DNA from: a virus
Reading direction: 5' to 3' (one strand)
Length of the DNA: 64,000 nt
Virus record (IMG/VR): IMGVR_UViG_3300047409_000574
Location: 62,256-126,255 of that record
Shown here: positions 1-64,000 of the stretch, piece by piece
How the letters are laid out: each line of letters starts with the position of its first letter
Numbering within the stretch: the first letter of the stretch is position 1
Notes under the pieces: generated by a model
Databases searched by the model: none
What the model was told of the DNA's origin: nothing
The model's input: the letters and a program-made list of their open reading frames with translations, nothing else
Position numbers and translations under genes: made by a program

Positions 1-1
1 G

Positions 2-3000
2 ACGGCGGATGCTGCGCGGGAGAACCACTACAACTTTGTGCGCAAGAACAACGACCAGCGCGGCAGGCCGATGTACGAGGTGCCGACGGCGGAGGATGAG
101 CAGCGGGCGAAGGACGCGCTCGACTGGGTGCGCACCACGCTCGCGCCGAAGCAGAACAAGTCGGAGTTCGAGCACAACATGGCGGCGATGACGAGCGGGT
201 CGCATGTGCCGGAGCGCGGGGAGGGGATCGTCGCCTACGTGCCGGTCGCGCACGCGAAGGCGCTGGAGAAGGAGATCGTGCTCCAGCGCGAGCAGACAGC
301 ACGCGGCACGTCGGAGCATCTCGGCACGGTGAAGGAGCGCTTGAAGCTGCGGCTGACGGTGGAGGCGGTGTTCGAGCGCGAGGGTGACTACGGGGTGACG
401 TACATCACCCGGATGGCCGACCCGGACGGGAACATCGTCAAGTGGTTCGGCTCCTACCCGTTGGAGCAGGGCAAGACCTACGAGGGCATGTGGGGGGTGA
501 AGAAGCACGACGAGTACAAGGGCGGCAAGGAGACGGTCGTGACCCGGCCGACCAAGCTGGAGATGGTTGTCGAGGACACCGGCGAGAAGGGTGACGCGCC
601 GGTGCGCTACGAGGGCGACTTCCTGGAGCGCCGGGCGCAGCGGGATGCGGCTGCTGCCGCCCTGGCGACCGGGGGGCCGGTGCATGCGCCGTCGGAGTTC
701 ATCACGTTGCCGAAGTCGGGCAAGCTTCGCGCGCCCGCGATGGAGGCGCTCGCGGCGCTCGATTCGTTGCTGGTGATTCCGCCGATGCATGGGCCGATTC
801 CGGTGAAGGCGACGGCGGGCAAGAACACGCGGGGTGGCTATGCGCGCAGGCCGGATGCGGATGCTCCGCGCGCGCCGGTTTGGGAGGGGCCGACGGTGCG
901 TATGACGGGCTTCGGCAAGGGCCGCTCGAACCGTCCGGCGAAGCTCGCGTCGGAGATCGCGGTTGGTGACGTGATCGTGTTGGCGGCGGGCTACTACGCG
1001 CCGGTGACGGCGACGAGCCAGGAGGAGCACGAGATCGGGTTCGGGCGTGAGCCGGTGATGAAGGCGCATATCACGATCGACCGGGGCGAGGGGGGCAAGC
1101 CGAACCTCCAGGAACTCACGTACAAGCCGGACGAGTTGATCCCGTTCCAGTGGGCACCGGCCGCGGCGGATGTGCCGGAGCATCCGACGTTGTATCCGAA
1201 GGAGATCAGGGTGTCGGTCTCGGATGACAGGGACACCGACTCGGCGCTGGCAACGCTGATTCACGAGATGGGCCACTACATCGACAACCAGGCGTTCCGT
1301 AACTACCCGCGGATGGCGGGGTTCGCGACCGACCATGCGGGCTTCCGTGTGAGGGGGGATGAGAAGGAACGCCGTGAGGCGGTCGAGCGGATGCGCGCTG
1401 CGGGCCAGAAGGGCGTCGATCTGTTGGAGCTTTACGATGCGGAGGAGACACCGTTGTCGGCGTGGTTGGAGGCGGTGCGGGACAGCCCCGAGGCCGAAGG
1501 GTTGCGCACCGGCGTGTCGTACGCGGAGGCGGCCACGCACAAGTATTTGCTTTCGCCGAAGGAGTTGTGGGCGCGCTCGTTCGCCCAGTGGGTGGCGACC
1601 CGTTCCGACAACCCGGCGCTCAAGGCGTGGCTGGTCTCGTTGCAGAACCAGCCGGACACGCACATCGTGCAGCACAAGCGTTACGACCGGGTGGCGCACG
1701 CGAACGTGCTGGTGCCGGTCGAGGAGAAGCGGCCGAACTATCTGCTGTTGCGCCAGTGGTCGGATGAGAACTTCGTGCCGATCGGCGAGGCGATGGACGT
1801 GCTGTTCGAGCGTCTACACTGGTTGCGTGGCGGAGCCGGGAGTGGACGAGACGGGGACACCGATCCTGTTGCCGGACGGCTCGTTGGAGGCCGATCCGGT
1901 GGAGGAGTTGGTGATCGACATGCTCTGGTCGCCGACGCTCTCGCCGTCGCCGGACTAGGCGAGAAGGGAGGCTCCGGCCTGCCGGACACGGTGTGGTTGG
2001 AGACATCGCCGTCCGATCTCGGGCATGCGCGCATGAAGGATCGGGTGCCGTGGAGCTACGACCCGGCGAGCGGCCGGTTGTTCATCGGCTCGGGCGGTTC
2101 GGATCACACCGAGCTAACGCGGGCGATGCGCGCGCAGGGTCACGAGATGGGCGACGACGAGTGGAACGGCGTGTGGATGATGGACGGCCCGAGCGTGGGG
2201 GTGCATGTGCACTCGAACCTGGGGCCGCCGGACTTCGGCAACCCGCTGGGTCACGATGAGCCGTTGCCGCCGGTGCTGGCGTCGCGGTTGCGCCAGGCGT
2301 TCGGCGGGCCGCTGCACGGGCACGCTGGCGGGGAGAAGGGTGATCCCGGTGTCGCGTCGCTCAAGGGCGACGGGCCGTTGCCGATGGAGAATGGTCTCTA
2401 CTACCGCCTACACACGGTGGGTGCGCCGTTCGGGCCGGAGCATGCGAGCACGGTGCCGCCGATCCCGGAGGAGGTGGCCGCGTCGAGCGAGGTGATGCGT
2501 GGACTCGCGACGCCGAAGCCGGGCTACTCGGCGTTCTGGAATCCGCATCATCTCGTCCAGTACGCGGAGGCGATGAGTTGGGAGCCGACGAAGGTGCGGG
2601 TGCTCGCGTTCCGGGGCACACCGATCGGCGAGGGCAGCGATGGTGAGCCGCGCGTGATGCCGGACTCGACGAAGGTCGAGGCGCGGATGGGCTGGCAGAA
2701 GTTCGTGGATCGCACCGACTGGACGCCGAACGGCTACGGGATGTGGCACGAGCACACGTGGGGCGATGGGCCGGACGGTCGGATCGCCGACGACGGCTAC
2801 CGCACGCTCGCGCAGCTAGGTGACAAGGGCGACATGACGAACCCGGAGTTGCTCGGCGGCGCGTGGACGTTGCCGATCACGTACGACCGCGACGGTCTCC
2901 ACCATGTGGTGCCGATCGACGCGACGATCGCGCCGGACGTGCAGCGTGCGATCGACCGGGGCTTCACTACGGTGGCGTCGTGTTCGGGCTTGAAGGCCGA

Positions 3001-4399
3001 TCATCCCGAAGGGGCGGGCAACCCGCACGCAGGCCGGTCGGGCGACGGCTATCTGGCGTTCCCGTTGGCGGCTCACTCACCGGAGCAGATTGCGGCGATC
3101 GAGCACGCCGCGAAGCAGGCTGGGTTTGCTCATCTCTACGCCGACGTTTACGGCGAGCCTGGGCTGATGGTCTACACGCCAGACATGAAGCTGCGCCAGC
3201 GCGCGTACCGTCAGGCGAACGAGGCGGTTGGGCTGGCCCCGGATGCCGACCCGCCCTCTGGGGCTGCGTTCAACGAGTGGTATGCAGCACGCGTGGCCGC
3301 GTTCAAGAGGCTGGGTGTCGGCCGGGCGACCGACGAGGAGGTCGCACCGGCGTGGCGGGAGTTCTTCGACACGCTGAACGGTGCACGCCAGCCGGTGGAC
3401 TACGCGAGCATCCCGCCGGTGCTCTATCACGCGGCGCGTGACTCGACCGCGAGCGGCGGCGGCGATCCGGTGGTGCATGTCGAGGTCGCCCCGGCGGCGG
3501 CCGAAGCTGGCGCGCTGATCCAGGCGGGACACGAGCGCGCCGGTGTGGTGGAGATCACACGTGACGCGCTCGCGGGGAGCGATCTTATCCGGCTGCCGGA
3601 CGGTTCGATCCAGGTGCGCGGCAACCCGAACTTCGGCGGCGAGAAGGGCGACCCGAGCCTGCCGGAGTCCACACGGGTCGAGCCGACCGACGAACTGCTC
3701 GCGGAGATCGAGAAGCTCCAGGCGAGCGTCGGCGGGCGCGGCAAGCTCGGCAGGCAGGGCGACACGGATGATCTGCTCGGCGAGGTGCTGAGTGACATGC
3801 GTTACGCGCGACGGCTGCCGGAGTATGCGGCGGCGTACAAGTTCTACGAGCGGCGCACACCGGATGGCGGGATCGCCGGGCTGATGGTGCTGGCCGACCC
3901 GCCGCTGAACGTGCCGGAGCACCGGCTGCCTTACGGCATGACGTTGGACAACACGGTTGTGCTCGGGCGGCTGGTGAGTGTGCAGCCGGGCACCGGCACG
4001 ATCATGCTGCGCGACGCGGCCCGCTACGCGGCCGAGCATGGCAAGGGGCTGGTGTTGTGGTCGCTGCCGGGCGCGCGCGAGTTCTACCGCAAGGCGGGCA
4101 TGAGCGAGGAGAAGGACGGCTGGGTTTACAAGGAGTGGTGGACGGCGGAGCAGGTCGCCGACCACACACGTAGGCTGGTCGAGAGCCTTGACGAACCTGC
4201 GGTAGCAACCGCCGCAGGCAGCGCGGACGGGGACAGGGCCGGGGGGTTCAGTCCCGTCCGCGCGCTACTTGAAACGCTCGGGGTGCCGCCGGAGGAGGAG
4301 GAGGAAACACTGGTGAAGCTGCTGCTGCTCGGCGAGGGGCGGGAGCGGTTCATGCGGGAGTGGTGCGGGGAGGCCGGGGTGGACTTCGCCGTTTTGTGA
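2..4399 (+). CDS. Polyvalent multidomain protein, 5'-partial: OB-fold-like, HEXXH zincin metallopeptidase, unknown domain, ART-like, 'TVASCSG' domain, GNAT acetyltransferase
   Basis: The frame of ORF 38..4399 is open from base 2. Motifs: LIHEMGHYID plus ELWARSFAQW (zincin); YYR..GYSAF..DGEP (ART-like); GTGTIML..AREFYRKAGM (GNAT). Domains are separated by G[ED]KG at 581, 1958, 2330, 2819 and 3638. Confidence 0.8.
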   Translation, partial: TADAARENHYNFVRKNNDQRGRPMYEVPTAEDEQRAKDALDWVRTTLAPKQNKSEFEHNMAAMTSGSHVPERGEGIVAYVPVAHAKALEKEIVLQREQTARGTSEHLGTVKERLKLRLTVEAVFEREGDYGVTYITRMADPDGNIVKWFGSYPLEQGKTYEGMWGVKKHDEYKGGKETVVTRPTKLEMVVEDTGEKGDAPVRYEGDFLERRAQRDAAAAALATGGPVHAPSEFITLPKSGKLRAPAMEALAALDSLLVIPPMHGPIPVKATAGKNTRGGYARRPDADAPRAPVWEGPTVRMTGFGKGRSNRPAKLASEIAVGDVIVLAAGYYAPVTATSQEEHEIGFGREPVMKAHITIDRGEGGKPNLQELTYKPDELIPFQWAPAAADVPEHPTLYPKEIRVSVSDDRDTDSALATLIHEMGHYIDNQAFRNYPRMAGFATDHAGFRVRGDEKERREAVERMRAAGQKGVDLLELYDAEETPLSAWLEAVRDSPEAEGLRTGVSYAEAATHKYLLSPKELWARSFAQWVATRSDNPALKAWLVSLQNQPDTHIVQHKRYDRVAHANVLVPVEEKRPNYLLLRQWSDENFVPIGEAMDVLFERLHWLRGGAGSGRDGDTDPVAGRLVGGRSGGGVGDRHALVADALAVAGLGEKGGSGLPDTVWLETSPSDLGHARMKDRVPWSYDPASGRLFIGSGGSDHTELTRAMRAQGHEMGDDEWNGVWMMDGPSVGVHVHSNLGPPDFGNPLGHDEPLPPVLASRLRQAFGGPLHGHAGGEKGDPGVASLKGDGPLPMENGLYYRLHTVGAPFGPEHASTVPPIPEEVAASSEVMRGLATPKPGYSAFWNPHHLVQYAEAMSWEPTKVRVLAFRGTPIGEGSDGEPRVMPDSTKVEARMGWQKFVDRTDWTPNGYGMWHEHTWGDGPDGRIADDGYRTLAQLGDKGDMTNPELLGGAWTLPITYDRDGLHHVVPIDATIAPDVQRAIDRGFTTVASCSGLKADHPEGAGNPHAGRSGDGYLAFPLAAHSPEQIAAIEHAAKQAGFAHLYADVYGEPGLMVYTPDMKLRQRAYRQANEAVGLAPDADPPSGAAFNEWYAARVAAFKRLGVGRATDEEVAPAWREFFDTLNGARQPVDYASIPPVLYHAARDSTASGGGDPVVHVEVAPAAAEAGALIQAGHERAGVVEITRDALAGSDLIRLPDGSIQVRGNPNFGGEKGDPSLPESTRVEPTDELLAEIEKLQASVGGRGKLGRQGDTDDLLGEVLSDMRYARRLPEYAAAYKFYERRTPDGGIAGLMVLADPPLNVPEHRLPYGMTLDNTVVLGRLVSVQPGTGTIMLRDAARYAAEHGKGLVLWSLPGAREFYRKAGMSEEKDGWVYKEWWTAEQVADHTRRLVESLDEPAVATAAGSADGDRAGGFSPVRALLETLGVPPEEEEETLVKLLLLGEGRERFMREWCGEAGVDFAVL
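1827..1958 (+). CDS. Nested out-of-frame 43-aa acidic protein (MAEPGVDETG...SPSPD), candidate immunity protein
   Basis: GTG..TAG ORF with strongly G/C third positions, while the host frame here reads like an off-frame G/R/V-rich linker. TACACT (1815-1820) lies 6 nt before the GTG. The stop overlaps the first base of the GEKG linker codons. Confidence 0.6.
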   Translation: MAEPGVDETGTPILLPDGSLEADPVEELVIDMLWSPTLSPSPD

Positions 4400-4400
4400 C

Positions 4401-4526
4401 CGGTCAACTCTCTTGCCCTGGGTGCGCCCATTGGGGCAACAGAATCGGCGAGTGTATGCGACACTTCCGAGGTTGATGTTCTCGCCGGTGCGCACCCATG
4501 CCTGATCGCCGCCAAGAGGCTGATCG
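4401..4526 (+). ncRNA. Candidate structured intergenic RNA (multi-branched)
   Basis: Nested complementary segments: 4419-4427/4490-4498 (9 bp), 4444-4452/4481-4489 (9 bp with one GU), 4410-4415/4513-4518 and 4401-4406/4521-4526. Confidence 0.3.
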
Positions 4527-4586
4527 CCGTAAGGAGGTTCGTCGTAAAGCCGAGCGCAGGGCGGCGCTGCTCCCTCCTACCAGCCC

Positions 4587-5288
4587 ATGAGCGCGGTGGA
4601 ATCACTCCGACCTGAGACGGCTATCGACGCGATGCTGCGCGAGCTTCTCGCCCGGCCTGACCCGACGACCGCCGCAGAGAACGCTGTCAACAAGGCTGTC
4701 GCGGCCGAGCGCGACTATGTGGACGGCAAGATCGAGGTTCTGGAGGAGCGGCTGGCCGGAATCGACGAGGCAACAAAGTTGCGACTCGGCGGGATCATTG
4801 AAATCCCGCATGCGATCGACGAGAAGGTCGGCAACCTCAAGGATGTGACGTTCGAGAAGTTTGCTTCGGTCGCGACTCAGTTCGCCGAGCGCGACACTCG
4901 TTCTGAGCGTGAGTCGCGCGACAACAAGATTGCTGTAGACGCAGCTTTCGCCGCTCAGAAGGAGATTGCTGCGAAGGTCGATGAGGCGAACTCGAAGCGG
5001 ATTGACAAGTCCGAGCAGGCGACGGAGAAGATCATCGACGCGCTCGGCGACAAGATCGACGACTTGAAGGAACGGCTGGCTCGGGTCGAGTCGTCGAAGC
5101 AGGGTGCGACCGAGCAGCGGCAGGAGTCGCGGGCGAATATTTCGACGAGCACGGCGATCCTGGGTGGGATCGCGGCGGTGTTCGCGTTGCTCGCGTTGCT
5201 TGGTGGCGGCTACGCGTTCTCGAAGGCGGGCGGCACCCAGCAGCAGCCGGTAGTGGTTCTGCCTGCTCAGACGGCGACGACTCCGTAA
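4587..5288 (+). CDS. Coiled-coil protein with C-terminal transmembrane helix
   Basis: Charged helical body and hydrophobic stretch AILGGIAAVFALLALLGGGYAF. Confidence 0.75.
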   Translation: MSAVESLRPETAIDAMLRELLARPDPTTAAENAVNKAVAAERDYVDGKIEVLEERLAGIDEATKLRLGGIIEIPHAIDEKVGNLKDVTFEKFASVATQFAERDTRSERESRDNKIAVDAAFAAQKEIAAKVDEANSKRIDKSEQATEKIIDALGDKIDDLKERLARVESSKQGATEQRQESRANISTSTAILGGIAAVFALLALLGGGYAFSKAGGTQQQPVVVLPAQTATTP

Positions 5289-5298
5289 GCTCCGGCGC

Positions 5299-5622
5299 AT
5301 GAGCGGGGCCGCATCTGACCAGTCAATGGTCGCCGAAGTTTCGACTGGACTGACGGAGGACGAACGTTCTCGCGTGCGCAAGGAGGGTTACGACGAGGGC
5401 TGGCGGGACGGCTGCGACTACACTCTCGCGAAGTTCGAGGAGGTCAGGCTGGCGCAGCTAGCGGACGGTGAACGGCGGGTCGCGGCGATCGAGGAGGGCG
5501 CGGAACGCTCCTCGCATAAGTTCGACCGGGAACTGGAGGCGTTGTCGCGCGACATGGTCTCTGCTCACAACGAGGGGCTGCACAACGAGACTCCGCGAAG
5601 GACGTGTCCGTTGTGCCGGTGA
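5299..5622 (+). CDS. Hypothetical protein (probably leaderless)
   Basis: Phage-like codon bias; TAAGCT 7 nt before the ATG; C-terminal H..H..CxxC. Confidence 0.6.
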   Translation: MSGAASDQSMVAEVSTGLTEDERSRVRKEGYDEGWRDGCDYTLAKFEEVRLAQLADGERRVAAIEEGAERSSHKFDRELEALSRDMVSAHNEGLHNETPRRTCPLCR

Positions 5623-5940
5623 GCGCGCATGAGAGTCTCGGCCCCGGCGTGCCGATGACACTCTGGCGGCGGAAGCGCTGGTGGCTGGGTGGGCGGCATC
5701 TGCCGTGGGGTTTGCACATCGGGGGGCTGCATGTCACCTGGTACGACGCTTGGCTCGGCCGGTGTACCACTGACGAACTTGTGACGTTCGTCGCGCGTGA
5801 ACATCGACGTTAGGGTGGCTTCGGGCGGCCCTGGCCTCTGGGCGAGTGCACGGGGTCGCCCGCTTCGCATAGAGTCGGGCTGCTGCCCGGACGGGTCAGC
5901 CCGAGATGGCGGCGGATGCGCGCCTGGTTAGGAGTACGTC

Positions 5941-6639
5941 ATGCAGGTGGACTACACCGATCTCGCGATGGTGTCGCGGATCAGGGTCGAGGTTCGCGGC
6001 GGGTCGATGGAGGCGGCGGAGAAGGTCGCGTTCCTGGTGCTCGAACACGCCCGGCAGGCTGGCTACCTGGAGGGTGTCGTGCCCGACGGCGGAGAGTGGA
6101 GCGACCACTTCTTCAACGCGCCGAACATGACCCGCAAGTCCGGGGAGGGGCCGGAGCCGTGGACGGAACTGGGAATGCTTTACGCCGGTCGGCTGGCGTT
6201 CACGTTCCAGCCGATGGTCGCGTCGGGCGGGTTGCGCCAGTACGGGTACACGGTCGAGCCGGGCGGCGAGCATGCTCCGATCCCCCCGCACGGCGAGCAC
6301 GGGTTCATCGTGCTGGATCGACAGCGGCCGGTGACGCGGGAGAACTCGTGGGACGGGCTGCCGCCGTGGCAGCCGCCTGATGGCACGGTTGCGGAGACGG
6401 GGGAGGATGTGCTCGACGACATTCGCAAGCGCCCCGATGTGATCGAGGTGTCGGCGAGCATGAGCGTGCAGCGCGCGAGCGGAGGGGTGTGGGTGGTCGG
6501 GGTGGTGTTCGATGCACGCCCGCCGGTCAATGGACGCGGGGAGACGCTGCTCGATGCGGCTCTCGATGCTCTTGCCAGGTGCTCGGAGCCGCTGGAAGGC
6601 GCGCAGAAGGTTGCGGCCGAACGAATCGCTGGGATTTAG
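5941..6639 (+). CDS. Hypothetical protein
   Basis: 232-aa ORF with high GC3 and an AGGAG Shine-Dalgarno before the ATG. Confidence 0.7.
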   Translation: MQVDYTDLAMVSRIRVEVRGGSMEAAEKVAFLVLEHARQAGYLEGVVPDGGEWSDHFFNAPNMTRKSGEGPEPWTELGMLYAGRLAFTFQPMVASGGLRQYGYTVEPGGEHAPIPPHGEHGFIVLDRQRPVTRENSWDGLPPWQPPDGTVAETGEDVLDDIRKRPDVIEVSASMSVQRASGGVWVVGVVFDARPPVNGRGETLLDAALDALARCSEPLEGAQKVAAERIAGI

Positions 6640-6650
6640 GGTAGAGAGAC

Positions 6651-6689
6651 CGGGCGGCGGGCGACCCCCTTTTCACGGCCCGCCGCCCG
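6651..6689 (+). terminator. GC-rich hairpin (terminator-like)
   Basis: Perfect 12-bp stem CGGGCGGCGGGC/GCCCGCCGCCCG just after the stop at 6639. Confidence 0.55.
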
Positions 6690-6699
6690 TTGCAGGGGC

Positions 6700-6728
6700 T
6701 TGCAGGTTGCAACGCTGGTGGCTATCGT
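6700..6728 (+). promoter_or_regulatory. Sigma-A-like promoter of groES
   Basis: TTGCAG-17 nt-TATCGT, upstream of the GAGAGGT Shine-Dalgarno and the ATG at 6757. Confidence 0.45.
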
Positions 6729-6756
6729 TCGAGTTCCGACCTTGAGAGGTAGAGAG

Positions 6757-7041
6757 ATGAGTTTGCGACCTTTGGCAGACCGCGTTCTCGTGTTGCCGGA
6801 AACCGGCGCGGAGAATGTCGGCGGTGTGTTCATCCCGGAGCAGTTCCGGGACAAGCAGAAGATGGGCATGGTGAAGGCGGTCGGCCCCGGCCTGCCGGAC
6901 GAGCAGGGCAGGCGGGTGCCGCCGCAGGTCGAGGTGGGCGACAAGGTGCTCTACTCGCAGTACGGCGGGATCGACGTGGAGATCGACGGGGTCAACTATC
7001 TCGTGCTGCGAGAAGGAGATTTGATCGGGGTGGTGGAGTAA
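6757..7041 (+). CDS. groES: Co-chaperonin GroES (Cpn10), copy 1
   Basis: LRPLADRVLV, GGVFIP, VKAVGPG, VEVGDKVLYSQYGG and YLVLREGDLIGVV are canonical Cpn10 motifs. Confidence 0.95.
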   Translation: MSLRPLADRVLVLPETGAENVGGVFIPEQFRDKQKMGMVKAVGPGLPDEQGRRVPPQVEVGDKVLYSQYGGIDVEIDGVNYLVLREGDLIGVVE

Positions 7042-7307
7042 TGGGACTCCGCATCCCCGATGGCGCGAGGTGCATCGTGCCCGGCTGTCGGGAGACGCCG
7101 ACGCTTTCGTTGAGCGTGCGCATTCGGCGGCGGGACACGAGTGCGGCCTGGGCACCGGAGACGCACGCGTATGCGTGTGAAAGGCACGGCGAGGGTGGTT
7201 GCAGAGTGACGGTGTATTTCGAGCCGACCGGTGACTATCACGTTGAGACGACGGTGATCGGGGTCAGAGGGCCGGTGGCGCGGCGCACGCAGATCAAGCT
7301 GCGCTGA
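7041..7307 (+). CDS. Hypothetical protein with Cys/His motifs
   Basis: TAATG coupling to groES; CIVPGC and CERH motifs. Confidence 0.6.
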   Translation: MGLRIPDGARCIVPGCRETPTLSLSVRIRRRDTSAAWAPETHAYACERHGEGGCRVTVYFEPTGDYHVETTVIGVRGPVARRTQIKLR

Positions 7308-7336
7308 CCGGCGGAACGACTACAGAGAGGTAGAGC

Positions 7337-7627
7337 ATGTCGAGTTTCACTTTCGCGTGGCACTACGTTCGGGATGAGCACGACGATGTGCATGTGTACC
7401 GAGAGTCCGGGCGCAACACGATGTGTGGTAAGGACAAGCGGTGGACGACGAGCATGGTGCCGCTCGGAGATCACAACGATCATTTCGTGTCGTGTGAGAA
7501 TTGCCGTGACGCGCTCAGGATTGTGATGCTGGACTTCGTGGACAGGGTGACGGGGCTGCACCAGCGGCTCTCGGCTTTGGAGGCGGAGGAGCGCAACAAA
7601 GCTGGGAGGGTGCGGGCGGCGGTCTAG
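7337..7627 (+). CDS. Hypothetical protein, possible zinc finger
   Basis: GAGAGGTAG Shine-Dalgarno; H..CG..CENC motif. Confidence 0.6.
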   Translation: MSSFTFAWHYVRDEHDDVHVYRESGRNTMCGKDKRWTTSMVPLGDHNDHFVSCENCRDALRIVMLDFVDRVTGLHQRLSALEAEERNKAGRVRAAV

Positions 7628-7651
7628 CGAACGGCGTGCGATCATGCCGGG

Positions 7652-9631
7652 GTGAGCGCTGCCCTAGAGGAAGGCATCTGGGATGCCCTGCGGCACCCTC
7701 GCGGGCGCGGCGGCCAGTGGTCGAAGGTGTTGGGCAAGGTGGAGGCGGCGGCCGGGGAGAAGGGTGACCCGGCCGTCGTCTCGAAGCTCAAGGCGAAGCT
7801 GGAGCCGCCGCCGATCGTTCGGCGTGTCAAGAAGCTGGAGACGACGGAGGCGTTTCGGCGCGGCCGTCGCAGCCTGGGCTACATGCGTCAGTCGGGCGTG
7901 CATGGGGACGAGTTCATGTTCGACCTGGCGACCGATCAGGGGTTCGCGGGTCGGCCGCACGCGGTGAGCGAGGAGGAGCTACAGGCGCATATCGACGCGG
8001 GGGCGGTCGAGATGTGGCGGGGCACGTCGGATCGTTCGTACGCGGACACGTTTCTGACCGGGACGTACTACGCGCTTGCGCTCGACACGCCCATTCCGAC
8101 CCCGAGCGGGTGGAGCACGATAGGGCAGATCGAGGCTGGGGATCAGGTATTCGACGCCGATGGCAAGCCCACGGAAGTCGTGGGCGTGACGCCTGTGTTC
8201 ATGGATCGGCCATGCTACGCAGTCCGGTTCGACGATGGCTCCGAGATTGTTGCTGACGCCGACCATCAGTGGTTGGTATCCACCCGTCCTAGTCGCGAAC
8301 ATGCGCGACGGTGGAAAAACCCCGACAGGCGGATCGTGATGGGAAGGGCGAGGGCGATGCGAGGCGCTGGGGTGTTGCTTCGCGAGATTGGTTCCGAGCT
8401 TGGAATCACGGTGGACGCAGCGTGGAGTGAAGGATCGCACGGCGGTGATCGCGTCGTGACGACGGCGGAGATGGCTGCAACGATCGCGAGTCGGTACGCG
8501 GTTGCGAATGTCGCGCCGCTCAGGCTGCCGGATGCGGCCCTGCCAATCGACCCGTATGTGCTGGGCGCGTGGCTTGGCGACGGCACGGCCGCTAACGCCA
8601 CCTTCACGTGCGAGGACGAGGAGATCGTCTGGCAGATTAGGGCCGCAGGTCATGCTGTTCAGCGTCGGGGCGAGTCGGGCTACGGGTGTCCGAGATGGCA
8701 GATTTTCGACCTTCGCAGGAAGTTGGATTCAGCATCGCTTCTCGACAACAAGCATGTGCCGTCAGAGTATTTCCGGGCGTCGGCCGAACAGCGTCGTGCC
8801 CTCATCTGCGGGCTAATGGACACAGACGGAACGGTGTCCAAGTTCGGCCAGTGTGAGTTTGGCAACGCGAATCGCGCGCTGGCTTACGGCATGGCCGAAC
8901 TGCTTGCCTCTGTTGGCATCAAGGTGCGAATTCTTTGCCGCGACGACGACAGGAGGAGTCGTAAGCCCTTCTTCCGGGTGATGTTCTCGACCCATTCACC
9001 CGTGTTTCGACTTCGGCGCAAGCTTGATCGCCAACAACTAGGGCGGGCCGAGGTGGATAGCAAGATCGGCAGGCACTCCGTTGTCGAGGTGCGCCAGGTT
9101 GAGAGTGTGCCTGTCAGGTGTCTGGAGGTTGCGTCCCTGTCGCACCTGTTCGTTGTCGGCAGGGCGATGATTCCGACGCACAACTGTGGGTTGGGCTTCC
9201 GCGGCAACGGCATCTACACGGCGTCGGGTGCGCGCGCGGAGCAGATGGCGCGGGCGTACGCGACTGCACCGCCGACACGCGGGATCGCGGCGAGGTCGGA
9301 TTCGCCGACTGTGGTGCGGATGGCGTTGCACCGGGACGCGAAGGTGGTCGAGTTCGAGGATGCGGCGCGGAGCGCCCGGCACGCCCATCAGGCGGCGATG
9401 GTGGTGGGGGAGAAGTCGGGCGGTGCGGGCGGCACACCGGATCAGGTGCGGGCGGAGGTCTATCGTGATCCGTCACGCTGGGCGCTCGCGAACGGCTATG
9501 ACGCGGTGCGGGTGACGCAGGCGGATGGCAGCGACGAGCACATCGTGTTGAACCGGACGGCGTTGCTGGTCTCGACGGAGTTTCGGGAGGCCGGGCAGAG
9601 CGTGATGCGTGGGGCGAGGCACGCGGCGTGA
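7652..9631 (+). CDS. HPRGRGG-tagged ADP-ribosyltransferase-like protein interrupted by an intein
   Basis: N-terminal LEE..HPRGRGGQW and GEKGD. The exteins join as MWRG..TGTYY|CGLGFRGNGIY..GYDAV..EHIVLNR, an ART-fold pattern. Confidence 0.75.
   Translation: MSAALEEGIWDALRHPRGRGGQWSKVLGKVEAAAGEKGDPAVVSKLKAKLEPPPIVRRVKKLETTEAFRRGRRSLGYMRQSGVHGDEFMFDLATDQGFAGRPHAVSEEELQAHIDAGAVEMWRGTSDRSYADTFLTGTYYALALDTPIPTPSGWSTIGQIEAGDQVFDADGKPTEVVGVTPVFMDRPCYAVRFDDGSEIVADADHQWLVSTRPSREHARRWKNPDRRIVMGRARAMRGAGVLLREIGSELGITVDAAWSEGSHGGDRVVTTAEMAATIASRYAVANVAPLRLPDAALPIDPYVLGAWLGDGTAANATFTCEDEEIVWQIRAAGHAVQRRGESGYGCPRWQIFDLRRKLDSASLLDNKHVPSEYFRASAEQRRALICGLMDTDGTVSKFGQCEFGNANRALAYGMAELLASVGIKVRILCRDDDRRSRKPFFRVMFSTHSPVFRLRRKLDRQQLGRAEVDSKIGRHSVVEVRQVESVPVRCLEVASLSHLFVVGRAMIPTHNCGLGFRGNGIYTASGARAEQMARAYATAPPTRGIAARSDSPTVVRMALHRDAKVVEFEDAARSARHAHQAAMVVGEKSGGAGGTPDQVRAEVYRDPSRWALANGYDAVRVTQADGSDEHIVLNRTALLVSTEFREAGQSVMRGARHAA
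8072..9184 (+). mobile_element. Class 3 (Ala1, WCT-motif) intein with LAGLIDADG homing endonuclease, 371 aa
   Basis: Starts ALALDTPIPTPSGW; block B ADADHQW; block F VPVRCLEV; ends IPTHN followed by Cys+1. LGAWLGDG and CGLMDTDG motifs. Lower GC3 than the flanks. Confidence 0.93.
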
Positions 9632-9858
9632 GCGGCGAGCCGCCGGTTGCCTGGGAGATCGACTTGCGGCTGCATGATTTGCGCCGTGAGTTGGCGCGGA
9701 TGGAGGACACCGGGGAGGAGTTTGATCTGGCCTGGGTGGCGGCGATGATGCGTGCGGCGTACGCGAAGGGCTATGTGGATGCGCTGGTCGAGCCGGAGCC
9801 GGGGAAGTGGATCACGGAGTACGGCTACAAGGTGCCTGCGAAGGCGAAGCGTGGCTGA
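9628..9858 (+). CDS. Small hypothetical protein
   Basis: GTGA overlap with the upstream gene; AAMMRAAYAKGYVDAL helix. Confidence 0.7.
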   Translation: MSGEPPVAWEIDLRLHDLRRELARMEDTGEEFDLAWVAAMMRAAYAKGYVDALVEPEPGKWITEYGYKVPAKAKRG

Positions 9859-11743
9859 CTCGGCGACGCTCGACGCGCAGGTGTCGTATTCGAGGAAGGC
9901 TGCGGCGCTGATGAATAGCGAGGCGGTGCTCGGGCTGCCGCTCGACCAGCTTTGGGCTGTTCGCGACGCGCTCGCGCAGGCGCGCACGGAGGATGATCTG
10001 CCGTCGCATGTGCGCGTGCTGTTCGACGAGCAGACGCACGCGAAGATTGTGGAGGCTCGCTACACGGAGCGGCTGCATCCTCGTGGCCGGGGTGGGAAGT
10101 GGATCAGGGGGATGCACCGGATCGAGCAGGTGGCGTCGATGGCGAGCACGGCGACGAAGCTCAAGGTCGGCAAGGGTCGCAAGGGTCGCAAGGCAAAACC
10201 GGTGGGCTGGTTGGAGGCGGTGCGGGAGCATCAGAAGGTGCCGGTGCTCAAGCAGAGCGATCTGGTGCGGCGGCGGCGGCAGGCGTTCTCGACTCCACGC
10301 GAGGAGTGGAAGCTGGTCTCGACGGGCGACGGGGATGTTTACGCTCAGGGCGACGCGACGTTGACCTGGCGGTCGAGGAAGATCAACGACAACGTCGAGT
10401 GGGGGTATGAACTTCGGATCGACGGTGGAGAGCCGCGCTGGATTGAGAGCTATCCGGGCGACGGCATCTACGACGTGGCTCGACGGGCGATGCCGGAGCG
10501 GCGCTCGGAGTCCGACAAGTTCATGGACGAGTGGTACGGCGGCCCTGGCCGACCGGGCTTGTATCAGCGGGTGAGCGGTGATCCGGGCGAGCAGTTCGTG
10601 GCGCAGCACGAGCGGATCATGGATGCGGGCGCACGGATCGACGCGGAGATCGTCCGGCGGATGGGTGACGCGGTGAAGCGGCATCGGGAGGCGGTCAAGG
10701 CGGAGCGGGATGCGAAGAAGGCGGTGGTGCTGGCCGAGAAGCATGAGGAGGTGCTGGCGTTCACCGGGATCGGCCGGGAGATGCTCGGGTGGCTGGAGCA
10801 CGACCCGGAGCAGTTGACGCCGGATGCGCTACGCGAGCGGCTGCGGCTCTACAACCGTGAGGCGGTGAAGCTGGCGCGCAACCAGGACAAGTCGGTGATG
10901 ACGACGGCGAACGCGCAGTTGTGGGACATGCACGAGTACGACCGGTTCAACGTCGCGGAGCGGAACGGCATCGACTTGCAGGCCGCGCACGACGCAGGCT
11001 ACGAGGCGCGCGTTGTGGTGTTTCGCGCGGCCGATGAGCGGCGGGCGGCCGAACAAGACCTTGCCGACAGGCGGCGCGCCGCGACCTGGGAGGTGCTCGG
11101 GGAGACGCGTCGGTTCGGCAACGAGTTCGAGATCACCCACGACTACTCGCCGGACGTGATGCACTACGACGAGACGACTGCGAAGGCGCTCGACTTCGTC
11201 GCGGTGTTTCTGCCGCACGACTGGATTGTGGACTCGAACCGGTCGGAGTATCGGCTGCTGGTTGGCGAGGCGGATCAGCGCGGGAGCTACGGGCATGCAC
11301 GGTCGTTCAACGTGCAGACCGGTGTGGGGACTTCGGTGTTGACCGGCAACCGTGAGCAGAAGGATCACGGGGCGATGTTGCCGCGTGGGGCGGGGGTGGC
11401 GTTGCACGAGATGGTGCACCGCGCGGAGTACGTCCATGACGGGATCAAGGGGGCGGAGTGGACGTTCTACCAGCAGCGGGTTTCGCCGGGCGTCAACCGC
11501 ACATGGGAGACGCCGGAGAGGCTGATCGACTTGATCCCGAACTCGGGCTACGAGGAGCACGAGATGGCGCGCCGCGATCACTTCACCCATCCCTACTCCG
11601 GGAAAAGTTACGGGGATGACATGGAGTCAGCGTGGGAGCTTCTGACGATGGGCGTGCAGGACTTGGCGACCGGCGAGCACGGGATCATCGACAAGGACGA
11701 GGAGTACCGGCAGTTCGTCCTGGGCGCGCTCGCCATTCTCTGA
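9851..11743 (+). CDS. HPRGRGG-tagged protein with C-terminal HEXXH metallopeptidase-like domain
   Basis: Likely start is the GTG at 9851. IVEA..HPRGRGGKW at about 10076; ALHEMVHRAE..YSGKSY..WELLTMG. Confidence 0.75.
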   Translation: MADSATLDAQVSYSRKAAALMNSEAVLGLPLDQLWAVRDALAQARTEDDLPSHVRVLFDEQTHAKIVEARYTERLHPRGRGGKWIRGMHRIEQVASMASTATKLKVGKGRKGRKAKPVGWLEAVREHQKVPVLKQSDLVRRRRQAFSTPREEWKLVSTGDGDVYAQGDATLTWRSRKINDNVEWGYELRIDGGEPRWIESYPGDGIYDVARRAMPERRSESDKFMDEWYGGPGRPGLYQRVSGDPGEQFVAQHERIMDAGARIDAEIVRRMGDAVKRHREAVKAERDAKKAVVLAEKHEEVLAFTGIGREMLGWLEHDPEQLTPDALRERLRLYNREAVKLARNQDKSVMTTANAQLWDMHEYDRFNVAERNGIDLQAAHDAGYEARVVVFRAADERRAAEQDLADRRRAATWEVLGETRRFGNEFEITHDYSPDVMHYDETTAKALDFVAVFLPHDWIVDSNRSEYRLLVGEADQRGSYGHARSFNVQTGVGTSVLTGNREQKDHGAMLPRGAGVALHEMVHRAEYVHDGIKGAEWTFYQQRVSPGVNRTWETPERLIDLIPNSGYEEHEMARRDHFTHPYSGKSYGDDMESAWELLTMGVQDLATGEHGIIDKDEEYRQFVLGALAIL

Positions 11744-13662
11744 TGTTCGCGCTGCTCACCGATGACGCGCTGTTGCGCTGGCAGGACGGAAAGGTGTCGG
11801 GCTTCCCGTTCGAGACGGTGCTCGACGCGGAGATCAAGCTGGGTGATGGGCCGCAGGCGGCGACACCGACGGGGCCGTTCTATCGAGTGGGTTCGCCGGA
11901 GCATGCGGTGATGGCGTTGACGAAGCTGCTGCCGGGCGCGGAGTTGCACGGGGAGGTGCCGGTGATCCCGGAGTTCCCGGACGAGCTTGACCCGGAGCCG
12001 CTCCAGGAGGCGGCGGAGTTCGCCGAGCGCCTGCATCTCCGCAACCGGCTCGGCCGGTTCCGCGACATGCCTGACCTGCACCTGCCGCACGTCGGCGCGC
12101 CCGAGCACCACGCGCTCTACAACGAGTTGGGGATGGGCGACGAGCAGTTGATCGACGCGGTTCGCAAGGCGGTGCAGGAGCGGCCGGAGCGCGTCACGCA
12201 TGGCTACACCGGCCACAACTCCTTCTTCATCGTTGGCGACGAGGTGTTCTCGCACAACGACTGGCCTAACATCCCGCGTGACCTGCGCGACCAGGCGGTC
12301 ATGGTGCACTCGCACTCCCCCGACGGGCTGACCGGCTCGCTTCGGCGGCCGGACTACTTCGACCAGCCGCACGACAAGCAGCCGTTGAACGCCGAGGACA
12401 TGTTCATCTGGATCAAGGGGATGCGCGACAGGCAGATGGGGCCGAGGCTGGCGATGATCTACGCCGACGGCACGATGGATGTGGTCGGGATCACGCACGA
12501 GACCGACGACAAGGTGCTCAAGTGGGGGCAGAAGCGCCTGCACGATTCCATCGGCCGGGCGGAGCGCGACCACATGCGCGCGTGGCTTGCCGAGCGGAAG
12601 TTCTCGTACCACGAGCAGTTGCGCTGGGGGACACCGGATGAGGCTCGACAGATTCGGGCGCTGCATCCGAGCGAGTCGATTCGCGAGACGGGCACGGCGG
12701 CGGGCGAGAAGGGCGGCCAGGAGAAGCTCTCGACGGGCAAGTGGGTCAACAAGCTCCCGGCGGAGTATCTGCCGAGGTCGGACGCTGCTCGGTTCTGGTC
12801 GTTTCTGCCCGGTGTTGGAGGCGAGAAGGGCGATGAGCCGCTCAGTTCGCTCACGACCGCCGAGAACTTCGCAGCGGTGTTCGACGGGTTCGAGCACGGC
12901 GGGATCGTCGCGCACGTTGAGGAGCATGTGCAGGTCAACCCGCCGGACGCGCAACTGAGGGTCGGCGGGAGCCTGGCGCTCGCGGAGGTGCGCGGCGTGT
13001 TCGAGGACACGACCGCCGATGGCCCCCGGCTGGGCGGGCAGTTCGACAGTTACCTGGCGCGCGACGAGGAGAACAAGCTGCGCGCGTTCCTTTCGCTGTT
13101 GATCCTCAAGCCGGAGCAGCAGGGCCGGGGGTTCGGCACGGCGTTCTTTCAGCACATGCTGGAGGAGTACCGGCGCAACGGGGTGCACGCGGTCGGGCTA
13201 ACGGCTGGCGACAGAGTGGGCGGCTTCCACTGGGCCGTACAGGGCTTCGACTTCACGACGGGTCTCTACTCGATCCTGGCGTCCGGTGAGGACTTGGAGC
13301 GCCGCTCCCATCTCTACGGCGACGAGAAGTTCGCGCGCGCGTACGCGGTCAGCCGGATGTGGAAGGAGCGCAACCTCGACCACCCACACTTCTTCATGGA
13401 GCGGACATACCAGGAGCTACCGCCCGACCACTACGAGCAGTTCGAGGCGCAGATGCCGACCAAGGAGAAGCTCGACGCCTACGCGGCCGGTGACCTGTCG
13501 GCATTGGACGGCACGTTCGACTCGCCGCAGGAGATCGCGCTGTTCGGCAAGCAGACCCATACCTGGGTGGAGTCGCACGACCCGTACTCGATGGGTGAAC
13601 GCATGTGGTTGGGCAAGCGCTTCCTGCTCGGGGCGGAGTGGCGCGGGGAGATGACCCTCTGA
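11743..13662 (+). CDS. Tagged polyprotein: N-terminal small domain, JAB/MPN-like domain, GNAT acetyltransferase
   Basis: TGATG coupling. LQEA..HLRNRLGRF; VHSHSP..LNAEDM (HxH..D); GEKG at 12703 and 12820; QQGRGFGT..GGFHWAVQGFDF (GNAT motif A). Confidence 0.72.
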   Translation: MFALLTDDALLRWQDGKVSGFPFETVLDAEIKLGDGPQAATPTGPFYRVGSPEHAVMALTKLLPGAELHGEVPVIPEFPDELDPEPLQEAAEFAERLHLRNRLGRFRDMPDLHLPHVGAPEHHALYNELGMGDEQLIDAVRKAVQERPERVTHGYTGHNSFFIVGDEVFSHNDWPNIPRDLRDQAVMVHSHSPDGLTGSLRRPDYFDQPHDKQPLNAEDMFIWIKGMRDRQMGPRLAMIYADGTMDVVGITHETDDKVLKWGQKRLHDSIGRAERDHMRAWLAERKFSYHEQLRWGTPDEARQIRALHPSESIRETGTAAGEKGGQEKLSTGKWVNKLPAEYLPRSDAARFWSFLPGVGGEKGDEPLSSLTTAENFAAVFDGFEHGGIVAHVEEHVQVNPPDAQLRVGGSLALAEVRGVFEDTTADGPRLGGQFDSYLARDEENKLRAFLSLLILKPEQQGRGFGTAFFQHMLEEYRRNGVHAVGLTAGDRVGGFHWAVQGFDFTTGLYSILASGEDLERRSHLYGDEKFARAYAVSRMWKERNLDHPHFFMERTYQELPPDHYEQFEAQMPTKEKLDAYAAGDLSALDGTFDSPQEIALFGKQTHTWVESHDPYSMGERMWLGKRFLLGAEWRGEMTL

Positions 13663-13704
13663 CGGGGGCTTGTTGGAGTCAGCGCTGATGGCTACGATGG
13701 GGGC

Positions 13705-13860
13705 ATGGCTTCTAGGCTGACAGAGATCACCCAGCAGGTCGCGGAGGAGTGGCGCAAGGAGGGCAAGCTGTTGGTGCCGCCCGACAAGGCGCTTCCCGAT
13801 CCCACGGACGCGTTCTGGGACGAAGTCCAGCGTCGCTACGACGAGCAAGTCGCCGCGTAG
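13705..13860 (+). CDS. 51-aa leaderless protein after the GNAT gene, candidate immunity protein
   Basis: TTGTTG-17 nt-TACGAT lies 6 nt before the ATG; MASRLTEITQQVAEEWRKEG...; high GC3. Confidence 0.6.
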   Translation: MASRLTEITQQVAEEWRKEGKLLVPPDKALPDPTDAFWDEVQRRYDEQVAA

Positions 13861-13908
13861 CAATCAGCGTTGACGACCCGGCACGGTTCCAGTACCGTGC
13901 CCTAGGTC

Positions 13909-14034
13909 GTGTCCGATGTTCTGCATGAAGCTGTCAGGAGCCGCCGGGGCCGGTTCACCGCGTTCTGCGCGGGGCTGATCTTCGGGATGCTGGTCGGTGT
14001 GCCGGTCGGGATCGCGCTGGCGGTGTGGCGCTGA
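13909..14034 (+). CDS. Small membrane protein
   Basis: 41-aa ORF with hydrophobic FCAGLIFGMLVGVPVGIALAVW; TGATG overlap with the next gene. Confidence 0.5.
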   Translation: MSDVLHEAVRSRRGRFTAFCAGLIFGMLVGVPVGIALAVWR

Positions 14035-14396
14035 TGCTGCGCGCCCATCCGCTCGGGCCGCGTGTGCTGGTCAAGCCGCTGGAGGCCGCCGATTCAACGT
14101 CGGCAGGGGTTGTGTTGCCGGAGGGCGTGCGGGGGAAGGAGTCGCGCGGGGTGGTCGTGGCTGCTGGCGCATGGTGGCGGCATGACAGCTACGGGGTGCC
14201 GGAGGAGCAACTCGACGCGCCATTCCCGGTCTCGCCGGGGGACGTGGTTGTCTATCCGCGGGGTGCGGGCATCGAGGTGACGCTCGATCTGTCGGAGACC
14301 GGCGAGCAGGAGGACTTGCTGCTTTTGCACATCAACGACTGTCTGCTCCGGCTAGAGGAGATCGAGGTGCGCAACCGCGACGAGAGCCATCGGTGA
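14034..14396 (+). CDS. groES: Divergent co-chaperonin GroES (Cpn10), copy 2
   Basis: HPLGPRVLVKP, TSAGVVLP, GVVVAAGAW, VSPGDVVVYPRGAG and LLLHINDCL; has insertions relative to copy 1. Confidence 0.85.
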   Translation: MLRAHPLGPRVLVKPLEAADSTSAGVVLPEGVRGKESRGVVVAAGAWWRHDSYGVPEEQLDAPFPVSPGDVVVYPRGAGIEVTLDLSETGEQEDLLLLHINDCLLRLEEIEVRNRDESHR

Positions 14397-15987
14397 TCCG
14401 GCAGTTTCGGGTGCGCGGTCTGCCTGCGTTCGAGCAGGATGTGAAGGTGACGGTGAGCAAGGTGAAAGAGGTGCCGGTGAAGGTGGGGGACACGGTGACG
14501 GTGTTGTGCTCGGCGACGGTGGAGGCGGTGTACGGCTCGCAGGGTCAGGAGGTTGATCTGGGGAACCTCGTTCCGAGACGGATCACGGAAGTGCGGCGAA
14601 GCGAGTGACGCTGCTGCCGCCGGTCAAGATCGACGAGCAGATCATGGTGCTCGGCAAGGTGGACGGCGAAGGTCGCTTCGACAAGCTGAGTGGGCAGGCC
14701 GGGGTGGTGCGGGCGTTCTCGACCCAGTGGGAGTACGGCCGGATCATCGCAACGTGCCGGGTCGAGTTCTACGATCACACGCTCGGGATCAGATGGCTGC
14801 CCCGGCACCGGGTGGTGCCGTTGCACGAGAACGGCATTCAGCGTCGGATACGTCGGGGCCGTCAGTGGCTTCGTCAACTGTCGGCGAGATGATCGACGGG
14901 CGGCGGCCGATGAAGGTGCGGGCGGATGTGTACGAGGCTCGCGCATCGGTTATCTTCCGTTTCCGAGTGACGGGAACCGTGAAAGACGCGGAGGCGCGTC
15001 GGGAGTGGATCAGGTCGTCGGCGCAGAAGCTCGCGGAGTTCGCGGCGCGCAAGGCGGGGGTTGAGGTGAGGGTCGAGTTCGATGAGCGGCTGGCACGGGT
15101 CGGCTCCAAGATGGTCGAGCTTTAGATGGCCGGACAGGCGAGCACGGTGGTGCTGGCGAAGCTGCCGCCGGGTACGAAGGTGACCAAGGTCACGTCGGGC
15201 GGGTTCTGTCTGGTGGTCTGCGAGCACGAGACGACGCGACAGCGTGGCGGCGGTTACGCTGGCCGGATGTGCACGGTCTGTCTGTTCTCCAGCGTCCAGC
15301 CGGTCGAGTCGTGGAAGCCGGTGAGCTTCCTCGCCAGGGTGCCGAAGTCGGCACGCACGCTTCCCGAGCGTGTGGCTCAGGAGAGCTTGTTTTAGGTGGC
15401 GTCCGCGCATGTCACGGTGCTGCTCGGGGGCGCGCCGCGCTGGTCTCCAGCGTCGGCGTACAGCCTGGTCGGCGAGTCGGTGCTCGACGCGGACGGGAGC
15501 GTCTGGGGGACAGTCGAGAACTGCGAGTGCGACGCGACGGCTGTCTACGTGCTGCTCGACTACGACGGTGCGAAGGAACCGACCGAGGCGCATATCGCGG
15601 GGCCGCCGGAGCCGCTGGCGGTCGCGTTCGATTCCGAGGACGGCAACCCGACGGCGTACCTGACGTTCGAGTCGGGGGTGCTGCCGGTCGAGTTCATTCT
15701 GGACGCGCCGGTTGTTGACGACTGACGAGACCCGGCTGGCCGGGCTGCACTTTGCGGCCTCGTTGCGCGGTGCGACCGACCGGGAGACCTCGCTGTCGTG
15801 GATGGCTGATCGTGGTTACATCGCCTGGGACGACGATCTGGCGTTGTTCGCGTTGACCGAGAAGGGGCGGGTGCGCGCTGACGCGCTGGCCGCCGTGTTG
15901 TCGGACGGCCGCTCGCACAGTCGGCTGCCGTTGGTGGTGCTGCTGGCCGTCGGTGGGCTGGTCACGGTCAGGATGTTCCGCCGGTAA
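14393..15987 (+). other. Run of six small hypothetical genes (14393-14608, 14605-14892, 14889-15125, 15126-15395, 15396-15725, 15712-15987)
   Basis: Abutting or overlapping + strand ORFs with high GC3. The last has a C-terminal transmembrane segment. Confidence 0.6.
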
Positions 15988-15997
15988 GCTGCGGGAG

Positions 15998-16216
15998 GTG
16001 CGGATCGTCGCCGAGACCGTGAGTGGCCGGTTCACCCTTGTGGAGATGGACGGTGGCGCGGGTCGGGTGGTGAACCGGGAGACGCACGGCTACGTGCTGG
16101 CCCCGGCGGTCGAGTCGGTGCTCGCCCGCGGCGGCTGGGTGGCCTACACCGGGACGGACGCGGAGGGCGAGGCGCGCAAGCTGATGGACGCCGCGTGGCT
16201 GGAGCGGGTCGCGTGA
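15998..16216 (+). CDS. Small protein with SVLARGGW motif, possible immunity protein
   Basis: TAAGCT 7 nt before the GTG; GTGA overlap with the zeta-toxin gene. Confidence 0.55.
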   Translation: MRIVAETVSGRFTLVEMDGGAGRVVNRETHGYVLAPAVESVLARGGWVAYTGTDAEGEARKLMDAAWLERVA

Positions 16217-18213
16217 GCACGACCGCGGCACCTTTGACGTTCGACGCGTGGGAGGAGATGCGGGTCGAGATCGAGGAGGTCGCCGCCGACGGCACCCAGA
16301 CCGCGGAGGAGCGGGCCGCCCGGCTGAACGAGTTCAAGCTCGACCTGACTGAGATGCTGGGGGTGGTCGCGACCTACATCGGGGATGCGCAGACGGAGGC
16401 GTCTGGTCGTACGAGGGAGGAGCAGTTGGCGGTCGAGCGGCTGCGCGAGAGTGCCGACATTCGCGCTGAGTTGCTGGAGCGCGGGGTGGCGACCGAGGAG
16501 GCGCTCGACGATGCGCTGATGCTTTCGCATGAGGCGATCGACCAGCTTGTCGAGGACGGCATGCTGGAGGAAACGGCGATGCACGTGGCCGGGTTCATGC
16601 GCAAGTTCGAGGAGGGTAGGCATCCGCGCGGGCGGGGCGGCAAGTGGATCGACGTGCTCGGCAAGATCACGAAGCTCAAGGAGGGCGACTCGCACTCGGC
16701 CGGGATGGGGGTGCGTGCGAAGAACATGGGCGGCACGATCCATGTGCAGCGGCACGGCAAGACGTTGTCGAAGCACACGAACCGGGAGAGCGCGGCGCGG
16801 GCGCTGCTGGCGGCGGCCGAGACCGCCCCGCCGAAGCGTCGCCGCGAACCGGTCGCGAGCGCCGAACATTGGAAGGGCGGCACGCATGTGTCGGTGACGG
16901 GCGGCCAGCACAAGGGCAAGTCCGGTGAGGTGGTCACCCATCATGCGTCTACCGGCGAGGCGACGGTGGACTTCGGCACCCATGTCGGGGTTGTGAAGCA
17001 GGAGCATCTGCGCCAGGACAGAGCACCGGGCGCGGGTGGCGCGGAGCGTGCGGCGGAGGATACGAAGATCGCATCGCGCGCGGCCGAGCAGGAGCTTTCG
17101 CCGGAGGAGAAGAAGGCGCTGTACGACGAGCGCAAGACTCGGCTGGAGACGCAGGCGGTGAAGGCGGTGAAGTCGGCGGCCGAGCGCGGGAAGCTCTCGG
17201 ATGCGGAGTCTCATTTTTCTGAGACGGGTCGCGTCAGTCAGCGCACGCTCGCGAACTATGTGGAGGAGGCTTCGACCTCGCCGCAGACGAGCGAGCTTTA
17301 CTCGTCGATCAACGCTGCGACGGGTGAGCGCGTCTGGAACTCATCGCGCAAGGTGCTGCACGAGAGGATCATCACGGCGTACTTGAAGAAGCGGAAGATC
17401 GACCCGGAGACTGGCAAGTCGGTGCTCGACTACAGCCCCGACGCGGAGGACTTGCAGTCGCACCCGGATGGGCCGCGAGTTTTATTTTCTGGTGGGGGTT
17501 ATGCGAGCGGAAAGGGCGGCGTGTTGAAGATTCTCGCGGCGCGCGGGGAGACGCCGCCGGACTCGTTCGTACTCGACCCGGATCAGATCAAGGCGGAGCT
17601 TCCCGAGTTTCAGGCGATGATCGGCACCGACCCGGAGGCGAACATGCACGTCTACCGGGAGGCGTGGGCGATTGCGCAGGAGATTCAGGCGCGTGCGATG
17701 GAGAAGAAGCTGAACATCACGGTCGATGGGATCAGCAACACCGCGCCGGAGGAGATGGGCCAGCGCGTCAAGGCGTTCACCGATCGCGGCTACAGCGCTC
17801 ATGTTGTCTATGCGGACATTCCGACGGAGGAGGCTCTCAAGCGTGCCGCGAATCGTGCCGAGAACGCGAAGGAGGACTCCGACCGCAGGATGATCCCGGA
17901 GATCATCATGCGCTCCGTGCATCGCGATGTGGCGGCGACGGTTCCGGCACTACCTGGCTACTTGGACGAGCACGGGATTCCAGCGCACATCGAGGTGTGG
18001 AACAACGATCAGGGCAAGGACGAGCAGGGACAGTTCCGTCCGCCCCTCAAGTTTTTCGAGCACGCGTCGTCGTCGCATCCTGGAATTGCCGGTGTCGGGG
18101 ACAAGGCTGGTGGCGAGCTACAGACCGGCAGCATCGTCCACGATCAGGGCTTGTGGGACGCGTTTAGGAATAAGGGTCACGAGTCGATCTCTCACGTCGA
18201 GGGAACGAATTAG
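16213..18213 (+). CDS. HPRGRGG-tagged protein with KOW-like motif and C-terminal zeta-toxin family P-loop kinase
   Basis: Acidic N-terminus with LRES and LEET; HPRGRGGKW at 16621; VSVTGGQHKGKSG; LFSGGGYASGKG (Walker A), DPDQIK, NITVDG, RMIPE. Confidence 0.85.
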   Translation: MSTTAAPLTFDAWEEMRVEIEEVAADGTQTAEERAARLNEFKLDLTEMLGVVATYIGDAQTEASGRTREEQLAVERLRESADIRAELLERGVATEEALDDALMLSHEAIDQLVEDGMLEETAMHVAGFMRKFEEGRHPRGRGGKWIDVLGKITKLKEGDSHSAGMGVRAKNMGGTIHVQRHGKTLSKHTNRESAARALLAAAETAPPKRRREPVASAEHWKGGTHVSVTGGQHKGKSGEVVTHHASTGEATVDFGTHVGVVKQEHLRQDRAPGAGGAERAAEDTKIASRAAEQELSPEEKKALYDERKTRLETQAVKAVKSAAERGKLSDAESHFSETGRVSQRTLANYVEEASTSPQTSELYSSINAATGERVWNSSRKVLHERIITAYLKKRKIDPETGKSVLDYSPDAEDLQSHPDGPRVLFSGGGYASGKGGVLKILAARGETPPDSFVLDPDQIKAELPEFQAMIGTDPEANMHVYREAWAIAQEIQARAMEKKLNITVDGISNTAPEEMGQRVKAFTDRGYSAHVVYADIPTEEALKRAANRAENAKEDSDRRMIPEIIMRSVHRDVAATVPALPGYLDEHGIPAHIEVWNNDQGKDEQGQFRPPLKFFEHASSSHPGIAGVGDKAGGELQTGSIVHDQGLWDAFRNKGHESISHVEGTN

Positions 18214-18246
18214 GAACCGCTGCTTGCTTGTCACGGTAAGTAGGGT

Positions 18247-18462
18247 GTGCGCGTGGACTCGACCAAGACCAAGCGCGAAATAGCGACCGACCTCCTGCGT
18301 GATCTGTTTCGGGATCGAACGCGGATCGAGATTGCCGAAGCCGTCAAGCGCGGCGCGGCGCTCGGGGTCAGTCGGCGCACGCTGCTTCGCGCGGGGAGCG
18401 AGCTAGGGGTGCGCGAGGTGCACAACGGGCCGTTCCCGGCGTTCTGGCAACTCGACGGGTGA
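18247..18462 (+). CDS. Small helix-turn-helix-like protein
   Basis: AALGVSRRTLLRA pattern; GTGA overlap with the RNase H gene. Confidence 0.55.
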   Translation: MRVDSTKTKREIATDLLRDLFRDRTRIEIAEAVKRGAALGVSRRTLLRAGSELGVREVHNGPFPAFWQLDG

Positions 18463-18932
18463 GCGCGTTCGAGATTTACACGGACGGCTGTTGCGCGCCG
18501 TCCAACCCTGGCCCCGGCGGCTATGCGGCGGTGATCTTGTCGGAGGCGTTCGCTGATGGCTCGTGGATCGTCAGCGGCGGTGAGCCGGACACGACAAACA
18601 ATCGGATGGAGCTTCGGGCGGCGATCGAAAGTCTCTGCGCAATACCTGGTGCGAGCACCGTCAGGATCATCACGGACAGCAAGTACGTTCGGGATGGGTT
18701 CACGAAGTGGCTGCCCAAATGGAAGCAGCGGGGCTGGCGCACGGCGTCGAAGGAGCCGGTGAAGAATGTCGATCTGTGGAAGGCGCTCGATGTAGCTGTG
18801 GCGCGGCACGCCGAGGTCGGGTTCTTCTGGATGCGCGGCCACCTGGGCAATCGTTGGAACGAGCGCGCAGATGAGGTCGCTGCTCTGGAGGCAGAGAAGT
18901 GGCTCGACGTTCCGGCCTGGAGTGCGGGTTGA
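18459..18932 (+). CDS. rnhA: Ribonuclease HI
   Basis: IYTDG..NPGPGG, TTNNRMEL, TDSKYV, WKQRGW, VKNVDLW and GHLGNRWNERAD; all catalytic acidic residues present. Confidence 0.96.
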   Translation: MSAFEIYTDGCCAPSNPGPGGYAAVILSEAFADGSWIVSGGEPDTTNNRMELRAAIESLCAIPGASTVRIITDSKYVRDGFTKWLPKWKQRGWRTASKEPVKNVDLWKALDVAVARHAEVGFFWMRGHLGNRWNERADEVAALEAEKWLDVPAWSAG

Positions 18933-18950
18933 GCGTGCGATACTTCACCC

Positions 18951-19877
18951 GTGGCTGACGAGCCGATGAAGCCGAAGGACGACATGACACCGCCGCCCGA
19001 GGCTGATGCGCCGACTGATGCGAAGCCAACCGACGCGAAGCCGAGCACGGTCTCCCCGGCGGGGATGACCGAGGCCGAGATTAGGGCCGCAGGCTTGGCT
19101 GTCGATGTTCCCTTTGAGAGTGGTAGCGCGACGCCGGAGCGGCTCAAGTATTCGAGCAACGCGGGGCAGGAGTGGACGCCACCGGCGGGCTGGCCGCCGG
19201 AGACCGGTGCGGTGCCGGATGAGGGGAGCGCGGCGGCGGTTGATCCGCCAGCACCGCCGGGGCCGGAGGTGCCGCCGGAGACTTCGCCTGCGCCCGGCCC
19301 GCCGGTGCCGCCTGCGTCGTGAGCAACGCGCTCAACCTGACGTGTCTGCCGAACGACCAGCTACGCCGTCAGGGCGCTTCGATCCTTCGAGTCGTTGCGG
19401 AGGTTCGTGACTTCGTCGAGGGCGAGGATGTGCCGGAGTCGCTCGTGCGCGATCTAGTGGAGATGGAGCGGGCAGGTCGGTGGCTGGTCAACGCGACTTC
19501 GATCAACCTTACGCGCGGGATTCCGGCAGTCGGCCTGACGGTGCCGCCCGTCAAGTAGCGTGCCGACCTGTCGTGTGTGTCCGGCCGAAATAATCTGGGC
19601 CATCTCGGACAACGGGAGGCGCATGCCGATCGACGCGGTGCCAGCCTCTCACGGCACGATCCTGTTGAAGCATGAGGGTGGGCCGGGGGAGCCGCCGCGC
19701 GCCCATGTGGTGTCGGTGGAGGAGCGGGAGAAGCTGCTGGCGGAGCACCGTTACCGGGTGGAGCATCTGGGGCATGCGGATACGCCGTTCGTGCTGTTTG
19801 TGCCTCATCACTTGACTTGCGCGAAGGTTGCGGCGGTGCGGGCGGGGGCGTTGAAAGGCCAGGAGCCTTTGTTCTAG
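18951..19877 (+). other. Three hypothetical genes (18951-19322 Pro/Ala-rich, 19319-19558, 19560-19877 zinc-ribbon-like)
   Basis: Contiguous ORFs. The third has CRVC..IIW..GRRMPID..HHLTC. Confidence 0.6.
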
Positions 19878-19954
19878 CGAGAGCCATCATTGTTTGCTAC
19901 ACTGAGGGCGACCCGCCAGACCAGCGGGAAGTGTGTAGACCACGGAGGTAGCGA
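19876..19954 (+). promoter_or_regulatory. Promoter-hairpin-SD cassette, copy 1
   Basis: GCCATCATTGTTTGC-TACACT; stem CCCGC/GCGGG; loop CAGACCA; GTGTGTAGACC; GGAGGTAG; ATG at 19955. Confidence 0.85.
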
Positions 19955-22900
19955 ATGGCTCGGAGGGAATCGAACATCATGTCGGCCCAGGCGGCTCGCG
20001 CCCAGGCCAACCGGCTTGCTGCGCGCAACGCGCCGCATGCGCCGTGGGTGAAGTACGAGACGCTGCTCGGAATCGTCGATCGTGAGTGCGAGAAGCTCGG
20101 CCGCCGCTGGTACGGCGTCCCGAGCGCGTACGCGGCAATCAAGGAGATCGAGGCGGCCGACCCGGAGACGCGCAAGCTCGCCCGCCGGATGATGCTTGAC
20201 CGGCTCGACGCGTTCCCGTTGCGGAAGGAGGCGTAGTCATGGCTGCTGCGACGAAGGAAGAACTGCTCGCCGACGTGGACGTGACGAAGCTGCCGGTGCG
20301 GCGTGTCGCGCCGGAGATGCTGACCGATGAGCCGCTTGCGGAGATCGCGGTCGGCGACCTGGTCGTGATGCACTCGCGCAACGCGCTGCGTGTCGCGCAG
20401 GTGCTCACGGTGACGCCGAAGCGGGTGATGGTCGCCTACACGACCGAGGGCGCTTGGACGGCGGCGCGGAAGATCGCGGAGATGTATCTGACGCCCGGCT
20501 ATGTCGAGCGGCTCGTGGGGCAGGCGCGCAGGACGGCGGGAAGCAACTACGACTGGTTCGTCGCGCAGTCGAAGCCGGAGACGGCGAGCTACAACCCGAG
20601 CGAGGCGGACATGGCGCGCAATCGCGCACGGGTCGAGCGGGAGACGCGCGAGGAGCACATCGAGCGGACGGTTCGCGAGGCGCGCGAGGGTGCGGAGGCG
20701 AAGGTCGCCGAAGCGAAGCTGGGCTGCGAGCAGTACGTGACGGTGACGACGAAGTCGGTCAAGCGCTCCGACGTGTACGGGTTGAAGTCGTGAAGCGCAG
20801 GCCGGTGCCGCGCGAGTGGCGGGAGGATCATCACGACCTCACGTTGGACTCGCGGCGGCGATACGCGGGTCGTGATGGGTCGCGGCTCGCCAATCGTGCG
20901 GGTGGCGTTTGCTCGTGTGGGGAGCGCTTCGGTTTGAGGGCCGACCCGCCGCGCCACAACATGGACGGTGGCGACGTGCGCGAGGCGTACAACGATCACG
21001 TCGAGGCGGCCTACTACGCGGAAGCTGACGCGGCGGCGGCGCAGGCGAAGCGCCGGTACAAGATCGGTGTCGCGACGACCCACCACGATGTGGTCGAGGT
21101 CGAGGCAAGCACCGGCGATGAGGCGGTCGAGATTGCACGCGCGATGAACGCGCACGGCGAGGTGCCGCAGTCGCTTGGGATGACCGAGGTCACCTACCAC
21201 GTGCTTGAGCCGGTGCAGTCGTGATGCGCGCCGTGACGGTTGCGCTCGCCGCTCACCGCTATGGCGAGTTGGAGAAGGCGATCCAACGGGAGACCGACCC
21301 GGCGAGGCGCGCCGAGCTTGTACGTGACCTGAACCGCATCGACAGGATGAGACGGAGGGCGACATGAAGTACGGGGCTGAGCTTGAGGAGGAGATCGTCG
21401 TGTTCCTGGGGCATGACGCGTCGCCCGAGGAACCGTTGATGCTCGGCTCGATCCAGAGCTTCTTCGCCTGGCGGCCGAGCGAGTCTCTGGCGGTCGAGCA
21501 GGCGCTCACCCGCCTGGTCAAGAAGGGTCAGGTGGTCGAGACGCGTGACGAGAACAATCTGCGCTGCTATTACGTGGCGGTGCCGACTGCTGGGCTGAGG
21601 CGTTCGCTGGCGGACGCGAGCTACGTGCTCGACTGGTTGCGCGCTCGCGAGTCGCCCGAGAACATCATCGGGTTGCAGGAGCGGGTCGTGCGGACGCTCG
21701 GCGGCGAGGGGCAGGCCCGTGAGATCAGAGGGGCGGTGCCGTCGTGATCGTCGTTGCGATCACGAGCCGCGAGTACGACGTGGCGACCAAGGCGCTCGAC
21801 TCGTACAGCCCGGACGACGTTCGCGACCACGTGGCGCTCGCGAAGGTTCGCGTCAAGCTGGGCGACGCCAACGAGACCAAGAAGATTCGCTTCTCCAACA
21901 AGGAGGCAAATGTCTTGATGGATGCGCTCAACGAGTGCGACCCGTTCGACTCCGGCGAGGAGCAGACCGCCGGAGTTCTGAGCGAGAAGCTGACGGGCCG
22001 GGTGGCGTTGTGAGCGAGCTACATGATCCGTTCCACGATCGCGAGCGCTTTTCGGTTGTGCGCGAACCGAGTCAGACTCGGATGGTCTACGCCGTGATCG
22101 ACAAGCTGAACGGCAATCTTCGCTATTCGCGCCATCACTCATCCGTCGCAGCGCACAAGCAGGCGGATAGCTTGAACGAAGCGTATCGCGCGGAGCGGCG
22201 CGCATGAGCAAGCTGCTGACGAGGGGCGAGCAACTGGTCGGGCATCCGCTGATGGCGGAGCGGGTGGCCGGGGTGCCGCACTACGTTCCGGGCCAGCACC
22301 AGGTGGCGATCACCAGCCCGGCGGTGTTGCGCGAGATGGGCATTGACGACGGCGTGGAGCATCCGGCGGCGGAGATCACCTATGTCGATCAGATGGGCGA
22401 GGCGGTCATGGTGCTCGCGTCCAAGGATGACGACGGCTGGGAGCCGGTGATTGTGGGCCGGGCCGGGCATCAGGTGTTCCGGGGCTGGCGGGTGGTCGGC
22501 GTGGACGGGTTCGAGTTTGTGTTGAGCGAGAAGATGCTGGCGGCGCTGGAGCGCGCGGAGCAGGAGATGGCGACGTGACGCTCGGCGACTGGAACAGGGT
22601 GCGCGGTGCTCGCGCGTGGTTCTACGGTCTCCGGGTTAGGGACTCCTCGAAGTCGCCCAACGTACTCACGTTCGCGGTGCATCGCGAGGCTGACGGGGTG
22701 ACGCTTCGCGGCATCCGCGCGTCGGGTTACCGGACGACCACGCTCGCGCGCAAGATGAATGTGAGGGACTTGCCGGGCTATCAGTCGGCGGCGCTGGCGG
22801 CGATTCGCGAGTTCGAGGCGAACGAACGTGGCTAGGCGGGTCGGCCCGCGCGAGCGCCCGTGCTCGGATGGCGAGCTTGGGCATCCGATCGACCAGGTTT

Positions 22901-23046
22901 TCATCCACACCTGGCACGGCAACTACTCGGCGTTCAACGGCTACCGGTTCACGCCGTCGGACTACTCCGAACTCGGCTGTAGTCGGTGCGGTGTGTCGTG
23001 GCGGACGAACGCCGCCTACGTCGAGGAGTTGACGGCTCGTGTCTAG
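19955..23046 (+). other. Operon of small hypothetical genes (19955-20236, 20239-20793, 20790-21224, 21364-21747, 21744-22013, 22010-22207, 22204-22578, 22575-22835, 22828-23046)
   Basis: Coupled + strand ORFs downstream of cassette copy 1. Confidence 0.65.
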
Positions 23047-24049
23047 ACCTCGTGGGTTCGCACAATGGAACCCGAAGCCCGACACGCTGGCCGTCCTGGC
23101 GGATGTGGAGGGCGTGCTGGCGAGGTACTCCGAGTTCCTGCCGTTGACGGCCAGACAAATCTTCTACGCACTCGTTGGCACGACTGGCTACGACAAGACG
23201 GAGAAGGCGTATGCGCGGCTGTGCGAGTACCTGGTGCGCGCACGGCGGGCGCAGATGATTCCGTTCGAGTCTATCCGCGACGACGGCACGACCCACCACG
23301 ACTTCGTGAAGTACCTGGGCGTTTCCAACTTCTGGGAGCAGATGGTCGATCATGCCGACCACTACGTGCGCGACAAGATGGCCGACCAGCCGGTCTACGT
23401 CGAACTGTGGTGTGAGGCGGCAGGCATGGTGCCCCAGTTGGAGCGGGTCGCGAACCGCTACTCGATCCCGGTCTACTCGACGGGTGGGTTCTCGTCGGTG
23501 ACGGTGACCTACGAGATCGCGGAGCGCGCGCTGGCACGTGACCGGCCGACGGTGTTTCTGCACGCGGGGGACTACGACCCGTCGGGCGAGTCGATCTTCG
23601 ATTCGATGACGCGGGACTCGGTGGCGTTCCTGCGCAACCGGATGGTCTGGGAGGGCAAGAAGAAGGGCTGGCCGTCCGGGGTGATGGACGAGATTCAGAC
23701 CGGCAACGGCGGGCTGTTCGTCGGGGCGATCGGCGAGGCGATGCCGGAGGGCTACCCGGACTTGCGTCCGCGCCGGGTGGCGCTGACGGAGGAGCAGGTG
23801 GAGGAGCACGACCTGCCGACGGCTCCGGCGAAGCCGACCGATACGCGGTCGGCGAACTGGGTGGGCGAGACCTGTCAGTTGGAGGCGATGCCGCCGGATT
23901 TACTCGCGGAGGTGATCCAGGAGGCGATCCTCAGTGTGCTCGACCGCGACCGGCTGGAGGAGGTTTGGCTGGAGGAGAAGCGGGAGCGCCAGGTGGCGAA
24001 GGAGCAGATCGCTCGGCTGATCGAATCTGGCGACACTGAGGATGCGTAG
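23039..24049 (+). CDS. wHTH plus Toprim protein (Topo VI-A/DUF2399-like)
   Basis: LTARQIFYALV; VELWCEA; GGFSS; AGDYDPSG (DxD); RVALTEEQV; QLEAM. Confidence 0.8.
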   Translation: MSRPRGFAQWNPKPDTLAVLADVEGVLARYSEFLPLTARQIFYALVGTTGYDKTEKAYARLCEYLVRARRAQMIPFESIRDDGTTHHDFVKYLGVSNFWEQMVDHADHYVRDKMADQPVYVELWCEAAGMVPQLERVANRYSIPVYSTGGFSSVTVTYEIAERALARDRPTVFLHAGDYDPSGESIFDSMTRDSVAFLRNRMVWEGKKKGWPSGVMDEIQTGNGGLFVGAIGEAMPEGYPDLRPRRVALTEEQVEEHDLPTAPAKPTDTRSANWVGETCQLEAMPPDLLAEVIQEAILSVLDRDRLEEVWLEEKRERQVAKEQIARLIESGDTEDA

Positions 24050-24050
24050 G

Positions 24051-24133
24051 GCCATCAGAGTTTGCTAGGACGTGCTACACTGAGGCCAGCCCGCAGACCA
24101 CGGGCGTGTGTAGTCAACTGAGAGAGGTAGAGC
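24051..24133 (+). promoter_or_regulatory. Promoter-hairpin-SD cassette, copy 2
   Basis: GCCATCAGAGTTTGC-N10-TACACT; stem GCCCG/CGGGC; loop CAGACCA; GTGTGTAG; GAGGTAG; ATG at 24134. Confidence 0.85.
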
Positions 24134-24832
24134 ATGACGAGCAACAAGCGCATCACCCGCTCCGCGACCCCGGCTCCTGGCGTGACTGTCGAGGTCGAGC
24201 GCGAGAGCATGGGCCAGGTGACCGAGTACGAGGTCTACGTGACCAACGCGAAGGGGCGTGTTCGCTGGGGCGGCGGCACCAAGCGCGAGGCCCAGCGCAT
24301 CTTCGACCGGACGGTCAAGAGGTTTGCGAAGGGGGTGGCGAAGTGAGCGGCGAGTTCTGCACCTGTCAGCAGGTGAGTAGGAACGTGTTTGACTGCCCGC
24401 TGCACGGCGAGCGGTTGCGCGCCGACTCGGTGCGCTACCAGGCCGAGCAGGAGTCGAAGCGGCAGGCGCGCGTCGAGCGTCGGGCGGACGACGCGGAGTA
24501 CGCGCGCGGTGTGGACGACACGCGCCGGGCGCAGGAGGCTGGCCCGGCGGGTAGCGCCGCACGCGAGCAGGCGTACCTGGAGATGGAGGCCCAGTGGGCG
24601 CGGGAGGGTCACGATGGCTGATCTGGAGATCACACGTGACCGCACCGGCGAGTTCATGGTCGTCCAGGTCGAGGGCGTCACTGACGCCGGTGTCGAGTTC
24701 GTGGACGGCTACTGCCCCGTAGGGGTGGAGTTCCAGGTGATCGACAGCGGCCGGATCATCGTCCCGGAGCAGACGGCCGAGGCGATCCAGATTCTTGCGC
24801 GCGAGCGCGGTCTCACAACGGAGGTGGTCTAG
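24134..24832 (+). other. Three small hypothetical genes (24134-24346, 24343-24621, 24614-24832)
   Basis: Coupled ORFs directly after cassette copy 2. Confidence 0.65.
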
Positions 24833-25798
24833 GTGGCGATCGAGCAGCGCAAACGCACGAAGTGCGGGGGGTGTGGTCGGCGTAGGTTCGTGACACGAAT
24901 GGACACTGGCGTGCTGTGCGATGGGTGTCGGCCGGATCAACTCTGGCGGGGCGTTACACCCGAGCAGCGATTCTGGGCAAACGTAAAGAAGCTCGAAGGT
25001 GTTGACGCGTGCTGGCTTTGGACACGAGGTAGTGACGCGCACGGCTTCGGCGTTCTGACGTTTGAGGGCAGACAAGAGGCTGTTCACCGCGTGTCGTGGC
25101 GACTTCACTTCGGCCCGATTCCCAAAGGAATGTGCGTGCTGCGTCGCTGCGAGCAGGCGCTCTGCGTCCGGCCGGATCATCTTTGGCTTGGTACGCGGCG
25201 CGACAAAGTGAACGACAAAACGAAGCGGGATCGCGTTAGGCGGATCGCGGCTGCGCCTGTCGGCATGGTCATTACCAAGAAGCCCAAGATGACAGACCTG
25301 GAGATTGCGTGGACGGCTGGGCTGTTCGAGGGCGAAGGATCGCTAATCGTTGTAGCGAAGCTCGATCCCTCCAGGCCATCGACCCAACTCTCATTGACGA
25401 GTACGGATCGCGATGTGATTGTGCGCTTCGCCGAGACCGTCGGAGCGGGCCGCGTGTATGGGCCGTATCAACCAGGTGCGGGCAAGTACGATCACTGGAA
25501 GCAGCAATATCTCTGGCGCGGTCATGGCTGGGCGCTGCTTCGCCGCCTGCGCGCTGAGTGGGGGCCGTATCTTGGTCGGAGACGACTCGCGCGATTCGAC
25601 GAGATCGCAGCGATGGAGCCGCCGCCCTACGTTCGGATCAATCGCCATCAGCGCAGGTTCACTGAGGACGATGTGCGCGACATGCGTTCGTCCTACGCGC
25701 GGGGCGAGACGCAGGTGGCAATCGGGAAGCGTTACGGGATCGCCCAGCCGCATGTCGGAGAGATTGTTCGTCTTGAAACCTACAAGGAGATCGCATGA
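24833..25798 (+). CDS. Zn-finger, degenerate HNH, LAGLIDADG and HTH fusion endonuclease
   Basis: CGGC..CDGC; RFWANV..CWLWT..VHRVSW..GPIP..CVLRRC..CVRPDHL; IAWTAGLFEGEG; TQVAIGKRYGIAQPHVGEI. Confidence 0.8.
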   Translation: MAIEQRKRTKCGGCGRRRFVTRMDTGVLCDGCRPDQLWRGVTPEQRFWANVKKLEGVDACWLWTRGSDAHGFGVLTFEGRQEAVHRVSWRLHFGPIPKGMCVLRRCEQALCVRPDHLWLGTRRDKVNDKTKRDRVRRIAAAPVGMVITKKPKMTDLEIAWTAGLFEGEGSLIVVAKLDPSRPSTQLSLTSTDRDVIVRFAETVGAGRVYGPYQPGAGKYDHWKQQYLWRGHGWALLRRLRAEWGPYLGRRRLARFDEIAAMEPPPYVRINRHQRRFTEDDVRDMRSSYARGETQVAIGKRYGIAQPHVGEIVRLETYKEIA

Positions 25799-26571
25799 GC
25801 GTTCAGACCAGAACGGACGCGAAGCGCGGATGTGGATTTCGCGTCAAAGGCGGCCTCTACATGGTCTCGGGGCAACTCTCGGAGCCGTGCCCGCTGCTCC
25901 CGGTCGAGACGAAGGTGTGTCCGACCTGCGGCGAGGGGATTCGTCCCGCGCGCGGGTTCACCTGGGTGGACGCGGCGAGCTTCATCCCGCCGGTCACGCA
26001 CGGCACGGCGGAGCACGACGCGGTCTGTCCGCTCTCGCCTGATCCGACACCGCGCGCGATCGTGAAGCTCGACCATGTCGAGCCGATCCGTTTCCAGGTG
26101 GTCGGGGTGCCGGGAACCTTCGCGACTGCGGACGAGGCGGCCCATGCGGCGGTCACCACTCCGCGTTCGCGGATGGGTGACCGGGTCGGCCTGATCTGGA
26201 TTGGGGCGGTGCACTATCCGACCCCGCAGTCGTTCATGCGGGAGGCGGCGGAGATGGGTGTGTCGCGTCGGATCACGGCGGTGCCCCGCGACTTCGTGAT
26301 CGGCGAGACCTGGATTCTGCTCGGGCATCGCCGGGCCGCGGAGCACGCATGCTCGGACTGCGGCGATCTGCCGAAGGGCGACCCGGAGTGTCCGGTCTGC
26401 GACGGCTCCGGCTACGAGAGTGTGCCGGGGATCATCACGGCGTTCCGGCCGACGGCCGTGGAATATGTAACGACCGGCCTTGAATCAGAGGAGGAGATTG
26501 AAGCCCTCGAAAAGCGCGGCATTACTCCGGTCGAAGTGATCCTCGACGAGACGCAGACCAGGCTTGTCTGA
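25795..26571 (+). CDS. Conserved-looking phage protein with Cys motifs
   Basis: RGCGFRVKGGLY, CPTCG, HYPTPQSFMREAAEMGVSRRI. Confidence 0.7.
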   Translation: MSVQTRTDAKRGCGFRVKGGLYMVSGQLSEPCPLLPVETKVCPTCGEGIRPARGFTWVDAASFIPPVTHGTAEHDAVCPLSPDPTPRAIVKLDHVEPIRFQVVGVPGTFATADEAAHAAVTTPRSRMGDRVGLIWIGAVHYPTPQSFMREAAEMGVSRRITAVPRDFVIGETWILLGHRRAAEHACSDCGDLPKGDPECPVCDGSGYESVPGIITAFRPTAVEYVTTGLESEEEIEALEKRGITPVEVILDETQTRLV

Positions 26572-27311
26572 TGTTCGACAAGAAGGCGTACATGCGTGAT
26601 TGGCGGGAGAAGAACAAGGAGCGCATCCGCGCCACACAGACGGCCTGGCGCAAGAATAACCCCGAGCGCGTGGCCGAGTATAGGCGTCGCGATCTGGAGC
26701 GAAACGCGGAGACCTATCGCCGCTATCGCGAGGAGCACGCGGAAGAACTGCGCGTACGTGCGCAGGCGAGATATGCGGCGAACGCCGATCGTCTACGCGC
26801 CGAGCGTCGCGCGTACTATCGTGAGCACAAGGACGCGAACCGGATTGCGCACGCGCTGTACGTCGCGGAGAATCGCGAGTGCGTGCAGGCGTACATGCGG
26901 GCTTGGCGTGTGACCGAGATCGGCCTCTTGTCGATCAGGAAGTCGCACTCTCGTCGCTCCGCGCGTGTCAACGGAGCCGCTGGTAGCTGGACTGTGGAGC
27001 AGTTCTACGCGCGCTGTGAGTTCTACGGTTGGCGCTGCTATCTCTGCGGCGATCCGCTTACTCTTAGCTCGTTGGTTGTTGAGCATCGGATTCCGCTCTC
27101 ACGCGGCGGAAGCAACTGGCCCGCGAATCTCGCACCATCGTGTCGGTCGTGCAACTCGCGCAAAGGGACGCTGACTGAGTTTGAATATCGCCTGCGACTG
27201 GTTGGCGTGGAGGTGACGCCGGGCGGTGGAACTGTTGAAGCGATCGACGTTCAGATCGCTCGGCTATGCAAGTTGCAAGACACGGCGATTCTTCTCGAAA
27301 GTCTGCGGTGA
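26571..27311 (+). CDS. HNH endonuclease with basic helical N-terminus
   Basis: CYLCG..VEHRIPLSRGGSNWPANLAPSCRSCNSRKG. Confidence 0.9.
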   Translation: MFDKKAYMRDWREKNKERIRATQTAWRKNNPERVAEYRRRDLERNAETYRRYREEHAEELRVRAQARYAANADRLRAERRAYYREHKDANRIAHALYVAENRECVQAYMRAWRVTEIGLLSIRKSHSRRSARVNGAAGSWTVEQFYARCEFYGWRCYLCGDPLTLSSLVVEHRIPLSRGGSNWPANLAPSCRSCNSRKGTLTEFEYRLRLVGVEVTPGGGTVEAIDVQIARLCKLQDTAILLESLR

Positions 27312-30293
27312 GGAATGGTCACTTGACGATCGGAGAGCAGGATTGGGAGCCGACGGAGGAGCGGCCGACCCGGCTGGTCGAGGTTGGCGATGGAGCGGCC
27401 CGGCGTTTCTACGTGGTGAGCGAGATCAGCGGGGAGGTTGCCAACGGGGCCGCCCAGATGATTGCCTTTCAGGCGGATGAGGAGTTGTGCCGGTTGAAGT
27501 GCAGGGAGGCCCGCCGGTCGATCGAGGAGGCGCTGTATGCGCGGGTGGTCGAGTGGAGAACCGAGACCGGGAGGGCCAAGGAGTGAGCTACTTGACGGCG
27601 CATAGGTACGGACTGACGCACGTGGAGCCGACCGACGAGGAACGGCAGAGCGGGTGGCGACAGGTCTGGGAGCATCCGTCAGGACTGAGAGCGATGCGGC
27701 ATCCGTCCACGGGTCGCTGGCATGTCTCGGACGGCTGGGCAATCGAGGACGGCTTCTGTAGCAGCCTGCGCGCGGCTGCGGCGAAGATCGAGCGCATGGT
27801 GGCGGCGCGGGACGCGGACGTTCATGCCTGACTACGCGCTGGTGGGTGATGAGTCCACGGGGAAGTGGACGGCGCATACGGCGACGTGTGAGGTTGCCCG
27901 GCAGGCAGCCGACGACGGGGTGCCGGTGATGACGCTGCTTGGTGCGAAGCCGTTGCCGCCCTACTTTCGGCTTGAGCGACACGAGTGCCTCAATGGCCGC
28001 TGAATACACGGTGGAGGAGGCGAACGTGCAGGCGGTCAAGGCCGCCCGCTACTTCGGGACGGTGCTGGCGCGCCACTCGCGGACGGTGATCGCGGTCGAG
28101 ATCGACGGGGTGACGATCGTGGTTGCGCGTGAGCCGGATGGTGGGAAGCTCGCGGCGGCGGTCGAGGGCGCGGCGGGGATTTTCGGGCCGGACTACAAGG
28201 TCAACCGGCTGACGCGCACGCAGGCGGAGACTGTGGTGCCGCCGGAGCCGAATCGCGGCGTCACAATGTCGGCTGCGCCGGACGAGCCTGTCGATGCAGG
28301 AGCCGGACGCGACGAGAACCTTGTTGCGCCTGCTGCGCCGGGCGAGCCTGTGCAGGTGGTGGTGTTGGTGCCGATGTATCACGTGCCGCCGCCGGAGCAC
28401 AATCAGAAGCCGGGGCATGTGCACCTGCACGTGCTCAACGATGCGAAGCTGGGCAGACGGTTCCGCAAGTCCGGTGAGTCCATCTGCTGGAAGAAGAAGG
28501 GCAGCAACCAGCGGTTGCCGGACGGCGAGACGACGATGTGCAAGGAGTGCGTGCGCGTCGCGGCCCAGAACAACCTGGAGTGGAAACTATGAGCGGGGAG
28601 GAACGCGTGGACAACGAGACGAAGCTGAACCTGCTGGCGAAGGAGATGGGCGACCGGTTCAACGAGGTGCTCCGTGAGCACGACGAGGAGGTGCACGAGG
28701 GGGAGCGCTGCGAGGACGAGCGGCTGAACATCCTCGCCTATCTGATCCACCGGATGGGCGCGCCGGGCGACGACCACTCGTGGATTCGCTTCTTCGGGCT
28801 GCTCAAGCTGCGGGTGGAGGACTACTCGGTGATGCACGTCGAGAACCACCGGCATGAGCACGACCACAACGGGGACGGGCCGCATGGCTAACGACGACGC
28901 GAAGGACAACTACGACCGGGAGATGCAGCAGGTCGAGCATCTGCTGTCGAGCGCGATGACGTGGCTGGCGATCTGGTGTCCGCACGGGATGGACTCGGCA
29001 AGGGTCAGCGACTACTACGAGGCGGCGGCGTTGCGCGCACGGATCGAGCGGGCACGGGAGGCGCTGGCAGGCAAGGCGGGCGACGCGACCGAGGTGGCGC
29101 TCGGGAAGCTCCAGACGATGTTGCAGGAGGTGCCGAGAATTGACGCGGCGACGATCGCTGAGAACGCCATCGGCCTGTTCCTGGAGGATATGGAGCGAGG
29201 CCACTGGGTGGTGAGGGAGCCGCCGTACGACATTCTTCGCCTGGGGCAGCTACCGGGTGCGCTTGTGCGGGCGGCGCGCGCGTCGGCGGTCGCGGAGATC
29301 GTGCAGGGTGTCGAAGCCGATACGCCTGACGCACCGGGCCTGGTCGAGTTCGTGCGGTCGAACGCGGAGCAGGGCGGCTCGCTCACTCCCGAGGATGTTG
29401 AGGCGGCCACGTCGGGTGCTGAGTGTCGTCGGCTGCGCGGCCCGTTCCAAATCGGCCCGACGTGTACGTGTGCGCCGGAGACGTGCGCGCTCGATGTGCC
29501 GGAGCATCTGGAGCCGACACCGGAGAACACGGGGGTGCGGTCGCTGCGTGAGCAGGCCCATTCGATGGGCGAGGCGCTGGCGGCGCTCTGGCATGCGGGG
29601 GCGCGCACCGGGTCGCTCCCGAGCGCGAAGCTCCACGAATACATGGGGCTGACCTGGGAGGAGTATCAGGGATTCGTGCAACTCTCGGGGCCGTGGTCGG
29701 ACAAGCCCGTGCCGGGCGGTGCGGGAAGCTGGCGGACTGGGCGTAAGGTCGGGAGGACTATTTACCGGCAGGTTGGCATGCAGCCGACCGACGACGATCC
29801 GCTGATCGGTGTGATGGACACCCGCGAGCTTGCCCAGCACGCGGTGGATAGTCGGAACGAGCATCAGCGTGACCTTGACTTCTTCGCTGACAACGCGGAT
29901 GACTACTTCCGCATGTTGAACGAGTTGCGGGCGGCGGCGACCGAGTACCGGCGGATGGTCGAGTCGCGCCCGGCGGCGAACGAGGCCGAGCACGAGGAGC
30001 GGGAGGCGTCGATGGAGGAGGCGACCGCGGCGCTCGACAAGGCGCTGACGTGGAAGCCGACCGCCGACGACATGGGGCTGCTGGGGATCGCGCATGCGGG
30101 GCTGCTGCGCGCGCTCGACTTTCGGGCTGCGACGCCGGAGGCGCTGGCGATCAAGCTCGACGTGCGGGTGGCGCTGCGCCGGTCGGGGTTCACCGGGCCG
30201 ATGGGCGAGCAGGGTGACGGGGCCGGTCGTTCGGGGATGGTCGAGGACAGCCACCGTCCGGCTGGGCCGATGATGTGGAGAGACGGAACGTGA
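27308..30293 (+). other. Hypothetical genes (27308-27586, 27583-27831, 27824-28003, 27993-28592, 28589-28891, 28884-30293)
   Basis: Coupled ORFs. The last (469 aa) looks mosaic and contains WRTGRKVGRTIY..LIGVMDT. Confidence 0.6.
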
Positions 30294-30832
30294 CCGGTCG
30301 GGCGTGGACGATTCACGTTCACGAGGACGACCCGCAATACCTCTCGATCAACAACGGCGGCAACGACACGCTGCTCAGAACGAGCGGCGGCTCGGGAGAC
30401 AACGAGCGGGCCGCTCAGTTCGCTGCGTGGGTTGCTGCGCTGGCCGGGGCGGGCGCACCCGGACGGCAGGACGACACTTGCGACGAGTGCGCGGCGGTAA
30501 ACGTCGGGCCGTGCCCGCACGCGAAGAAGGCCGAGGCTGGGTGTGTGCGTCTGCGCGAGCGGCTCGGTGATCTGGAAGCAGCCGACGAAACGGCTGCGAT
30601 GAACGCCGCCAATCTTGTGAAGGCCGATAGCGAACTTGCTCGTTTGCGCGAGCGGCTGGCGCTGGCGACGGAAGCGCTCGAACAGGCAGACAAGCAGACC
30701 TCCGCGCTCCACGACACGCTCTATGCGCAGGTGTCAGACCCGGCGGTACGCGACGCGCTCAACGGCGAAGTCTGGACACTCCACGGCATCGCCCGTGGCG
30801 CGCTGGCACGGCTGGGGCAGGAGACAACGTGA
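30290..30832 (+). CDS. Mosaic hypothetical protein, paralog A
   Basis: Shares AGAGAPGRQD, CVRLRERL, ATEALEQ and HGIAR blocks with 31367-32527. Confidence 0.65.
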   Translation: MTGRAWTIHVHEDDPQYLSINNGGNDTLLRTSGGSGDNERAAQFAAWVAALAGAGAPGRQDDTCDECAAVNVGPCPHAKKAEAGCVRLRERLGDLEAADETAAMNAANLVKADSELARLRERLALATEALEQADKQTSALHDTLYAQVSDPAVRDALNGEVWTLHGIARGALARLGQETT

Positions 30833-31025
30833 CCTGCGTCACCGTTCGCAAATCAACCCCGGCCTGCTGCCGCCGCTCGCTGTTCGATTTCGCGAAGCAG
30901 GATCGCTACGACGGCGGGGGCGAACCGGGCGACCGTATCCGCTGCTCCGAGTGCGGAAACTGGCTGGTCTACAAACCGCCCGGCTGGGAAGTGGACGAGG
31001 CCCTCCCGCATGTGGTGATCGCGTC

Positions 31026-31370
31026 GTGACCGCCCGGGACGCGGGAGCAGGCCGCACGGTGAAGGTTCTCGTGGCCGAGCGTGAAGTCCTTGACGCACTC
31101 GCGAGTGGGCCGAAGTCATCGCGCGAGATCAGTGAGATCACCGTCCACGCGGCCCGTAAAGCGTGGGCCGACGAGAACGGCGTCGACTACGACCCCAACA
31201 ACCCGGCACCGTTCGTGAAGCTGCTCGGATGGCACACGGCGAGCGAGCGCGGACTCTCGCCGATGCACGCATGGGAGGTCTATGCGGTCGCTCGGCGGTT
31301 GGAGAAGCGCGGCGAGATTGTCCGTGTGCAGATCGACGGGCGTCGCCCGATGCTCTGGAGGCTGGCGTGA
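31026..31370 (+). CDS. Winged-helix-like hypothetical protein
   Basis: EVLDALASGPKSSREI..ARRLEKRGEIVR pattern. Confidence 0.55.
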   Translation: MTARDAGAGRTVKVLVAEREVLDALASGPKSSREISEITVHAARKAWADENGVDYDPNNPAPFVKLLGWHTASERGLSPMHAWEVYAVARRLEKRGEIVRVQIDGRRPMLWRLA

Positions 31371-32527
31371 CCGCCCGGGACGCCGACAAGACAGCGCAGG
31401 AGGCGTTGGCGGCGCTCGCGGAGTGCCCGCCCGGTGGCCCGTGGTGGTACGACGGCCGCGACATCTTCCACAACCCCGAAGGCTTCGCGGGCAGACAGCA
31501 TCTCGTCGTCCCGCTCCCCGAGACGTGGCATGAGTCGCAGCGCGTCCCTGACGCTGTTGCGCGTCTGATCGTCGCAGCCGTCAATCACTTCATTGCGCTG
31601 GCCGCCGGGGCGGGCGCACCCGGACGGCAGGATGGCGAGCGGGACGAGCTAGACAAGTTGCTGGATGCCTACCACGCACTCCTTCACACACCGGAGGCAG
31701 AGGGCTATCAGGCGTGGTCGCTCGCGGAGAGGGCGCTAAACCTATGCGTGCGTCTGCGCGAGCGGCTGGCCCTGCACGAACGCGACCACGGCATCGGCAA
31801 GTGCGTCCCGTCAGACGTGTTCAACGCGAAGGTCAACGAGTGGATCGCGCTCAAGGACGATGAGCAGAAGGGACGGCGAACAGCCGAGTCCAAGCTGGCC
31901 GTGGCGACGGAAGCGCTCGAACAGATCAAATCCCTCGAACGGAAGCACGGCCTAGAGGCAGCACACGGGATCGCCCGTGACACGCTGGCACGGGCTGCGG
32001 GAGACGGGCGAATGAGTGATCCTGCTGAACTGATCGCTGCGGCCATCGAGCGGCTCCGACCGGCGATCGAGGCGCGGCTGCACGCCTACTGCGACGAGCA
32101 CGACTGGGAGAAGCTCCGTGAGTGGGAGATGGCCGGGATCGCTACCGAGGAAGCAGCCGTCGAGCTTGTCCAACTGGCCCGTGCGCTTGTGGCCGTGTCG
32201 GCGGACGACTGTGAGCACGAGTGGGTGGACATGCGCAACGAAGTCGTCGAGTCCGGTGAGTGGTGCCGCAAGTGCAACACGATTCGCGCCGGTTTGATTG
32301 AGGGCGGGGGAAAAGGAGGTGGCCCATCTTCCTCCGAAGAAGAAGTGTCGTCTACTCAAACCGCCGCCCTCAATGAGACCGCCGCCAGCATGGGCTGCGG
32401 GTGCCGTCCGGGAAGCCACGACGACACGCTCGGCGAGATCGTCAAGCACCATCCCGGCTACAACCCGTGGACGATCCGCCAGCGTATGCTCGCCGCCAAA
32501 CCAGATGCGGAAAAGGGGCCGAACTGA
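31367..32527 (+). CDS. Mosaic hypothetical protein, paralog B
   Basis: Same four blocks as 30290-30832, with unrelated intervening segments. Confidence 0.65.
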   Translation: MTARDADKTAQEALAALAECPPGGPWWYDGRDIFHNPEGFAGRQHLVVPLPETWHESQRVPDAVARLIVAAVNHFIALAAGAGAPGRQDGERDELDKLLDAYHALLHTPEAEGYQAWSLAERALNLCVRLRERLALHERDHGIGKCVPSDVFNAKVNEWIALKDDEQKGRRTAESKLAVATEALEQIKSLERKHGLEAAHGIARDTLARAAGDGRMSDPAELIAAAIERLRPAIEARLHAYCDEHDWEKLREWEMAGIATEEAAVELVQLARALVAVSADDCEHEWVDMRNEVVESGEWCRKCNTIRAGLIEGGGKGGGPSSSEEEVSSTQTAALNETAASMGCGCRPGSHDDTLGEIVKHHPGYNPWTIRQRMLAAKPDAEKGPN

Positions 32528-33878
32528 TGAGCGTGCCGGTAGATGAGGTTCGTGAGGCGCGACGGGAGGCGTGGCGGAAGTTCTATGCGTCCGACTGGCT
32601 GGTGCCCGACCCCGAGTTCTACGGCCGCCGGGCCGGGCTGATCCTCCAGACCGAGGACGGCCTGGTGCTTGACGGGCCGCCGGAGTGGCCGGACGGGTTC
32701 ACACCCGGCTACTACGACACGTTCGAGACCGGCGCGCTGCTGACCGGTACGGCGACGCTGCGCCCGCTGCGCCGGTGGGACTGGTGGCGGCTGACTACGC
32801 TGGTCTGCGTGCTGTTCATCCTGGCGTACACGGTTTACTTCGCCTGGGTGGTGTTCACGTCGTGACCCTCGTGCTGTTCGTCTGGGCGATCTGGACGGCG
32901 GCGATCGGCGTGGCCGCGGTTGCTTACCGGGCGCGGGCGCTCAAGGCGGAGAGGCTGCTCGACGTGGCCGACGAGGCGATGGTTGAGATGCGGGAGGAGA
33001 TCGCGACCGCGAAGCTGGTGCTCGCGGCGGAGCGTAGGAAGCTGCGCCGGTGAGCGGGCGCGCCGAGTTCAAGCTTGCGCTGCGCGAGGCCGAGAACACG
33101 CTGCCTCATTCGGTGTGGCTGCGTGCGATAGCTCTCGGGCTGGACGTGCTGATCGACACGCTGGTGCCTGCCTGCGATTGTCCGCCGGGGGCGAAGTTCC
33201 ATGCGAACAACTGCCCGGAGTTCCCCGGCATCGAGCGCCGCCAGGAGAAGTTTCGGTGATCCAGTTCCCGCCGACTCGTGAGCGGAAGGTGACTGCTGCC
33301 TGCGGCTGCGTGCTGTTCGAGGTGGTCGAGTGGGGCGTCAGCCATGCGGGTGATCTGGTGAGTGGTCTCGCGCGCGGGGTGCGCCCGTGTCAAGCTGACG
33401 GGCATATGGAGGCGATGCGGGAGGCGGCGGCCGACGGCGGCCCGATGGACGAGATCGTGGAGCGGTTCGAGCGGGCGACCGCCTGAGTTGGGGTGTGCTT
33501 CGTTGATCGTGGGGATCATCGCGTCGGTCTGGTCGCTTCGGGAGTTCGCGAACGAAGGGGCGACCCGGAAGGCGGTGGCGTTGGCGGTGTTCGGGCTGGT
33601 GGCGTTCGCGTTGTCGCTGGCGGCGCTGTATGTCGATCGCAGGTGGCCGGAGGAGGAAGATGATGACGACGGACGAGAGTGATCTGCTTGGCGAACTGAT
33701 CGAACGGCTGGGCGAGGTCGGCGTGAAGATCACGCGTGGGCACTTCGTTCGCCGGGACGGGTCGCGGTCGAACTTCTATATCGAGGTGTCGCACGCGTCG
33801 CTCGTGGACGCGGAGCGGGCGTACCAGGCGCGTGTCGATAAAGGCGACGCGCCGATCGTCGGGGCTGCTGGTGAGTGA
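32527..33878 (+). other. Small hypothetical and membrane genes (32527-32865, 32862-33053, 33050-33259, 33256-33486, about 33660-33878)
   Basis: Coupled ORFs, several with hydrophobic segments. Confidence 0.5.
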
Positions 33879-34641
33879 GGCTCGGAACGACCTGGCGTGG
33901 TGGTTCCCGAAGATCGAACGGGCGGGCCTGCCGGTGCCGCGCACCGAGATCGTGCAGACTGATCTCGACCTGTCTCTGCTGCTCGACGGGAAGCTGCCGG
34001 GGCATGGGGATGCGTTCACCGACTTCCTGGCCGACCTGCTGGCGGCGGCCGACCAGGTGCGCCACGGACACGACCCGTTCTTCTTGCGCACCGGGCACGG
34101 CTCGGCGAAGCACGAGTGGCGGGAGACCTGCTACGTGCAGGGCGGCCACATCGGCGATCACGTGATGCGGCTGGTCGAGTGGTCGCACATGGTGGACGTG
34201 ATGGGCCTGCCGCATTCGACGTGGGCGGTGCGGGCGCTGATCCCGACGCGGACACTGTTTACGGTGGAGGAGTGGCGGGGCTTCCCGGTGACCCGCGAGT
34301 TCCGAGTGTTCGCGAGCGGGCTGGGGCCGGACGAGCCGGAGCCGACGTGCACGTTCCATCCGTACTGGCCCGAGTCCGCGTTCCCGGCGCTCGACGATGT
34401 TCAGCGGGCGCAGGTTCAGGCGATGGGGAAGCTCACGTGGGAGGAGTCGGAGGTGTTGACCATGCTGGCGGCGCGGGCGACGTACGCGGTCGGCGGCGGC
34501 TACTGGTCGATCGACTTCCTGGAGGACGTGGACGGCAAGTTCTGGCTGACCGACATGGCCGACGGCGAGCGGTCGTTCAAGAACCCGGTCGAGGCCGTGC
34601 CGGTCGTGCATGGTCGAAGCTTTAAACCTTTCAATGGCTGA
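33871..34641 (+). CDS. ATP-grasp family protein
   Basis: LPVPRT, FFLRTGHGSAKH, TREFRVF and WSIDFL..FWLTDMA are typical ATP-grasp strands. Confidence 0.7.
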   Translation: MSEARNDLAWWFPKIERAGLPVPRTEIVQTDLDLSLLLDGKLPGHGDAFTDFLADLLAAADQVRHGHDPFFLRTGHGSAKHEWRETCYVQGGHIGDHVMRLVEWSHMVDVMGLPHSTWAVRALIPTRTLFTVEEWRGFPVTREFRVFASGLGPDEPEPTCTFHPYWPESAFPALDDVQRAQVQAMGKLTWEESEVLTMLAARATYAVGGGYWSIDFLEDVDGKFWLTDMADGERSFKNPVEAVPVVHGRSFKPFNG

Positions 34642-34940
34642 GTGGTTCTGCTCGACGTGCGCACGCTGGGTAAACGGGCCTTGCTGTCCCGGCTGTCTCA
34701 GGTTCGAGCCGGGTGCGTCGAGGTGGATGACGGAGGCGGAGATGCGGGCGGCTCGCGCGAAGGTGAACCGGCCGTGACCGTGTCCTTCGCTTGCGCGAAC
34801 TGCGGCGGGCCGTGGGCGGTTCACTGTGAGGCGCATGTGATTCCGTGCTGTCCCGGCAAGTGTCCGGCGGATCGTCCGGGGCCAGCCCGGCGGTTCAATG
34901 TTCGCTCGCGGCGGGTGGCGTCCCGGAAGCCGAGACGGCG

Positions 34941-37144
34941 GTGAGCGAGAAGCCGCGCCCGGCGAAGATCATGTTGCCGCCGGAGGAGCCGCCGGTCGGC
35001 CGGGTGCGCACGGCAGCCGAGCGGCTCATCACGAGCTTGTGGGTGGTGGCGCTCTGGGCGGCGGGCTTCGTGTTTGTGTGCTGGGCGGTGCGGCTGGCGT
35101 TCGGCCGGGGCGAGGCGTATTCGTTCGCGAGGGTGCTGCTGCCGATCTACGCGTTCCTCTGTTCCTGGTCGGTGGTCGGGGTGTGGAAGGTGGAGCGATG
35201 GTGAGCCAGCCGCCGGTCGAGCTTCCGAAGTGCGGGGTGGTGATCCCTGGCGTCGGCCGGTGCGAGCTTCTCGCCGACGGCCATAAGGTTCATCGGGTTG
35301 GCGCGGTCACCTGGAACGGCCCGAGCAAGCGGTGATTGCTGGTAGAGTCGGCTGACCGACCAGGGGAGGTGCGCGTGGAGAAGTGGGTGGTGTTGCGGCT
35401 GGTGCTCGGCGAGCAGCAGGCGGAGCGGGAGTTGTTCGACCGGGCTGGCACGTTCGAGGCTGGGTCGCCGCTGGAGGCGGTGCAGTTGGCGGCGAAGCAG
35501 CTTGGTGTCGGCGGGGTGTATGTGCCGGTCTTGCTCGACGACTGGATTCTGTTCGAGGCGGAGGCGGAGATCACCGTCAGGCCGGTGCGCCGGAAGGCGG
35601 AGGTCGAGGCTGACTCGATGCCGGTTGCGGGCAGCGGGCTTGATGCGACCGGCGACCCGGCGCTTGACGAGGAGCTTGCCGAGATGGAGAGGCCGCGCTC
35701 GTGACGATCACGGCTGCGAAGGTCAGGACGTTGTACGTCTACCGGCTGGTGGTGACTTTGCCGGAGGGGAGCGATGAGCCGGGCTGGCGGCCGGAGGAGT
35801 ACGACGACCAATACAGCCGCTACCAGGACGATGACGAGACGCAGTTTCGTTGGCCGCGCCGCCGGTTGTATCTGAGTTCGGAGGCTGCGCACGCGCGCGC
35901 CAACCTGTTGCGGCGGTGGGGGGCGGATGTGAAGGTCGAGCGGAGTGAGCCGGTGACCTGGGATGCCTAAGCGCCCGCGTCCGAAGCCGAAGGGGAAGCA
36001 GACTGCGGGTGCGGCGGTGGGCATGTGTGTGCACCGGGTGGCGCTTACGTCGTACTGCTCGCGGTGTGGCGCGTGAGCGAGACGACCCGGCGCACGGTGA
36101 TCGACTACATCGCGCGCGACGCGGATCAGGAGCCGTCGAAGGTGTGGCTGAACGCGCGCGACGAGGAGACGTTCGAGGGGAAGCCGCGCGTCGAGGTGAT
36201 GGTACGGTTCCCGTTCGGCGATGTGTCGGCGGCCGAGTGCACTTCGTTGCGCCGGGCGCGCGGGGTCGGCATCGCGCTGGCGGAGTCGTGTGGCTGCGAG
36301 TTCGACGACACGGTGACCGGTGGCTGAGACCTACAAGCCGCATCGTTGCTTCCCGCCACGTGTGTTCTGCGGGCGGAAGCTCTGGCGGCATTGGGGCAAG
36401 CGGCTCGCGGGCTGGTGCTGCGAGGGTTGCCCGTGATCGTGGTCGAGGACGACCTTGCCCGGCGGCTGATCGAGATTGGCGAGTCGGTCAGCATCTTCTA
36501 CGAGCCGCGCAACGAGGGTGAGGAGTGGACGGTGGGCTTGGAGAGGGAGCCGATGATGCACGGGCATTTCAGGTCGCTGATCGAGGGACTCGACTGGCTC
36601 GTGAAGTGCAAGCCGGAGTTTCCGTGACGGTCGAGGCTGCCGTCCTGGAGGAGTTGCTGTACGACCTGCGCGAGCTTGCCGACTCGCCGGTCTCGTTCGG
36701 GCAGGAGACGCACGGTGAGCTACACGAGGAGGCGCTCAAGGTTGTGACTGCGCAGGTCGAGGAGATCAAGAGGTTGCGCGCGACGTTGGAGGAGATCCAC
36801 GGGGTTCCGTACGGGCACTTCGAGAAGAAGGGTGCGTACGCGGCGTTCATCCGGGATCTGGCGGCGGCCGGACTGGAACGGCAGACATGAGGTTCGTGTA
36901 CGTGGGCTGCGGGATCGTGGTTGTGCTCGGGCTGTACGCCGCTTATCGGTTGCTCGCGGGCGAGGTTCAGGTGACGCCGCTGGAGCAGGAAGCTCGCGCA
37001 TACACCGGACGGGAGGAGATGGTCGAGTGTCCGGGCGGGTGCGGTCTGCGGCTGCCGGAGAGCGACGGCTGGGCGCAGAAGGCGCACATGGAGGCTAAGC
37101 ACCCGGAAATCATTGCGGAGCGGCTGCGGGCGGCTGGTCTGTGA
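34941..37144 (+). other. Cluster of small hypothetical genes (for example 34941-35204 membrane, 35336-35704, 35701-35970, 36887-37144)
   Basis: Coupled + strand ORFs with high GC3; several starts uncertain. Confidence 0.5.
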
Positions 37145-37605
37145 GGACGCCGGGCCAGATGCTCCGCGAGTGGCACGAGCATCACGGCGTGCCGGTGGGG
37201 GAGGAGCCTGCCGTGCCCGCGGAGGCGCGTGTGCGGCTGCGCCACCGGCTGCTGGAGGAGGAGGCGATAGAGGCGCTGGAGTTGCTCTCCTTGATGGCAG
37301 ACGGCATTACAGTCGATCTGGCGGCGCTCGCGAAGGAGCTATGCGATGTGGTGGTGGTTGCGTACGGCTGCGCGCTGGAGTTCGGCCTGGATTTGGATGC
37401 GGCGATGGTGGCGGTGCACCGGTCGAACATGGTGAAGAACGGCGGGGTGCGGGAGGACGGGAAGATTCTCAAGGGGCCGGGCTACCGCGCGCCGACACCG
37501 GAGGAGCTTGTCGTGTCGCTCCGGCCGGTTCATCGCCACGTTGGGTCGGAGGCGGAGACGGCCGAGCGGGTGCCGTGGCCGACCCGTCCGGGGGTGCTCG
37601 GGTGA
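37141..37605 (+). CDS. MazG-like (all-alpha) nucleotide pyrophosphohydrolase
   Basis: LLEEEAIE..AKELCDVVVVAYG..VHRSNM..REDGKILKGPGY. Confidence 0.88.
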   Translation: MRTPGQMLREWHEHHGVPVGEEPAVPAEARVRLRHRLLEEEAIEALELLSLMADGITVDLAALAKELCDVVVVAYGCALEFGLDLDAAMVAVHRSNMVKNGGVREDGKILKGPGYRAPTPEELVVSLRPVHRHVGSEAETAERVPWPTRPGVLG

Positions 37606-40093
37606 AGCGCGGGCATGCCCGCAAGCTGATCGTGGACACGCATGCGGTCTACCGGCGCGACAACACCGGCGGGCCGGTCGAGTTGCCGATCGCGGGGCTG
37701 TGGTGTCTGGGCGAGTTCGAGAACCGGCTGCTGATCCGTTGCGAGCACACGCGGGTGACGCTGGGTGGCACGAACCGGCTGGAGCATCCGATCGTGGCGT
37801 GTCTGGTCTGCGGGTTCGGCGGCTACGTGGCGTCGGCGACCTCGTTCCCGCCGCGCATCTTCTTCCTGCTGGATGAGACGCTGTTGGATTGGCTGGTCGA
37901 GGGGCCAGCCGGGCATGCGGGGGTGTGATGGCGACCGAGACGCATATCGCCGGGCTGCAACTGACGGTCAAGCACCGGTTCCTACTCCAGAGGTGCGCGT
38001 GGTGCGGGGCGACGATGCTCGCCTACGACCTGACGCGGGTCGCGGTTCAAGACAAGCCGGACGGTTCCCCCGGCGAGCAGCCGGGTCTGTTCCCGCCCGG
38101 CAGGCTCGTGCGCTTCTCCTACGACGGGCTGGTCGCGCGCTTCGGCGAGGTCGGTCTCTCGCGCACGTCGATGGAGGTACTCGACGATGACGAGATGCTG
38201 CCGGACGACTGCTGCACGGAGCACATTCCGTTCGAGGGCGATGATGGTTGACTGGGGCGAGGTTGGCTATTACGACACGGCGACCGGGCAGTCGTTCTGG
38301 TTCGAGGCGGTTCCGAAGGCGGTCGTGAAGGCTCCGGTGTTGTCTGCTCGCGCGTGGGCGCGGATCAGGCTGGCGGGGCTGAACGCATCGCCGGTCGAGG
38401 CGAGGCCGATGCCTCGCCTGCGGGTGCGGGCCTGTGCGCCGGTGCCGCTGATTCGTCGGCCGGTGCGTGGGCATGTCGGTTGGTTCCGGCGGGGGACGCG
38501 TCGGCCGCTACGAGGGGGAGGGTGTGATGGACGAGACGATCGAGTGGTCGGATCGCTACGGCGACGCGGGCGCACCGAGTTTGCTGGTGGGCTGCCTGGG
38601 TGACTGTGAGGCGACGGGCTGGGTGCCGATCTTCGTGGCGGTCGGCCCGGCGCGTGACGATGAGGCGAGGCCGAGCGAGGAACTCGACGACAAGCTGGTG
38701 GCGCTCTGGCGGGAGGCGGAGGCGAAGGAGCCGAGCGATGACGGCTGGCACTTCGTGCGCTGCCCGGAGTGTGGGGGCACGGGCCGTGCGCCGTGGCGGT
38801 TGCGGCTGACCCGGAACTTGCCCCGCTGGGTGGCGAACAAGGCGAGCTTCGCGCGCCACCACGTGTTCGTGTGGCCGTACTCGGACGAGCAGGCGGAGCT
38901 TGCGCGGGTGTGGCAGGAGGCGCACGTCGAGCCTCTCGACGAGACTGCCGAGGGGCCGTGGTGTCCGTACCGGACTGCGTACGCTGACCGGCTCGACGTG
39001 GAGCATCCTTACCTCTGGAATCGCAAGCTCGCGTTGCGGGTGCTGTTGGGCCGGGTGCGATGAGCGTCGTGGTGGAGGCGGAGTTCGAGTCGAAGTGTCC
39101 GGCGTGCGGTGACACGATTCATGTGGGCGATGAGATCGTGGCGGACGTGGATGGCGAGTTCGTGCATCTCGATTGCGAGGACGGATGAGCAGGAAGGGGT
39201 CGAAGGGGTCGAATGGTGCTGCTGCGAAGAACGCCGCTGTGCGTCGGGCGGAGCGTGCGGGCATCCGGCTCGACATGATTCAGACGCACGATCCAGGTGT
39301 CGGCACGTCTCCGGCGTCGCTCGGGCTGGTGAAGATGCAGTCGGAGGAGGCCCGCTTGCAGACGTGCCCAGAGTGCGGTTCGTCAGGCGGCCGTCACATG
39401 AGAGTGTGTTCGCGACAGTGAGCAGCGTGCACGAGATGGTCGAGCGGTTCGGCGGCTATCCGCAGCCGAAGCCGGAGACGCGTGTGATCGAGGTTGAAGT
39501 TCGCGAGACGCAGAACGGCTGCGTCACCTGTTCGGGCACGGGGAAGGTGCCCGGCGGGACGGCGTGGGAGAAGCCGGGGTTCATCGCGTGTCCTGCGTGC
39601 GGATGGTCGGACGGATGAGCGGCGCGCTGGTGGACGGCGGCCCGCTGGAAGGCGCGTTGAATCTGGATGCGCTCGGCAACCTGGGCGTGGTCGAGCGGAT
39701 CGTGCTCACGCATGTGAGGTGCGCGTGCGAGTGGTGCAACGGCTTCTACCGGGTCGAGCACCACTACCGCCGGAATGAGGACGGGGTGTTCGAGTATGTC
39801 GGGGCGCTGGTCGTGTGAGCGGGGCGGTTTGGAAGGCGGTGCTCGGCTCGCCGGATTCGGAGTACGTTGCGCGCGCGCTGGTGGAGGAGCCTGCGGAGGT
39901 GTTGAGCTTCGGCGCGCAGGATGGAGAGATCGTTTTGTGGTATCTGCCCGGCGACGGCTACCGGGGGGTCAGGTACTACCTGGTCGTGAACACCGGCACC
40001 GAGTTCGACGTGGCGCGCGTCAAACGGCATCTTGCGACGGTGACCTCTGAGACCGGGGTCGTCTGGCATATCTTCGAGTTGGAGACGAAGTGA
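37602..40093 (+). other. Small hypothetical genes, several with zinc-ribbon motifs (37602-37928, 37928-38251, 38527-39063, 39815-40093 and others)
   Basis: Coupled ORFs with CxxC and CxxCxGxG motifs. Confidence 0.5.
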
Positions 40094-40677
40094 GCGCGGT
40101 GTTCTCTCCGTGCCGGACGTGGCGCTACACGCTCCAGCGCGGACTGCACGATCGGATGACGAACTGGGTGACGGCTTCGCATGGCATGACGCGCACGGTG
40201 GCGTTCATCGGCCTCAACCCGTCAACCGCCGATGAGACCGACGACGATCCGACGGTGCGCCGGTGTCTGGGCTTTGCTCGGAAGTGGGGCTACGACGAGA
40301 TGGTGATGCTCAACCTGTTCGCGTTGCGCTCGACCGACCCGAAGGCGCTGTACGTGGCGCTCGACCCGATCGGCCCGGAGAACGACCTGCACGTGCTGAT
40401 GCAGGCGAAGTGTGCCGACCTGGTGGTCTGCGCGTGGGGGGTGCTCGGAGGGTTCCAGCCGCGCGGGAAGTACGAGCCGCGCGGCCGGGAGGTGGAGGCG
40501 ATTCTGCGCGAGAACCGGGTTGTTCTGCATGTGCTGCGACTGACGAAGGGCGGGCATCCGGGCCACGTGCTCTATCTGCCGGGCGACCTGGAGCCGGTGC
40601 CGTGGGAAGGCCCGGCGGGATCGTCGGGCTGCGGCACCCTCGTTGTCCCGCCGGACGGAGAGCAGGGTACGCCATGA
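40090..40677 (+). CDS. DUF1643 family protein
   Basis: FIGLNPSTAD..DDPTVRRC..NLFALRSTDP..VCAWG..HPGHVLY. Confidence 0.9.
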   Translation: MSAVFSPCRTWRYTLQRGLHDRMTNWVTASHGMTRTVAFIGLNPSTADETDDDPTVRRCLGFARKWGYDEMVMLNLFALRSTDPKALYVALDPIGPENDLHVLMQAKCADLVVCAWGVLGGFQPRGKYEPRGREVEAILRENRVVLHVLRLTKGGHPGHVLYLPGDLEPVPWEGPAGSSGCGTLVVPPDGEQGTP

Positions 40678-41162
40678 GCATCCGGTCGGTGTCGCATGAC
40701 GCGGTCGGTGGCTGGCGGGAGCGCGGCTACAACGATGCGCTGGCGCGACGCGAGAAGCATGCGCCGACGGCGCTGGGTGACGGGGGCAAGTCGAGGAGCG
40801 CGTATCTGGAGGGTTACCGGCGCGGGCTGGAGCAACTGGAGGAGGACAAGCGGTTGTGATCGGCTACGCGGCGAGGGAGTGCTTCACACCGGCTGATCTG
40901 ACGGCGTACGTGCGGGCGCGAGCGATGGTGAAGATGATGCCGGAGGGCCACACCTGCCATGAGGTTGCGGCGGCGGTCGGTTCGGTGCTCGGGCTGTCGC
41001 CGGTGAAGGGAACCTACGGTGGCTTCGATCACTCGTGGCTGGTGTTGCCGTCCGGGCATGTCCTGGATGTGTACGCGCCGGGCCGGTTGCCGCCGGTGCA
41101 GCTTGTGCATGTGGGCGCGTACGCGTTGCCGGAGTCGGGCCTGTACGTGCCAGACACGTAGC

Positions 41163-41218
41163 TTGCGAGCGCCATCAACGTTTGCTACAGTGGGCGGACA
41201 CCCGACCAGGAGGAACTC
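41163..41218 (+). promoter_or_regulatory. Partial cassette copy (promoter and SD, hairpin missing)
   Basis: TTGCGA-17 nt-TACAGT with GCCATCAACGTTTGC in the spacer; GACCAGGAGG before the ATG at 41219. Confidence 0.7.
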
Positions 41219-42576
41219 ATGGCGATTGCCGAGCACGACCAGAGTGCGGAGGCGAGTGCGGAGGCGGTGCCGGTCTGCGGACATGTCGCGTCCGGCAACG
41301 GGTTCGTGTACGTGTGTGACAAGCGGGCCGGGCACACCGGCTGGCACGAGCAGCGCATGCAGCTTCGAGATGGTGTCGAGCGCACGAACTGGGGCAGCGA
41401 TGGCCTGGCGATGCACGCGTCCGCCGACCGGTTCAAGCCGGGCTTCTGATGGCCCGTCTGTTCCCGATCGAGAAGCGCGTCGAGTTCTTCGAGGACGACC
41501 ACGAGCGGACGTGGGTCGGCACGATGTGGCGTCCCGCGAGTTCCGGGGAGGTGGATGCGCACCGGGCGTCGGCGGACGCCATGATGCGCGTCTCGACGGA
41601 CGGCTCGGCTCGTGCCGGTGTGACGACCCTGACCACCACGAGATGAGCGAATGGGGCTATGCGTGGGACGACTCGGGGGTGTGGAAGTGAGCGGCTTCGA
41701 CAAGTGGGTGCGCTGGCACGACGGGACGCTGCGCAACGAGTTGGGCAACATCGCGATCACACGGGTGCAGGAGCGCAAGCGCGACAAGCCGCGCTGGCGG
41801 GTCGATGGGTGGCGGAACGAGCGCGTGCCCGAGTTCCCGGATGATGTGGCAGAGGGCTGGAAGCGTGTTCAGTTCACGCTGGGCGAGTTTGACACGCTGC
41901 GGCGTGCGAAGTCTGCGGTCGAGATGCACTTCCGCTCTCGGGACGGCGGCAAGCCGCGCGGGACACGGTCGGACTGGAGGAAGGTCGAGCGGGAGCTTCG
42001 TGAGCGGATTGACCTGCTCGCCTACCAGGTGCGGGAGGGCTTCTGGGAGGACGTGCTCGTGGGGCACCGGCCGGAGTTCGGGGAGTTTGGCTGGGAGTTG
42101 TATGTCACCGAGAACGACATGGAGCTTGAGCTTCGCGATCTGGCGGAGAACTTGTTGAGCGTGGCCGAGTCCGGCCGGGCGCGCCGGTCTCTGGAGGCGA
42201 GGATCGCGAAGCTGGAGAGTGTGGAGGGTCGGACGCCGGAGGAGGCTGCGTTGTATCTGGCGAAGGCGGCGGAGCTTCGTGGGGCGGCGACGTGACGGTT
42301 TCGCGGAGGATGCGTGAGAGGCAGAGGAACGCGGCTCGCACCGCGCGCTACGAGCTACTCACGTCGATTCGTTACCGGCGCGAGCGCGGGACGACTCCGC
42401 GGGCGGAGGATGTGGAGTTTTTGCTGGCCCAGCACGACGGGTTGCGGGCGGCGTTGATCGAGGCGGAGTGGAAGCTGCGCGAGTCGAAGCCGCACCGTGA
42501 CACGTTGTTGCCGTGCAACTCGGAGTTCGTGATGGGTGTGGTCGCCGACGACATAGCGAAGGCGCTGGCGGGGTGA
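41219..42576 (+). other. Small hypothetical genes (41219-41449, 41449-41646, about 41687-42295, 42292-42576)
   Basis: Coupled ORFs after the partial cassette. Confidence 0.55.
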
Positions 42577-42848
42577 CGACGTTTCCGTTCGATCCCGACT
42601 GGGTGGTTGCGCCGGGGGAGACGCTCAAGGACTGGTTCAAGGCGACCGGCCTGCCGCTCTCGGTGGCGCAGTTGCATGGCATCGAGGCGACGACGATCGA
42701 CCGGCTGTTCGAGGGGGTGGAGCCGATCACGCCGGAGCTTGCGCAGAAGCTCTGCAACCTGACACATGTCGGCGCGCCCTTCTGGCTTTCGTACGAGCAC
42801 AATTATCGGGTCGGGCTGGCGGCCGGGAAGAAGCGTGTCGGATGTTGA
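42573..42848 (+). CDS. HigA/VapI-like XRE helix-turn-helix protein (orphan antitoxin-like)
   Basis: PDWVVAPGETL..LFEGVEPITPELAQKL..FWLSYEHNYR. Confidence 0.8.
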   Translation: MTTFPFDPDWVVAPGETLKDWFKATGLPLSVAQLHGIEATTIDRLFEGVEPITPELAQKLCNLTHVGAPFWLSYEHNYRVGLAAGKKRVGC

Positions 42849-44321
42849 AGATGGTCTCGACGCAGAAGAACGGCCGCAAGCTGGTGATGCTCGGACTCGA
42901 CCGGGCGAACGTGGATCGTCTGGTGGGCGGCAAGCCGATCCGGCTGGACGGCAAGGAGGTTGGTATCGACGTGGGTGTGGCGTTGCTGTTCGGCGAGACG
43001 TACATGGCGTTGGCAGCGGAGCTTCGCGCGGCCGGGCTTGAGGTGCCGCACTTCCAGGAGCCGAAGCCTTGACGCTGGTCTGGCCGGGGCCGTCCGTGAA
43101 CGCGACGTGTGTGTCGCTGGTGCCGTCGAAGCCGACCGGGGATCAGCGGCCGTCGTGTCGGGTGGTGCTTACGCATCGCCGGACGGGCCTGCGGGTGAGC
43201 GCGGCGGGCCGGGTGCCCCGGTCGGCGTACGGGTTCGCGCTGGAGCATCTGTCGGCGCTCGTGCGGGCGTACGAGGTGTTGGACTTGCAGACGCCGTTGG
43301 AGCGCCAGGCGGGGGTCATGTCGCGGGTGCCAGTCTCGTGAGCCGGGTGAACGTCGCGGACGAGACTGGCGTGCGCGTGATGGCGGAGCGCTGCCTGACT
43401 TGTATTTTCCATCCGGGCAACCTGATGGATTTGCGGTCGGGTCGGGTGAAGGGGATGTTGGCGGAGGTGCGCCGGACGGAGGGCTGCATCCCGTGCCATG
43501 AGACGCTCGACGACGACATGCAGGCTGTTTGCTTCGGGCAGTTCTCGGTGCTCAAGACGCAGCCGTTGCAGATCGCGGAGCGGCTCGACAGGATCGTGTG
43601 GCACACGCGTGGCTGAGATCGAGAGTGACGACGGGGTGCGGCTGGTGGTGCGGGCGTCGTCGTACCGGCGGATCAGGCTGGGGATGATCGACAGCAAGCG
43701 GGTGTTGCCGTTGCATGCGCGGGATCACTACGGGTGCGAGTTGACGGTGGAGGAGGCGCAGGAGTTGCGGGAGGCGCTCGACGCGGTAATCGGGGAGGTG
43801 CTCGATGGGTGAGGGTCTGCTGGCGCGGGTGAGGTCGGACGTTGGGGACACCGGCTACATGCCGATTGAGGATGCCCGCTCGCGCGCCCGTGAGATTCGA
43901 CGGCGAGGTGCGCGTAACCTCATCCATGTTCATGCGTCGGTTGAGGTGAGACGGCCGACGGTCGAGGGCTTCAACGATCTCGTGCGCCGGTCTGATGTGG
44001 TGGCGTGGCTGGACGCGTTCCAGGCGGAGTTGGGAGCGAACGAGATGCTGGAGGAGTCGGCGGGTGTCCAGCAGGCGCTCGAAGCGTTCATGGCGGAGTC
44101 CGTTGGCTGACCGGCCGCTGACCGAGAGGCAGACGTGGGCGCTGCGTTACGCGTCCCGGCACGGCCAGTGGAGGATCGGGGGCCGGGGCGGGATGGCGGT
44201 CGCCCGTGGGTTGGAGGGCCGGGGGCTGGCGCGGGTGACGTTTGACTATGGGGGGAACAAGCTGGTGTTGACGCAGGCGGGGTGGCGGTATGTGCAGGAG
44301 CACCGGCTCTCCCTGACGTGA
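42842..44321 (+). other. Small hypothetical genes (42842-43072, 43069-43341, 43338-43616, 43609-43812, 43805-44110 and one ending at 44321)
   Basis: Coupled ORFs; one has CLTCIF..IPCH..VCFG. Confidence 0.5.
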
Positions 44322-44324
44322 GGG

Positions 44325-44403
44325 AAGCAGAGTTTGCTAGGCCGTGCTACAGTGAGGGCGAACCCGGTAGACCGCCGGGTGTGTGTAGACCGGGAGGTAG
44401 TAG
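44325..44403 (+). promoter_or_regulatory. Promoter-hairpin-SD cassette, copy 3
   Basis: AAGCAGAGTTTGC-N10-TACAGT; stem ACCCGG/CCGGGT; loop TAGACCG; GTGTGTAGACC; GGAGGTAG; ATG at 44404. Confidence 0.85.
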
Positions 44404-47108
44404 ATGACGACTAAGACCGTGACGAAGCTCAAGCTGTTCTCGTGGCTCGGCTTGCTGCCGCGAGACTTCGAGGTGCCGAAGGGCGAGCGGCATCACGTGC
44501 AGGTCTCGTGCTGGGTGGCGCTGCCGTCTCAGGCGGCGTTCATGCGGCTGACTGACTCGCCACGATCGTTTCTGCCCTACGTGAGCATCATGGACGGCGA
44601 CCGCGATCCGGCGAACCCTGGCGCGAAGCTCGCGCTCGCGAATCCCGGCACGGTCTACATGCACGATGTGTTCAATCACACGCCGGGCGAGAACGTCTGG
44701 CTGGTGCATCCGTTCAACGGAAGCTCTCACGAGGTGCAGCGATGATCTACTCGGTCACGTTCGAGGTTGGCGACGACCAGGTCGTAGCAGTCGCAATCGC
44801 GCGAGGGGTTGCGAAGCAGTTTGCGACCGAGGTGACGGTCACGAAGGACGATCACGGCAACTCGGTGTTTGTCGAACGGGTGAAGCCGTGACGCAGCCGA
44901 AGCTCGTGATCGAGATTGCGCTCGGCAACGATGCGATGGTGACTCCGGCGAACGCGCAGTCCGCGATCCTGGCGGCGTTCGGTGCGCAAACGGCGCTGTT
45001 CGAGTTGTTCGAGTTGGGGCACGCCGGTGCGATCAACGATGTGAACGGGAACTACGTGGGCGCGTGGAAGGTGGTCGAGTCCTGATGGCGAAGATCAGCC
45101 GCGTCACGAAGATCGGCTCATACGGTCACGCGGACAGCGTCGAGCGGTTTGAGTACGACGAGTCTCAGGCGTCTCTTTCGCATATCGACCGCCATTCAGC
45201 GTTTGTCGGCGACTGCTTCATCTTGAAGCTGCGCTCACCGGCGAAGCACGTTCTCATGCAGGCGGCGGCGGTCACGGTGATCTCGCCGAACCACGGGTGG
45301 GTAGAGGGCTTCGTCGAGGTGGATGCCGACGGCGGGGCGCTCGACGACCTGGAGGACGAGCACACCGGTGTGTTCGGCCGGGAGATGTGGACGTGGTATT
45401 CGTGAAAGACGGGAGGCTGCCAGCGCAGCACGTCACGAGTTGGGGCACGCCGGTGCGATCAACGATGCGTGCGCGCAAGGTGCCGACCGGGCCGCTGTCG
45501 GAGCGCATGGAGAAGGTGCTCGTGGCCCTGCTCGTGCACGACCCGGAGAATCGTGGACTGACGAACAACCGCATCGGGCACTTGATCGGCTTCCGAACTG
45601 GCAGCGATCGGCTCGCGCACGACGGGCGGATGATGGGCGCGGCGAACCGGGTCAACGCGTGTGTGATGGGCCTGGAGCGTCGCGGACTTGTGTGCTTCGC
45701 GCGCCGTAGGGATGGACTGTCGGGCACGGCCTACCGGTTGACGCCGGAGGGACTCATCGAAGCAAGGAGGATCAAGAGCATGGAGTTGCCAGAGGGCTAC
45801 CGCACGGGTGCGGAGAATCCCGACTTGGCCGACGTGGTCGCGGTCTGGCTGGAGGAGGGCTACACGCCGGAGGACGGGTTCGAGGACTTGAACCTGGAGC
45901 CGGTGCGCGCGGGCGATCTCGACTTCCTGCCGGGCAACAACGTGGAGGTCGAGGAGGAGCACGAGATGTATCCCGGCGAGCCGGGCGTGGTCAAGGCGGC
46001 CGGGAAGGGTACGGGCTTGCATGGCGGCGAGATTGTCTACGACGTGCTGATCGAGGGCACCTCGCACGCGGAGCGGTTCACCGCTCAGGACTTGACCGGC
46101 TGATGGCGACCCACACTCATCCGGCGGATGTCCGCGAGCACGGTTTGCAGGACGACTGCGAGCGCTGCGAGGAGATGGCGAAGCAGCCGTTCGAGACGCT
46201 CGACGACGACAACCTGACGGTGCTGATTGGACGCACGAAGTCGTGGATGGCGGATGAGTCGGGTGTGTTTCCGCGCTCGACGAACGAGGCGGTGGCGATG
46301 CGGGTGGTCGAGTCGGCGATCAGGTCGGCGCGGACGATCGACCGGCTGGAGGCGCTCTGATGGGCGCGCCTATTGCCAGGATGGTCAAGGCTGAACGGTG
46401 GATCGAGGACGCGACGGGCCGGGAGGTGGAGGTGGTCGCGCGCGAGCGGTCGATCGACGGCGACACGTTCTACTGTTACCTGGCCCCGCTCGGGAATGAG
46501 GCGCTGCTCAACTGTCAAATGCCGAGCAAGAGGTTCGAGCGGCGCTTCACGAAGGCGGCGACCGGCGAGGTGAAGTGGCATTTGACGACGCGCCCGTGGA
46601 GTTTCGGCTACGAGGACGGCGAGCACTTCGGCGAGCATCTCAGGGCGATCCGCGAGGAGCTTGGCTTCGAGACCACGGAGGAGTTCTCGGCCTGGCTGTA
46701 CGTGGAGGGCAAGCGTCGATACGGCCCTAACTACAACCCGAACTTGGATGTGCCGCCGGTGTTGCTCGATGCGTTCGAGTTCCCGGCGCTCGGGGCGGAG
46801 TCGGCGTCCATCGTGATCGAGACGGTCGCGCAGGCGCTCGGCGTGTCGCCTGGGACTTTGCTGGACGAACTATGGTTGCGCTGTTCGGGCTACAGCGATG
46901 GCGGCGACCCGCCGCCGGAGGAGGACTGATGGTGTACGTGTTGCGGGAGACTGACGCGCCGGTGCGCGTGGTCGTCGATCGCCGCGAGGGCGGCTACGTC
47001 TACTACCGCCATGTGGGCGGGGCGGCGAGCACGACGGCGCGGCTGACTGAGGCGAAGTTCGCCGAGACGTTCATCGACGAGGCGCTGCTTCGGCTGGAGG
47101 AAGTGTGA
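44404..47108 (+). other. Operon of small hypothetical genes (44404-44745, 44888-45085, 45085-45405, 45402-46103, 46103-46360, 46360-46929, 46929-47108)
   Basis: Coupled ORFs after cassette copy 3. Confidence 0.6.
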
Positions 47109-47785
47109 TCGGCTCGGACTTTCAGGTGGTCTACAACGCGACCCGCAACGACTCGCCGTTGCATCTGCTTCGGCGGGGCGGCTTGCGGGTTGCGGTGTGC
47201 GGGGAGCCGCTCGGGCCGTGGGGTCAGTTCCGGGTGAAGGACGAGTTCGGCGTCAAGGACGATCCGGCGGCGTCGTGTCTGCCGTGCCTGGTCAGGCATG
47301 CGGCCCGGCTCGCGATGATCGTGCACGGCAAGCAGATCGACCAGGACGGCAAGCCGCACATCGAGCATGTGAAGCGGGTCGCGACTTCGCTGGAGGGCGA
47401 CGACGAGGCGGTTGTGGTGGCGTTGCTGCACGACGTGGTCGAGGACTCGCAGGGGGTGACGTTCGAGACGTTGCGGATCGAGCACTTCCCGAAGGTGCTG
47501 GTCGAGGCGGTCTGGCTGCTCACGCGCGGGCAGGCGGAGAGCGCCGACACCTATCTGCCGAACATCTGCCGGGCGTCCAGCCGGGAGGGCACGCTCGCCC
47601 GCCGGGTGAAGCTCGCGGATGCGCTGGACAACTTCCGCCGGTCGAAGGGTGATCCGGTGCGCGAGCCGCGCTACCGGGGCTATGTGCGCGAGGTGCTCGA
47701 CGCGATGGTGCTGGCGCTGGAGGCGACTGCGCCGTTCGCGAATCAGATTTGGGACGAGTTGCGCGGGGAGACGGCGGTCGCGTGA
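47105..47785 (+). CDS. HD-domain RelA/SpoT-type hydrolase (small alarmone hydrolase-like) with N-terminal Cys/His motif
   Basis: HGKQIDQDGKPHIEHVKRVA..ALLHDVVED..LLTR..VKLADALDN. Confidence 0.85.
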   Translation: MIGSDFQVVYNATRNDSPLHLLRRGGLRVAVCGEPLGPWGQFRVKDEFGVKDDPAASCLPCLVRHAARLAMIVHGKQIDQDGKPHIEHVKRVATSLEGDDEAVVVALLHDVVEDSQGVTFETLRIEHFPKVLVEAVWLLTRGQAESADTYLPNICRASSREGTLARRVKLADALDNFRRSKGDPVREPRYRGYVREVLDAMVLALEATAPFANQIWDELRGETAVA

Positions 47786-48119
47786 CGAAGGTCGTGTATT
47801 TCTGCGGCGGCGAGCGGCAGGAGGGCTGGGCGAACAAGCTCGGGTTCTCGTGGTGCCCGAAGTGCGGCAAGTCGCTTCGGGTCGTGCTGCCGTGACTTGG
47901 TTCCCGATCGTGGGCGCGGTGGTGCTGTACGCGCTGTTCATGCTGGCCGCTGGCATCCCGGCGGGGGGCGGCGTGCTGGCCGGGGTCGTGCTCGGCGCGG
48001 TGGTGCTCGCCGCGATTCTGGAGCATCGTCAACAGGGCTGATAAGCGGCGTCCTGGGCAGACTTTCAGCCTGGGCGTTACGCTTACCCATCGTGACCGGA
48101 CGCTGACCCAGGGAGCCGT

Positions 48120-51100
48120 GTGTCCGACGACTTGACCCTTCACCCTCTGCTCGCTTGCTTCGTCGGTCGGCTCCAGGAGGCGGGCCTGGATCGGACTGGG
48201 GCGCTGGCGGTGGCGTGCACGAGCCTGGCCCGCTGGGAGAAGTCCGGGAAGGGCGATGCGGGGGAGCGTCTGCCGGAGCGGGCGCGGGCGCTGGTGAAGC
48301 GGGCGCTGTACGAGTTCGAGGGGCTGCACGGCTTCCACGATGGGCTGCTGGAGGCTGTGCGGGCGGTGGGGGATACACCGTTGACGCCGGAGGCTGCACG
48401 GGAGGTGGTGGAGGCTGCGACGACGCATGCGGCGCTGGCGCTCGGGCTGCTGGAGACGGTGCGGGATCGGGACGAGGTGGTGCAGGGCCGGGCGATGGAG
48501 ACGGCGGCGAAGCTGCTGAACCTGGAGTTCACCGGCACGGCGCAGGACGAGGTTTCGCGGATGCGCCAGGCGCTCGACCAGGCGTTGTGCGCCGACAAGG
48601 TTTTGATCGAGGGGATCGGCCATCGGTTCGAGGAGTTGCTGCATCCGCGTGGGCGGGGCGGCGAGTGGATCAAGGGTTTGCAGAAGCCGGGCGACAAGGG
48701 CGGCGGCGATCTGCCGCCGGAGGCTGGGAAGTTTTACAGCGCGCACGTTCAGGGTGCGCAGGCGAGGCTCAAGATTCTGCGTCCGCATCCGCGCAGACCG
48801 GGCTGGTGGGAGGCGGAGAATGTCACGACGGGCGGCCGGGTGCGCGTCACGCCGGACATGCTCACGCCGGAGTCGGGCGACAAGGGTGGCGGCGAGTCGG
48901 GCAAGCTCGACCGGGGCGCGCCGGTGCGGCTGCGCGGCGGCCCGAAGAAGTGGAGCGTGTTCGAGGATCACGGCAACGGCTACGTGACGATCTCTCACGG
49001 TCAGGCGTTCGACCAGGTGAAGAAGAAGGTGCTGCGTCGGGACTTGACTCCGTGGGGTGGCGACAAGGGCGGCGGCGGTGTTCGCAAGCAGATCACTCGG
49101 ATCAACCTCGTCCCAGGGGGCGAGGGAGACAAGGGCGATCCGGGCAGGCAGCGCACGGGCGACCCGAAGATCGACAAGCTGATCGAGGAGTTCCTGCGGA
49201 CGCCTATGGGCGACTGGACTAGCGACGACAACACCTACGAGGCGTTGCGTGATCCCGAACGCTCGCACGGTGCTTGCCAGGAGGTCACGGATCACTTTGT
49301 GGAGTTCGCGAAGGCGCGCGGCTTCAAGGCTTACTCCACGAACACCGACATGGAGGAGATGGGCTACACGCCGCAGATCAAGCCGTTCGGTGAGGTGGGC
49401 TTCGATGACCACGGCGAGATGCAGTACGGCTTCTATCCCGAGCACACGATCGCCACGATCGTTGTGGACGATCCCGCGTACAAGTACGGCCGCGAGTTCT
49501 ACATCGACTTCACCGCGAGCCAGTACGGGTACAAGGAGCATCCGAAGGTGACCGAGTCGCTCGACGAGGAGACCTACTGGCGGCTCTGCTCGGACGTGGT
49601 GGCGCTGCGCACGGTGATGCTGTTCGAGGCCGACGACCGGGAGCAGCGCAAGCTGCGGGCGAACGCCGCCGCGCTCGTCGAGCGGATGCGCTACCTCGCG
49701 CCGGGCGAGTTCGACGCGGTGCCACGGGTGACCGACGAGATGCTGGCCGAGTCGGTGGAGGTGACGTTCGAGCCGGTGCTCAACATTCTGTTCGAGGCCG
49801 GGCAGGCGTTGGCGGCCAAGCCGCCGCCGGTGAGTTCCGATCCGGTGACGCGGGCGCATCAGGTGACCGGGACGAAGCCGGGTGAGACCGGTGTGCCGAA
49901 CGCGGACTTCGAGAGAGTCCACCCTCGTTCGCGCGGGGGCGTGTTCGCGAAGAAGGGCGACGGGCTGGGGGCGCAAGCGTCGAACCCTACGGTGAAGCAG
50001 TTGCAGGCCCGCCTGTCGGCGATGGGCTACCGGGTGGTGCAGGACGGCCAGTTCGGCACGGTGACCGAGCAGGCGGTCAAGGCGTTCCAGAAGGATCACG
50101 GGCTGCCGGAGTCGGGGCATGCGGATGCGCGGACGGCGGCGGCGATGCGTGATCCGGGCGCGGGCGTGCACAACCGGCAGACCGCGGGCACGGCTGCTGG
50201 AACGGCTGCTGGAAAGAAGGGTTCCAGTAGCGCTTCGAGTAGCTCGACCGGTGTGTCGCTCGGCAAGGCGGGGATGTTGCGCCGCGGGGACGGGATGGGG
50301 CCGGGCGCGAAGCCGTCGAACGAGGTGGCGGTGCTCCAGCAGACGCTCGACTCGATGGGCTACGAGGTCGGGGTGGGCGGCGCGGACGGCCGGTTCGGGG
50401 AGGACACGCAGGCGGCGATCGAGATGATCCAGCGGCGGTACGGGCTGCGGGTGGATGGGGTGGTGGGGTCGCAGACCGCCGACCTGATCCACCGGCTGAT
50501 GACTGCGCGGGCGAAGCAGGGCAGGCAGGACGGGCAGTTGTCGGTGGACGAGATGCCGTCGAAGGGCGTGACGCCGAACAAGGTTCCGAAGGGCACGTCG
50601 GGCCGGAGGGCGGCGAAGAAGAAGGCTGCGCCGAAGCTACCGAAGCAGGTGACGGTGGCGGCTGCACCGGCGGCTACGGGGGGTCAGAGTTTGAGCGCGG
50701 GTTCGCGCCTACAGCATGCGGCATCTACCGCAGAGGAGGAGCAGGACATGGAGGACGTGGCGCTCGTCGAGGTGACCTTTGATCCATCGAAGCACGCACG
50801 CGGGCGGGGCGGCAAGTTTGCGGAGATGCTCGGGCATGCAGCCGAGGCGTGGAAGTCGGGCAAGGCGTATCTCGACAACTCGGGGAACTACCGGCTCAAG
50901 AGTGAGGGGGGGAACAGTCGCAGAGGTCAGGTCGCGCCGTGGAACAAGGCGGTCAAGTCTGCGTTCCCGAAGCACGACGACTTCGCGCGTGCGATCGACC
51001 CTGCCGCCGCCAAGTCACACGATGAGGCGATGGCGCGACTGAACAGGTTCGAGGTGAAGTCGGTCGGTGGGGAGCACCATGTGATCGACAACCAGGATGG

Positions 51101-54100
51101 CGGTCGGATCGTTGCGAAGCACAAGTCGTTCGCGGGCGCGCGGAAGAAGGCGCAGAAGTTGGGCGACGCGCAGCCGGGCGGGCGCGACGAGCAGGAAGCG
51201 AAGTGGCGCGAGATTCGCGGCGAGCAGCCGCGCAGTCCTGCGACGACGCGCTTGCAGTCGGATGCGATCGACCGGAGCCGTCGGGTGCACAACGCGAACG
51301 TCGCGAAGGACGAGGCTGCGGCGGGCAAGTGGCATGGACAGGATGTGTCGAGCGGCAAGCTCGTGCCGGTAGAGGAGATGCACCTCCTGTCGGATGAGCA
51401 GGTGCAGCAGTTGATCGACCGGGCGACCAATCCCAGGACGCAGCAGGCTCCGGCGGAGTGGGCGTCGGCGGTCGCGCGCGAGGCGAACAAGCGGAAGGCC
51501 AAGTTGCGGGAGGCGAGCTTCTCCTCTGGCGGGTTCGACACGAACTCGCCGGTGCAGCAGAAGTCCGGCGGGGTCAACGGCCTGAACGGTGGCGGCGCGA
51601 ACGGCGAGGCGCTGCCGGGCGGGCGCACGTCGGGCACCGATGACGTGTGGGGTGGCTCACGGGCGACGAGGCCGCCTGGTCTGCGCGAGTCACCGGCCGA
51701 CAGCTTCGCATCGTGCGCGACGTGCGTGCATCACAACGGGGCGCGGCTGTGCGCGCTCTACAGCGCCGGGACTGACCCGGACGATCTCTGCGACTCGTGG
51801 TTCACGCTGACGCCGGTCGAGGCGCGGACGACGGCGACGATGCTGCTGGCACGGTTCGACCGCGGCGAAGGCGGGCAGGTGGATGAGGCCGCGCGCGCCG
51901 ACCTGATCCGGGACGGGTGGGCACGGCTTGAGGAGAGCGTGCTTGACTTGCCCGAGACCGCGTCGGTGGCGCGCGGCATGCTCTCGCAGGGGGCCACGGT
52001 CGCCCAGGCGCGCGTCGAGGCGACGCAGGTGGTCGCCCGGCGCGTGCTTGACCGGGAGCGCCGTGGTTTGTTCGGCCATGATCTGGAGGAGGCCGCCGGG
52101 GCGAAGAAGGTGAAGTGCCCGAAGTGCGACACGGTGCAGGCGGCGACGAACAAGGCGTGCGTGAAGTGCGGGAAACCGATGCAGGGGATGGGCGGCAAGC
52201 TGAACGAGTCGCTGCTCAACGCGGCCGGTGGTGTGCTCGACGACTGGCTGGCCGAGAGCACGCTGACGGCGGAGGCACGGAAGAAGCTGCCGAAGGACGC
52301 GTTCGCTGTCCCGCCGGACAAGTACCCGATCCACGATGAGGCGCATGCGCGGAACGCGCTCGCGCGGGTGGCGCAGCATGGTTCGCCGAAGGAGAAGGCG
52401 ATGGTTCGGCGGAAGGTCAAGCAGCGGCATCCGAAGATCGTGCAGGAGGCGCTCGACCTGATCGCGTGCGAGGTCTGCGCGCTCGACGAGGATTCGCAAG
52501 GGCTGGCCTGGTCGTTGTTGGAGGCGGCTGACTCGATGGTCAAGGCGACGGTGCACGAGCCGGTCGGCAAGCCGGGCGGGAAGGGGCTGTGGGGCCACAA
52601 GGGGATGCAGCTTCCGGCGTACATCCAGCACATCGCGAACGATCTGCGTGAGAAGCGCGGCATGACTACATCGCGGGCGGTCGCGACGGCTATCGCGGCG
52701 GTGAAGCGGTGGGCGGTCGGTGGCGGCAAGGTTGATGCGACTACGCACGCGGCGGCGATCAAGGCCGTCGCGGAATGGGAGGCGCTCAAGGCCGCATCGC
52801 ATGCGCATCTCAAGGAGTCGGGTGTGTTGAGCGAGGCGGGCATGGTGATCCACTTCGACCCGCATCTGCATCCGCGTTCGCGCAAGGGCGAGTTCATCGA
52901 CGTGCTGGGCAGGCTGATGCAGGGCCATCGCGGCGGCGAGGTGACCTTGCCGCACGGGGTGAGTGTGCGCAAGCAGGGCGGGCTGCTGGTGGTGCGCGAC
53001 GGGGGCGGCCCGGCGGGGGTGTATCGCAACCCGGCCAAGGCGGCGGCGAAGGCGCTCAAGCAGACGGGTATCCCGTCGCCGAAGCACACGAGCGCGGACA
53101 TGGGGATTCGCACGCCCCGGTTCGCGATCGCGTTCGACAAGGGCGATCCGAGCACGCCGGGCTGGACGAAAGTGGAGGCGGCGACGGGCAGGTTCCCGGC
53201 GCATCACCGGACGTTGCCGAACGGCCGCTCGGAGATGTTGACGAAGCTGCCGGGGGAGGATCACTGGCGGCACATCGGCATGACCCGGACGGGGAACGTG
53301 GATGCGTTGCGGGCGGTGCCGGACGCGGAGGCGCGGCAGATGATCGCGGGGGAGCAGGGCGGTCATGTGGTGCATCTCCAGTCGGTGGGCTTGCATCCGG
53401 CGAAGCCCGCGTCGGAGTTCGTGCCGGGCGATCATGTGGTCTACAACTTTGGTGTCACGGGCGAGGTGACGAAGGTGGAGCCGAAGGGCAACTCGGTGGC
53501 GCTTACGACGCGCAGCGCGGACGGGAGGGAGTTCACGTCTACGAAGCGCGGCTCGACGTTGTTGGGCCATTCGCTGCGTTCGTACAACGGGGCGGAGAAG
53601 GGCGGCGGCGAGTTCCGCGTGTCGTGGTATGACGGCCGTCCGCCGGAGGGCCACACGTGGGGGGTCGGCGACAAGGCGTTCTGGAACGGCCGGAACGTGG
53701 AGATCATCAGCAAGCTCGGGACGGTTTCGGGTGCGGAGCAGAACTACGGGATCAAGTTCGAGGACGGGCATGTGAACTGGGCGAAGCACAGCGAGCTTTC
53801 GCTGCCGTACACGGGCGACAAATCAGGTGGCCGGGGCGGCTCGTGGGGCGACACGGAGGGCGGCCAGGACGCGACGCGTGGCAGGGAGGCTCCGATCCGC
53901 TCGGGCGCGCAGCCGATTCCTGCGGCGACGTTGAGGGGCGGCGGCCTGGATGAGATTCGCCACACGGTCGTCTATCGCAAGCAGGACGGCTCGTACAGGG
54001 AGACGGGCGTCAGCGCGCGGGACTCGAATCACGCGCGCGAGCTTGCGGCCCGCATCATCCCGGAGAACGCCACGATCACCCAGGCGTTCCCGGAGAGCGA

Positions 54101-55283
54101 CTCGACCAAGTCGGTCGGCGAGATGACCGACGTGGAGCTTCGGACGGCGCTTGGCACGATCAGCGACAGGCTGGTGATGCATGCGCAGAGCGGCGATCGG
54201 CAGGGCGCGAATGCGGCGACGATTGTCAGCGGGCAGATCACGCAGGAGATGGAGCGCAGGCGCGGCGACGAGGCGCAGGCGCAGGCGCAGGCGCTTGCGA
54301 ATCGGATGGCGTGGGGCGAGAAGGGCGGCGGCAGCTACGCGCAGCAGGCCGAGACCGAGATGTGGGATGCGATTGCCGGGCAGGACGCGAGGCCGGTGGT
54401 CGCTTCGCCGCCGCTTCCCGATGCAAGCGAGTTGAAGCACATGTCGGACGCTCAGATCACGGACTTGGTCGAGCGAGTGATCCCGCAGGCTCGTGGCGCT
54501 GTCCACGATCAGAGCGTGCCGGGCGAGTTCCGCCAGAAGCTCGCGGCCGAGGCGAACAAGCGCAACACGCGTCGCTACCAGGGCGGCGGCGGCGACAACG
54601 TGGAGGCGCAAGGGACGATGAAGCCGACGCTGACCTCTGGGGGGTTCAGTCAGAACGCTCCGGGCTACGGCTCGCGCGGCTACGAGACGCCGAAGGGTCG
54701 GGTGACGTTGTCTCTCAACTCGATCCCGAAGGAGTGGATGATCGAGCACGGCTACGCCGTCAAGACCGAGCACAAGGCGACGGCTGCGTGGGCCGGTCGT
54801 CAGCCGAGCAAGGCGTACACCTCGATCGACTACAAGACGGGTCTCGACGTGGAGCGCGTCTGGATGCACTACCTCACCGGCGCGGTGCCGAAGAACCCAC
54901 TGGAGGGGACGAACAAGGCGGCGCAGTTCCGCTACACGGGCAAGGGCGGCACGAAGGCGACGCGTGCGGCGCTGGCGCGCAGGCTGACTGAGGCTTCGCT
55001 TCCAGCGCTGGCGGTTGTGCTCGGGCTGACCGAGTACCGCCAGCATGCGATCGTCGGACGGCTCGATCGGATCGAGGACACGGCGGTGACGATGGTGCGG
55101 CTGCCGGTGGCGGAGTTCATCGTCGAGGCCCGCGCCAGCGACAACGATCTGGTGGCGGCGACGGTCGAGGTGCTGCGCGGTCGGCTGGCGGAGGTGGCCC
55201 CGGACGCTGACCGGCGGCTCCAGGAGGCGGCCCCTGGGGATGAGAGGAAGCTCTACGCGACGATTTGCGGGGCGCTCGCGTAG
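48120..55283 (+). CDS. Giant 2387-aa head-associated polyprotein: 4 HPR tags, papain/transglutaminase-like domain, 2 peptidoglycan-binding domains, zinc ribbon, head-accessory-like and SH3-like domains
   Basis: Tags at 48642, 49920, 50793 and 52869. GACQEVT..EHTI..YIDFTASQY (C-H-D). LQARL..DGQFG..TEQAVKAFQ and LQQTL..DGRFG..DGVVG. ARKKLPKDAFAVP..YPIHDEAHARNALAR. More than 15 [LIV]xE[AS] sites. Confidence 0.8.
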   Translation: MSDDLTLHPLLACFVGRLQEAGLDRTGALAVACTSLARWEKSGKGDAGERLPERARALVKRALYEFEGLHGFHDGLLEAVRAVGDTPLTPEAAREVVEAATTHAALALGLLETVRDRDEVVQGRAMETAAKLLNLEFTGTAQDEVSRMRQALDQALCADKVLIEGIGHRFEELLHPRGRGGEWIKGLQKPGDKGGGDLPPEAGKFYSAHVQGAQARLKILRPHPRRPGWWEAENVTTGGRVRVTPDMLTPESGDKGGGESGKLDRGAPVRLRGGPKKWSVFEDHGNGYVTISHGQAFDQVKKKVLRRDLTPWGGDKGGGGVRKQITRINLVPGGEGDKGDPGRQRTGDPKIDKLIEEFLRTPMGDWTSDDNTYEALRDPERSHGACQEVTDHFVEFAKARGFKAYSTNTDMEEMGYTPQIKPFGEVGFDDHGEMQYGFYPEHTIATIVVDDPAYKYGREFYIDFTASQYGYKEHPKVTESLDEETYWRLCSDVVALRTVMLFEADDREQRKLRANAAALVERMRYLAPGEFDAVPRVTDEMLAESVEVTFEPVLNILFEAGQALAAKPPPVSSDPVTRAHQVTGTKPGETGVPNADFERVHPRSRGGVFAKKGDGLGAQASNPTVKQLQARLSAMGYRVVQDGQFGTVTEQAVKAFQKDHGLPESGHADARTAAAMRDPGAGVHNRQTAGTAAGTAAGKKGSSSASSSSTGVSLGKAGMLRRGDGMGPGAKPSNEVAVLQQTLDSMGYEVGVGGADGRFGEDTQAAIEMIQRRYGLRVDGVVGSQTADLIHRLMTARAKQGRQDGQLSVDEMPSKGVTPNKVPKGTSGRRAAKKKAAPKLPKQVTVAAAPAATGGQSLSAGSRLQHAASTAEEEQDMEDVALVEVTFDPSKHARGRGGKFAEMLGHAAEAWKSGKAYLDNSGNYRLKSEGGNSRRGQVAPWNKAVKSAFPKHDDFARAIDPAAAKSHDEAMARLNRFEVKSVGGEHHVIDNQDGGRIVAKHKSFAGARKKAQKLGDAQPGGRDEQEAKWREIRGEQPRSPATTRLQSDAIDRSRRVHNANVAKDEAAAGKWHGQDVSSGKLVPVEEMHLLSDEQVQQLIDRATNPRTQQAPAEWASAVAREANKRKAKLREASFSSGGFDTNSPVQQKSGGVNGLNGGGANGEALPGGRTSGTDDVWGGSRATRPPGLRESPADSFASCATCVHHNGARLCALYSAGTDPDDLCDSWFTLTPVEARTTATMLLARFDRGEGGQVDEAARADLIRDGWARLEESVLDLPETASVARGMLSQGATVAQARVEATQVVARRVLDRERRGLFGHDLEEAAGAKKVKCPKCDTVQAATNKACVKCGKPMQGMGGKLNESLLNAAGGVLDDWLAESTLTAEARKKLPKDAFAVPPDKYPIHDEAHARNALARVAQHGSPKEKAMVRRKVKQRHPKIVQEALDLIACEVCALDEDSQGLAWSLLEAADSMVKATVHEPVGKPGGKGLWGHKGMQLPAYIQHIANDLREKRGMTTSRAVATAIAAVKRWAVGGGKVDATTHAAAIKAVAEWEALKAASHAHLKESGVLSEAGMVIHFDPHLHPRSRKGEFIDVLGRLMQGHRGGEVTLPHGVSVRKQGGLLVVRDGGGPAGVYRNPAKAAAKALKQTGIPSPKHTSADMGIRTPRFAIAFDKGDPSTPGWTKVEAATGRFPAHHRTLPNGRSEMLTKLPGEDHWRHIGMTRTGNVDALRAVPDAEARQMIAGEQGGHVVHLQSVGLHPAKPASEFVPGDHVVYNFGVTGEVTKVEPKGNSVALTTRSADGREFTSTKRGSTLLGHSLRSYNGAEKGGGEFRVSWYDGRPPEGHTWGVGDKAFWNGRNVEIISKLGTVSGAEQNYGIKFEDGHVNWAKHSELSLPYTGDKSGGRGGSWGDTEGGQDATRGREAPIRSGAQPIPAATLRGGGLDEIRHTVVYRKQDGSYRETGVSARDSNHARELAARIIPENATITQAFPESDSTKSVGEMTDVELRTALGTISDRLVMHAQSGDRQGANAATIVSGQITQEMERRRGDEAQAQAQALANRMAWGEKGGGSYAQQAETEMWDAIAGQDARPVVASPPLPDASELKHMSDAQITDLVERVIPQARGAVHDQSVPGEFRQKLAAEANKRNTRRYQGGGGDNVEAQGTMKPTLTSGGFSQNAPGYGSRGYETPKGRVTLSLNSIPKEWMIEHGYAVKTEHKATAAWAGRQPSKAYTSIDYKTGLDVERVWMHYLTGAVPKNPLEGTNKAAQFRYTGKGGTKATRAALARRLTEASLPALAVVLGLTEYRQHAIVGRLDRIEDTAVTMVRLPVAEFIVEARASDNDLVAATVEVLRGRLAEVAPDADRRLQEAAPGDERKLYATICGALA

Positions 55284-55287
55284 TGGT

Positions 55288-55350
55288 CTAGCTCGGGCCG
55301 GGTGCGTTCTGGGGACTAGAGACCTCCTGGGTTAGCCCGGCCCGAGCTAG
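55288..55350 (+). terminator. Long inverted repeat after the giant gene
   Basis: Perfect 15-bp arms CTAGCTCGGGCCGGG (55288-55302) and CCCGGCCCGAGCTAG (55336-55350). Confidence 0.6.
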
Positions 55351-55356
55351 TGAAGC

Positions 55357-55434
55357 AAGCAGAGTTTCCTTCGAGGTGCTACACTTCGGGCGAGGGGATC
55401 GACCATCCCCCGTGTGTAGACCAGGAGGTAGCAG
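55357..55434 (+). promoter_or_regulatory. Promoter-hairpin-SD cassette, copy 4
   Basis: AAGCAGAGTTTCC-N10-TACACT; stem GGGGA/TCCCC; loop TCGACCA; GTGTGTAGACC; GGAGGTAG; ATG at 55435. Confidence 0.85.
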
Positions 55435-56241
55435 ATGGCGTTCTTCAAGATCAGGGTTGAGCTTCTCGACGCGGATGGCCGTGTCGTCGAGACCGATTGG
55501 GCAAACGGCAACACGGATCGCACCGTCAAGGCTGCGGCCGAAGCTCTCGGCAACCAGATGCAGAGCGCGCACGATGACACGCATCCCGTCACGACCGTGC
55601 GCCTTGGTCGCAGGGTGAAGGGCTAGTCATGCCGACACTCTGGGTGACCTGGGGCGGCTCGAAGGTGGCGCATGCCGCCGATCGGGCGGTCAAGCTGGTG
55701 GACGTTCGTTCGGGCAGCTTCCCGCTCGCGTGTGGCAGGTTCGCACCGGACGGCTGGGACAAGAATCTGCGCGAGGACGTGGGCAACTACAAGCCTCGCT
55801 GCAAGCGCTGCGTGAAGGCGGTGGCGTCAGGTGGTCACTGAGCAGGTCAAGCGGGTGTCGGCTGCGCTGCGTGCGGTTGGCTTCAAGCGTGGGGAGTTCT
55901 CGTGCCGGGCGGAGCGCAAGCACAAGCGCGATCGGAGCAACGGCGGTCGGCGCTACATCGAGTTCGGCCCGGCGTGCGCAACGTTCCACTACAACAGCCG
56001 CGACCCCGAGCGGACGTTGGAGCACCGGGCGCTGGCGGCGGCCCCGGCGCTGGTCGAGTTGGGCATGGTTGTCCAGGTGTTCACGAGGGGCGGCGTGCTG
56101 GAGTTCGTGACGGTGCGCGAGCCGGACTACCGCGAGACACCGACGGTGTACGAGCGCGACCTGGCGCTCCCGTGGGACGACCCCGAAGCCACCAAAGTTT
56201 GCTACACTGAGGGCGAGAGGCAGACCACCTCTCGTGTGTAG
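55435..56241 (+). other. Three small hypothetical genes (55435-55626, 55629-55841, 55831-56241)
   Basis: Coupled ORFs after cassette copy 4. The last ORF ends inside cassette copy 5. Confidence 0.6.
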
Positions 56242-56261
56242 ACCGATCAGGAGGTAGACCA
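56188..56261 (+). promoter_or_regulatory. Promoter-hairpin-SD cassette, copy 5
   Basis: GCCACCAAAGTTTGC-TACACT; stem CGAGAGG/CCTCTCG; loop CAGACCA; GTGTGTAGACC; GGAGGTAG; ATG at 56262. Confidence 0.85.
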
Positions 56262-56603
56262 ATGTGGGCATCAGCGCAAGAGGCGGCAGAGAGATTCCTC
56301 GCCGAGACGTGTGAGGCCAAGCCCGCCGACAAGGACGACATTCGCTTCGAGCACGGTGTGTTCGCCGACGGCATGGAGGAGACACCGTTCTGGCTGCACC
56401 TGATCGACGACACCGGCACGATCGTGGAGCGCCACGTGTTCGCGACTGAGGCCGAAGTCTGGAGCCTGATCGAGTCGTTCCGTTACGCGCAGGCCCGGCG
56501 GGAGGAGGCGGCCCGGCTGGGTGTGCATCCACTGGAGATCGAGTTCGCGCCGTTCGGCCCGGCCTGGCTGGCGGAGCAGGAAGATCGCAGGAGGGGGTTC
56601 TGA
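56262..56603 (+). CDS. Hypothetical protein
   Basis: First gene after cassette copy 5; acidic, high GC3. Confidence 0.65.
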   Translation: MWASAQEAAERFLAETCEAKPADKDDIRFEHGVFADGMEETPFWLHLIDDTGTIVERHVFATEAEVWSLIESFRYAQARREEAARLGVHPLEIEFAPFGPAWLAEQEDRRRGF

Positions 56604-57007
56604 TGGACGACTTCTGGGCTGGCGCGGAGATCATCAGCCGCTACTCGCGTGCGCAGGCGATCGACGACGGCGTGCTCGTGGATGTGTCGGAGCAGGCGCG
56701 CGAGTCGGGGTTCACGGTGCCGTTCGCGATGACACGGACGGTCTGGCATCTCGTCGATCCGACGCAGGCGGAGATTGCGGACTGGGGCCAGTCGGTCGCC
56801 GGTCGGCTCCACGATGTGTTGTGGATGGCGCACCTGGCGATCAAGGCCAGCACCGGCGGCACGGAACTGATCTACGAGGTGATCTTCCAGATGCGCGACC
56901 GGTCGGAGTTCCGCTCGGGTCAGCGCAAGGTGGCGCTCAAGCTGCACTCGGGGCCGGGCGACGAGGGCGAGCACGTGATGACGCTGATGTTGCCGGAGGA
57001 GGACTGA
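56603..57007 (+). CDS. DUF6573-like protein
   Basis: IISRYSRAQAIDDGVLVDV..GRLHDVLWM..GPGDEGEHVMTLMLPEED. Confidence 0.75.
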   Translation: MDDFWAGAEIISRYSRAQAIDDGVLVDVSEQARESGFTVPFAMTRTVWHLVDPTQAEIADWGQSVAGRLHDVLWMAHLAIKASTGGTELIYEVIFQMRDRSEFRSGQRKVALKLHSGPGDEGEHVMTLMLPEED

Positions 57008-57555
57008 TGGCCCGCCTGCTGGTCGGCCACTTCATTCACCTGCCGCACATGGGCCAGAGGAACGTGGTGCGGCGCAAGGCGCTCACGCTCGACGTGACGT
57101 TCGAGGACGAGCGGCTGGCGATCATGGGTGCGATCTGGCCGGGGCCGAACCCGGAGACCCGCCACGACATGGAGAGCGGCGGTCAGATCATCGAGGAGGT
57201 CTCGCGCATCTTCCACATCGAGGAGGAGGAGGCGATGACCTACGGCGGCTTCGTGTACGCCGACGGCTGGGATCGCGCGAAGCTCGCGAAGCTCGTGGCG
57301 ATCTGGCGGCTCTACCACCTGAACGATATGCAGGCCGGATGCGAGCACCAGCGTGCGCTCGGCTGGAGCAGCACGGAGACGCATGTGGACTACGGCGGGG
57401 GGCGCGAGGACATGGTGGGGGTGCCGTGCCCGATCTGCGGTTACGAGTTCGGGTCGGCGTGGCTGTTCACGCCGGTGCCGACGGAGGTGCGCGAGTTTAT
57501 CGAGCCGCTGCTGCTTCAAGGTTCCACATCCGATCCACAACAACAGAGGAGCTAG
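57007..57555 (+). CDS. Conserved-looking phage protein with Cys/His motif
   Basis: WRLYHLNDMQAGCEHQ..CPICGYEFGSAW. Confidence 0.7.
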   Translation: MARLLVGHFIHLPHMGQRNVVRRKALTLDVTFEDERLAIMGAIWPGPNPETRHDMESGGQIIEEVSRIFHIEEEEAMTYGGFVYADGWDRAKLAKLVAIWRLYHLNDMQAGCEHQRALGWSSTETHVDYGGGREDMVGVPCPICGYEFGSAWLFTPVPTEVREFIEPLLLQGSTSDPQQQRS

Positions 57556-58319
57556 ACATGGTGTTCGCGGTGTTGATTGTCACGGTGTTGATCGTGCTCG
57601 GGCTGCTCTACCTGGCGGGGTGCGCGTTGGGCTGGTGCATCCGCAAGGGCTGGGATGCGGCGGGCCGGTCGTGAAGCTCGTGCGTGGCACACGGGTGCGG
57701 ATCGAGTCGCGCTGGGAGCCTCGGACGAACGGGCTGACGGGGGTCGTGTTCCGGCGCACGTCGGGCCACTACAACACGCACGTCTGGCTCGATCGGCCGC
57801 ATCACTACACGCTCGGCACCGGGCATCGGCGCGAGCGCGGGATTGGCTATGCCTATGCGTTCAACGACAAGGATGTGGTGGCGCTAGAGGATCAGACGCC
57901 GCCGCGCTTGCGGGTCGAGCCGCCGGGGCTGGACGTGAAGCTCAAGGGCTTCATGGTGTTCCTCAACTCGGGCAGGCTCGTGGTGATGGATGGCGACACG
58001 TTGCTGGGCGTTGCGCGCGGGGCTGCTCGCGCGCACGGAATGGTGTCGCGCGTGGAGCGCATGGAGCGCCGGGCGGCGGCGCAGTCGTGAAGCGTCCCTG
58101 GAAGGTCGCGATCAGAGACACGATGTTCAGCTTCCGTACGGCGGGCACCTACTCGACGTTGGAACGGGCGGCTGCCGGTGCGGTTGCGTTTCGCGCCGAG
58201 CTACGGAGCATGAACATCGTGCGGGAGATCGGCGTGGTCGGGCCTGATCTCAAGTGGCGCGACGTGGACGAGCACGGCCAAGTTTCTCAACCGACCGATC
58301 CACTACAGAGGGGGAAGGC

Positions 58320-58904
58320 ATGAAGAAGTTGACACCGTCGATGGTCGTCTCGCTGCTCGCGCTGTTCGTTGCGCTCAGTGGCACCGCTGTCGCAGGGAGT
58401 GGTCTCATCACGGGGGCGCAGATCAAGGATCACTCGATCGGCCTGGCGGATATCTCGAACGCCGCGGTCGCCAAGCTGCACGGCAAGGCTGGCCCGGCGG
58501 GGCCGCAGGGTGCGCAGGGCCAGCAGGGTGCGACCGGGGCAACCGGCGCAACCGGCGCGACTGGGGCGACCGGCCCGGCGGGTGCAGGCTCGACCGGCGC
58601 TACTGGTGCGACCGGCGCGACCGGTGCGGCTGGTGCGGCCGGACAGTTCAGCGCGTCGAACATCACCTACCGGGTCACTGATCCCGTGACGCTCGTCGAT
58701 GGTCTGAACGACCTGAGCGCGAACTGCGCTCCGGGCGAGACGGCGATCTCCGCCGGGTTCATTTCGACGGAAGGGTTCCCGTGGGCGGTCGCTCCGCTCG
58801 CCGATGGCAGCGGGTTCTTCATCAACGTGGACACGACCGGCTTCTTTGTGGCGACTGTTCCTGCCGCGACGGGTCGGGGCTTCGTGGTCTGCGCTCACCC
58901 GTAA
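58320..58904 (+). CDS. Exported collagen-like protein
   Basis: Signal peptide MKKLTPSMVVSLLALFVALSGTAVA; Gly-X-Y run (GPAGPQGAQGQQ, GAT repeats); small C-terminal domain with two Cys. Confidence 0.85.
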   Translation: MKKLTPSMVVSLLALFVALSGTAVAGSGLITGAQIKDHSIGLADISNAAVAKLHGKAGPAGPQGAQGQQGATGATGATGATGATGPAGAGSTGATGATGATGAAGAAGQFSASNITYRVTDPVTLVDGLNDLSANCAPGETAISAGFISTEGFPWAVAPLADGSGFFINVDTTGFFVATVPAATGRGFVVCAHP

Positions 58905-58932
58905 GATCGGGTTGCCTGACAAGCGTTGCGAG

Positions 58933-58964
58933 GGGCGGCCCCGGCGAACCAGCCGGGGCCGTCC
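58933..58964 (+). terminator. Hairpin terminator-like element
   Basis: 13-bp stem GGGCGGCCCCGGC/GCCGGGGCCGTCC followed by GTGCGTTT. Confidence 0.6.
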
Positions 58965-59186
58965 GTGCGTTTCCGCCCAGCTTGGTCGTATCCCGGTTAG
59001 GGTGGCTTCTCCCGGCCATCGAACGAAGGGGGACGTACGAGTAGCTTCTGGCATCGGCTCGCGCAACAGCACGGCGTGTTCCTAGTCCGGGAACTGCGCA
59101 AGCTCGCAAACGTGATCGAGGCCCTGGAGCCTGGGCCAGCGAAGGTCGCGTTCATTCTGTTCCAAACAACGAAAGGGAATCTTGCT

Positions 59187-59501
59187 ATGGGAGAGATCAC
59201 TGTCGTCGATACCGAGCCGAACCTGGTTGGCACGATCGGCTGGGTCGATGCGGAGGGCAACGCCACCACGGTCGAATCCGCCGAGGTCACCTCGTCCGAC
59301 GAGGCGGTCGCGGTCGCGACGCTCGACGCCGACAACGCCACGGTCACGTTCGAGGTCGGCGCACCGGGCGTGACGCTGATCGAGGCGATCGGCACCAACG
59401 CGGATGGCACCCAGACCAGTCCTGTCCAGGGCACGATCACGGTTCAGCCCGGCGATGCCGCCATCGGGAGCATTGAGTTCTCGACGGCTCCCGCCGCCTA
59501 A
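59187..59501 (+). CDS. Acidic beta-rich (Ig-like) protein
   Basis: AAAGGGAA before the ATG; DAEGN..VTSSDEAVAVA..GVTLIEA pattern. Confidence 0.6.
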   Translation: MGEITVVDTEPNLVGTIGWVDAEGNATTVESAEVTSSDEAVAVATLDADNATVTFEVGAPGVTLIEAIGTNADGTQTSPVQGTITVQPGDAAIGSIEFSTAPAA

Positions 59502-59514
59502 GCTCGCAGGCGAG

Positions 59515-59554
59515 AAGTGGGCGGCGGGCCAGCAGGCAGGCTCGTCGCCCACTT
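59515..59554 (+). terminator. Hairpin terminator-like element
   Basis: 16-bp stem with GU pairs AAGTGGGCGGCGGGCC/GGCTCGTCGCCCACTT directly before cassette copy 6. Confidence 0.6.
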
Positions 59555-59558
59555 TACC

Positions 59559-59643
59559 AGCGAGAGCCATCAGAGTTTGCTAGGTCGTGCTACACTGGGA
59601 GCACCGGTAGACCGCCGGAGTGTGTAGACCCAGGAGGTAGGCG
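59559..59643 (+). promoter_or_regulatory. Promoter-hairpin-SD cassette, copy 6
   Basis: AGCGAGAGCCATCAGAGTTTGC-N10-TACACT; stem CCGG/CCGG; loop TAGACCG; GTGTGTAGACC; GGAGGTAG; ATG at 59644. Confidence 0.85.
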
Positions 59644-59829
59644 ATGCTTCTCAAGAACGTGGAGGTCGGCGGCACCTACACCGCGAAGGTGTCGGGCTGG
59701 CTGACTGAGGTGAAGCTGCTGCGCGTGAACCAGTACGGCGGATGGGACGCGCTGAATCTGCGGACAGGGTGCGCGGTGCGCATCCGGTCGGCGCAGCGTC
59801 TCCGCGCACGTGTGAAGGACGCGGCATGA
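59644..59829 (+). CDS. Small SH3-like hypothetical protein
   Basis: VEVGGTYTAKVSG..GGWDALNLRTG..RIRSAQRLR; first gene after cassette copy 6. Confidence 0.7.
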   Translation: MLLKNVEVGGTYTAKVSGWLTEVKLLRVNQYGGWDALNLRTGCAVRIRSAQRLRARVKDAA

Positions 59830-60395
59830 AGAAGGCAGACCTCAAGGTGGGCGTGGAATACGCGATCTCCGGCGACCAGAAGAAGGTGCCGGTCGAAGGT
59901 ATCGCCGGTCTCAAGACCGGCAGCTTCGGGGCCGAGTCGTTCCCGATGTTCGCGGTGATGCGCTTCCGGCTCGACGCGATTGACGTGCCGGTACAGCGCA
60001 CACGCGGATTTCGGGGCGAGATCACCGAGACGGTGCCGATGATTCAGGTGACCTGGTTGCCGACTGGCATCGAACAACTCGACAGGATGAACAAGGGGCT
60101 GGACGGTGAAGCGACCCGGCTCGGCAGGTTCGTGTTCCATGCTGACGCGCGGTTCCTGCTTCATGCACGGAACGTGCTCGGCCCCTGGGGCGAGTACGCG
60201 GCCGAGCGTGTGAAGCGTCTGGTCGAGCAGCGGGAGTCGCGCCGGGAGAGTGAGGCGCACGATGCGCTGCGCGCACGTGTGCTGGCGCGGGTGGAGAAGT
60301 TGGGCGGGTCGGCTCGCGAGGGGCGGGGCCACTACATCGAGATCGAGCCGTTGGAGTTGGAGCGGTTGCTCTCGACGGAGGTGCACGAGGCGTAA
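59826..60395 (+). CDS. Hypothetical protein
   Basis: ATGA coupling; MKKADLKVGVEYA start. Confidence 0.65.
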   Translation: MKKADLKVGVEYAISGDQKKVPVEGIAGLKTGSFGAESFPMFAVMRFRLDAIDVPVQRTRGFRGEITETVPMIQVTWLPTGIEQLDRMNKGLDGEATRLGRFVFHADARFLLHARNVLGPWGEYAAERVKRLVEQRESRRESEAHDALRARVLARVEKLGGSAREGRGHYIEIEPLELERLLSTEVHEA

Positions 60396-60438
60396 ACGAT
60401 TCCGATGATCCTGGTGCGGTAGTTACTACTCACCCTGG

Positions 60439-61932
60439 GTGCAAGAAACCCATTGGCAGGGTAGGCTACTTGCCCAGGATGGTGACAACGTCTTGAGCAC
60501 GACTGCGGTCGAGCAGTTCGAGGAGCACCGCGAGATCGCGGAGGCCGACCCTGACCTCGTTCTGCATGAAGCCGCGACTGTTGTCTCCGGCTCTCTGCGC
60601 GAGGCGATCATCGGACGCGCGCGGGCACGCGGGATCGAGCAGCCGGGAGAGGGCGCGAAGCTCCTCCAGGTGATCCGTCCCGGTGTCGGCGGCGGCCGGG
60701 GCCGTCGCTACTACTCACCCGATGTGCTGCGCGAGGCCGCCCACGTGTTCACCGGCGCGCGCATGTTCAAGAACCACCTGACCGAGAAGCAGCGGAAGGA
60801 ACTGGAAGGTCTCCCGCGGCCGGTCGAGCATCTCGGCGGCAGGATCGTCGAGTCGTGGTGGGACGGTGAGGTTCCGGCCAGCGATCGGTTCGAGCGTGGC
60901 GGCGTGTACGCCTGGTCGAAGCCGATCCGGTCGATCGGCGAGATGATCGACGACGACCCCGATCTGATCGAGTCGTCGATCTCTGCGCTGGCAACTTCGA
61001 TTCGTCCCGGCAAGGTGGGCGGGACGAACGTGACGATCGTCGAGGGAATCCGTGCGAAGCCGGTGTCCGTGGATTGGATCGCGGGCGAAGGTGGTGCGGG
61101 TGGCCGCGTGCTGATGGAAGCCGCTGCTGACGAGGAGGAGGAGGCGGTGCTGGAGTCACTCAGTGACGACCGTTTCACCGAGTACCTGGAGCGCGAGCGT
61201 CCAGGTCTGCTGGAGGCGCTGCGCGAGCCAGGCGGCGACCATGACGACGACCGGCGAAGGGAGCAACAGGTGCCGGATGAGATCAGTCCCGAGCTTCTGA
61301 CGGAAGCTCTGGCGTCGCCCGAGGGCCAGCAGGCGATCAGGCTTGCGGTCACCGAGGCGATGCAGGACGTAACACCCTCACTCGACGAGGATCGGGTCAT
61401 GCAGATCGTCGAGGCGCGGATGGCCGATCGGGCGGACTTGATCCGTCTGGAGGCGACCCGTGAGGCGAACTACGCCATCGAGGTTCGCGACATGGAGCGC
61501 CGGGCGCACTCGCTCGTCGAGGCGGCCAAGCTCCATCCGAAGCTCGCAACCAAGATCAAGGAGCGGTTCTCGCTCGACGAGACCGGCGAGGCGGCCGACG
61601 GCTTGAACGTCGTGGCCGACTTCGACGAGGACGGCCAGGTCACGAAGTCCGCGATGGACAAGCTGGTCGAGGCCGTCACCTCCGAGATCGACGATGCACG
61701 CGACCTCCAGACCAGCCTGGGCACGCGCACGATGGTGCGCGGTCAGGGTGGCGGCTCCGAGGCGCTCCGCGAGGCCCGCGAGGCCCGCGACAAGGACGAG
61801 GACAAGGGCAAGCCGGACGGCGAGAAGCGCACGCCGAAGCCGACTTCTGGCTCCTCGCTCACCGACGACCTGCTCAGAGAGGCGGGCTACTCAGATGAGC
61901 AGCTTCCCGCCATCTGGGTGAACGGCCGGTAG
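60439..61932 (+). CDS. Prohead maturation protease fused to scaffold domain
   Basis: IRPG..RYYSPDVLREA..MFKNH..SISA..VEGI..SVDW..GAGGRV protease-like core, followed by an acidic helical region rich in LxEA. Lies directly upstream of the decoration and capsid genes. Confidence 0.85.
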   Translation: MQETHWQGRLLAQDGDNVLSTTAVEQFEEHREIAEADPDLVLHEAATVVSGSLREAIIGRARARGIEQPGEGAKLLQVIRPGVGGGRGRRYYSPDVLREAAHVFTGARMFKNHLTEKQRKELEGLPRPVEHLGGRIVESWWDGEVPASDRFERGGVYAWSKPIRSIGEMIDDDPDLIESSISALATSIRPGKVGGTNVTIVEGIRAKPVSVDWIAGEGGAGGRVLMEAAADEEEEAVLESLSDDRFTEYLERERPGLLEALREPGGDHDDDRRREQQVPDEISPELLTEALASPEGQQAIRLAVTEAMQDVTPSLDEDRVMQIVEARMADRADLIRLEATREANYAIEVRDMERRAHSLVEAAKLHPKLATKIKERFSLDETGEAADGLNVVADFDEDGQVTKSAMDKLVEAVTSEIDDARDLQTSLGTRTMVRGQGGGSEALREAREARDKDEDKGKPDGEKRTPKPTSGSSLTDDLLREAGYSDEQLPAIWVNGR

Positions 61933-61944
61933 GGAGGAACAGGC

Positions 61945-62334
61945 ATGCCGTACAACAGAAATGGCACGCGCTACTACGTCCTCTCGGCGTCGCGCCAGCG
62001 CGTTCAGGGTGCGCCCGCCGTCGAGGACAGCGTCGTCGGCGTCGTGCAGAAGCAGGTGCAGCCGAAGGGTGACGTTGGCCTTTCGGTTCAGGCGATCATC
62101 GCGGCGGCCGAGCCGTGCGTCATCGTCTGCAAGGGCATCGTGCAGGTGCCGTTCGTCGCCACTTCGGTGAAGGGCAGCACGTGCTGGATTCACGCCACCA
62201 CGGATGCTCTCTCGGTGGCCGACCCCGGCGCGGGCAACGGTCGCAAGTTCGGGCGTGTGGTCGAAGTTCAGGGCCAGCGCGGAACCCCGACGGGCTTCAT
62301 GCGCGTCGATCTCGACTCGAAGGACTCGTTCTGA
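61945..62334 (+). CDS. Head decoration/cement protein (DUF2190-like)
   Basis: 129-aa beta-rich protein between the protease and MCP genes; strong GGAGG Shine-Dalgarno. Confidence 0.7.
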   Translation: MPYNRNGTRYYVLSASRQRVQGAPAVEDSVVGVVQKQVQPKGDVGLSVQAIIAAAEPCVIVCKGIVQVPFVATSVKGSTCWIHATTDALSVADPGAGNGRKFGRVVEVQGQRGTPTGFMRVDLDSKDSF

Positions 62335-63443
62335 TGAGCCGCTACGGAATCTGGGGGCACAGCATCCCGTTGTTCGACGCCTGGCAGGAGTGGGCGGAGA
62401 ACGGCGAGGCGCGGGTGGCGTCACTCCGGGAGGCAGCAGGCGACGGCGACTACGACGCGGCGCTTGCCCTGGAGGAGATGGACACCCGGTTCGACTTCCC
62501 CAACTACCTGTTCGGCCCGGTGAGCACGTCGCTCTGGCACGGCTACTCGCAGGTGGCCCCCCAGTACCGGCGCTACGCCCGGATCGAGAACCTGCCCGAC
62601 CTACGCGAGCGCCGGTTGCGCGGTCTGAACGCCGTGCGCGGCATGAGCTACGTCGGGGAGAACGGCGAGTACGTCGAGGGGCGGCGCACGGAGCGCCCGT
62701 CGGCGGGCCTGATGGTGGACAAGTACGGGTTCGTCTACAAGATCACGATGGAGGCGATCATCAACGACGAGACCGGGGAACTGCTCAACCGAGTCCCCGG
62801 CGAGATGGGGCGCGATGCCTCGATCTTCGTCGCGAACACGCTGGTCGCCCTGATCGAGTCGAACCCGCTCGCGCCGGACGGTGCGGTGTTCTTCTCGTCC
62901 GGTCGCGGCAACCAGACGACGCTTGCGCTGTCCGAGGACTCTCTCGCGGACGGCATCACGTTCATGGACACCCTGACGGACGACTCGGGCTACCCGATCA
63001 CCGTTCGTGTCGGGTCTCTGATCGTGCGGAACACGCGGCTCCAGATGGTCGCCGCACGGATCGTCAACTCGACGCTGACCGGCGTGAACGTGACGTACAC
63101 GGGCGCGGCCGGGATCGGCAGCAACATCTTCGACAAGGGCACGATCAACCCGCTCGCGGGCATCCTGCCCAACGACGGCATCGTGAAGGAGCGGTTCTTC
63201 TCGGACTCGAACGACTGGTACTTGTTCGCTGACCCGAACGACGTGCCCTCGTTCGCGCTGGGCTTCCTGAACGGCAACGAGCAGCCCTTCGTGGGTCTGC
63301 GCGAGCCGCAGGTGCGCTCGGCGATGGGGCCGGGTCTCGACCCGTACACGTTCGAGTTCGACTCGATCGACTTCAAGGCGCGCCACTTCTTCGGGTGTGC
63401 GTGCGTCGATCCTCGTGGTGCGTATCGCGGAGTTGTGGCATGA
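62334..63443 (+). CDS. Major capsid protein (Mu gpT-like, HK97 fold)
   Basis: DFP..L..GY; VGENGEY; KYG..ITMEAIIND; WYLFADP..GFLNG..P; FKARHFFG..DPRG. Confidence 0.92.
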   Translation: MSRYGIWGHSIPLFDAWQEWAENGEARVASLREAAGDGDYDAALALEEMDTRFDFPNYLFGPVSTSLWHGYSQVAPQYRRYARIENLPDLRERRLRGLNAVRGMSYVGENGEYVEGRRTERPSAGLMVDKYGFVYKITMEAIINDETGELLNRVPGEMGRDASIFVANTLVALIESNPLAPDGAVFFSSGRGNQTTLALSEDSLADGITFMDTLTDDSGYPITVRVGSLIVRNTRLQMVAARIVNSTLTGVNVTYTGAAGIGSNIFDKGTINPLAGILPNDGIVKERFFSDSNDWYLFADPNDVPSFALGFLNGNEQPFVGLREPQVRSAMGPGLDPYTFEFDSIDFKARHFFGCACVDPRGAYRGVVA

Positions 63444-64000
63444 GCCACACCGTCGTAGAAATGGAGATGGAGCAGGCCCGCCGGGAAGGCGGCCAGTACG
63501 GCTCTGCTCGCAACGCGGAGGAGTTGATCCGCAACCACATCGCCAAGCTCGACCCGGAGGTGCAGGCGGCGGCTCTCCGCCCGGTCAACGAGGAGGCCAC
63601 GGCCGACCTCGACTGGGAGGAGATCGACGCCCCGGAGGGCGGCATCATCCGCTCGGCGGTTGTGCGGGGCACAACCCCGGACACGACCGTGATCTCCTAC
63701 GTGTGGGAGGACGGGCTGGGCATCTGGCACAAGGGTGTGCAGGCCGCGTCCGAGCACTACGTGCCGCCGGTGGAGACCGAGGCCGCGAAGCTCGCTCGGC
63801 TGGGCGCGCTGTCGGATGCGGCGTTCATCGACGCGGCGGCGGTCGAGCACGCGAAGGCGCGTGAGGCGTCTGAGGAGGCCCGCCAGGAGGCGGAGGCCGA
63901 AGCGAACGCGAAGATCGAGGCGCTCAAGGAGGAGCATGCGGCAGCGATGGCCGACCTCCATGAGAAGCTGGCGAAGGCGGAGGCGGACGCGAAGCCCGCC
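63440..64000 (+). CDS. Head-module protein, 3'-partial
   Basis: ATGA overlap with the MCP stop; frame open to the window end; acidic and coiled-coil-like. Confidence 0.65.
   Translation, partial: MSHTVVEMEMEQARREGGQYGSARNAEELIRNHIAKLDPEVQAAALRPVNEEATADLDWEEIDAPEGGIIRSAVVRGTTPDTTVISYVWEDGLGIWHKGVQAASEHYVPPVETEAAKLARLGALSDAAFIDAAAVEHAKAREASEEARQEAEAEANAKIEALKEEHAAAMADLHEKLAKAEADAKPA

Follow-up and report, generated by a model that had tools for sequence, protein, structure and literature searches.

A lineage-specific, Lys-centred motif at the cassette joins of giant phage proteins as a putative polyprotein processing signal

The stretch of DNA analysed here (the window, 64,000 nt) forms the second half of a virus record of 126,255 bp that belongs to an uncultured high-GC phage, in whose giant multi-domain proteins the pentapeptide G-[E/D]-K-G-[D/G] recurs. 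The largest carrier is a polyvalent protein which matches a PHROG head protein family (9.2e-29) and phrog_2319 (3.1e-66) and which comprises at least 12 separable homology blocks, the many-domain make-up of phage-type polyvalent proteins. A LigT-type 2H domain was recognised in it above threshold (2_5_RNA_ligase2, 38.9 bits, cut-off 27), next to an ART-PolyVal match (27.9 bits) under its 31.2 cut-off and an LPD1 match (19.3 bits) under its cut-off of 27. Its C-terminal part lies in the window, with the following features (window positions unless stated otherwise):

Record 50821-66654, + strand: MuF-type polyvalent protein, 5277 aa, 14 motif copies.
2-4399, + strand: C-terminal 1465 aa of the polyvalent protein, 5 of the 14 copies.
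581-595, + strand: GEKGD, polyvalent residue 4006, 8 aa short of the end of a cassette shared with the relative P0004 and 34 aa upstream of the zincin block.
683-1906, + strand: zincin metallopeptidase block, candidate processing enzyme, polyvalent residues 4040-4447, HEMGHYID at 1262-1285.
1958-1972, + strand: GEKGG, polyvalent residue 4465, 18 aa past the end of the zincin block.
2330-2344, + strand: GEKGD, polyvalent residue 4589, 15 aa upstream of cassette B.
2375-2818, + strand: cassette B, polyvalent residues 4604-4751, of a family with stand-alone members of 140-165 aa as well.
2819-2833, + strand: GDKGD, polyvalent residue 4752, exactly at the C-terminus of cassette B.
3638-3652, + strand: GEKGD, polyvalent residue 5025; a P0004-shared cassette begins at 5028.

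Further strict and variant copies locate to four other proteins of the window:

7652-9631, + strand: intein-bearing protein of 659 aa, one strict and one variant copy.
7754-7768, + strand: GEKGD, residue 35 of the 659-aa protein, 20 aa past an N-terminal HPRGRGGQW.
9407-9424, + strand: variant GEKSGG, residue 586 of the same protein.
12703-12717, + strand: GEKGG, residue 358 of a 676-aa protein (11632-13662).
12820-12834, + strand: GEKGD, residue 397 of the same protein, followed at residues 482-523 by a GNAT match below threshold.
18097-18114, + strand: variant GDKAGG, residue 635 of a 672-aa Zeta-toxin-like protein (16195-18213).
48120-55283, + strand: multi-domain protein of 2387 aa with two PG_binding_1 domains, five strict and three variant copies.
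48690-48704, + strand: GDKGG, residue 191 of the 2387-aa protein, 11 aa past HPRGRGGEW.
48876-48890, + strand: GDKGG, residue 253, closing a unit of about 57 aa (...LTPES-GDKGG).
49059-49073, + strand: GDKGG, residue 314, closing another unit of some 57 aa (...LTPWG-GDKGG).
49125-49139, + strand: GDKGD, residue 336; homology to P0008 starts 4 aa later.
53133-53150, + strand: variant FDKGDP, residue 1672, aligned with FDPGDS of P0002.
53592-53609, + strand: variant AEKGGG, residue 1825.
53814-53831, + strand: variant GDKSGG, residue 1899.
54315-54329, + strand: GEKGG, residue 2066.

Over the whole record G[ED]KG was found 22 times (15 GEKG, 7 GDKG), exclusively in four plus-strand proteins that together account for 26% of the proteome, and the residue following it is D or G in all 22 cases. 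A six-frame scan of the window returned 13 occurrences, all in the frame of long plus-strand ORFs and none elsewhere; the 13 positions listed in an earlier note on this DNA all translate in frame to G[ED]KG[DG]. Against these 13, shuffling within each of the 80 ORFs of the window (1000 shuffles) gave an expectation of 0.70 ± 0.82 with a maximum of 5, and against the 22 of the whole record the expectation was 1.33 for whole-protein shuffles and 1.40-1.75 for shuffles within 30-, 15- and 10-residue windows, the largest count across 4 x 300 shuffles being 8, with a background gene set that stems from crude, uncurated ORF calling (132 ORFs, 82% of the record). As a composition-matched control, the 11 alternative orderings of {G,G,K,E/D} were counted, which occur 0-11 times each, whereby the two most frequent ones, [ED]KGG (11) and GG[ED]K (7), both overlap G[ED]KG itself. 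GEKG is the most frequent tetrapeptide of the proteome, and G[ED]RG is present in three copies despite Arg being 2.3 times commoner than Lys. By shuffles and by alternative orderings the motif hence exceeds its composition-matched background, a question which the earlier note had raised. Among the variants named there, GEKS, GDKS, GDKA, AEKG and FDKG are present as given; for GEQG (3 copies) no tie to the motif was found.

Across the 22 copies, G, K and G stand unchanged at positions 1, 3 and 4 of the peptide, with E or D at position 2 and D or G at position 5. The copies are encoded by 16 distinct 15-mers, and the Gly codons of the motif match genome usage (chi-square p = 0.28 and 0.046). Since the synonymous sites vary as codon usage predicts, with about 10 of 15 nucleotides fixed among the copies within this genome, selection acts on the peptide and not on a DNA site, as had been favoured before on the basis of codon variation. 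The flanks are unconserved except for small residues before and Pro after the motif, their Pro content being 11% as compared to 6.3%; hydrophobic residues are not depleted. Flanks that are Pro-rich yet not depleted in hydrophobics indicate short joins, and the reading as long disordered linkers was rejected; the "disordered inter-domain linkers" of the earlier note were not borne out as written. Other candidate identities were likewise rejected: an integrin-type KGD, given that KGD is part of 13 copies, the other 9 reading KGG, and that the carriers are presumed to be internal proteins of a bacterial phage; an acid-labile Asp-Pro bond, Pro being next after the motif in 5 of 22 copies only; and a collagen-like repeat, as only two triplets (G-E-K, G-D-x) are formed and no G-X-Y periodicity is present. 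Gly is found at position -3 in 2 of 22 copies (among the five commonest residues there) and at +6 in 5 of 22. True collagen-like GATG runs are located in tail-fibre ORFs elsewhere in the record.

The position of the copies was then related to the homology blocks of the carrier proteins. For 10 of the 14 polyvalent copies the end of a block identified by BLASTP lies within 8 residues (random mean 2.6, P about 1e-4), and 10 of the 14 are placed outside block interiors, these interiors covering 83% of the protein; four copies are located inside alignments instead of at their ends. A HMMER search of 1.84 billion representatives revealed that four copies of the window border on blocks A, B, C and D. 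The join at polyvalent residues 2925/2926 is without a motif, whereas P0004 has two at this point. Cassette B is bracketed by two copies that fall exactly at the start and the end of its stand-alone homologs: these begin 10-15 aa ahead of the first conserved residue, and the C-terminus of one of them (P0011, ...AQLG) corresponds to the first G of the downstream GDKGD. In the AF2 model of cassette B the core has a pLDDT of 88-97, and both motifs (residues 15-19 and 178-182) show values below 50 outside the folded core, residues 178-182 being part of a low-confidence tail; the low flank values are partly forced, since the alignment spans the core only. Foldseek comparison of cassette B with the PDB gave no match at E <= 0.001. 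Structure prediction, proposed in the earlier note as a means of locating the motif, thus places both of these copies outside the core. The placement at domain boundaries claimed there is supported by the block ends, by cassette B and by the AF2 model, independent evidence of a boundary extending to the window copies other than those at 12703, 12820 and 54315; a homolog search with the 676-aa protein returned the protein itself as sole match.

Comparison with relatives, covering about six lineages, revealed that the joins are kept and the motif is replaced. P0004 (5592 aa) has at least 9 cassettes in common with the polyvalent protein, in a different order, and carries 20 copies of G[MAP][GS]AGK. 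The corresponding motifs are G[ED]KSGG in P0009, [ND][ED]K[ASL]DPG (5 copies) in P0153, G[LV]KADPG in P0007 and xKG[DG]xP in P0006, whereby Lys is the sole residue retained in the motif of every lineage. At the join at window position 2330 GEKGD stands against GEKSGG in P0009 and GMGAGK in P0004, and at 3638 GEKGD stands against GMGAGK in P0004. Where alignments overlap a motif position (nine cases), the homolog has its own canonical motif in seven, a degenerate K-containing form in one and nothing in one. Domain swaps from one homologous polyprotein to another have their breakpoints at the motif, which answers the check on domain swaps that the earlier note had suggested. The 2387-aa protein has a single homolog, P0002, in which GVKADPG occurs three times; the polyvalent protein P0007 has this flavour too, in regions that are not homologous. 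This suggests that the flavour tracks the phage rather than the protein, with P0002 and P0007 putatively deriving from a common phage. P0005 and P0008 have the same zincins, yet no obvious recurrent motif. Seven IMG/VR relatives encode the cassettes individually; among their ORFs of at least 500 aa, the MuF proteins measure 765-1875 aa, and no recurrent Lys motif was found in the absence of the fusion. Further searches yielded little: megablast detected no close relatives among cultured phages, tblastn against cultured phages gave single-domain matches only (below 60% identity), and IMG/VR searches with single proteins gave no useful match. GTDB genomes searched with alignment A2 gave 45 pattern matches, none of which was confirmed, and JGI metagenomes searched with P0009 gave three loci, all distant and without P0009's own contig among them; two of these (L007 and L008) were found to have no Lys motif.

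Several candidates for an enzyme acting on the motif are encoded in the record. Next to the zincin block listed above, they and the head genes under consideration are:

11405-11419, + strand: HEMVH, third zincin-like site and candidate enzyme, in a 663-aa protein (9752-11743).
49149-49628, + strand: possible papain-like Cys-His-Asp domain, weak candidate enzyme, residues 344-503 of the 2387-aa protein, homologous to P0008 residues 1226-1382.
60439-61932, + strand: ORF of 497 aa, possible prohead protease or scaffold, directly upstream of the capsid gene, no motif copy.
62115-63443, + strand: major capsid protein (Phage_capsid_4, 112 bits), no motif copy.

Three HExxH zincin sites are present in the record, one of them near polyvalent residue 1157. 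The polyvalent HEMGHYID, at residue 4233, fits the phage-type MPTase as characterised in passages of PMC5512222 (Asp three residues after HEXXH). Its block is common to P0004-P0008, P0012 and P0017; Pfam models gave no match to it and a PDB sequence search nothing below E 0.05. The HEMVH segment recurs at the C-termini of P0005 and P0008. For the possible papain-like domain the Atlas lead was Tox-PLDMTX/SseI (score 0.89), and VIA-align superposed the region on SseI (4g29) with Z 6.5 and an rmsd of 3.9 over 102 aligned residues, the AF2 model having a mean pLDDT of only 57; the top VIA-align rows for this model are helical bundles that match residues 142-220 and were set aside as not meaningful. 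HMMs of Peptidase_C58 (PF03543, six-frame), Tox-PLDMTX (PF15645) and Peptidase_S78 each returned no match over the record at E <= 1. The 497-aa ORF matches positions 204-392 of the 893 of phrog_29592, the C-terminal part of which matches the capsid protein, and the latter also matches 'head maturation protease' fusion families; a search of the 497-aa ORF against PDB sequences gave nothing below E 0.05. No G[ED]KG was found in the capsid protein, the portal or the 497-aa ORF.

As the motif sits at cassette joins, and as relatives keep their own version there, its most probable role is that of a cutting signal by which the domains are set free as separate proteins. With moderate confidence, and by reasoning from sequence, we suggest that a co-evolving phage protease processes the giant ORFs at these copies, which would make them true polyproteins. 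Accordingly worded as a model, the polyvalent protein and the proteins of 659, 676 and 2387 aa (the one of 672 aa by way of its variant) would be made as polyproteins, and a phage-encoded endopeptidase would recognise one Lys-centred motif per cassette join and free domain-sized products, which for the polyvalent protein would span 16 to 1082 aa, mostly 124-468 aa. Cutting would probably take place in the capsid or en route into it, the carrier proteins thus being packaged, and the products would then be delivered with the DNA. Enzyme and motif would co-evolve across phage lineages, and this proposed co-evolution would explain why each related lineage uses one motif at all its joins.

Three mechanisms had been offered in the earlier note, namely a protease cut site, a Lys modification or cross-link site and a homology joint, and the evidence favours the first. 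The last is disfavoured as the reason for conservation, because in relatives that share cassettes the corresponding joins carry another motif and because the 15-nt coding sequence is unconserved within the genome. That the conserved coding sequence provides microhomology for cassette shuffling between co-infecting relatives would agree with the altered cassette order of P0004, the breakpoints of which are at motifs, and with the RecT-like and exonuclease proteins encoded in the record; against this stand the different motifs of cassette-sharing lineages, which imply that a cassette moves without its motif, the fixation of no more than some 10 of 15 nucleotides with synonymous variation as predicted by codon usage, and the consideration that selection for future evolvability would be weak. 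Shuffling at joins is expected anyway, since only such products fold; a recombination joint is considered very unlikely. A signal at the RNA level was regarded as scarcely credible: the purine-rich coding sequence GAGAAGGG could act as an internal Shine-Dalgarno-like site from which downstream cassettes are translated, and codon +1 is GTG three times and ATG once in 22 copies with codon +3 being GTG twice more, but start codons hence follow a minority of copies only, phage ribosome-binding sites read GGAGGT, which is missing from the motif, positions 2 (GAG/GAC) and 5 (GAC/GAT/GGC) are constrained as amino-acid classes and not as bases, and the GMGAGK or KADPG of relatives differ in nucleotide content.

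The two remaining explanations act on the protein. Gly-rich joins are common in multi-domain proteins, and the motif at the end of a preceding domain, followed by Pro-rich sequence (11% against 6.3% Pro), could be a Gly/charge/Pro stop-start element for independent folding, homogenised by gene conversion and in no need of a trans-acting reader. Such a passive spacer leaves unexplained why three positions stay invariant in all 22 copies while the flanks vary freely, why G[ED]RG is rare (3 copies) and why the same flavour occurs in non-homologous proteins; gene conversion would moreover homogenise the DNA, yet 16 different 15-mers encode the 22 copies, and we judge this explanation unlikely. The invariant Lys could instead be a modification or cross-link site, for example a transglutaminase-like acyl acceptor or the target of another Lys-directed transferase, which sits at joins because these are accessible. 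Here, Lys alone being kept in the motifs of all lineages is in agreement, as are the possible papain/transglutaminase-fold Cys-His-Asp domain that adjoins the four clustered copies of the 2387-aa protein and the ART-like domain of the polyvalent protein, which is below cut-off. However, modification requires neither the exact start and end of stand-alone homologs nor one copy per join, the fold assignment is weak (mean pLDDT 57), and no Gln-rich or other partner motif was noticed on unsystematic inspection; modification was rated as quite improbable.

Processing by a phage-encoded protease has precedents in large myoviruses. T4 gp21 cuts after L/I-x-E. For SPN3US, PMC10052503 describes cleavage by the prohead protease gp245 after AXE in numerous head and ejected proteins. 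The prohead-protease codes resemble the present case in that a short consensus is found in several head-associated or ejected proteins and differs between phage groups. They differ in that mostly N-terminal propeptides are removed there, whereas up to 15 cassettes are separated in one ORF here, and in that capsid, portal and core share the motif there, whereas the capsid protein, the portal and the 497-aa ORF lack it here; the conserved residue is Lys in place of Glu. If a prohead protease were the enzyme, it would, given these motif-free head proteins, differ from the T4 and phiKZ-type cases.

The GEKS of P0009 resembles the PBS1-type cleavage site, in which Ser follows Lys. In passages of PMC2708883, the AvrPphB/YopT family (MEROPS C58) is described to self-cleave and also to cleave PBS1, its AvrPphB-family papain-like proteases cutting after G-D-K with Gly at P1'. 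Compared with the substrate given in these passages, the tetrapeptide found here is the same (7 GDKG and 15 GEKG, with GEKS and GDKS as variants), and by analogy the scissile bond is perhaps the one after Lys. The resemblance is one of substrate only: these proteases are type III effectors of plant pathogens, and no Peptidase_C58 match was obtained here.

Polyvalent proteins are widespread in phages and conjugative elements. Whether they act as a whole or cut, and where they are cut, has so far been a matter of prediction; Iyer et al. (2017, PMC5512222) predicted autoprocessing of these proteins by the zincin (MPTase). The present protein corresponds to the type outlined there, being a MuF-linked giant with LigT, ART-PolyVal-like and LPD1-like domains and an HExxH-yiD zincin. 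In the main text of PMC5512222 the word 'linker' is absent, and none of 12 among its 29 relevant passages names a junction or cleavage motif; its supplementary alignments could show joins. A literature search found no description of the motif, in line with the earlier note, which had known of none: GMGAGK, GVKADPG and HPRG-type strings were not found, and the matches listed for GEKGD-like strings were collagen or peptidome papers.

More tentatively, as a possibility somewhat short of probable, it is suggested that a clade of high-GC myoviruses of about 125-135 kb encodes an ORF of up to 5,600 codons which would be cut by a co-evolving peptidase at about 15-20 lineage-specific, Lys-centred sites, thereby releasing stand-alone anti-host effectors, and that this code, combined with an HPRGRGGxW tag, would label further cargo proteins for the same pathway. 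In RNA-virus polyproteins conserved junction residues are cut by the viral protease. The proposed likeness lies in one ORF that yields many products by way of a protease-specific junction code, code and protease diverging together; the differences are that the ORF here belongs to a tailed dsDNA phage, the same cassettes being individual genes in its relatives, and that the products would be accessory or effector domains and not a replication and capsid set. A code at the cassette joins defines exactly, and in a testable way, where the products of about 15 domains of unknown function should begin and end; it also offers a simple assay for finding the enzyme and could be used for parsing other giant phage ORFs into domains. 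If code and enzyme co-evolve, the system would be a source of orthogonal protease/site pairs and a dsDNA-phage counterpart of RNA-virus polyprotein processing.

Each of the 13 G[ED]KG copies that an earlier note had located in the window reads G[ED]KG[DG] in frame within a long ORF, the variant copies listed there are likewise present, and a six-frame translation of the window revealed no further G[ED]KG. Across the whole record 22 copies occur, all on the plus strand and in frame, distributed over the polyvalent protein (14) and the 659-aa (1), 676-aa (2) and 2387-aa (5) proteins. Shuffling residues within proteins yields an expectation of 1.33 copies for the whole record, with 8 being the maximum across all whole-record shuffles, and of 1.75 when shuffled in 10-residue windows that keep the local composition; for the window alone, the 13 copies compare with 0.70 expected. 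Among the tetrapeptides of the proteome GEKG ranks first; despite a more than twofold excess of Arg over Lys, G[ED]RG was counted just three times, and the residue following G[ED]KG is Asp or Gly in 22 of 22 copies. The relaxed pattern [ED]K[GAS][DG] was observed 32 times (6.8 +/- 2.8 expected), whereby 29 of these copies locate to five proteins, i.e., the four motif proteins and a 672-aa Zeta-toxin-like protein. Unrelated to the motif, tail-fibre-like ORFs carry collagen-like GATG/GPTG repeat runs (window 58254-58904, record 13031-14281), and TGATG equals GEKGD in count as the commonest pentapeptide.

The earlier claim that selection favours the peptide and not a DNA site was borne out, as 16 different 15-nt sequences encode the 22 copies and Gly at positions 1 and 4 is encoded in line with codon usage across the genome (chi-square test, p = 0.28 and 0.046, respectively). 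Position 2 varies between Glu and Asp and position 5 between Asp and Gly, the flanks show no signal beyond small residues (-1/-2) and Pro (+1 to +4), and the ribosome-binding sites of the phage itself read GGAGGT, a sequence absent from the motif. Judged by this free codon choice, the two alternations, the unconserved flanks and the missing GGAGGT, selection acts on the peptide.

The virus record, a single contig of 126,255 bp and 66.7% GC with the window as its second half (62256-126255), is linear according to IMG/VR and about 91% complete by CheckV estimate; 121 of the 132 ORFs called by us on the whole record locate to the plus strand. The phage is a myovirus, and no close relative was found among 50,697 deposited phage records. 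Its main landmarks are:

Record 2.7-20 kb: tail sheath, tape measure and baseplate genes
Record 42950-44764: large terminase
Record 48012-50267: portal
Record 50821-66654: polyvalent protein, 5277-aa ORF immediately after the portal gene; window 2-4399 holds its C-terminal 1465 aa
Window 62115-63443: capsid protein

The N-terminus of the polyvalent protein matches a PHROG head-protein family. Because LigT-type 2H phosphoesterase, ART-PolyVal-like and LPD1-like segments are present, the ORF is assigned to the MuF-linked 'polyvalent proteins' as outlined by Iyer et al. 2017 in the sections covered (PMC5512222). Its MuF block holds an intein as an insertion of about 273 aa (polyvalent residues 197-469, within record 50001-66700; Intein_splicing 24.6 bits, below cut-off), which is missing from the relatives P0004, P0006, P0007 and P0009, where alignments break at residue 196 and resume at 470; a second intein resides in the 659-aa P-loop protein (window 7652-9631; internal LAGLIDADG_3 match, 33.5 bits). 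At the ORF end (window 4300-4399), the alignment to the related protein P0008 (1051-1280) reaches the start of a Cys-containing domain, and therefore the polyvalent ORF may be truncated relative to P0008; this domain of P0008 is complete in the 2387-aa protein (residues 344-503). Matches of the capsid protein are confined to the C-terminal parts of PHROG families that are annotated as fusions of protease and capsid, and a 497-aa ORF upstream of its gene (window 60439-61932) matches the middle of phrog_29592, one such family, which suggests that the two genes represent, in split form, a fused protease-scaffold-capsid gene. The phage further encodes a Cpn10/GroES homolog (window 6700-7041, 87 bits), a Zeta-toxin-like kinase domain in the 672-aa protein (window 16195-18213, 73.6 bits), a Ku-like protein (record 40591-41577) and RecT-like plus exonuclease genes (record 22780-25794).

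To place the motif, 1200 aa of the polyvalent protein, taken from its window part, were compared with 1.84 billion representative proteins; the matches delineated four blocks:

Query residues 1 to about 386: block A, zincin with HEMGHYID
Query residues about 520-675: block B
Query residues about 690-860: block C
Query residues about 965-1120: block D

The four motif copies within the query (residues 388, 512, 675 and 948) lie at the block edges. Block B (cassette B, window 2375-2818) gives the plainest example: 20 stand-alone or small homologs were aligned, whose N-termini lie 10-15 residues upstream of a conserved LPMENGLYYR, where the polyvalent protein has GEKGD; the C-terminus of one of them, P0011 (164 aa), reads DDGYRTLAQLG, its last Gly being the first residue of the polyvalent GDKGD. 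In an AlphaFold2 model built on the block B homolog alignment the core (model residues 22-164) reached a pLDDT of 88-97 and both motifs (model residues 15-19 and 178-182) remained below 50, with the alignment spanning the core only. This cassette family is widespread, about 40 of the 150 matches listed being stand-alone proteins of 140-165 aa, and a Foldseek comparison of the model with the PDB gave no match at E <= 0.001. Comparison of the whole polyvalent protein with seven large relatives (BLASTP, 42 local alignments) placed 10 of its 14 copies within 8 residues of an alignment end (random mean 2.6; 10 reached in about 1 of 10,000 trials), and 10 of 14 outside the alignment interiors, which make up 83% of the protein. 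In the 659-aa protein the copy is situated 20 residues after an N-terminal HPRGRGGQW and ahead of the P-loop/intein region, while in the 2387-aa protein four copies lie between an N-terminal domain (residues 7-164) common with its homolog P0002 and a P0008-type domain beginning 4 residues past the last of them. Location between domains, as proposed earlier, thus holds for the edges of blocks A-D and the copies near alignment ends; those at window 12703, 12820 and 54315 are without boundary support. The idea of disordered inter-domain linkers is not supported in that form: the 12-residue flanks are Pro-rich (11% vs 6.3%, not reached in 5000 resamplings) yet not depleted of hydrophobic residues, and for this reason the motif is read not as part of a long disordered linker but as a short join directly at the end of one domain.

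Large relatives are rare, only a handful being present in a collection of 5.8 billion proteins, and several carry a Lys motif of their own:

P0004, 5592 aa: G[MAP][GS]AGK, 20 copies; GAGK is its commonest tetrapeptide
P0009, 2978 aa: G[ED]KSGG
P0153, 2920 aa: [ND][ED]K[ASL]DPG, 5 copies
P0007, 2287 aa: G[LV]KADPG, 2 copies
P0006, 2412 aa: xKG[DG]xP

P0004 and the polyvalent protein have at least nine cassettes in common in a different order (polyvalent 1733-2010, 3075-3232 and 3538-4018 correspond to P0004 4003-4275, 1640-1803 and 2231-2729), which, along with the ten copies at alignment ends, agrees with domain swaps breaking at the motif, the check proposed earlier. Of nine polyvalent motif positions overlapped by alignments, seven face the canonical motif of the relative itself, 2514 a degenerate K-containing form and 4006 nothing; cassette 3075-3232 has GMGAGK on both sides in P0004, too. 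The 2387-aa protein has a single homolog, P0002, with three copies of GVKADPG plus GVKGGGE. As the polyvalent protein P0007 has the same flavour, and P0002 shows it in regions without homology to P0007, the flavour appears to belong to the phage and not to the protein; P0002 and P0007 may come from different phages. Seven distant IMG/VR loci (three on contigs of 123-135 kb) have the MuF block in proteins of 765-1875 aa and more cassettes in separate genes, and no recurrent Lys motif was seen in their ORFs of at least 500 aa; the motif thus accompanies fusion into giant ORFs. The related proteins P0005 and P0008 possess the zincins and no obvious recurrent motif, and the polyvalent join 2925/2926 lacks the motif. 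P0010 (2272 aa) combines three cassette B copies with no Lys motif; three apparent joins carry [LM]RHFA[AGS]G (four RHFA in all, one of them unrelated), and this string may be another junction code.

A second recurrent motif was found in the 659-, 663-, 672- and 2387-aa proteins:

Window 7694-7714, 10076-10096, 16621-16641 and 48642-48662: (L)HPRGRGG[KQE]W
Window 49920-49940 and 52869-52889: weaker forms HPRSRGGVF and HPRSRKGEF

It also occurs in P0002, P0005, P0007, P0008, P0009 and P0012, and IMG/VR relatives carry HPRDRxGxW. Two of the proteins have it 11-20 aa ahead of a G[ED]KG copy, an arrangement resembling a tag followed by a cut site.

Because the pentapeptide is strict with free flanks, occurs once per join, coincides exactly with starts and ends of stand-alone homologs, is common to non-homologous proteins of one phage and is swapped as a set for another Lys motif in each related lineage, it is suggested, with moderate confidence, to be a protease recognition site co-evolving with its enzyme. 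A passive structural join is unlikely, as neither the strictness of the motif nor its presence across several proteins would be explained. Modification or cross-linking of the Lys would fit its invariance, but the placement of one copy per join renders this improbable. That the motif is a recombination joint is quite improbable, given the lineage-specific motifs at common joins and the free synonymous sites, and an internal ribosome-binding site is contradicted by the real site sequence, GGAGGT, and hence highly improbable. If the motif is a protease site, cutting at every copy would divide the polyvalent protein into pieces of 929, 1082, 158, 347, 301, 253, 165, 16, 289, 468, 459, 124, 163, 273 and 250 aa. 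Candidate enzymes are:

Polyvalent residue 1157: HExxH, adjoining the MuF block and kept in all relatives
Polyvalent residue 4233: HExxH
663-aa protein: HExxH

A possible papain-fold domain in the 2387-aa protein is a weak candidate; a further one is the 497-aa ORF ahead of the capsid gene, a possible prohead protease/scaffold.

A precedent for the chemistry is phage HK97, whose prohead protease cleaves the capsid protein behind a Lys. Among phages, the closest counterpart is the AXE code used by the SPN3US prohead protease, as far as the sections covered describe it (PMC10052503); unlike there, the capsid, portal and scaffold-candidate proteins of the phage studied here are without the motif. 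As another precedent for the chemistry, AvrPphB-family papain-like proteases are described, in the part of the source covered, to cut next to G-D-K with Gly at P1' (PMC2708883), i.e., at the same tetrapeptide, but this is a resemblance only since no C58 domain is detectable in the phage. Zincin autoprocessing of polyvalent proteins was predicted by Iyer et al., whereby no cleavage site was found named in the sections covered (PMC5512222). In mostly open-access literature, at the level of main texts, no published account of junction motif strings was found (collagen or peptidome papers only), nor a paper with GMGAGK or GVKADPG, nor one with any of six HPRG-type strings; among the best 20 of 966 matches on polyvalent proteins and cleavage sites in the phage and capsid literature, none described such a code. 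The proposed reading, under which the phage would possess a protease-site code in its cargo proteins, or a viral polyprotein, is unproven but open to direct test.

Follow-up and report, generated by a model that had tools for sequence, protein, structure and literature searches.

We analysed a window of 64,000 nucleotides from a viral record of 126 kb. Positions 2–4399 of its plus strand hold the 3' part (1465 of 5278 codons; codon starts at 2 modulo 3) of a phage polyvalent-protein ORF that begins 11.4 kb upstream of the window. Comparison of the whole ORF with Pfam and PHROGs returned a head-protein PHROG (residues 192–350), a 2H phosphoesterase/RNA-ligase-like domain and phrog_2319, together with a weak intein match. 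Phage_Mu_F (Pfam, E ≤ 0.001) had no match in the giant ORF, where the head-protein PHROG is the only hit of this kind. The giant phage product of 5278 residues unites numerous effector domains that are unrelated to one another, with 14 inter-domain linkers of the type G[ED]KG. One of them, GEKGG, is located at positions 1958–1972 (plus strand).

Upstream of this linker lies a zincin-like metallopeptidase module (positions 596–1825, plus strand). It comprises a HEMGH motif, an inserted EF-P/eIF5A-like β-barrel and an LPD1-like helix (THKYLLSPKELWARSF), and ends with the residues LFERLHWL. The module is internal to the giant ORF, which continues for about 860 residues downstream of it. HEMGH is invariant in all six aligned sequences. 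The Pfam model LPD1 scored 21.2 bits on the module (19.3 in another search) against a gathering score of 27, and the module also matches phrog_4529, annotated as minor head protein and DNA pilot. A fold comparison with VIA-align 2 yielded the catalytic domain of anthrax lethal factor (1yqy; Z = 7.8, r.m.s.d. 4.2, 160 aligned residues), PPEP-2 (Z = 6.8, r.m.s.d. 3.6, 144 aligned), PPEP-3 (Z = 6.8) and thermolysin (Z = 5.5), all of them middling values for a zincin match. Residues 114–187 of the module superimpose on domain I of EF-P with Z = 8.8. A Foldseek search of the PDB at E ≤ 0.001 found the inserted β-barrel alone and no zincin. As modeled, the module is an HExxH zincin fold.

The C-terminal border of the module was determined from its homologs and from the predicted structure. 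By hand count, 26 of the listed homologs reach query residues 407–415. For 23 of these the alignment ends at most 4 residues from their own C-terminus, for two within 8 residues of it and for one internally. Query residue 411 corresponds to the codon at 1826–1828, and the AlphaFold2 confidence, about 89 before this point, falls below 40 at residues 411–413. Both observations agree with the original prediction, according to which a nested ORF begins where the HEXXH domain ends.

The stretch between this border and the GEKGG linker can be read in two frames. In the long frame, positions 1826–1957 (plus strand) encode a read-through tail of 44 residues, rich in G, R, D, A and V and predicted to be disordered (AlphaFold2 pLDDT 22–26). 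Its sequence, RGGAGSGRDGDTDPVAGRLVGGRSGGGVGDRHALVADALAVAGL, is indeed the atypical G/R/V/D-rich stretch that had been described before. The second reading, at 1827–1958 on the plus strand, is +1 relative to the long ORF, with codons beginning at positions divisible by 3. It extends from a GTG at 1827 to a TAG at 1956–1958 and encodes 43 residues (VAEPGVDETGTPILLPDGSLEADPVEELVIDMLWSPTLSPSPD), ten of them acidic and none basic. The G of the TAG is at the same time the first base of the GGC codon in GEKGG, so that the expected overlap with the linker is present.

The +1 frame is open from position 1359 anyway, and its openness alone therefore means little; it is coding-like only in its last 43 codons. 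In these, 40 of 43 codons end in G or C, which confirms the near-uniform third positions claimed for the small ORF, compared with 20 of 44 in the long frame. The latter count is far below the fraction of 0.87 across the 5278-codon ORF (binomial P = 7e-11). By hand count, the 44-codon tail contains 8 of the 32 GGA codons and 3 of the 11 CGA codons of the giant ORF. The mean log2 relative codon frequency of the alternative frame is +1.02, the top value of all 42-codon windows in the +1 frame of the giant ORF and higher than 85% of its in-frame windows. Over the same segment the long frame scores −0.65, a typical value for off-frame reading (mean −0.56).

A maximum-scoring-segment test of the alternative against the main coding frame gave 64 bits for main codons 1826–1957; no other 134-codon block of the giant ORF exceeded 14.3 bits. 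The boundaries of the frame switch coincide to the base with the GTG at 1827 and the TAG at 1958. A scan of 84 coding-like ORFs in the 126-kb record identified this segment as the sole frame-switch region on the plus strand located in the interior of an ORF. All remaining plus-strand regions start at the first codon of their own stop-to-stop ORF, and three weak regions were observed for the minus-strand ORFs. A +1-frame codon signal with edges exactly at a start and a stop codon is what a separate nested coding segment, as originally proposed, should look like.

No sequence relative was found in a protein search with the 43-residue peptide as query, Pfam and PHROGs contained nothing for it, and neither of the two readings of the segment had an internal paralogue by tblastn against its own genome. 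We also considered an internal repeat of another linker. The I-x-LPDGS pattern shared with positions 3590–3610 covers only 6 of 9 residues (E = 4.4), and this candidate was discarded.

A −10-like hexamer of the TANNNT type, TACACT, is located at 1815–1820 (plus strand), 6 nt before the GTG as stated in the original prediction. The same geometry, TANNNT-N6-RTG, recurs at two intergenic gene starts (13705 and 18253). Within the window there are 6 matches versus 7.6 expected in shuffles, which is no enrichment. The TA of the hexamer stems from a CTA leucine codon of the long frame, a codon that is rare in the giant ORF (10 of 398 leucine codons). Two of these ten CTA codons occur here, one at 1814, providing the TA of the hexamer, and one at 1955, providing the nested TAG. 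We found neither a sigma-70-type promoter with a −35 element for the nested ORF nor a Shine-Dalgarno sequence before its GTG. The nested gene would be transcribed from TACACT as a −10 hexamer, yielding a leaderless mRNA that begins at the GTG. Since the gene can no longer be coupled to a stop codon at this position, leaderless transcription from TACACT is probable.

In order to examine a possible contact between the two products, we modeled the 43-residue peptide together with the peptidase module. The complex reached an ipSAE of 0.69 (0.69, 0.63 and 0.72 in the individual runs), compared with 0.00 for the best of three controls. This value was attained by 58 of 80 solved complexes and by 2 of 110 mismatched pairs, counts that hold only roughly here because our own alignment was used. 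The runs share at least 57% of their contacts, and the pLDDT of the partner is at least 54, which is modest. In the modeled interface, residues 241–277 and 291–322 of the peptidase face residues 24–35 of the peptide. The interface adjoins the invariant residues H247, Y317, S320, P321 and E323, on the conserved face of the protease. The complex prediction suggested earlier as a check is thus in favor of binding at the level of the model.

A metagenome scan yielded only 11 distant loci, with 28–32% identity. Where the peptidase is C-terminal in these loci, an ORF of 42–58 residues starts on or just before its stop codon in all 10 evaluable cases (L003–L012, which collapse to about four sequence types), with an RTGA overlap at the small-ORF start in nine of them. 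The small ORFs are acidic in all types except L010, with 12 acidic and 1 basic residues in L012, 10 and 3 in L009, and 9–12 and 4–5 in the gut type. The small ORF of L012 is coding-like (GC1/2/3 = 0.76/0.43/0.86), and the proteins of L006 and L012 carry Phage_Mu_F (Pfam). The distant small ORFs use the other overlapping frame (RTGA, +2), whereas the nested ORF is in +1, and Pfam and PHROGs gave no match for any of them. A profile of the distant small ORFs was searched against the 2401 six-frame ORFs of the genome. The nested peptide was outside the best 15, and the best E-value, 1.2, belonged to another ORF. An alignment of eight sequences shows 25–31% identity and a loose PD(G/K)-x-hE-x-(E/D)P pattern, which we do not count as homology. 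The expectation that the same ORF would be found downstream of C-terminal versions of the peptidase therefore holds for position, with an analogue in 10 of 10 loci, but not for sequence, as no homology was detected by the profile.

We consider these results to be best explained by a small gene that was retained and is separately expressed, with a product predicted to bind the protease domain, and we lean towards this reading with slight rather than firm preference. The reading under selection would be the nested frame, and the polyprotein frame would merely stay open across it as a disordered, G/R/D-rich spacer; for this explanation as a whole our preference is equally slight. Judged from the complex model, the 43-residue acidic protein probably serves the adjacent protease as a small partner or as an inhibitor, encoded as a gene within a gene.

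The main alternative starts from the long frame. It assumes that only this frame is translated and that the G/R/D-rich tail is a conserved disordered spacer following the peptidase. The composition of the spacer would then lead to G/C-rich first positions, a cluster of rare A/T-ending codons (serving, for example, to slow the ribosome) would lower GC3, and the +1 ORF, the GTG, the hexamer and the modeled binding would all be coincidences. Four homologs from other records (53, 51, 48 and 44% identity) indeed have a similar G/R/D-rich tail in the long frame, so that such tails are present in all five polyvalent homologs. The five tails contain few residues with codons starting in A or T (26 of 225, versus 0.29 in the rest of the proteins) and no lysine, as expected for a Gly/Arg/Asp/Ala-rich linker. 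This similarity could mean that the long-frame peptide is functional. The tails also bear on age: since homologs at 44–53% identity share the same kind of tail, the arrangement is old, and since the long-frame third positions have still not drifted to G/C, we argue that they are constrained.

We attempted to distinguish the two frames by a codon-position proxy based on the differences among the homologs. For the whole tail, 110 protein differences were assigned to second and 82 to first positions (14 further ones were ambiguous), compared with 496 and 410 in the domain. In the first half of the tail, changes in only the first position (0.23) exceed those in only the second (0.17), the values for the domain being 0.13 and 0.15. 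The proxy is a protein-level measure and leans towards the nested frame in the first half of the tail alone; overall it does not clearly favor this frame, which agrees with a translated spacer, as do the +1 frame being open from 1359 regardless and the lack of a detected homolog of the peptide.

Searches for the DNA of close homologs gave no relative in GenBank phages (megablast, tblastn), plasmids (tblastn), IMG/VR (protein, alignment and degenerate LPD1 pattern) or GTDB genomes (alignment), and the DNA encoding the homologs P0004–P0007 was in none of the collections searched. The six closest proteins are each a singleton cluster. A 376-residue query revealed no longer proteins, a 127-residue query centered on the tail had no protein match, and the ESM Atlas no usable one. 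One candidate from a pattern scan of genome contigs (L014) was discarded, since its protein is unrelated and its agreement in 12 of 15 residues is due to chance.

Several observations speak against a spacer that is read in the long frame only. No further linker or low-complexity stretch among the 5278 codons of the ORF has this pattern, and the edges of the signal lie within one base of the +1 start and stop. The +1 score exceeds that of 85% of the in-frame windows, which a choice of rare codons alone need not produce. In addition, the complex model scores far above its best control (0.69 versus 0.00), and the positional analogue in the distant relatives is a separate small gene. On balance we regard the spacer explanation as rather improbable.

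A different possibility is programmed +1 (or −2) frameshifting near 1811–1826, by which some ribosomes would add the 43-residue acidic tail in cis. The truncated polyprotein would stop at the TAG, and the tail would fold back on the protease. The +1 signal begins right after a run of rare codons, CGT CTA CAC TGG TTG CGT, the modeled binding of peptide and domain suits a tail in cis equally well, and the RNA at 1800–1990 folds better than shuffled sequences (z about −3). Inspection of positions 1805–1830, however, revealed no slippery P-site motif for +1 re-pairing. Frameshifting would need neither a GTG at the boundary nor a TANNNT hexamer at leaderless distance from it, and in the distant relatives there is a separate small gene instead of a fused tail. 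We therefore judge this mechanism to be unlikely.

The stability of the RNA could also reflect an RNA or DNA structural element that constrains the nucleotides independently of both frames. The minimum free energy of the 1800–1990 segment is −97.7 kcal/mol, compared with −83.9 ± 4.5 for shuffles (z = −3.06; 3 of 200 shuffles as good), which is the second-best rank in a comparison with 48 further windows of 191 nt from the giant ORF (mean z = −0.17, standard deviation 1.12, minimum −3.71). Against this, another window of the giant ORF folds better, Rfam gave no match at E ≤ 1, and a structural element leaves unexplained why a three-base periodicity matches the native codon usage and runs from a start to a stop codon. 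Such an element appears very improbable to us as the cause of the signal.

At first sight the local frame switch resembles a pair of compensating frameshifts, introduced by sequencing errors or by recent mutation, which scrambled a linker once read in the other frame, but we give this explanation hardly any credence, as a second assembly, which may stem from the same sample, is identical at a depth of 16, the contig of a relative obtained in another study is gapless across the left boundary, four homologs at 44–53% identity have the long-frame tail rather than the nested peptide, and the stop of the nested frame falls exactly at the right boundary. The second assembly is a 77-kb Logan contig (run X1) that matches positions 1200–2600 with 0 differences and 0 gaps; it may derive from the source sample. 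A sequencing or assembly frameshift, the refuting explanation named in the original prediction, is excluded by this contig together with the long-frame tails of the four homologs, and the age of the arrangement in these homologs contradicts a recent compensated double frameshift.

The relative from another sample and study (X2) is a contig of 151 nt that covers positions 1753–1903 with 6 differences and no gaps (96% identity). Its variants provide one informative site each. At 1869, T>C is silent in the nested frame (TTG>CTG) and replaces V by A in the long frame. At 1813, before the GTG, T>A is silent in the long frame, and 1819 C>A turns TACACT into TACAAT.

For the favored reading, that of a retained nested gene, we propose the following as the most likely course of events. 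In the ancestor, the peptidase may have been located at the C-terminus of a head-associated MuF-type protein, and the gene of a small partner would have overlapped its stop codon, as in the distant relatives. Upon loss of this stop, the long ORF would have read through the small gene into the downstream domains. The small gene would have survived, filling the stretch between the end of the zincin-like domain and the next GEKG linker. Capture in the middle of the polyprotein, as originally proposed, is one possible history, and stop loss with read-through is another. According to the model, the acidic peptide would bind the conserved face of the peptidase via its PVEELVIDMLWS segment and could act there as an inhibitor, an immunity factor or a holder, keeping the protease quiet in the phage-producing cell.

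In Rz/Rz1 of lambdoid phages, the smaller gene is contained entirely in the +1 frame of the larger one, and both are expressed as proteins. Rz1 is translated from a ribosome-binding site of its own, and the two proteins are structural partners in lysis. The nested ORF shares this position, entirely within a larger phage gene and in its +1 frame. Unlike in Rz/Rz1, the outer frame here resembles a passive spacer produced by read-through, and the inner product is predicted to bind to the domain whose coding sequence immediately precedes it. Small protein inhibitors encoded beside zinc metalloproteases, such as those of the serralysin family, occupy the active-site region of the enzyme and protect the producer. 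They are larger, folded proteins from separate, non-overlapping genes, and the likeness to the nested peptide does not imply homology.

According to Jamet et al. (2017, PMC5576092), 89.4% of 191 MuF toxin genes are followed by small ORFs, versus 25.5% of 952 short MuF genes, and metallopeptidases account for 20% of the 191 toxin domains. These toxins (PMC5576092) likewise combine a head-associated phage protein, a variable effector domain and a small ORF immediately after it. The distant loci found here resemble them in having a Phage_Mu_F protein, a C-terminal peptidase and a 42–58-residue ORF on the stop. In contrast to the MuF toxins, the peptidase of our locus is internal to a 5278-residue polyprotein instead of C-terminal, and the small ORF is contained in the long ORF, out of frame with it, instead of following it downstream. 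For this peptidase family, toxicity and protection are putative.

The polyvalent proteins treated by Iyer et al. (2017, PMC5512222) share with the giant ORF the size and multidomain organization of a phage protein, a 2H phosphoesterase, an LPD1-like segment and a lethal-factor-like HExxH zincin. Their zincin-like MPTases are proposed there to process the polyprotein. Because polyvalent zincins are thought to have this function (PMC5512222), a protease with an inhibitor or partner fits our data at least as well as the toxin with immunity gene of the original prediction. The word 'overlapping' has 0 occurrences in the main text of PMC5512222, and the part of the article available to us contains no mention that we found of a nested partner gene or a trans-acting inhibitor.

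Tentatively, and without considering it likely, we also put forward a more specific function, in which an out-of-frame, leaderless acidic peptide inhibits the adjacent processing protease and thereby times the cleavage of an injected polyprotein. The nested inhibitor would be common to a lineage of giant polyvalent proteins with at least five members, and the outer frame would have been kept open over the inhibitor gene through divergence to about 45% identity. In the producing cell, free peptide would silence the protease, and the polyprotein would be packaged whole. As the peptide would not be packaged, the protease would be released after injection into a new host. It could then cut the polyprotein at the G[ED]KG linkers into active effectors.

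Gene callers never report 43-codon ORFs inside a 5278-codon ORF, and partner or inhibitor genes of this kind would therefore be invisible in every annotated phage genome. The codon-phase scan used here would reveal further cases in any high-GC phage. If the favored reading is correct, the locus would be a clean natural overlap in which one frame is plainly selected and the other is a passive spacer. It would then offer a testable handle on when and how the zincin domains of polyvalent proteins switch on, and it would imply that a toxin/immunity-like or protease/inhibitor cassette can outlive fusion into a polyprotein as a gene within a gene.

Between positions 1826 and 1957 of the window, the three-base periodicity of a 5278-codon ORF switches to another frame. 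Codons of the long frame start at positions equal to 2 modulo 3; the +1 frame relative to it holds a nested ORF of 43 codons from GTG 1827 to TAG 1956–1958. In line with the original prediction, its third positions are nearly uniformly G/C (40 of 43 codons), compared with 20 of 44 codons in the long frame (P = 7e-11 at p = 0.87). Long-frame GC3 within this stretch is 0.37–0.50 in 30-codon windows versus 0.87 overall, and first positions reach at least 0.9. When scored with the codon usage of the giant ORF itself, the nested frame reaches +1.02, the top value among +1-frame windows and higher than 85% of the in-frame ones; the long frame yields −0.65 over the same stretch, like ordinary off-frame sequence. 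A maximum-scoring-segment test gave 64 bits for the main codons 1826..1957 and at most 14.3 bits for the other 134-codon blocks of the giant ORF. The segment statistics therefore single out GTG 1827 and TAG 1956–1958 to within one base. Among 84 coding-like ORFs scanned in the whole record, this is the only internal frame-switch region on the + strand. Each of the others on that strand starts with the first codon of its stop-to-stop ORF, ahead of the true gene start, and minus-strand ORFs contain three weak ones. By hand count of the codon list, the rarest long-frame codons in the tail (the long-frame reading of 1826–1957) include 8 of the 32 GGA and 3 of the 11 CGA codons of the giant ORF. 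Of its ten CTA codons, the one at 1814 contributes the TA to the upstream hexamer and the one at 1955 gives rise to the nested stop codon, TAG. The frame switch is confirmed, far beyond chance.

The 126,255-bp record (67% G+C, estimated completeness 91%) has the window as its second half. The giant ORF begins 11.4 kb before the window, has its final 1465 codons inside it and is a phage polyvalent protein by its make-up. Matches comprise a head-protein PHROG near the N-terminus, a 2H phosphoesterase/RNA-ligase-like domain (Pfam/PHROGs) and phrog_2319 (PHROGs). A weak Pfam intein-splicing match (24.3 bits, cut-off 35.8) covers residues 211–470 in the head-protein part (L002 5196–5975); by eye, an insertion resembling an intein is seen at the equivalent position in the N-terminal part of the close homolog P0004. 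Every 2-kb bin of the window has a positive GC skew, and 75 of the 84 coding-like ORFs in the full record lie on the + strand. Fourteen G[ED]KG motifs, in the form G[ED]KG(D/G), lie at domain boundaries of the giant ORF (window 581, 1958, 2330, 2819 and 3638, and nine upstream, genome 53600–61432), where shuffles expect 0.31 (maximum 3 in 2000). Short linker motifs seemingly differ in the homologs: K[GA]DPG or KGD[EP]PG in P0005 and P0006, VYPEQ in P0007, with 2–3 copies each. Such motifs may mark sites, specific to each lineage, at which the zincin domain cleaves. The G[ED]KG motif DNA (GAGAAGGG) is Shine-Dalgarno-like, and a GTG, ATG or CTG often comes only a few codons later, so that internal initiation is another possibility.

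The peptidase module (window 596–1825, + strand) contains a HEMGH motif, invariant in the alignment, and an LPD1-like helix below the Pfam cut-off (21.2 versus 27 bits). Its AlphaFold2 model is confident over residues 30–411. A VIA-align 2 superposition with the catalytic domain of anthrax lethal factor resulted in a Z value of 7.8 and an rmsd of 4.2 (160 aligned), with PPEP-2 and PPEP-3 at 6.8 and thermolysin at 5.5, all middling values. Ahead of the HExxH helix, the N-terminal half of the module contains an inserted SH3-like β-barrel (module residues 114–187, window ~935–1156) similar to domain I of EF-P/eIF5A (Z 8.8, rmsd 2.3, 66 aligned); a Foldseek search matched only this barrel, with no zincin at E ≤ 0.001. 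These fold matches are consistent with the zincin-like MPTase described for polyvalent proteins, which the accessible part of Iyer et al. (PMC5512222) links to lethal factor and proposes as a processing protease.

An exhaustive protein search returned 353 proteins at E ≤ 0.001. Among the matches listed, 26 reach query residues 407–415; by hand count, their own C-terminus is at most 4 residues away in 23 and at most 8 in two, and one is internal. Since codon 1826–1828 corresponds to query residue 411, the nested GTG coincides exactly with the point at which free-standing copies of the domain end, and the claim that the ORF starts as the HEXXH domain ends is borne out. P0009, the closest protein ending at this point, has the terminus LFERLGWRKWSS.

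A sequencing frameshift, which the original prediction had named as another source of the pattern, is ruled out. A 77-kb Logan contig (run X1, possibly from the record's source sample) covers 1200–2600 at depth 16 with no differences and no gaps, and a 151-nt contig from another sample and study (run X2) spans 1753–1903 with six differences and no gap. The long-frame tail also directly follows ...L-G-W in four homologs from other records (for example GSGRDRNADSDAGRFAGARPGGG and GDRRDRDADLDAGGGVGAGRDRG), which are 53, 51, 48 and 44% identical to the module in the alignment. Because they carry the same odd tail at this distance, the arrangement is old, which rules out a recent compensated double frameshift as well as a sequencing error. 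Constraint by the nested frame would answer why the long-frame third positions of an old arrangement have not drifted to G/C. The X2 difference at 1869, the one listed inside the nested ORF, is silent in the nested frame and gives V>A when read in the long frame; the one at 1813, ahead of the GTG, is silent in the long frame. Each is one informative site.

Some observations cut the other way. With the protein tails as a proxy, second-position differences exceed first-position differences over the whole tail (110 versus 82, with 14 ambiguous), the domain behaves likewise (496 versus 410), and a lean towards nested-frame constraint is seen in the first half of the tail only. The tails of all five proteins lack lysine and are depleted in residues with A- or T-starting codons (26 of 225 versus 0.29; P = 8e-10). 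Such depletion would be expected from GC3-rich coding DNA read off-frame and, equally, from a Gly/Arg/Asp-rich linker. The RNA of 1800–1990 folds more stably than dinucleotide shuffles (−97.7 kcal/mol, z −3.06) and ranks second in a comparison with 48 further 191-nt windows from the giant ORF; an Rfam search with it gave no match.

The hexamer TACACT (1815–1820) is separated by 6 nt from the nested GTG. This geometry had been likened to that of other leaderless genes, correctly: it is shared by two clear intergenic gene starts, both on the + strand and candidate leaderless starts without Shine-Dalgarno sequence, at 13693–13707 (TACGAT, 6 nt, ATG 13705) and 18241–18255 (TAGGGT, 6 nt, GTG 18253). 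TANNNT is scarce on the + strand (149 in 126 kb). By itself the motif is weak evidence, because the six TANNNT-N6-RTG sites in the window, all on the + strand, are no excess over the 7.6 in shuffles and two are off-frame noise. Upstream of the nested ORF, a promoter search found no −35 element and inspection no Shine-Dalgarno sequence. The X2 relative has TACAAT as its hexamer.

The DNA comparison covered distant relatives at 28–32% identity. These are MuF-type minor head proteins with a C-terminal peptidase domain (Phage_Mu_F, phrog_4529, phrog_220). An ORF of 42–58 aa starts on or before the stop codon in all ten evaluable loci, with an RTGA overlap in nine; the count leaves out the cut-off locus L013, includes the duplicates L004/L005 and L006/L007 and represents about four sequence types. 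The expectation of the same ORF behind C-terminal peptidases thus holds for a small ORF in this position; its sequence homology to the nested peptide was not established by alignment and profile search. The nested peptide has 10 acidic and 0 basic residues, and three of the types share this strongly acidic character; the L010 ORF is not acidic, and that of L012 has coding-like GC1/2/3. Loci L003–L008 and L011 encode a conserved acidic family of 54–55 aa (...YPD.IE.EPGKFA.FDP..GEW.Y.APDG..V.ISL) with no match in Pfam or PHROG, whose start always lies on the stop codon of the MuF-zincin gene; one contig is named as human gut metagenome. A protein search, a profile of the distant small ORFs and the ESM Atlas yielded no relatives of the 43-aa peptide. 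According to the accessible part of Jamet et al. (PMC5576092), small ORFs follow 89.4% of 191 MuF toxin genes versus 25.5% of 952 short MuF genes, and metallopeptidases make up 20% of MuF toxin domains.

Complex prediction, proposed earlier as a check, gave a positive result. Modeled together with the 43-aa peptide, module residues 30–411 (alignment A1) gave a score of 0.69 (runs 0.69, 0.63 and 0.72), compared with 0.00 for the best of three controls. Of 80 solved complexes, 58 attain this mark, as do 2 of 110 mismatched pairs; these counts are only rough here as our own alignment was used. At least 57% of the contacts agree between runs, and the partner pLDDT is at least 54. Peptide residues 24–35 (PVEELVIDMLWS) are placed against module residues 241–277 and 291–322. 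The modeled interface surrounds the invariant residues H247, Y317, S320, P321 and E323 and would correspond to the catalytic cleft. The prediction supports binding of the peptide to the module. The long-frame tail was modeled as disordered (pLDDT 22–26).

Phages are already known to carry nested genes, and small partner genes are known downstream of MuF effector domains. For a partner gene nested in a polyvalent-protein linker we found no relevant title in print, and the word 'overlapping' is absent from the main text of PMC5512222, as far as accessible; this placement is the part without precedent found in print. The data establish a coding signature with exact boundaries, the age of the arrangement, and a position that coincides both with domain ends and with the separate small genes of distant relatives. 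Most economically, a small gene survived the loss of the peptidase gene's stop codon, after which the ORF would have run on into the downstream domains. The nested ORF would be leaderlessly transcribed and translated, and its product, judging from the modeled complex, most likely binds the protease domain from the immediately preceding segment, where it may have an inhibitor or immunity role.

Follow-up and report, generated by a model that had tools for sequence, protein, structure and literature searches.

In this work we looked at a 64,000-nucleotide stretch of viral DNA (positions 62,256 to 126,255 of the IMG/VR record IMGVR_UViG_3300047409_000574), which is called the window below. The source genome is myovirus-like, with a length of 126,255 bp and a GC content of 67%. 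Its gene order is terminase (1.2e-71), portal (3.9e-26), a giant ORF and ORFs A to D; farther on comes another large ORF, ORF E, and about 5 kb after it the genes for a putative prohead protease with scaffold and for the major capsid protein (Table 1). Eight copies of a short peptide motif, the HPR tag, are spread over ORFs A to E. Judged by sequence, the Arg-rich first ~50 residues of ORF B suggest a later start, and ORF C probably starts at the ATG at 11743, overlapping the ORF B stop. The Met at 62334 is the probable start of the major capsid protein.

Table 1. Genes of the head region and the eight tags, in window coordinates; each tag interval covers residues -10 to +13 around the tag His.
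Feature	Position	Strand	Description
Post-portal giant ORF, 3' end	1..4399 (genome 50821-66654)	+	5277 aa; MuF-like N-domain split by an intein, LigT, ART-PolyVal, LPD1 (weak)
ORF A	7652..9631	+	659 aa; tag, GEKGD, then a domain split by a LAGLIDADG intein
Tag 1	7664..7735	+	core HPRGRGGQW 7694-7720; extreme N-terminus of ORF A; LEE-G at -10
ORF B	9752..11743	+	up to 663 aa; tag, then a C-terminal HEMVH region
Tag 2	10046..10117	+	core HPRGRGGKW 10076-10102; ORF B; IVE-A at -10
ORF C	11632..13662	+	up to 676 aa; tag, two GEKG[GD], weak GNAT
Tag 3	12004..12075	+	variant core HLRNRLGRF 12034-12060; ORF C; LQE-A at -11
ORF D	16195..18213	+	672 aa; acidic helical N-region, tag, Zeta_toxin/AAA_33 kinase domain
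Tag 4	16591..16662	+	core HPRGRGGKW 16621-16647; ORF D; kept in the sole homologue found (P0002)
ORF E	48120..55283	+	2387 aa polyvalent protein; four tags, five G[ED]KG[DG], two PG_binding_1
Tag 5	48612..48683	+	core HPRGRGGEW 48642-48668; ORF E; LIE-G at -13
Tag 6	49890..49961	+	variant core HPRSRGGVF 49920-49946; ORF E; two PG_binding_1 repeats directly after; without upstream [LIV]-x-E
Tag 7	50763..50834	+	core HARGRGGKF 50793-50819; ORF E; LVE-V at -10
Tag 8	52839..52910	+	variant core HPRSRKGEF 52869-52895; ORF E; LSE-A at -14
Putative prohead protease + scaffold	60439..61932	+	protease in the N-terminal ~270 aa; three [LIV]-x-E-A sites at the N-terminus (IAEA, LHEA, LREA)
Major capsid protein	62334..63443	+	HK97-like; ORF open from 62115

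An earlier note on this DNA had claimed eight copies of the motif in five large ORFs, and all eight were found in place and in frame. Five of them (tags 1, 2, 4, 5 and 7) match a strict H-x-R-G-x-G-G pattern and three (tags 3, 6 and 8) are variants. The local form of the tag spans about 20 residues and can be written L-x-E-[AGV]-x-[WYF]-x-E-x-L-HPRGRGG-[KE]-W-[IV]-x-K-x-G. The aromatic residue that the note had seen ahead of the His is present in every copy, at -5 in seven and at -4 in one. When the complete genome was scanned in all six frames with H[PAL]R.R[GKLRN]G.[FWY], these eight tags and no others came out, and the outcome was the same with a profile built from 67 tag contexts, which scored 12 candidates (E<=10) over the whole genome; the remark that small genes carry no tag therefore holds. 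By chance a mean of 0.05 tags per genome is expected, based on 40 Markov-1 simulated genomes. A looser regular expression gave a mean of 0.1 in 200 residue-shuffled proteomes against eight observed, namely seven of the tags and one loose match in a 217-aa ORF.

The codon usage of the copies is not identical, which indicates conservation at the protein level and rules out a DNA repeat or a recent duplication as the origin of the tags. A compositional artefact of high GC content is ruled out as well, by the simulated genomes and by a scan of 185,579 prokaryotic species, one genome for each, in which the local dialect plus its upstream context gave no match. The tagged ORFs are half of the ten ORFs of at least 600 aa in this genome, and the untagged half consists of the giant ORF, a 650-aa ORF and the genes for tape measure, portal and terminase. 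We conclude that the tag is genuine, does not occur at random and is limited to large non-structural ORFs of the head region.

The earlier note also described the tags as preceding unrelated effector-type domains, and this description is supported, although not every domain that it named was recovered. The Zeta_toxin domain of ORF D (Pfam, 1.8e-20), the two PG_binding_1 stretches of ORF E (Pfam, 3.6e-33), which lie beside long unassigned regions, and the HEXXH string of ORF B, in the form HEMVH, could all be seen. The GNAT domain of ORF C is weak (0.0024, below the Pfam cut-off), whereas the proposed ART-like domain in ORF A, JAB domain in ORF C and papain-like domain in ORF E were not found by Pfam. 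The intein of ORF A was matched at 5.1e-8 (Pfam). A word-index protein search with the tag region of ORF D returned 25 candidates and two matches, the protein itself and the homologue P0002. No close relatives were found in the 'phages' collection when it was searched by DNA and with the ORF D and major capsid proteins.

The giant ORF shows matches to LigT (7.5e-10), to ART-PolyVal (4.2e-8) and weakly to LPD1 (0.0013), as well as an HEMGH string and 14 G[ED]KG[DG] motifs. A degenerate relic of the tag lies at aa 727-748, upstream of the window, but the profile scan of the whole genome found no intact tag in this protein. Its N-domain is homologous to the first post-portal domain of relatives of this phage (3e-24). 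Pfam Phage_Mu_F gave no match in the giant ORF or in the relatives, and a Phage_Mu_F-type N-terminal domain is also absent from ORFs A to E. A fold search with the relatives' first post-portal domain gave weak matches only (0 of 500 at E<=0.001, best 2e-3, TM 0.2-0.4); among the top 50, many entries are named 'minor capsid protein', 'phage head morphogenesis domain' or 'MuF-like'.

Seven of the eight tags have an [LIV]-x-E site within 20 aa upstream, the exception being tag 6, as compared with a background rate of 0.26 (P=5e-4); this part of the note was confirmed. When a small residue is required after the Glu, the count is again seven of eight against a background of 0.11 (P=1.5e-6). Tag contexts of relatives show L at -10 in 32/59 and E at -8 in 38/59. 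The site resembles that of the T4 prohead protease gp21, which cleaves behind the Glu of L/I-x-E (the earliest example was a Glu-Ala bond) and which itself has an L/I-x-E site close to its own N-terminus (PMC9026906). The protease/scaffold family of this phage shows a comparable feature. An aligned L-x-L-x-E-A holds the E in 40/42 relatives, the L two positions before it in 35/42 and the A after it in 28/42, and all 42 aligned relatives have one or more [LIVM]-x-E-[AGSV] within their first 70 aa.

Assignment of this protease to Peptidase_S77 is suggested by Atlas language-model features, with a score of 0.94 that is a lead only; 19 of 30 hits fall in PF03420 clusters and 168 features are shared, just below the guide value of 170. 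Alignment to T4 gp21 with hhalign gave E=0.32 with 5 rows and E=0.066 with 42 rows, with the same 51-53 columns aligned. Pfam found no domain at E<=0.01 in the protease/scaffold ORF, nor any domain in its 104 homologues, and a PDB search with the ORF gave no match to a protease. S77 membership is thus unconfirmed, which counts against a gp21-like cleavage. The site is also not part of the general dialect of the tag described below, and together with its absence at tag 6 this counts against the cleavage scheme. If cleavage does take place at this site, which is found 10-20 residues ahead of the tag His, the tag lies downstream of the cut and would stay on the product.

In AlphaFold2 predictions the isolated tag has a pLDDT of 58, and beside the MuF-like domain it falls below 50, with no docking of the tag in cis on that domain. 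A tag without a fold of its own must act by being recognised. A complex prediction of the protease/scaffold protein (479 aa) with a tag peptide (48 aa) scored 0.00 in two runs, which speaks neither for nor against binding.

Rather than being a peculiarity of one phage's arsenal, as the earlier note had it, the tag is a motif that crosses phyla. Searched for with a profile, it turned up in 374 protein clusters, at a maximum of 16 copies per protein, and its carriers span genomes of many phyla with 27 to 76% GC, from Melainabacteria prophages to actinophages and a halovirus. Cultured carriers are Gordonia phage GodonK gp67, Streptomyces phage Gilgamesh gp48 and haloarchaeal virus HHTV-1 gp13. 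The general motif is [WFY]-x-[DE]-x-x-H-P-R-[GD]-x-x-G-[KR]-[FW], usually with a Gly-rich spacer after it, and its general dialect is W-[DN]-E-[SE]-x-HPRD-[DE]-x-G-[KR]-F, where position +3 is D in 61/78 and +4/+5 are acidic. At eight variable positions the identity of tags is 0.53 within proteins and 0.34 between proteins. This likeness within proteins fits recognition by a phage-encoded partner, with a contribution from shared ancestry.

These dialects bear on the idea, also put forward in the earlier note, that the tag is a basic DNA-binding element. Under such an explanation P-R-G-R-G-G-K-W would bind packaged DNA like an AT-hook and the cargo would leave together with the genome. The local dialect is indeed basic and resembles the P-R-G-R core of AT-hooks, and capsid DNA would be a universal partner. 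However, RGRGG belongs to the local dialect, while the general dialect is net acidic and the giant proteins use HPRGEHG. What is invariant is H, P, R, G and two aromatics and not a basic run. An AT-hook is defined by a G-R-P core with basic residues on both sides, and this core is present in none of the eight tags. Of all the explanations considered, we give this one the least credence.

Another question is where the tags sit in their proteins. They are found at N-termini or between domains. Among the best 150 of the 374 profile matches there are 372 tags with a median spacing of 310 aa; 114 of these proteins have at least two tags, and in 47 of the 150 the first tag lies inside the first 50 aa. 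In prokaryotic genomes, 51 of 96 real-looking tags fall within the first 60 aa of the open frame. In the phage studied here one tag of eight, that of ORF A, is at the extreme N-terminus, and the other seven begin 100-1580 residues into their open frames. Pfam analysis of 34 tagged proteins showed PG_binding_1 (10), Zeta_toxin (4), PolyA_pol (2), HicA (2), HD (2) and GNAT (2), and further cytidylate kinase, NUDIX and ADPrib_exo_Tox; CCA-adding enzyme and ART are among the domains that tags precede.

Polymorphic toxins carry pre-toxin motifs at module boundaries, and the tag stands exactly at such boundaries, before highly variable cargo. One option is that it is a junction which promotes the recombination of cassettes, or a nascent-chain signal that pauses translation while a domain folds; in the latter case the ribosome, as a universal partner, could account for the conservation between domains of life. 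Yet copies that differ in codons offer little DNA homology for recombination, and where a tag stands at residues 2-30, no domain precedes it that could fold. We consider both versions highly improbable.

The note had expected enrichment of the tag in head-module genes, and in related genomes most tags are indeed found shortly after the portal gene. In four relatives (G001-G004; portal 44-51% and major capsid protein 56-59% identical to those of this phage) this is so for 19 of 28 strong tag matches, which follow the portal gene at a distance of at most 10 kb. In relatives the first ORF after the portal has a MuF-like domain, then a tag, then cargo, and domains seen in relatives include Zeta + NUDIX, GNAT and LPD1. 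Half of ten tagged ORFs from bacterial genomes also encode a portal domain; the tag then stands between portal/MuF and LPD3, LPD13 or PBECR1. Of ten neighbour ORFs that were tested, five encode terminase, portal or minor capsid protein 2. A portal gene precedes GodonK gp67, a portal-MuF fusion precedes Gilgamesh gp48, and HHTV-1 gp13 is two genes from a Mu gpF-like gene. Some N-terminally tagged ORFs adjoin cellular genes, for P-type ATPase and ThrRS, and this counts against a role of the tag in head cargo.

One possible explanation for tags at these places is that they are pure processing signals. The tag would be a recognition element of a protease or the scissile site itself (e.g., after H-P-R), freeing the effectors and having no role in loading or ejection. 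Such a function agrees with the giant proteins P0019 and P0038, which have 16 tags each by regular expression, in every inter-domain linker, and with the fusions in which the tag lies between portal/MuF and cargo, where release is needed and loading is not. The tag is predicted to be disordered and has a flexible spacer after it, zincin-type HEXXH domains are present in the proteins of this phage, and autoproteolytic maturation of polyvalent proteins was proposed by Iyer et al. (2017; PMC5512222). On the other hand, the 51 of 96 prokaryotic tags mentioned above, like that of ORF A, are extreme N-terminal and stand alone with nothing upstream to be freed from, and the only tag of Gilgamesh gp48 (4624 aa), like that of GodonK gp67 (1479 aa), is N-terminal. 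The tag has ~14 conserved positions as compared with the three-residue sites of T4/phiKZ-type proteases (PMC9026906), and a site that co-evolves with its protease would not usually be conserved over phyla and portal families as the tag is. We regard processing as the sole function as unlikely.

The reading that we tentatively prefer, though with less than even confidence, is that the tag is a recognition label for cargo modules carried in the head. In head-travelling, portal/MuF-linked 'polyvalent' proteins it would mark the N-terminal border of every cargo or effector module, and some conserved part of the procapsid or of the mature head would bind it as an address label. Binding may keep the module in the head, present it for exit with the DNA, or both. 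In the lineage studied here a T4-gp21-like prohead protease would cut at [LIV]-x-E|small, 7-10 residues upstream, and each freed fragment would start with the retained tag. We infer the presence of tagged proteins in the virion, their cleavage, a receptor and a role of the tag in loading or ejection; virion presence is based on gene position together with the inference made for polyvalent proteins by Iyer et al. (2017; PMC5512222). A broader version, that every HPR-tagged module is taken into the head and delivered with the DNA so that the tag is a universal cargo signal of bacterial and archaeal tailed viruses, seems doubtful to us.

The capsid-loading and effector reading of the earlier note is thus retained in part. 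A non-random tag, carriers in the head region, unrelated effectors and the L-x-E sites are in its favor, while the tag is not specific to this phage, DNA binding is unlikely and the 5277-aa giant protein has no intact tag, which counts against a label. For loading, one tag should suffice, and the up to 16 near-identical copies kept by giants also count against it. Portal-fused cargo keeps the tag without need for a loading signal, which favors release or processing, or a role after assembly. The motif also changes little between highly divergent portal families, and even in an archaeal virus, which would hardly be expected if its receptor were a protein that evolves rapidly.

This last point leads to another hypothesis, in which the tag acts after delivery, in the infected cell, by binding a conserved host factor or small ligand or by controlling the activation or turnover of the effector. 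Near-identical motifs from 27 to 76% GC, in many phyla and an archaeal virus, would fit a very conserved partner, and the mature fragment would retain its tag in this lineage. But no candidate partner was found, dialects are homogeneous within a phage, and the strong linkage to portal, MuF and terminase is left unexplained by such a role alone; we consider it improbable.

Encapsulin cargo-loading peptides are short disordered terminal peptides with a flexible Gly-rich linker that bring unrelated enzymes into an HK97-fold shell, and they are usually single and C-terminal. The HPR tag is like them in its disorder and Gly-rich linker and has no sequence resemblance to them. A label on head cargo also has a parallel in the capsid-targeting sequence (CTS) of T4 (IPI-III and Alt; PMC9026906). 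In both cases a short peptide is found on unrelated head-carried proteins next to an [LIV]-x-E, the cargo is thought to be injected, and the protease of this phage is S77-like by language-model features. However, the T4 CTS consists of the ~10 N-terminal residues that precede the L/I-x-E cut and is removed by gp21, whereas the HPR tag follows the putative cut and would remain on the product; it can moreover be internal and present in several copies, and shares no sequence similarity with the CTS. The CTS is a T4-like feature and the HPR tag is conserved over phyla.

The carriers belong to the polyvalent proteins that Iyer et al. (2017; PMC5512222) described from phages and conjugative elements. 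They are multi-effector chains (ART-PolyVal, LPD1/3/13, PBECR1, Zeta, NUDIX, zincin-like HEXXH), fused to or beside portal/MuF and predicted to be packaged. In this phage several unrelated effector domains occur per chain, in a head and packaging neighbourhood. MuF polymorphic toxins have an N-terminal MuF domain and variable C-terminal toxins (Jamet et al., 2017; PMC5576092); the relatives' first post-portal ORF is similar, but most tagged proteins here (ORFs A to E) have no MuF domain. The terms 'HPR', 'linker', 'disordered' and 'spacer' do not occur in the main text of Iyer et al., where 'motif' is used 14 times and always for catalytic motifs, and the paper of Jamet et al. does not contain the words 'motif', 'linker' or 'pre-toxin'. 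Profile searches found no family for the tag in Pfam, NCBIfam or PDB, and the best Atlas score was 0.80. Literature searches by motif letters, by topic and by cultured carriers gave no description of the tag among the papers listed, and the capsid-targeting topic gave only T4 work. The HPR tag is probably an undescribed label for head-carried proteins.

Proteins that are injected together with the DNA act before phage gene expression and are prime candidates for anti-defence and takeover functions, yet so far the sole means of recognizing them are proteomics of virions and a fusion to MuF or portal. If the tag is a label for head cargo, hundreds of unrelated modules could be predicted as such from sequence, and there would be an experimental handle on how large proteins are stored in a capsid and leave it. 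Should it be a cargo signal of universal use, the 'injected effectorome' of a phage genome could be read from the tag alone, and the tag could be transplanted for the loading of foreign proteins into capsids. Even as a processing site only, it would define the domain boundaries of giant polyvalent proteins and point to a conserved maturation step.

Tags were also looked for on plasmids with tblastn, for which such short queries are insensitive. At this low sensitivity none was found on conjugative plasmids, only phage-type contexts, and apart from the matches named next all had E>=4, which is chance-like. One Thermobispora plasmid was matched (1e-5), and so were non-mobilizable Streptomyces replicons of 125-132 kb, which can be read as Gilgamesh-like by their length and their N-terminally tagged giant genes.

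Eight copies of the HPR tag, a motif of about 20 residues with the local form HPRGRGG-x-[WF], are carried by five large ORFs of this genome (A to E in the table below). An earlier note had listed these sites from the sequence, and all eight were recovered in frame. A regex scan in all six frames agrees with a profile search that the whole genome contains exactly these eight, against a chance expectation of 0.05 matches (mean) per simulated genome. The codons differ from copy to copy, and therefore selection on the tag acts at the peptide level. The described surroundings also held: the His has an aromatic residue at -5 in seven tags and at -4 in one, and in 7/8 an [LIV]-x-E site lies no more than 20 residues upstream, with the next residue small in every case (P=1.5e-6 against this proteome). 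The domains that had been named behind the tags fared unevenly: Pfam recovered the zeta kinase and the PG-binding repeats, and GNAT weakly, while the ART-like, HEXXH peptidase, JAB and papain-like assignments were not confirmed by Pfam. The carriers are five of the ten ORFs of at least 600 aa in the genome, namely those without a recognised structural role.

The window (62256-126255) makes up the second half of a single virus record, which is 126,255 bp long with 66.7% GC and has nearly all genes on the + strand. In the first half lie genes for a tail sheath, tape measure, baseplate wedge, RecT, exonuclease, large terminase (1.2e-71) and portal (3.9e-26). Within the window, the gene for the major capsid protein (Phage_capsid_4, 5.9e-32) is just downstream of a 497-aa protease/scaffold ORF that is similar to prohead proteases over its N-terminal 270 residues. 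Because of this content of tail, terminase, portal, capsid and prohead-protease-like genes, the record is a myovirus-like phage; no close relative was found in the cultured-phage collection.

Features of the phage genome (window coordinates unless marked as genome)
Feature	Position	Strand	Tags at	Remarks
Giant ORF, 5277 aa	genome 50821-66654, ends at window 4399	+		directly after portal
ORF A	7652-9631		7694	LAGLIDADG intein inside (Pfam)
ORF B	9752-11743		10076	
ORF C	11632-13662		12034	
ORF D	16195-18213		16621	
Topoisomerase-like protein	23039-24049			PHROG, 1.7e-36
HD phosphohydrolase	47105-47785			4.8e-29
ORF E	48120-55283		48642, 49920, 50793, 52869	
Tag-like H-P-R-R-P-G-W-W	48786 (ORF E, aa 223)			48 residues downstream of tag 5; one residue fewer between Arg and aromatic pair than in tag; scored in none of the searches
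DUF6573 protein	56603-57007			1.8e-24
Collagen-repeat protein	58254-58904			3.5e-8
217-aa ORF	59742-60395			just upstream of protease/scaffold gene
Loose regex match F-L-L-H-A-R-N-V-L-G-P-W	60162 (217-aa ORF)			like HPRNRLGKF dialect
Protease/scaffold ORF	60439-61932			

The string at 60162 was not reported by the tag profile at E<=10 and may have arisen by chance or may be a decayed ninth tag.

A degenerate DNA pattern for the local form matched at least 114 IMG/VR stretches. Among the 137 matches listed, 63 fall in reading frames 200 aa long or longer and share an extended context, and the rest are short, out-of-frame chance matches. In the 59 unique contexts among those listed, counting from the His, we find Leu at -10 (32/59), Glu at -8 (38/59), an aromatic at -5 (53/59), Glu at -3 (42/59), Leu at -1 (49/59), Trp at +8 (53/59), Ile or Val at +9 (49/59) and Gly at +13 (33/59). 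Four of the contigs matched are relatives, with 44-51% identity in the portal and 56-59% in the capsid protein; they are 107-125 kb long, two of them have terminal repeats, and they carry 7-9 tags each, and 19 of their 28 strong matches are in ORFs directly downstream of the portal gene. The earlier note had named equal frequency in unrelated high-GC proteomes as a result that would refute its idea; when 185,579 prokaryotic species were scanned, one genome per species, the local dialect with its upstream context gave 0 matches.

Run on 1.84 billion cluster representatives, a profile built from 67 contexts detected 374 proteins at E<=0.001 (74 at E<=1e-10). The best 150 of the 374 hold 372 tags with a median spacing of 310 aa, and 114 of them have at least two. 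Each of the proteins P0019 and P0038 (7334 and 5313 aa) is listed on an NCBI contig of 409,570 bp and has 16 regex tags in the form F-S-x-W-D-E-x-K-HPRGEHG-[RK]-[WF]; their source is probably a jumbo phage or megaplasmid. In these giant polyvalent proteins, repeated ends of ART-PolyVal-like modules (…Q-I-K-S-A-x-G-N…) stand immediately before tags. Further dialects include HPRDRRGRW and HPRDRLGKW. The general pattern (Trp -5, HPR, Gly +6, Phe/Trp +8) occurs in at least 120 stretches of prokaryotic genomes; among the matches listed about 96 look real, coming from genomes of 27-76% GC in many phyla and a methanogen MAG, and 51 of these 96 sit no further than 60 residues into the frame. Outside the pattern-fixed positions, the consensus of the matches listed is [DN] at -4, Asp at +3 (61/78), acidic residues at +4 and +5, and Gly at +12 and +13; an upstream L-x-E was not seen in the general-form tags listed. 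The proposal that a basic tag binds DNA, acting as a DNA hook, is therefore unlikely, as the general dialect is acidic.

Among ten tagged ORFs of the general form that were scanned, five have a portal domain in the chain with the tag C-terminal to it, in three of them directly before LPD3 (in a chain also with Phage_Mu_F), LPD13 or PBECR1. The ten include one ADP-ribosyltransferase with an N-terminal tag. The ORFs adjoining small N-terminally tagged genes encode a terminase, portal or minor capsid protein 2 in 5/10 cases and are plainly cellular in 2/10. A BLAST screen with a dozen queries, which gives a lower bound, found portal, MuF or terminase in at least 20 of 91 tagged loci, and cargo was varied in the 34 tagged proteins examined. 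Cultured carriers are Gordonia phage GodonK (gp67, 1479 aa, tag at residue 28, gene after the portal gene), Streptomyces phage Gilgamesh (gp48, 4624 aa, tag at residue 37, downstream of a portal-MuF fusion) and haloarchaeal virus HHTV-1 (gp13, 1100 aa, tag at residue 138, a Mu gpF-like gene two genes away); the GodonK gp67 N-terminal region was matched by tblastn in Phendrix, Sixama, Forza, Boopy, BlueNGold and Mareelih. Tags on plasmids were found in one Thermobispora plasmid (1e-5) and in seven Gilgamesh-like, non-mobilizable Streptomyces replicons of 125-132 kb, which look like extrachromosomal prophages. The latter (H57-H63; PLSDB, e.g. NZ_CP070374.1, NZ_CP122459.1, NZ_CP108441.1) have giant genes like that of Gilgamesh gp48, which are tagged at the N-terminus and carry a helicase annotation.

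Stand-alone, chained and portal/MuF-fused cargo modules all have the motif in front of them; for this reason we assign the tag to the module that follows it and suppose that something recognises it. Our preferred reading, a tentative one, is that it may be an address label for head-carried cargo. The main rival, which we consider rather unlikely, is a pure processing signal; this would agree with the tags kept in portal fusions and with the giant proteins of 16 copies, but not with stand-alone proteins that have N-terminal tags, nor with a single N-terminal tag in proteins of 1479 and 4624 aa. The main problem is the near-identity of the tag across portal families and domains of life, for which no protein-receptor model accounts.

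By itself the tag has no predicted fold (pLDDT 58), and next to the conserved N-domain of the relatives' first post-portal protein it is predicted to be disordered (pLDDT <50 for residues 285-327) with no docking in the model. On these predictions, the tag is a short linear motif within a linker, followed first by a Gly-rich spacer and then by the cargo. The N-domain is homologous to the giant-ORF N-terminus (3e-24) and has an H-x-x-C-x-C signature that also looks MuF-like; its model matched other folds weakly (best 2e-3, none at 0.001), and many of the entries matched are named 'minor capsid protein' or 'head morphogenesis domain'.

In this phage lineage, the function of the address label would be coupled to cleavage between the Glu of the upstream [LIV]-x-E and the small residue. 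The protease/scaffold family has 104 homologues, with no Pfam domain in any of them, and an aligned L-x-L-x-E-A near the N-terminus (Glu in 40/42 sequences), where such sites usually number two or three per sequence. An [LIVM]-x-E-[AGSV] falls within the first 70 residues of all 42 aligned sequences, three times in this phage. H95, S162 and D194 (P0155 numbering) are invariant and, from conservation, could be a catalytic triad; S77 membership is only a lead. According to PMC9026906, T4 gp21 also has such a site near its own N-terminus; it cuts behind L/I-x-E, and this was first observed at a Glu-Ala bond.

The logic of the tag is like that of the T4 capsid targeting sequence and of encapsulin cargo peptides, yet in position and fate the tag falls outside the T4 definition. 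It has no match in Pfam, NCBIfam or PDB, and is undescribed in the literature searched by letter strings and keywords. The carriers are polyvalent proteins as Iyer et al. (2017; PMC5512222) use the term; a term search in the text of polyvalent-protein and MuF-toxin papers gave no mention of the tag, which their supplementary alignments could contain. If its function is confirmed, the tag is of high practical interest.

Two inteins are present in head-region effector genes, one in ORF A and one in the giant ORF, where aa 197-469 split the MuF-like N-domain (relatives align to aa 63-196 and 470-550). After its LigT domain, the giant ORF has a degenerate tag relic (aa 727-748, genome about 53000, upstream of the window; L-Q-E-A-R-W-E-R-R-F-P-K-G-S-E-H-A-G-E-F) that keeps the local upstream context L-x-E-A-x-W, has lost the His, is altered in spacing and is undetected by the tag profile. 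A second linker motif, G-[ED]-K-G-[DG], often with a small residue before and Pro after it, occurs 22 times in four proteins only (giant ORF 14, A 1, C 2, E 5). In 40 related loci the tagged ORFs lack this motif, with one lone match in an untagged ORF, and it could be the phage's own processing or modification site for its tag-less giant protein.

Follow-up and report, generated by a model that had tools for sequence, protein, structure and literature searches.

A Repeated Promoter-Hairpin-Leader Cassette with a Covarying Stem in the Genome of a Soil Phage

Six copies of a composite element, in which an extended -10 promoter sequence is followed by a small hairpin with a covarying stem and by a leader carrying a Shine-Dalgarno sequence, are located in a 64,000-nt stretch of phage DNA (referred to here as the window). 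We place the chances at about even that these copies represent a modular expression cassette built from a host promoter, a 5' stabilizing hairpin, and a strong leader, and served by a trans-acting factor. What was observed directly comprises the repeated copies and their covariation, together with a promoter-like setting and homologous architectures in distant relatives.

The phage and its six cassettes

The phage is a myovirus with a genome of ~126 kb and a G+C content of 67%. The ends of the 126,255-bp record join each other, closing into tail genes. Genes were called with our own crude GC3-based caller, and all of them lie on one strand in long arrays. The sole sequencing run found to contain the phage sequence is a DNA soil metagenome, and the host is probably a soil actinobacterium. 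A close relative was not found, the best terminase identity accompanied by DNA being 48%. Five distant relatives, G001 to G005, with terminases 40-48% identical to that of the phage, were used for comparison.

The six copies are as read in a preliminary description of this DNA, and each was re-read in the sequence. All are on the + strand. Cassette 1 (19883-19957), which is of the short form, begins with an upstream box (19883-19894) followed by the extended -10 element TGCTACACT (19895-19903) and the spacer GAGGGCGA. Its hairpin is formed by stem arms at 19912-19916 and 19924-19928 (CCCGC/GCGGG) and the loop CAGACCA (19917-19923), and its leader by GTGTGTAG (19931-19938), GAGGTAG (19945-19951), and the ATG at 19955. 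Cassette 2 (24051-24136) is of the long form, which carries a 10-nt insert, with the -10 element at 24073-24081, stem arms at 24089-24093 and 24101-24105 (GCCCG/CGGGC), and the loop CAGACCA at 24094-24100. Here GTGTGTAG (24106-24113) is followed by TC rather than ACC, and then by GAGGTAG (24124-24130) and the ATG at 24134. Cassette 3 (44323-44406), also long, contains the -10 variant TGCTACAGT (44345-44353), stem arms at 44362-44367 and 44375-44380 (ACCCGG/CCGGGT), the loop TAGACCG (44368-44374), GTGTGTAG (44381-44388), GAGGTAG (44394-44400), and the ATG at 44404.

Cassette 4 (55355-55437) is a long form with the box variant TTTCCTTC. Its -10 element is positioned at 55377-55385, its stem arms at 55394-55398 and 55406-55410 (GGGGA/TCCCC), its loop TCGACCA at 55399-55405, GTGTGTAG at 55412-55419, GAGGTAG at 55425-55431, and the ATG at 55435. 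The short cassette 5 (56188-56264) displays the -10 element at 56200-56208, the longest stem (56214-56220 and 56228-56234, CGAGAGG/CCTCTCG) around the loop CAGACCA (56221-56227), GTGTGTAG at 56234-56241, GAGGTAG at 56251-56257, and the ATG at 56262. Note that the TAG within its GTGTGTAG serves as the stop codon of the preceding ORF (55831-56241). Finally, cassette 6 (59566-59646), of the long form, has the -10 element at 59588-59596, stem arms at 59604-59607 and 59615-59618 (CCGG/CCGG), the loop TAGACCG at 59608-59614, GTGTGTAG at 59620-59627, GAGGTAG at 59634-59640, and the ATG at 59644.

The composite pattern TGCTACAST-N15-35-GTGTAG occurs six times on the + strand of the window versus 0.00 expected from 100 shuffles. 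A search of the whole 126,255-bp record gave six forward and no reverse matches (controls 0/0), and the six cassettes are thus the only copies in the phage record. The element GTGTGTAG alone was found seven times versus 0.54 expected, with six occurrences inside the cassettes and one on the - strand at 2408.

The promoter

The sequence TGCTACAST, read as TGCTACACT in five copies and TGCTACAGT in one, conforms to the extended -10 class (TGnTAnnnT), with the TGn directly preceding the TAnnnT hexamer. A consensus scan revealed no -35 hexamer 16-19 nt upstream at the cassettes, an element that is optional in this class, and a simple sigma-70 scan called no promoter there. Overlooked in the preliminary description was a conserved, weakly dyad-symmetric upstream box, GCCAYCAnnGTTTGC, which occurs with or without the 10-nt insert and sits at two positions, 10 bp apart, relative to the -10 element. 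A plain host promoter offers no explanation for a box at two positions. The distance from the last T of the -10 element to the start of the stem, earlier given as 6-8 nt, is 5-8 nt in all six copies, with a purine at about +7. This spacing places the hairpin approximately at the predicted 5' end of the RNA.

The modules of the cassette are separable. A short-form promoter copy on the + strand (41171-41221), likewise missed earlier, lacks both the hairpin and GTGTGTAG; its GCCATCAACGTTTGCTACAGT is followed by CCCGACC, AGGAGG, and the ATG at 41219. Beyond the window, four more sites with the promoter box are present at genome positions 36698, 40517, 41691, and 45378, and the last three of these, like the copy at window position 41171, display the promoter without the hairpin. 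At 45378, remnants of a copy-2-like cassette persist, namely its 3' arm and GTGTGTAG.

Repeated and modular elements of this type, flanked by genes without a known family, might function mainly as recombination modules for gene shuffling, similar to the PeSL elements of T4-like phages, and the existence of forms with and without the 10-nt insert or the hairpin points to exchange or deletion among the copies. The shared stretch is only ~75-85 bp in length, however, the stems differ, and shuffling provides no reason for selection on pairing. The other version of this explanation is an N4-like hairpin DNA promoter for a virion-borne polymerase, given that the phage encodes giant, apparently virion-associated proteins of 5277 and 2387 aa. 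Against it, the hairpin follows a good -10 element instead of preceding the start, and no polymerase domain was detected in the giant proteins or elsewhere in the phage. A search for the N4-type virion RNA polymerase gave no PF00940 match, although the control also matched nowhere, and neither giant protein contains a recognizable polymerase family. Indeed, sigma region 2, T7-type RNA polymerase, and virion polymerase families all went undetected in the phage, and the hairpin-type DNA promoter offered in the preliminary description is accordingly not upheld. In either version, this explanation is highly improbable.

The hairpin

The hairpin consists of a 4-7 bp stem capped by a 7-nt loop, YAGACCR. 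As originally noted, the stem sequences differ and nonetheless pair in all six copies by compensatory changes, and the loops are CAGACCA in three copies, TAGACCG in two, and TCGACCA in one. In a covariation test on the six copies, 29 of 30 cells were paired, and both-side changes were observed in all five stem pairs. The observed score was reached by none of 500 shuffles, and slid controls were 33-53% paired. The same hairpin was found independently by RNAalifold. The loop pattern [CT][AC]GACC[AG] has 167 matches on the + strand of the genome, and exactly six of them, namely the cassettes, are flanked by a perfect stem of 4 bp or longer. By comparison, 1 of 267 matches on the - strand is so flanked, and 200 block shuffles averaged 0.47, with at most 4 in any one.

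The folding energies of the cassette hairpins are unremarkable (Z-scores of -0.4 to -2.3 relative to shuffles), and the hairpin is not part of the minimum-energy fold of copy 6. G.U pairs are absent from all six stems, and these stems alone therefore cannot separate RNA from DNA. A role as an intrinsic terminator was rejected, as there is no T run and GTGTGTAG comes after the stems; a terminator scan listed none of the six hairpins.

In keeping with the initial reading, AGACC recurs after the stem, behind GTGT, in five of the six copies, with copy 2 reading GTAGTC. The outer inverted repeat CTACAC/GTGTAG does have the gap of 26-30 nt described for it, but its left arm in copy 3 is CTACAG, so that only five of its six positions match in that copy. 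The repeat is without covariation support, as this sole variant is uncompensated.

The leader

In all six copies 3-4 nt separate GGAGGTAG from the start codon, which is invariably ATG. The pattern GACC-N0-6-GGAGG has 30 matches on the + strand and none on the - strand. The placement of GACC 1-2 nt before GGAGG is family-wide and precedes start codons in the relatives as well. The 16S 3' ends of two MAGs with related terminases read ...GGATCACCTCCTTTCTAGGG. A function for GACC in extended Shine-Dalgarno pairing was rejected because only GGAGGT pairs with this tail, the MAGs being stand-ins for the real host.

Distant relatives

The pattern TGCTACANT was found in four relatives with forward/reverse counts of 5/0, 7/0, 0/10, and 0/3 (backward-pattern controls, 0-2). 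The fifth, G005, showed no excess (1/0, controls 7/4). The cassette -10 element is thus strand-specific, confined to the coding strand, in four of the five relatives searched. At locus L225 of G002, TTGACT is positioned ~17 nt upstream at four of six sites, and G003 contains a TTGACA -35 element at three of ten. This -35 plus -10 layout is ordinary housekeeping-sigma architecture.

Both G005 and G004 have hairpins at the cassette position with other stems and short, GNRA-like loops. In G005 the hairpin is present at six of ten sites, and three of these six contain G.U pairs on the coding strand, which would be A.C on the other strand. The G.U pairs argue for RNA. Taken with the -10/-35 elements, the variable-stem hairpins of the relatives favor a promoter for host RNA polymerase and a 5' hairpin acting at the RNA level.

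Some features of the relatives would also fit a site acting at the DNA level. Such a site would require a phage or host protein that represses or activates the six promoters by binding CTACAC/GTGTAG over the -10 element, the direct YAGACC repeats (17-19 bp apart), or both; the variable palindrome might be extruded in the process. A perfect palindrome, GCTACAC-T-GTGTAGC, covers the -10 element at three sites in G001 and G003, and the box upstream of the -10 element in G005 is found in both orientations, CACGATGTG and its reverse complement CACATCGTG, a common property of symmetric protein sites. The weak dyad symmetry of the phage box points the same way, and stems composed entirely of Watson-Crick pairs would pair as DNA too. 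Yet the spacing of the half-sites is not constant (26-30 bp), CTACAG of copy 3 is uncompensated, and the equivalent positions in G003 are also without covariation. Moreover, a stem of 4-7 bp closing a 7-nt loop makes a poor cruciform, and a sequence-specific double-stranded site would conserve the sequence of the stem and not its pairing alone. With the G.U pairs of the relatives also against it, a DNA-level site is rather unlikely.

Operon context

The cassettes had been described as heading early-type operons. This description is not supported: no other promoter is closer to the start of the major capsid gene (62115-63443) than copy 6, which heads the ORFs running to it, and beyond the capsid region the closed record continues into the tail genes. 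None of the first ORFs behind the six cassettes matched a known family, and no candidate RNA-binding factor emerged. Strong, terminator-like stem-loops precede two of the cassettes on the + strand. One, with a 16-bp stem and no T run (55288-55350), separates cassette 4 from the 2387-aa gene, whose stop is at 55283, and the 91-nt segment containing it (55270-55360) folds to -46.9 kcal/mol. The other, with a 17-bp stem (59514-59555), lies between the stop of the preceding ORF (59501) and cassette 6. Given these much stronger and separate structures, the small hairpin is not needed as a terminator. Cassettes 2, 3, and 5 begin 12 nt or less after the preceding ORF or overlap it, with no terminator nearby.

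The boxB hairpin of the lambda nut site, bound by N, and HIV TAR, bound by Tat, are promoter-proximal RNA hairpins recognized by a regulator. A signal of this kind for processive antitermination or attenuation, in which the hairpin and GUGUGUAGACC load a phage factor onto the polymerase for read-through of the strong inter-operon stem-loops, would fit the arrangement immediately after the six promoters, where a conserved-loop, free-stem hairpin gives way to an invariant linear element. It would also fit the stem-loops upstream of copies 4 and 6 and the long one-strand gene arrays. At cassettes 2, 3, and 5, however, there is no nearby terminator to overcome, and some relatives retain the promoter and leader with other loops or with no hairpin at all. 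No N-, Q-, or other antiterminator-like protein came up in searches that had other aims. We regard antitermination as unlikely.

The position of cassettes 2, 3, and 5 within gene arrays would suit an RNA processing site, at which read-through transcripts would be cut shortly ahead of the Shine-Dalgarno sequence to free downstream mRNAs whose leader is short. In one variant, the outer CUACAC/GUGUAG and the inner stem form an interrupted helix of 10-13 bp that is cleaved by a double-strand-specific RNase, and folding from TGCTACA onward does yield both stems in copies 2 and 5. In the other, an RNase E-type enzyme cuts single-stranded GA/CC, for which the family-wide GACC before GGAGG would be available; the mycobacterial enzyme is reported to cleave single-stranded RNA at RN/CNU (the slash marking the cut). 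But the outer stem is uncompensated in copy 3 and owes its conservation to being the -10 element, and the specificity of RNase E around the cut, reported as weak, leaves the conserved heptamer loop unexplained. Processing is quite improbable.

Proposed mechanism

Among the three options of the preliminary description, a 5'-terminal mRNA hairpin is the best fit, in light of the stem starting 5-8 nt after the -10 element in every copy and of the G.U-containing hairpins of the relatives. For this phage we infer the transcription start, action at the RNA level, stabilization, and the factor. Because the start site is predicted, the 5'-terminal position of the hairpin is a prediction as well.

In the expression cassette that we favor, the lineage-specific upstream box, with or without its insert, would be followed by TGCTACAST, which host RNA polymerase with its housekeeping sigma factor would read without need of a canonical -35 element. 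Beyond a G-rich discriminator, transcription would start at the purine ~7 nt past the -10 element. The 4-7 bp hairpin with its YAGACCR loop would then form the 5'-terminal stem-loop of the mRNA, preceded by 0-2 unpaired nucleotides and followed by single-stranded GUGUGUAG(ACC) and the strong Shine-Dalgarno sequence GGAGGUAG, 3-4 nt before the AUG. Stem-loops at the 5' terminus stabilize bacterial mRNAs, and a 5' overhang of 0-2 nt, as predicted for the cassettes, is the geometry that protects 5' ends. The stem-loop may thus shield the transcript against 5'-end-dependent decay, and the standard leader may ensure uniformly high translation of the first gene. In mycobacteria, structure outside the ribosome-binding region is reported to accompany a longer mRNA half-life.

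A stabilizer alone does not account for the conserved loop, as the relatives use other loops or no hairpin. That the loop and the second AGACC beside the Shine-Dalgarno sequence are conserved while the stems drift suggests that they are most likely read by a trans-acting factor, which would treat the six transcription units alike. More tentatively, the YAGACCR loop and the second (U)AGACC near the Shine-Dalgarno sequence could possibly constitute a two-part RNA operator read by a dedicated regulator. If so, the regulator could be encoded by the phage or delivered with the giant virion protein, and six units, including the capsid operon, would be controlled together in their read-through, stability, or translation. 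The outcome would be a nut/TAR-like system, carried by a phage of uncultured actinobacteria and superimposed on the family-wide GACC and Shine-Dalgarno leader. The cassettes share with nut and TAR a small hairpin right after the (here predicted) transcription start, a conserved loop, a variable stem, and an adjoining linear element. They differ in having six sites rather than two, in the hairpin preceding the linear box, and in an unlike 7-nt loop.

Comparison with known systems

The cassette had not been recognized as a known family, and a search of the window against Rfam agreed, giving no matches at the gathering score. With permissive filters, five cassette loci yielded only two chance-level matches (E-values of 0.15 and 0.85). 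One chance-level match, to CsrC, touches the first bases of the cassette 2 upstream box.

The nearest counterparts are the start-associated sequences (SAS) and extended SAS (ESAS) of Cluster K mycobacteriophages (PMC3203893), with resembling motifs in Microbacterium Cluster EF phages (PMC7302621). As reported, the SAS, too, belong to actinobacterial phages, are short conserved motifs with a Shine-Dalgarno core a few nucleotides before the start, lie in a single orientation ahead of unrelated genes with ATG strongly preferred (six of six in the cassettes), and in a subset are immediately preceded by an inverted repeat. The SAS core lies 3-7 nt before the start; that of the cassettes, also in one orientation, lies 3-4 nt before an ATG. 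The sequences, however, are unrelated, and the 13-bp Cluster K/Cluster EF consensus is absent from the cassettes. Whereas the ESAS arms are conserved 17-bp imperfect repeats around a variable spacer of 4-13 bp, those of the cassettes are free in sequence, 4-7 bp in length, and joined by a loop fixed at 7 nt. In addition, the cassette motif is fused to a recognizable promoter, and copy 6 heads capsid genes whereas the SAS are confined to non-structural genes.

The likeness to PeSL proposed at the outset holds only loosely. In the published account of T4-like phages (PMC4122927), the PeSL stem-loop immediately precedes the promoter and is interpreted as a terminator, and this position sets it apart from the cassette hairpin, which is downstream of the -10 element. 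The PeSL promoter described there is of the early type, with near-consensus -35/N17/-10 elements, as opposed to an extended -10 element with no -35. Within the same account, PeSL and PmSL resemble the cassettes in being small composites of promoter, stem-loop, Shine-Dalgarno sequence, and start codon present in many copies, and PeSL also in preceding small genes of unknown function, in having stems that vary among copies, and in leaving degraded half-copies. Cassettes 4 and 6 additionally have a separate strong stem-loop ahead of the promoter, in the manner of a PeSL.

Structure of the cassette and its hairpin

All six copies of the cassette were confirmed on reading to be as first described, with a TGCTACAST extended -10 element, a hairpin, GTGTGTAG, a Shine-Dalgarno sequence (GAGGTAG), and an ATG. 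The composite pattern occurs six times in the window versus 0.00 expected, and in the entire record six times on the forward strand and never on the reverse. The loop pattern is matched 167 times on the plus strand, and a perfect flanking stem of at least 4 bp is found at exactly six of these positions, namely the cassettes (shuffle mean 0.47). The stem had been reported to covary, and it does so convincingly: in a gap-free, 21-column alignment of the six copies, 29 of 30 cells pair, all five base pairs have changed on both sides, and none of 500 shuffles reached the score. When the stem partner was slid as a control, pairing fell to 33-53%. The same helix was recovered by RNAalifold from an independent alignment. 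The folding energies are unremarkable for the G+C content (z-scores of -0.4 to -2.3), and the hairpin is absent from the minimum-energy fold of copy 6, and thus the case for a structure depends on the covariation. Selection acts on the stem through pairing alone and on the loop through sequence alone. A mini-helix (ACC/GGU) between GTAGACC and the Shine-Dalgarno sequence was set aside, being weakly supported and only 3 bp long.

A search of Rfam gave no match, in line with the preliminary description, in which the hairpin was not recognized as a known family. R1, a covariance model trained on the six copies, scores those copies at 22-26 bits and the next match in the genome at 16.4 bits. Nothing credible was retrieved with R1 from 523 kb of the distant relatives, where its top three matches (19.6, 19.3, and 17.7 bits) all lie away from a cassette context. 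Scanning of IMG/VR for the pattern running from the -10 to GTGTGTAG yielded 66 loci, each a lone chance match in an unrelated context. The combination of GTGTGTAG and GAGGTAG is present at at least 115 loci, and among the 80 matches listed all are single. A survey of repeated 10-mers for other promoter classes produced G+C-rich coding words only. There are no tRNA genes in the phage, and the idea of a paired sRNA/tRNA was dropped.

Promoter modules and genomic setting

A GCCAYCAnnGTTTGC box sits 5' of TGCTACAST. In the short form of the cassette (copies 1 and 5) the box directly adjoins the -10 element, and in the long form (copies 2, 3, 4, and 6) the two are separated by a 10-nt insert that repeats TGCTA. 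A sigma-54-type reading of this box was rejected by eye, since the GG of the consensus is missing. Four other sites in the record have the promoter but lack the hairpin: window 41171-41221, and genome (whole-record) positions 40517, 41691, and 45378. The site at 40517 precedes a Ku-like gene (genome 40591-41577), which thereby has its own hairpin-less copy. That at 45378 retains the CGGGC 3' arm, GTGTGTAG, and GGAGGTAG, and looks like a copy-2-type cassette minus its 5' arm and loop. At a fifth site (genome 36698) the box is accompanied by TTTGCTA, and the downstream sequence differs. Homology between the copies stops at the ATG, and none of the six open reading frames that come first behind the cassettes (61-113 aa) matches a family. 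A purely recombinational role for the cassettes is unlikely.

The cassettes were originally thought to head early-type operons. Copy 6, however, heads the capsid genes (major capsid gene, window 62115-63443), and the cassettes are therefore not limited to operons of that type. Strong stem-loops of 16-17 bp (window 55288-55350 and 59514-59555) separate the preceding stop codon from cassettes 4 and 6, such that both sites look like a terminator followed by a promoter and a leader.

Promoters, leaders, and hairpins in the relatives

In four of the distant relatives TGCTACANT is strand-specific, with forward/reverse counts of 5/0, 7/0, 0/10, and 0/3; in the fifth relative searched, G005, there is no excess (1/0 versus 7/4 for the controls). 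At locus L225 of relative G002, TTGACT is positioned ∼17 nt upstream in four of six sites, and TTGACA is found at three of ten sites in G003. Judged by their motifs, these G002 and G003 sites with a canonical -35 are ordinary housekeeping-sigma promoters with an extended -10. No sigma region 2 was detectable in the phage, and no polymerase family was found among its giant proteins. A T7-type polymerase likewise had no match in the phage, a weak negative given that the control matched nowhere. An N4-like promoter, with the hairpin formed in the DNA, is unlikely.

Both G004 and G005 carry their own box immediately 5' of a TGCTAnnnT-type -10 and a hairpin 4-8 nt 3' of it, with variable stems and short, GNRA-like loops. 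The hairpin is present at six of the ten G005 sites, in three of these six it contains G.U pairs as read on the coding strand, and one G004 copy has GCGAGC/GCTCGC versus GCGGG/CCCGC in the others. Across the family, GACC lies 1-2 nt 5' of GGAGG, ahead of many start codons. In this genome GACC-N0-6-GGAGG occurs 30 times on the plus strand and 0 times on the minus strand, and (Y)CCGACC stands 1-8 nt 5' of GGAGG(TAG) and a start codon at non-cassette genes as well (for example genome 22780, 37394, 40591, 41727, and 69012, and window 41219, all on the plus strand). The latter motif appears about ten times per 20 kb in three loci of the relatives (L217, L224, and L225). This shared layout indicates that promoter, 5' hairpin, GACC, Shine-Dalgarno sequence, and ATG form a family-wide architecture. 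The features peculiar to this phage are the YAGACCR loop and GTGTGTAG alone; embedded in that loop, which reads TCGACCA in copy 4, is the family motif (C)GACC.

The relatives also provide the observations that favor an operator acting at the DNA level. In G001 and G003 a perfect palindrome spans the -10, at three sites in all. The G005 box 5' of the -10 occurs as GCTCACGATGTG and as GCTCACATCGTG (e.g., at 11824, 12225, and 16663 of L217), and thus its core, CACGATGTG, is present in both orientations, as expected of a symmetric DNA-binding site. Against this, the outer CTACAC/GTGTAG repeat noted earlier in the cassettes is indeed visible, but it is accounted for by the -10 element itself, and its sole variant, in copy 3, is uncompensated. 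An operator at the cassettes is considered quite improbable.

Proposed function of the cassette

In every copy the stem opens 5-8 nt past the -10, with a purine ∼7 nt downstream of that element. From this distance and the purine, the mRNA would carry the hairpin as its 5'-terminal stem-loop, the inferred transcription start leaving a predicted 0-2 unpaired nucleotides before it. A 5'-terminal stem-loop with 0-2 free nucleotides shields transcripts from 5'-end-dependent decay. The hairpin of this phage would stabilize the transcript in this manner, presumably by acting at the RNA level. In mycobacteria, longer half-lives accompany structure at places other than the ribosome-binding region, and RNase E cleaves single-stranded RNA. 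In two MAGs with related terminases, GGAGGT pairs fully with the 16S 3' tail, and GACC is not complementary to it.

On the basis of the predicted 5'-terminal geometry, the expected decay protection, and the 16S-complementary GGAGGT, we judge it an even call that the cassette is a host-polymerase promoter with a standard stabilizing and translation leader, its loop and second AGACC binding a putative factor. The fixed loop and the second AGACC copy probably are the site of such a factor. That the hairpin or leader instead serves as an antitermination signal seems unlikely, and use of the cassette as an RNA processing site is very doubtful.

Repeated start-associated motifs are widespread in actinobacterial phages, and their role has reportedly been unexplained since 2011 (PMC3203893, PMC7302621). 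The nearest counterparts of the cassette are the start-associated sequences of the Cluster K mycobacteriophages and the Microbacterium Cluster EF phages (PMC3203893, PMC7302621). In the cassette the stem is free and the loop fixed, the reverse of the extended start-associated sequences as they are described there. The promoter-stem-loop (PeSL) cassettes of T4-like phages, to which the element was initially likened, are a looser comparison. The upstream stem-loops at cassettes 4 and 6 fit that likeness, but the covarying hairpin falls after the -10, whereas the PeSL element is defined by a stem-loop upstream of the promoter (PMC4122927). The logic of both systems is common to the cassette, but their defining sequence and layout features are absent from it. 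The cassette is a real, clean, and unusually clear example of a start-associated motif. The division of constraint between stem and loop, together with the defined distance from a promoter that the relatives have in common, makes structure cleanly separable from sequence, and the cassette could reveal whether such motifs affect read-through, translation, or the stability of the mRNA. For a large group of uncultured, ∼105-135 kb phages from soil metagenomes and actinobacterial bins, it also provides a first model of promoter and leader. Should the element be a 5' stabilizer only, the biology would be ordinary and just the host group new.

Genome, relatives, and host

The IMG/VR record is 126,255 bp long, the window being its final 64 kb, with a G+C content of 65-69% and a positive GC skew all along the window. 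All credible genes lie on the plus strand, as called with our own, crude, GC3-based ORF caller. The record opens with 122-135 bases that recur at its end, barring a 3-nt GAA difference (genome 1-135 versus window 63868-64000). Although the record is labeled linear, the genome is probably closed or terminally redundant at ∼126.1 kb; given this repeat it probably closes on itself, the capsid genes continuing into the tail genes.

A blastn search with 7.5 kb against named phages gave no match, and the top named relatives of the terminase belong to Bacillus phages (27% identity). The terminase as a single query found nothing in IMG/VR, and the terminase alignment as query retrieved only relatives of at most 48% identity. 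Closer homologues are known at 55-68% identity at the protein level, outside of the genomes compared for cassettes. Terminase relatives with 40-48% identity sit on 105-135 kb virus contigs, others fall in genome bins assigned to Solirubrobacterales, Baekduia, and Actinomycetes, and one homologue bears a Gaiellaceae label. A soil actinobacterium is the probable host. A single DNA soil run, maybe its source, and no RNA run is listed for the phage sequence.

Genes for a gpA-type large terminase and a portal were identified, as were phage proteins with helix-turn-helix-like matches. A 5277-aa open frame (genome 50821-66654, its 3' end being window 1-4399) matches phrog_15127 (a head protein family), LigT/2'-5' RNA ligase, ART-PolyVal (ADP-ribosyltransferase), and phrog_2319, with an intein splicing domain match below Pfam's cut-off; the frame seems to encode a giant, polyvalent protein of the virion. 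A 659-aa P-loop protein (window 7652-9631) has PHROG matches to terminase, primase, and helicase-loader-like families; interrupted by a LAGLIDADG domain, it is probably a replication ATPase carrying an intein. In a 672-aa protein (window 16195-18213) residues 425-585 form a Zeta_toxin/AAA_33 kinase-like domain. A phrog_6247 topoisomerase-family match (window 23039-24049) is immediately 5' of cassette 2, whose operon contains two HNH endonuclease genes (window 24833-25798 and 26571-27311). A 2387-aa protein (window 48120-55283) displays two peptidoglycan-binding domains and endolysin-family matches at approximately residues 615-816, and a 16-bp stem-loop lies directly 3' of its gene. Tail sheath, tape measure, and baseplate genes occupy 1-22 kb of the record and are followed by a RecT-like gene (genome 22780-23793) and an exonuclease gene (genome 24472-25794). 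One and the same phage carries a Ku-like, a RecT-like, and an exonuclease gene.
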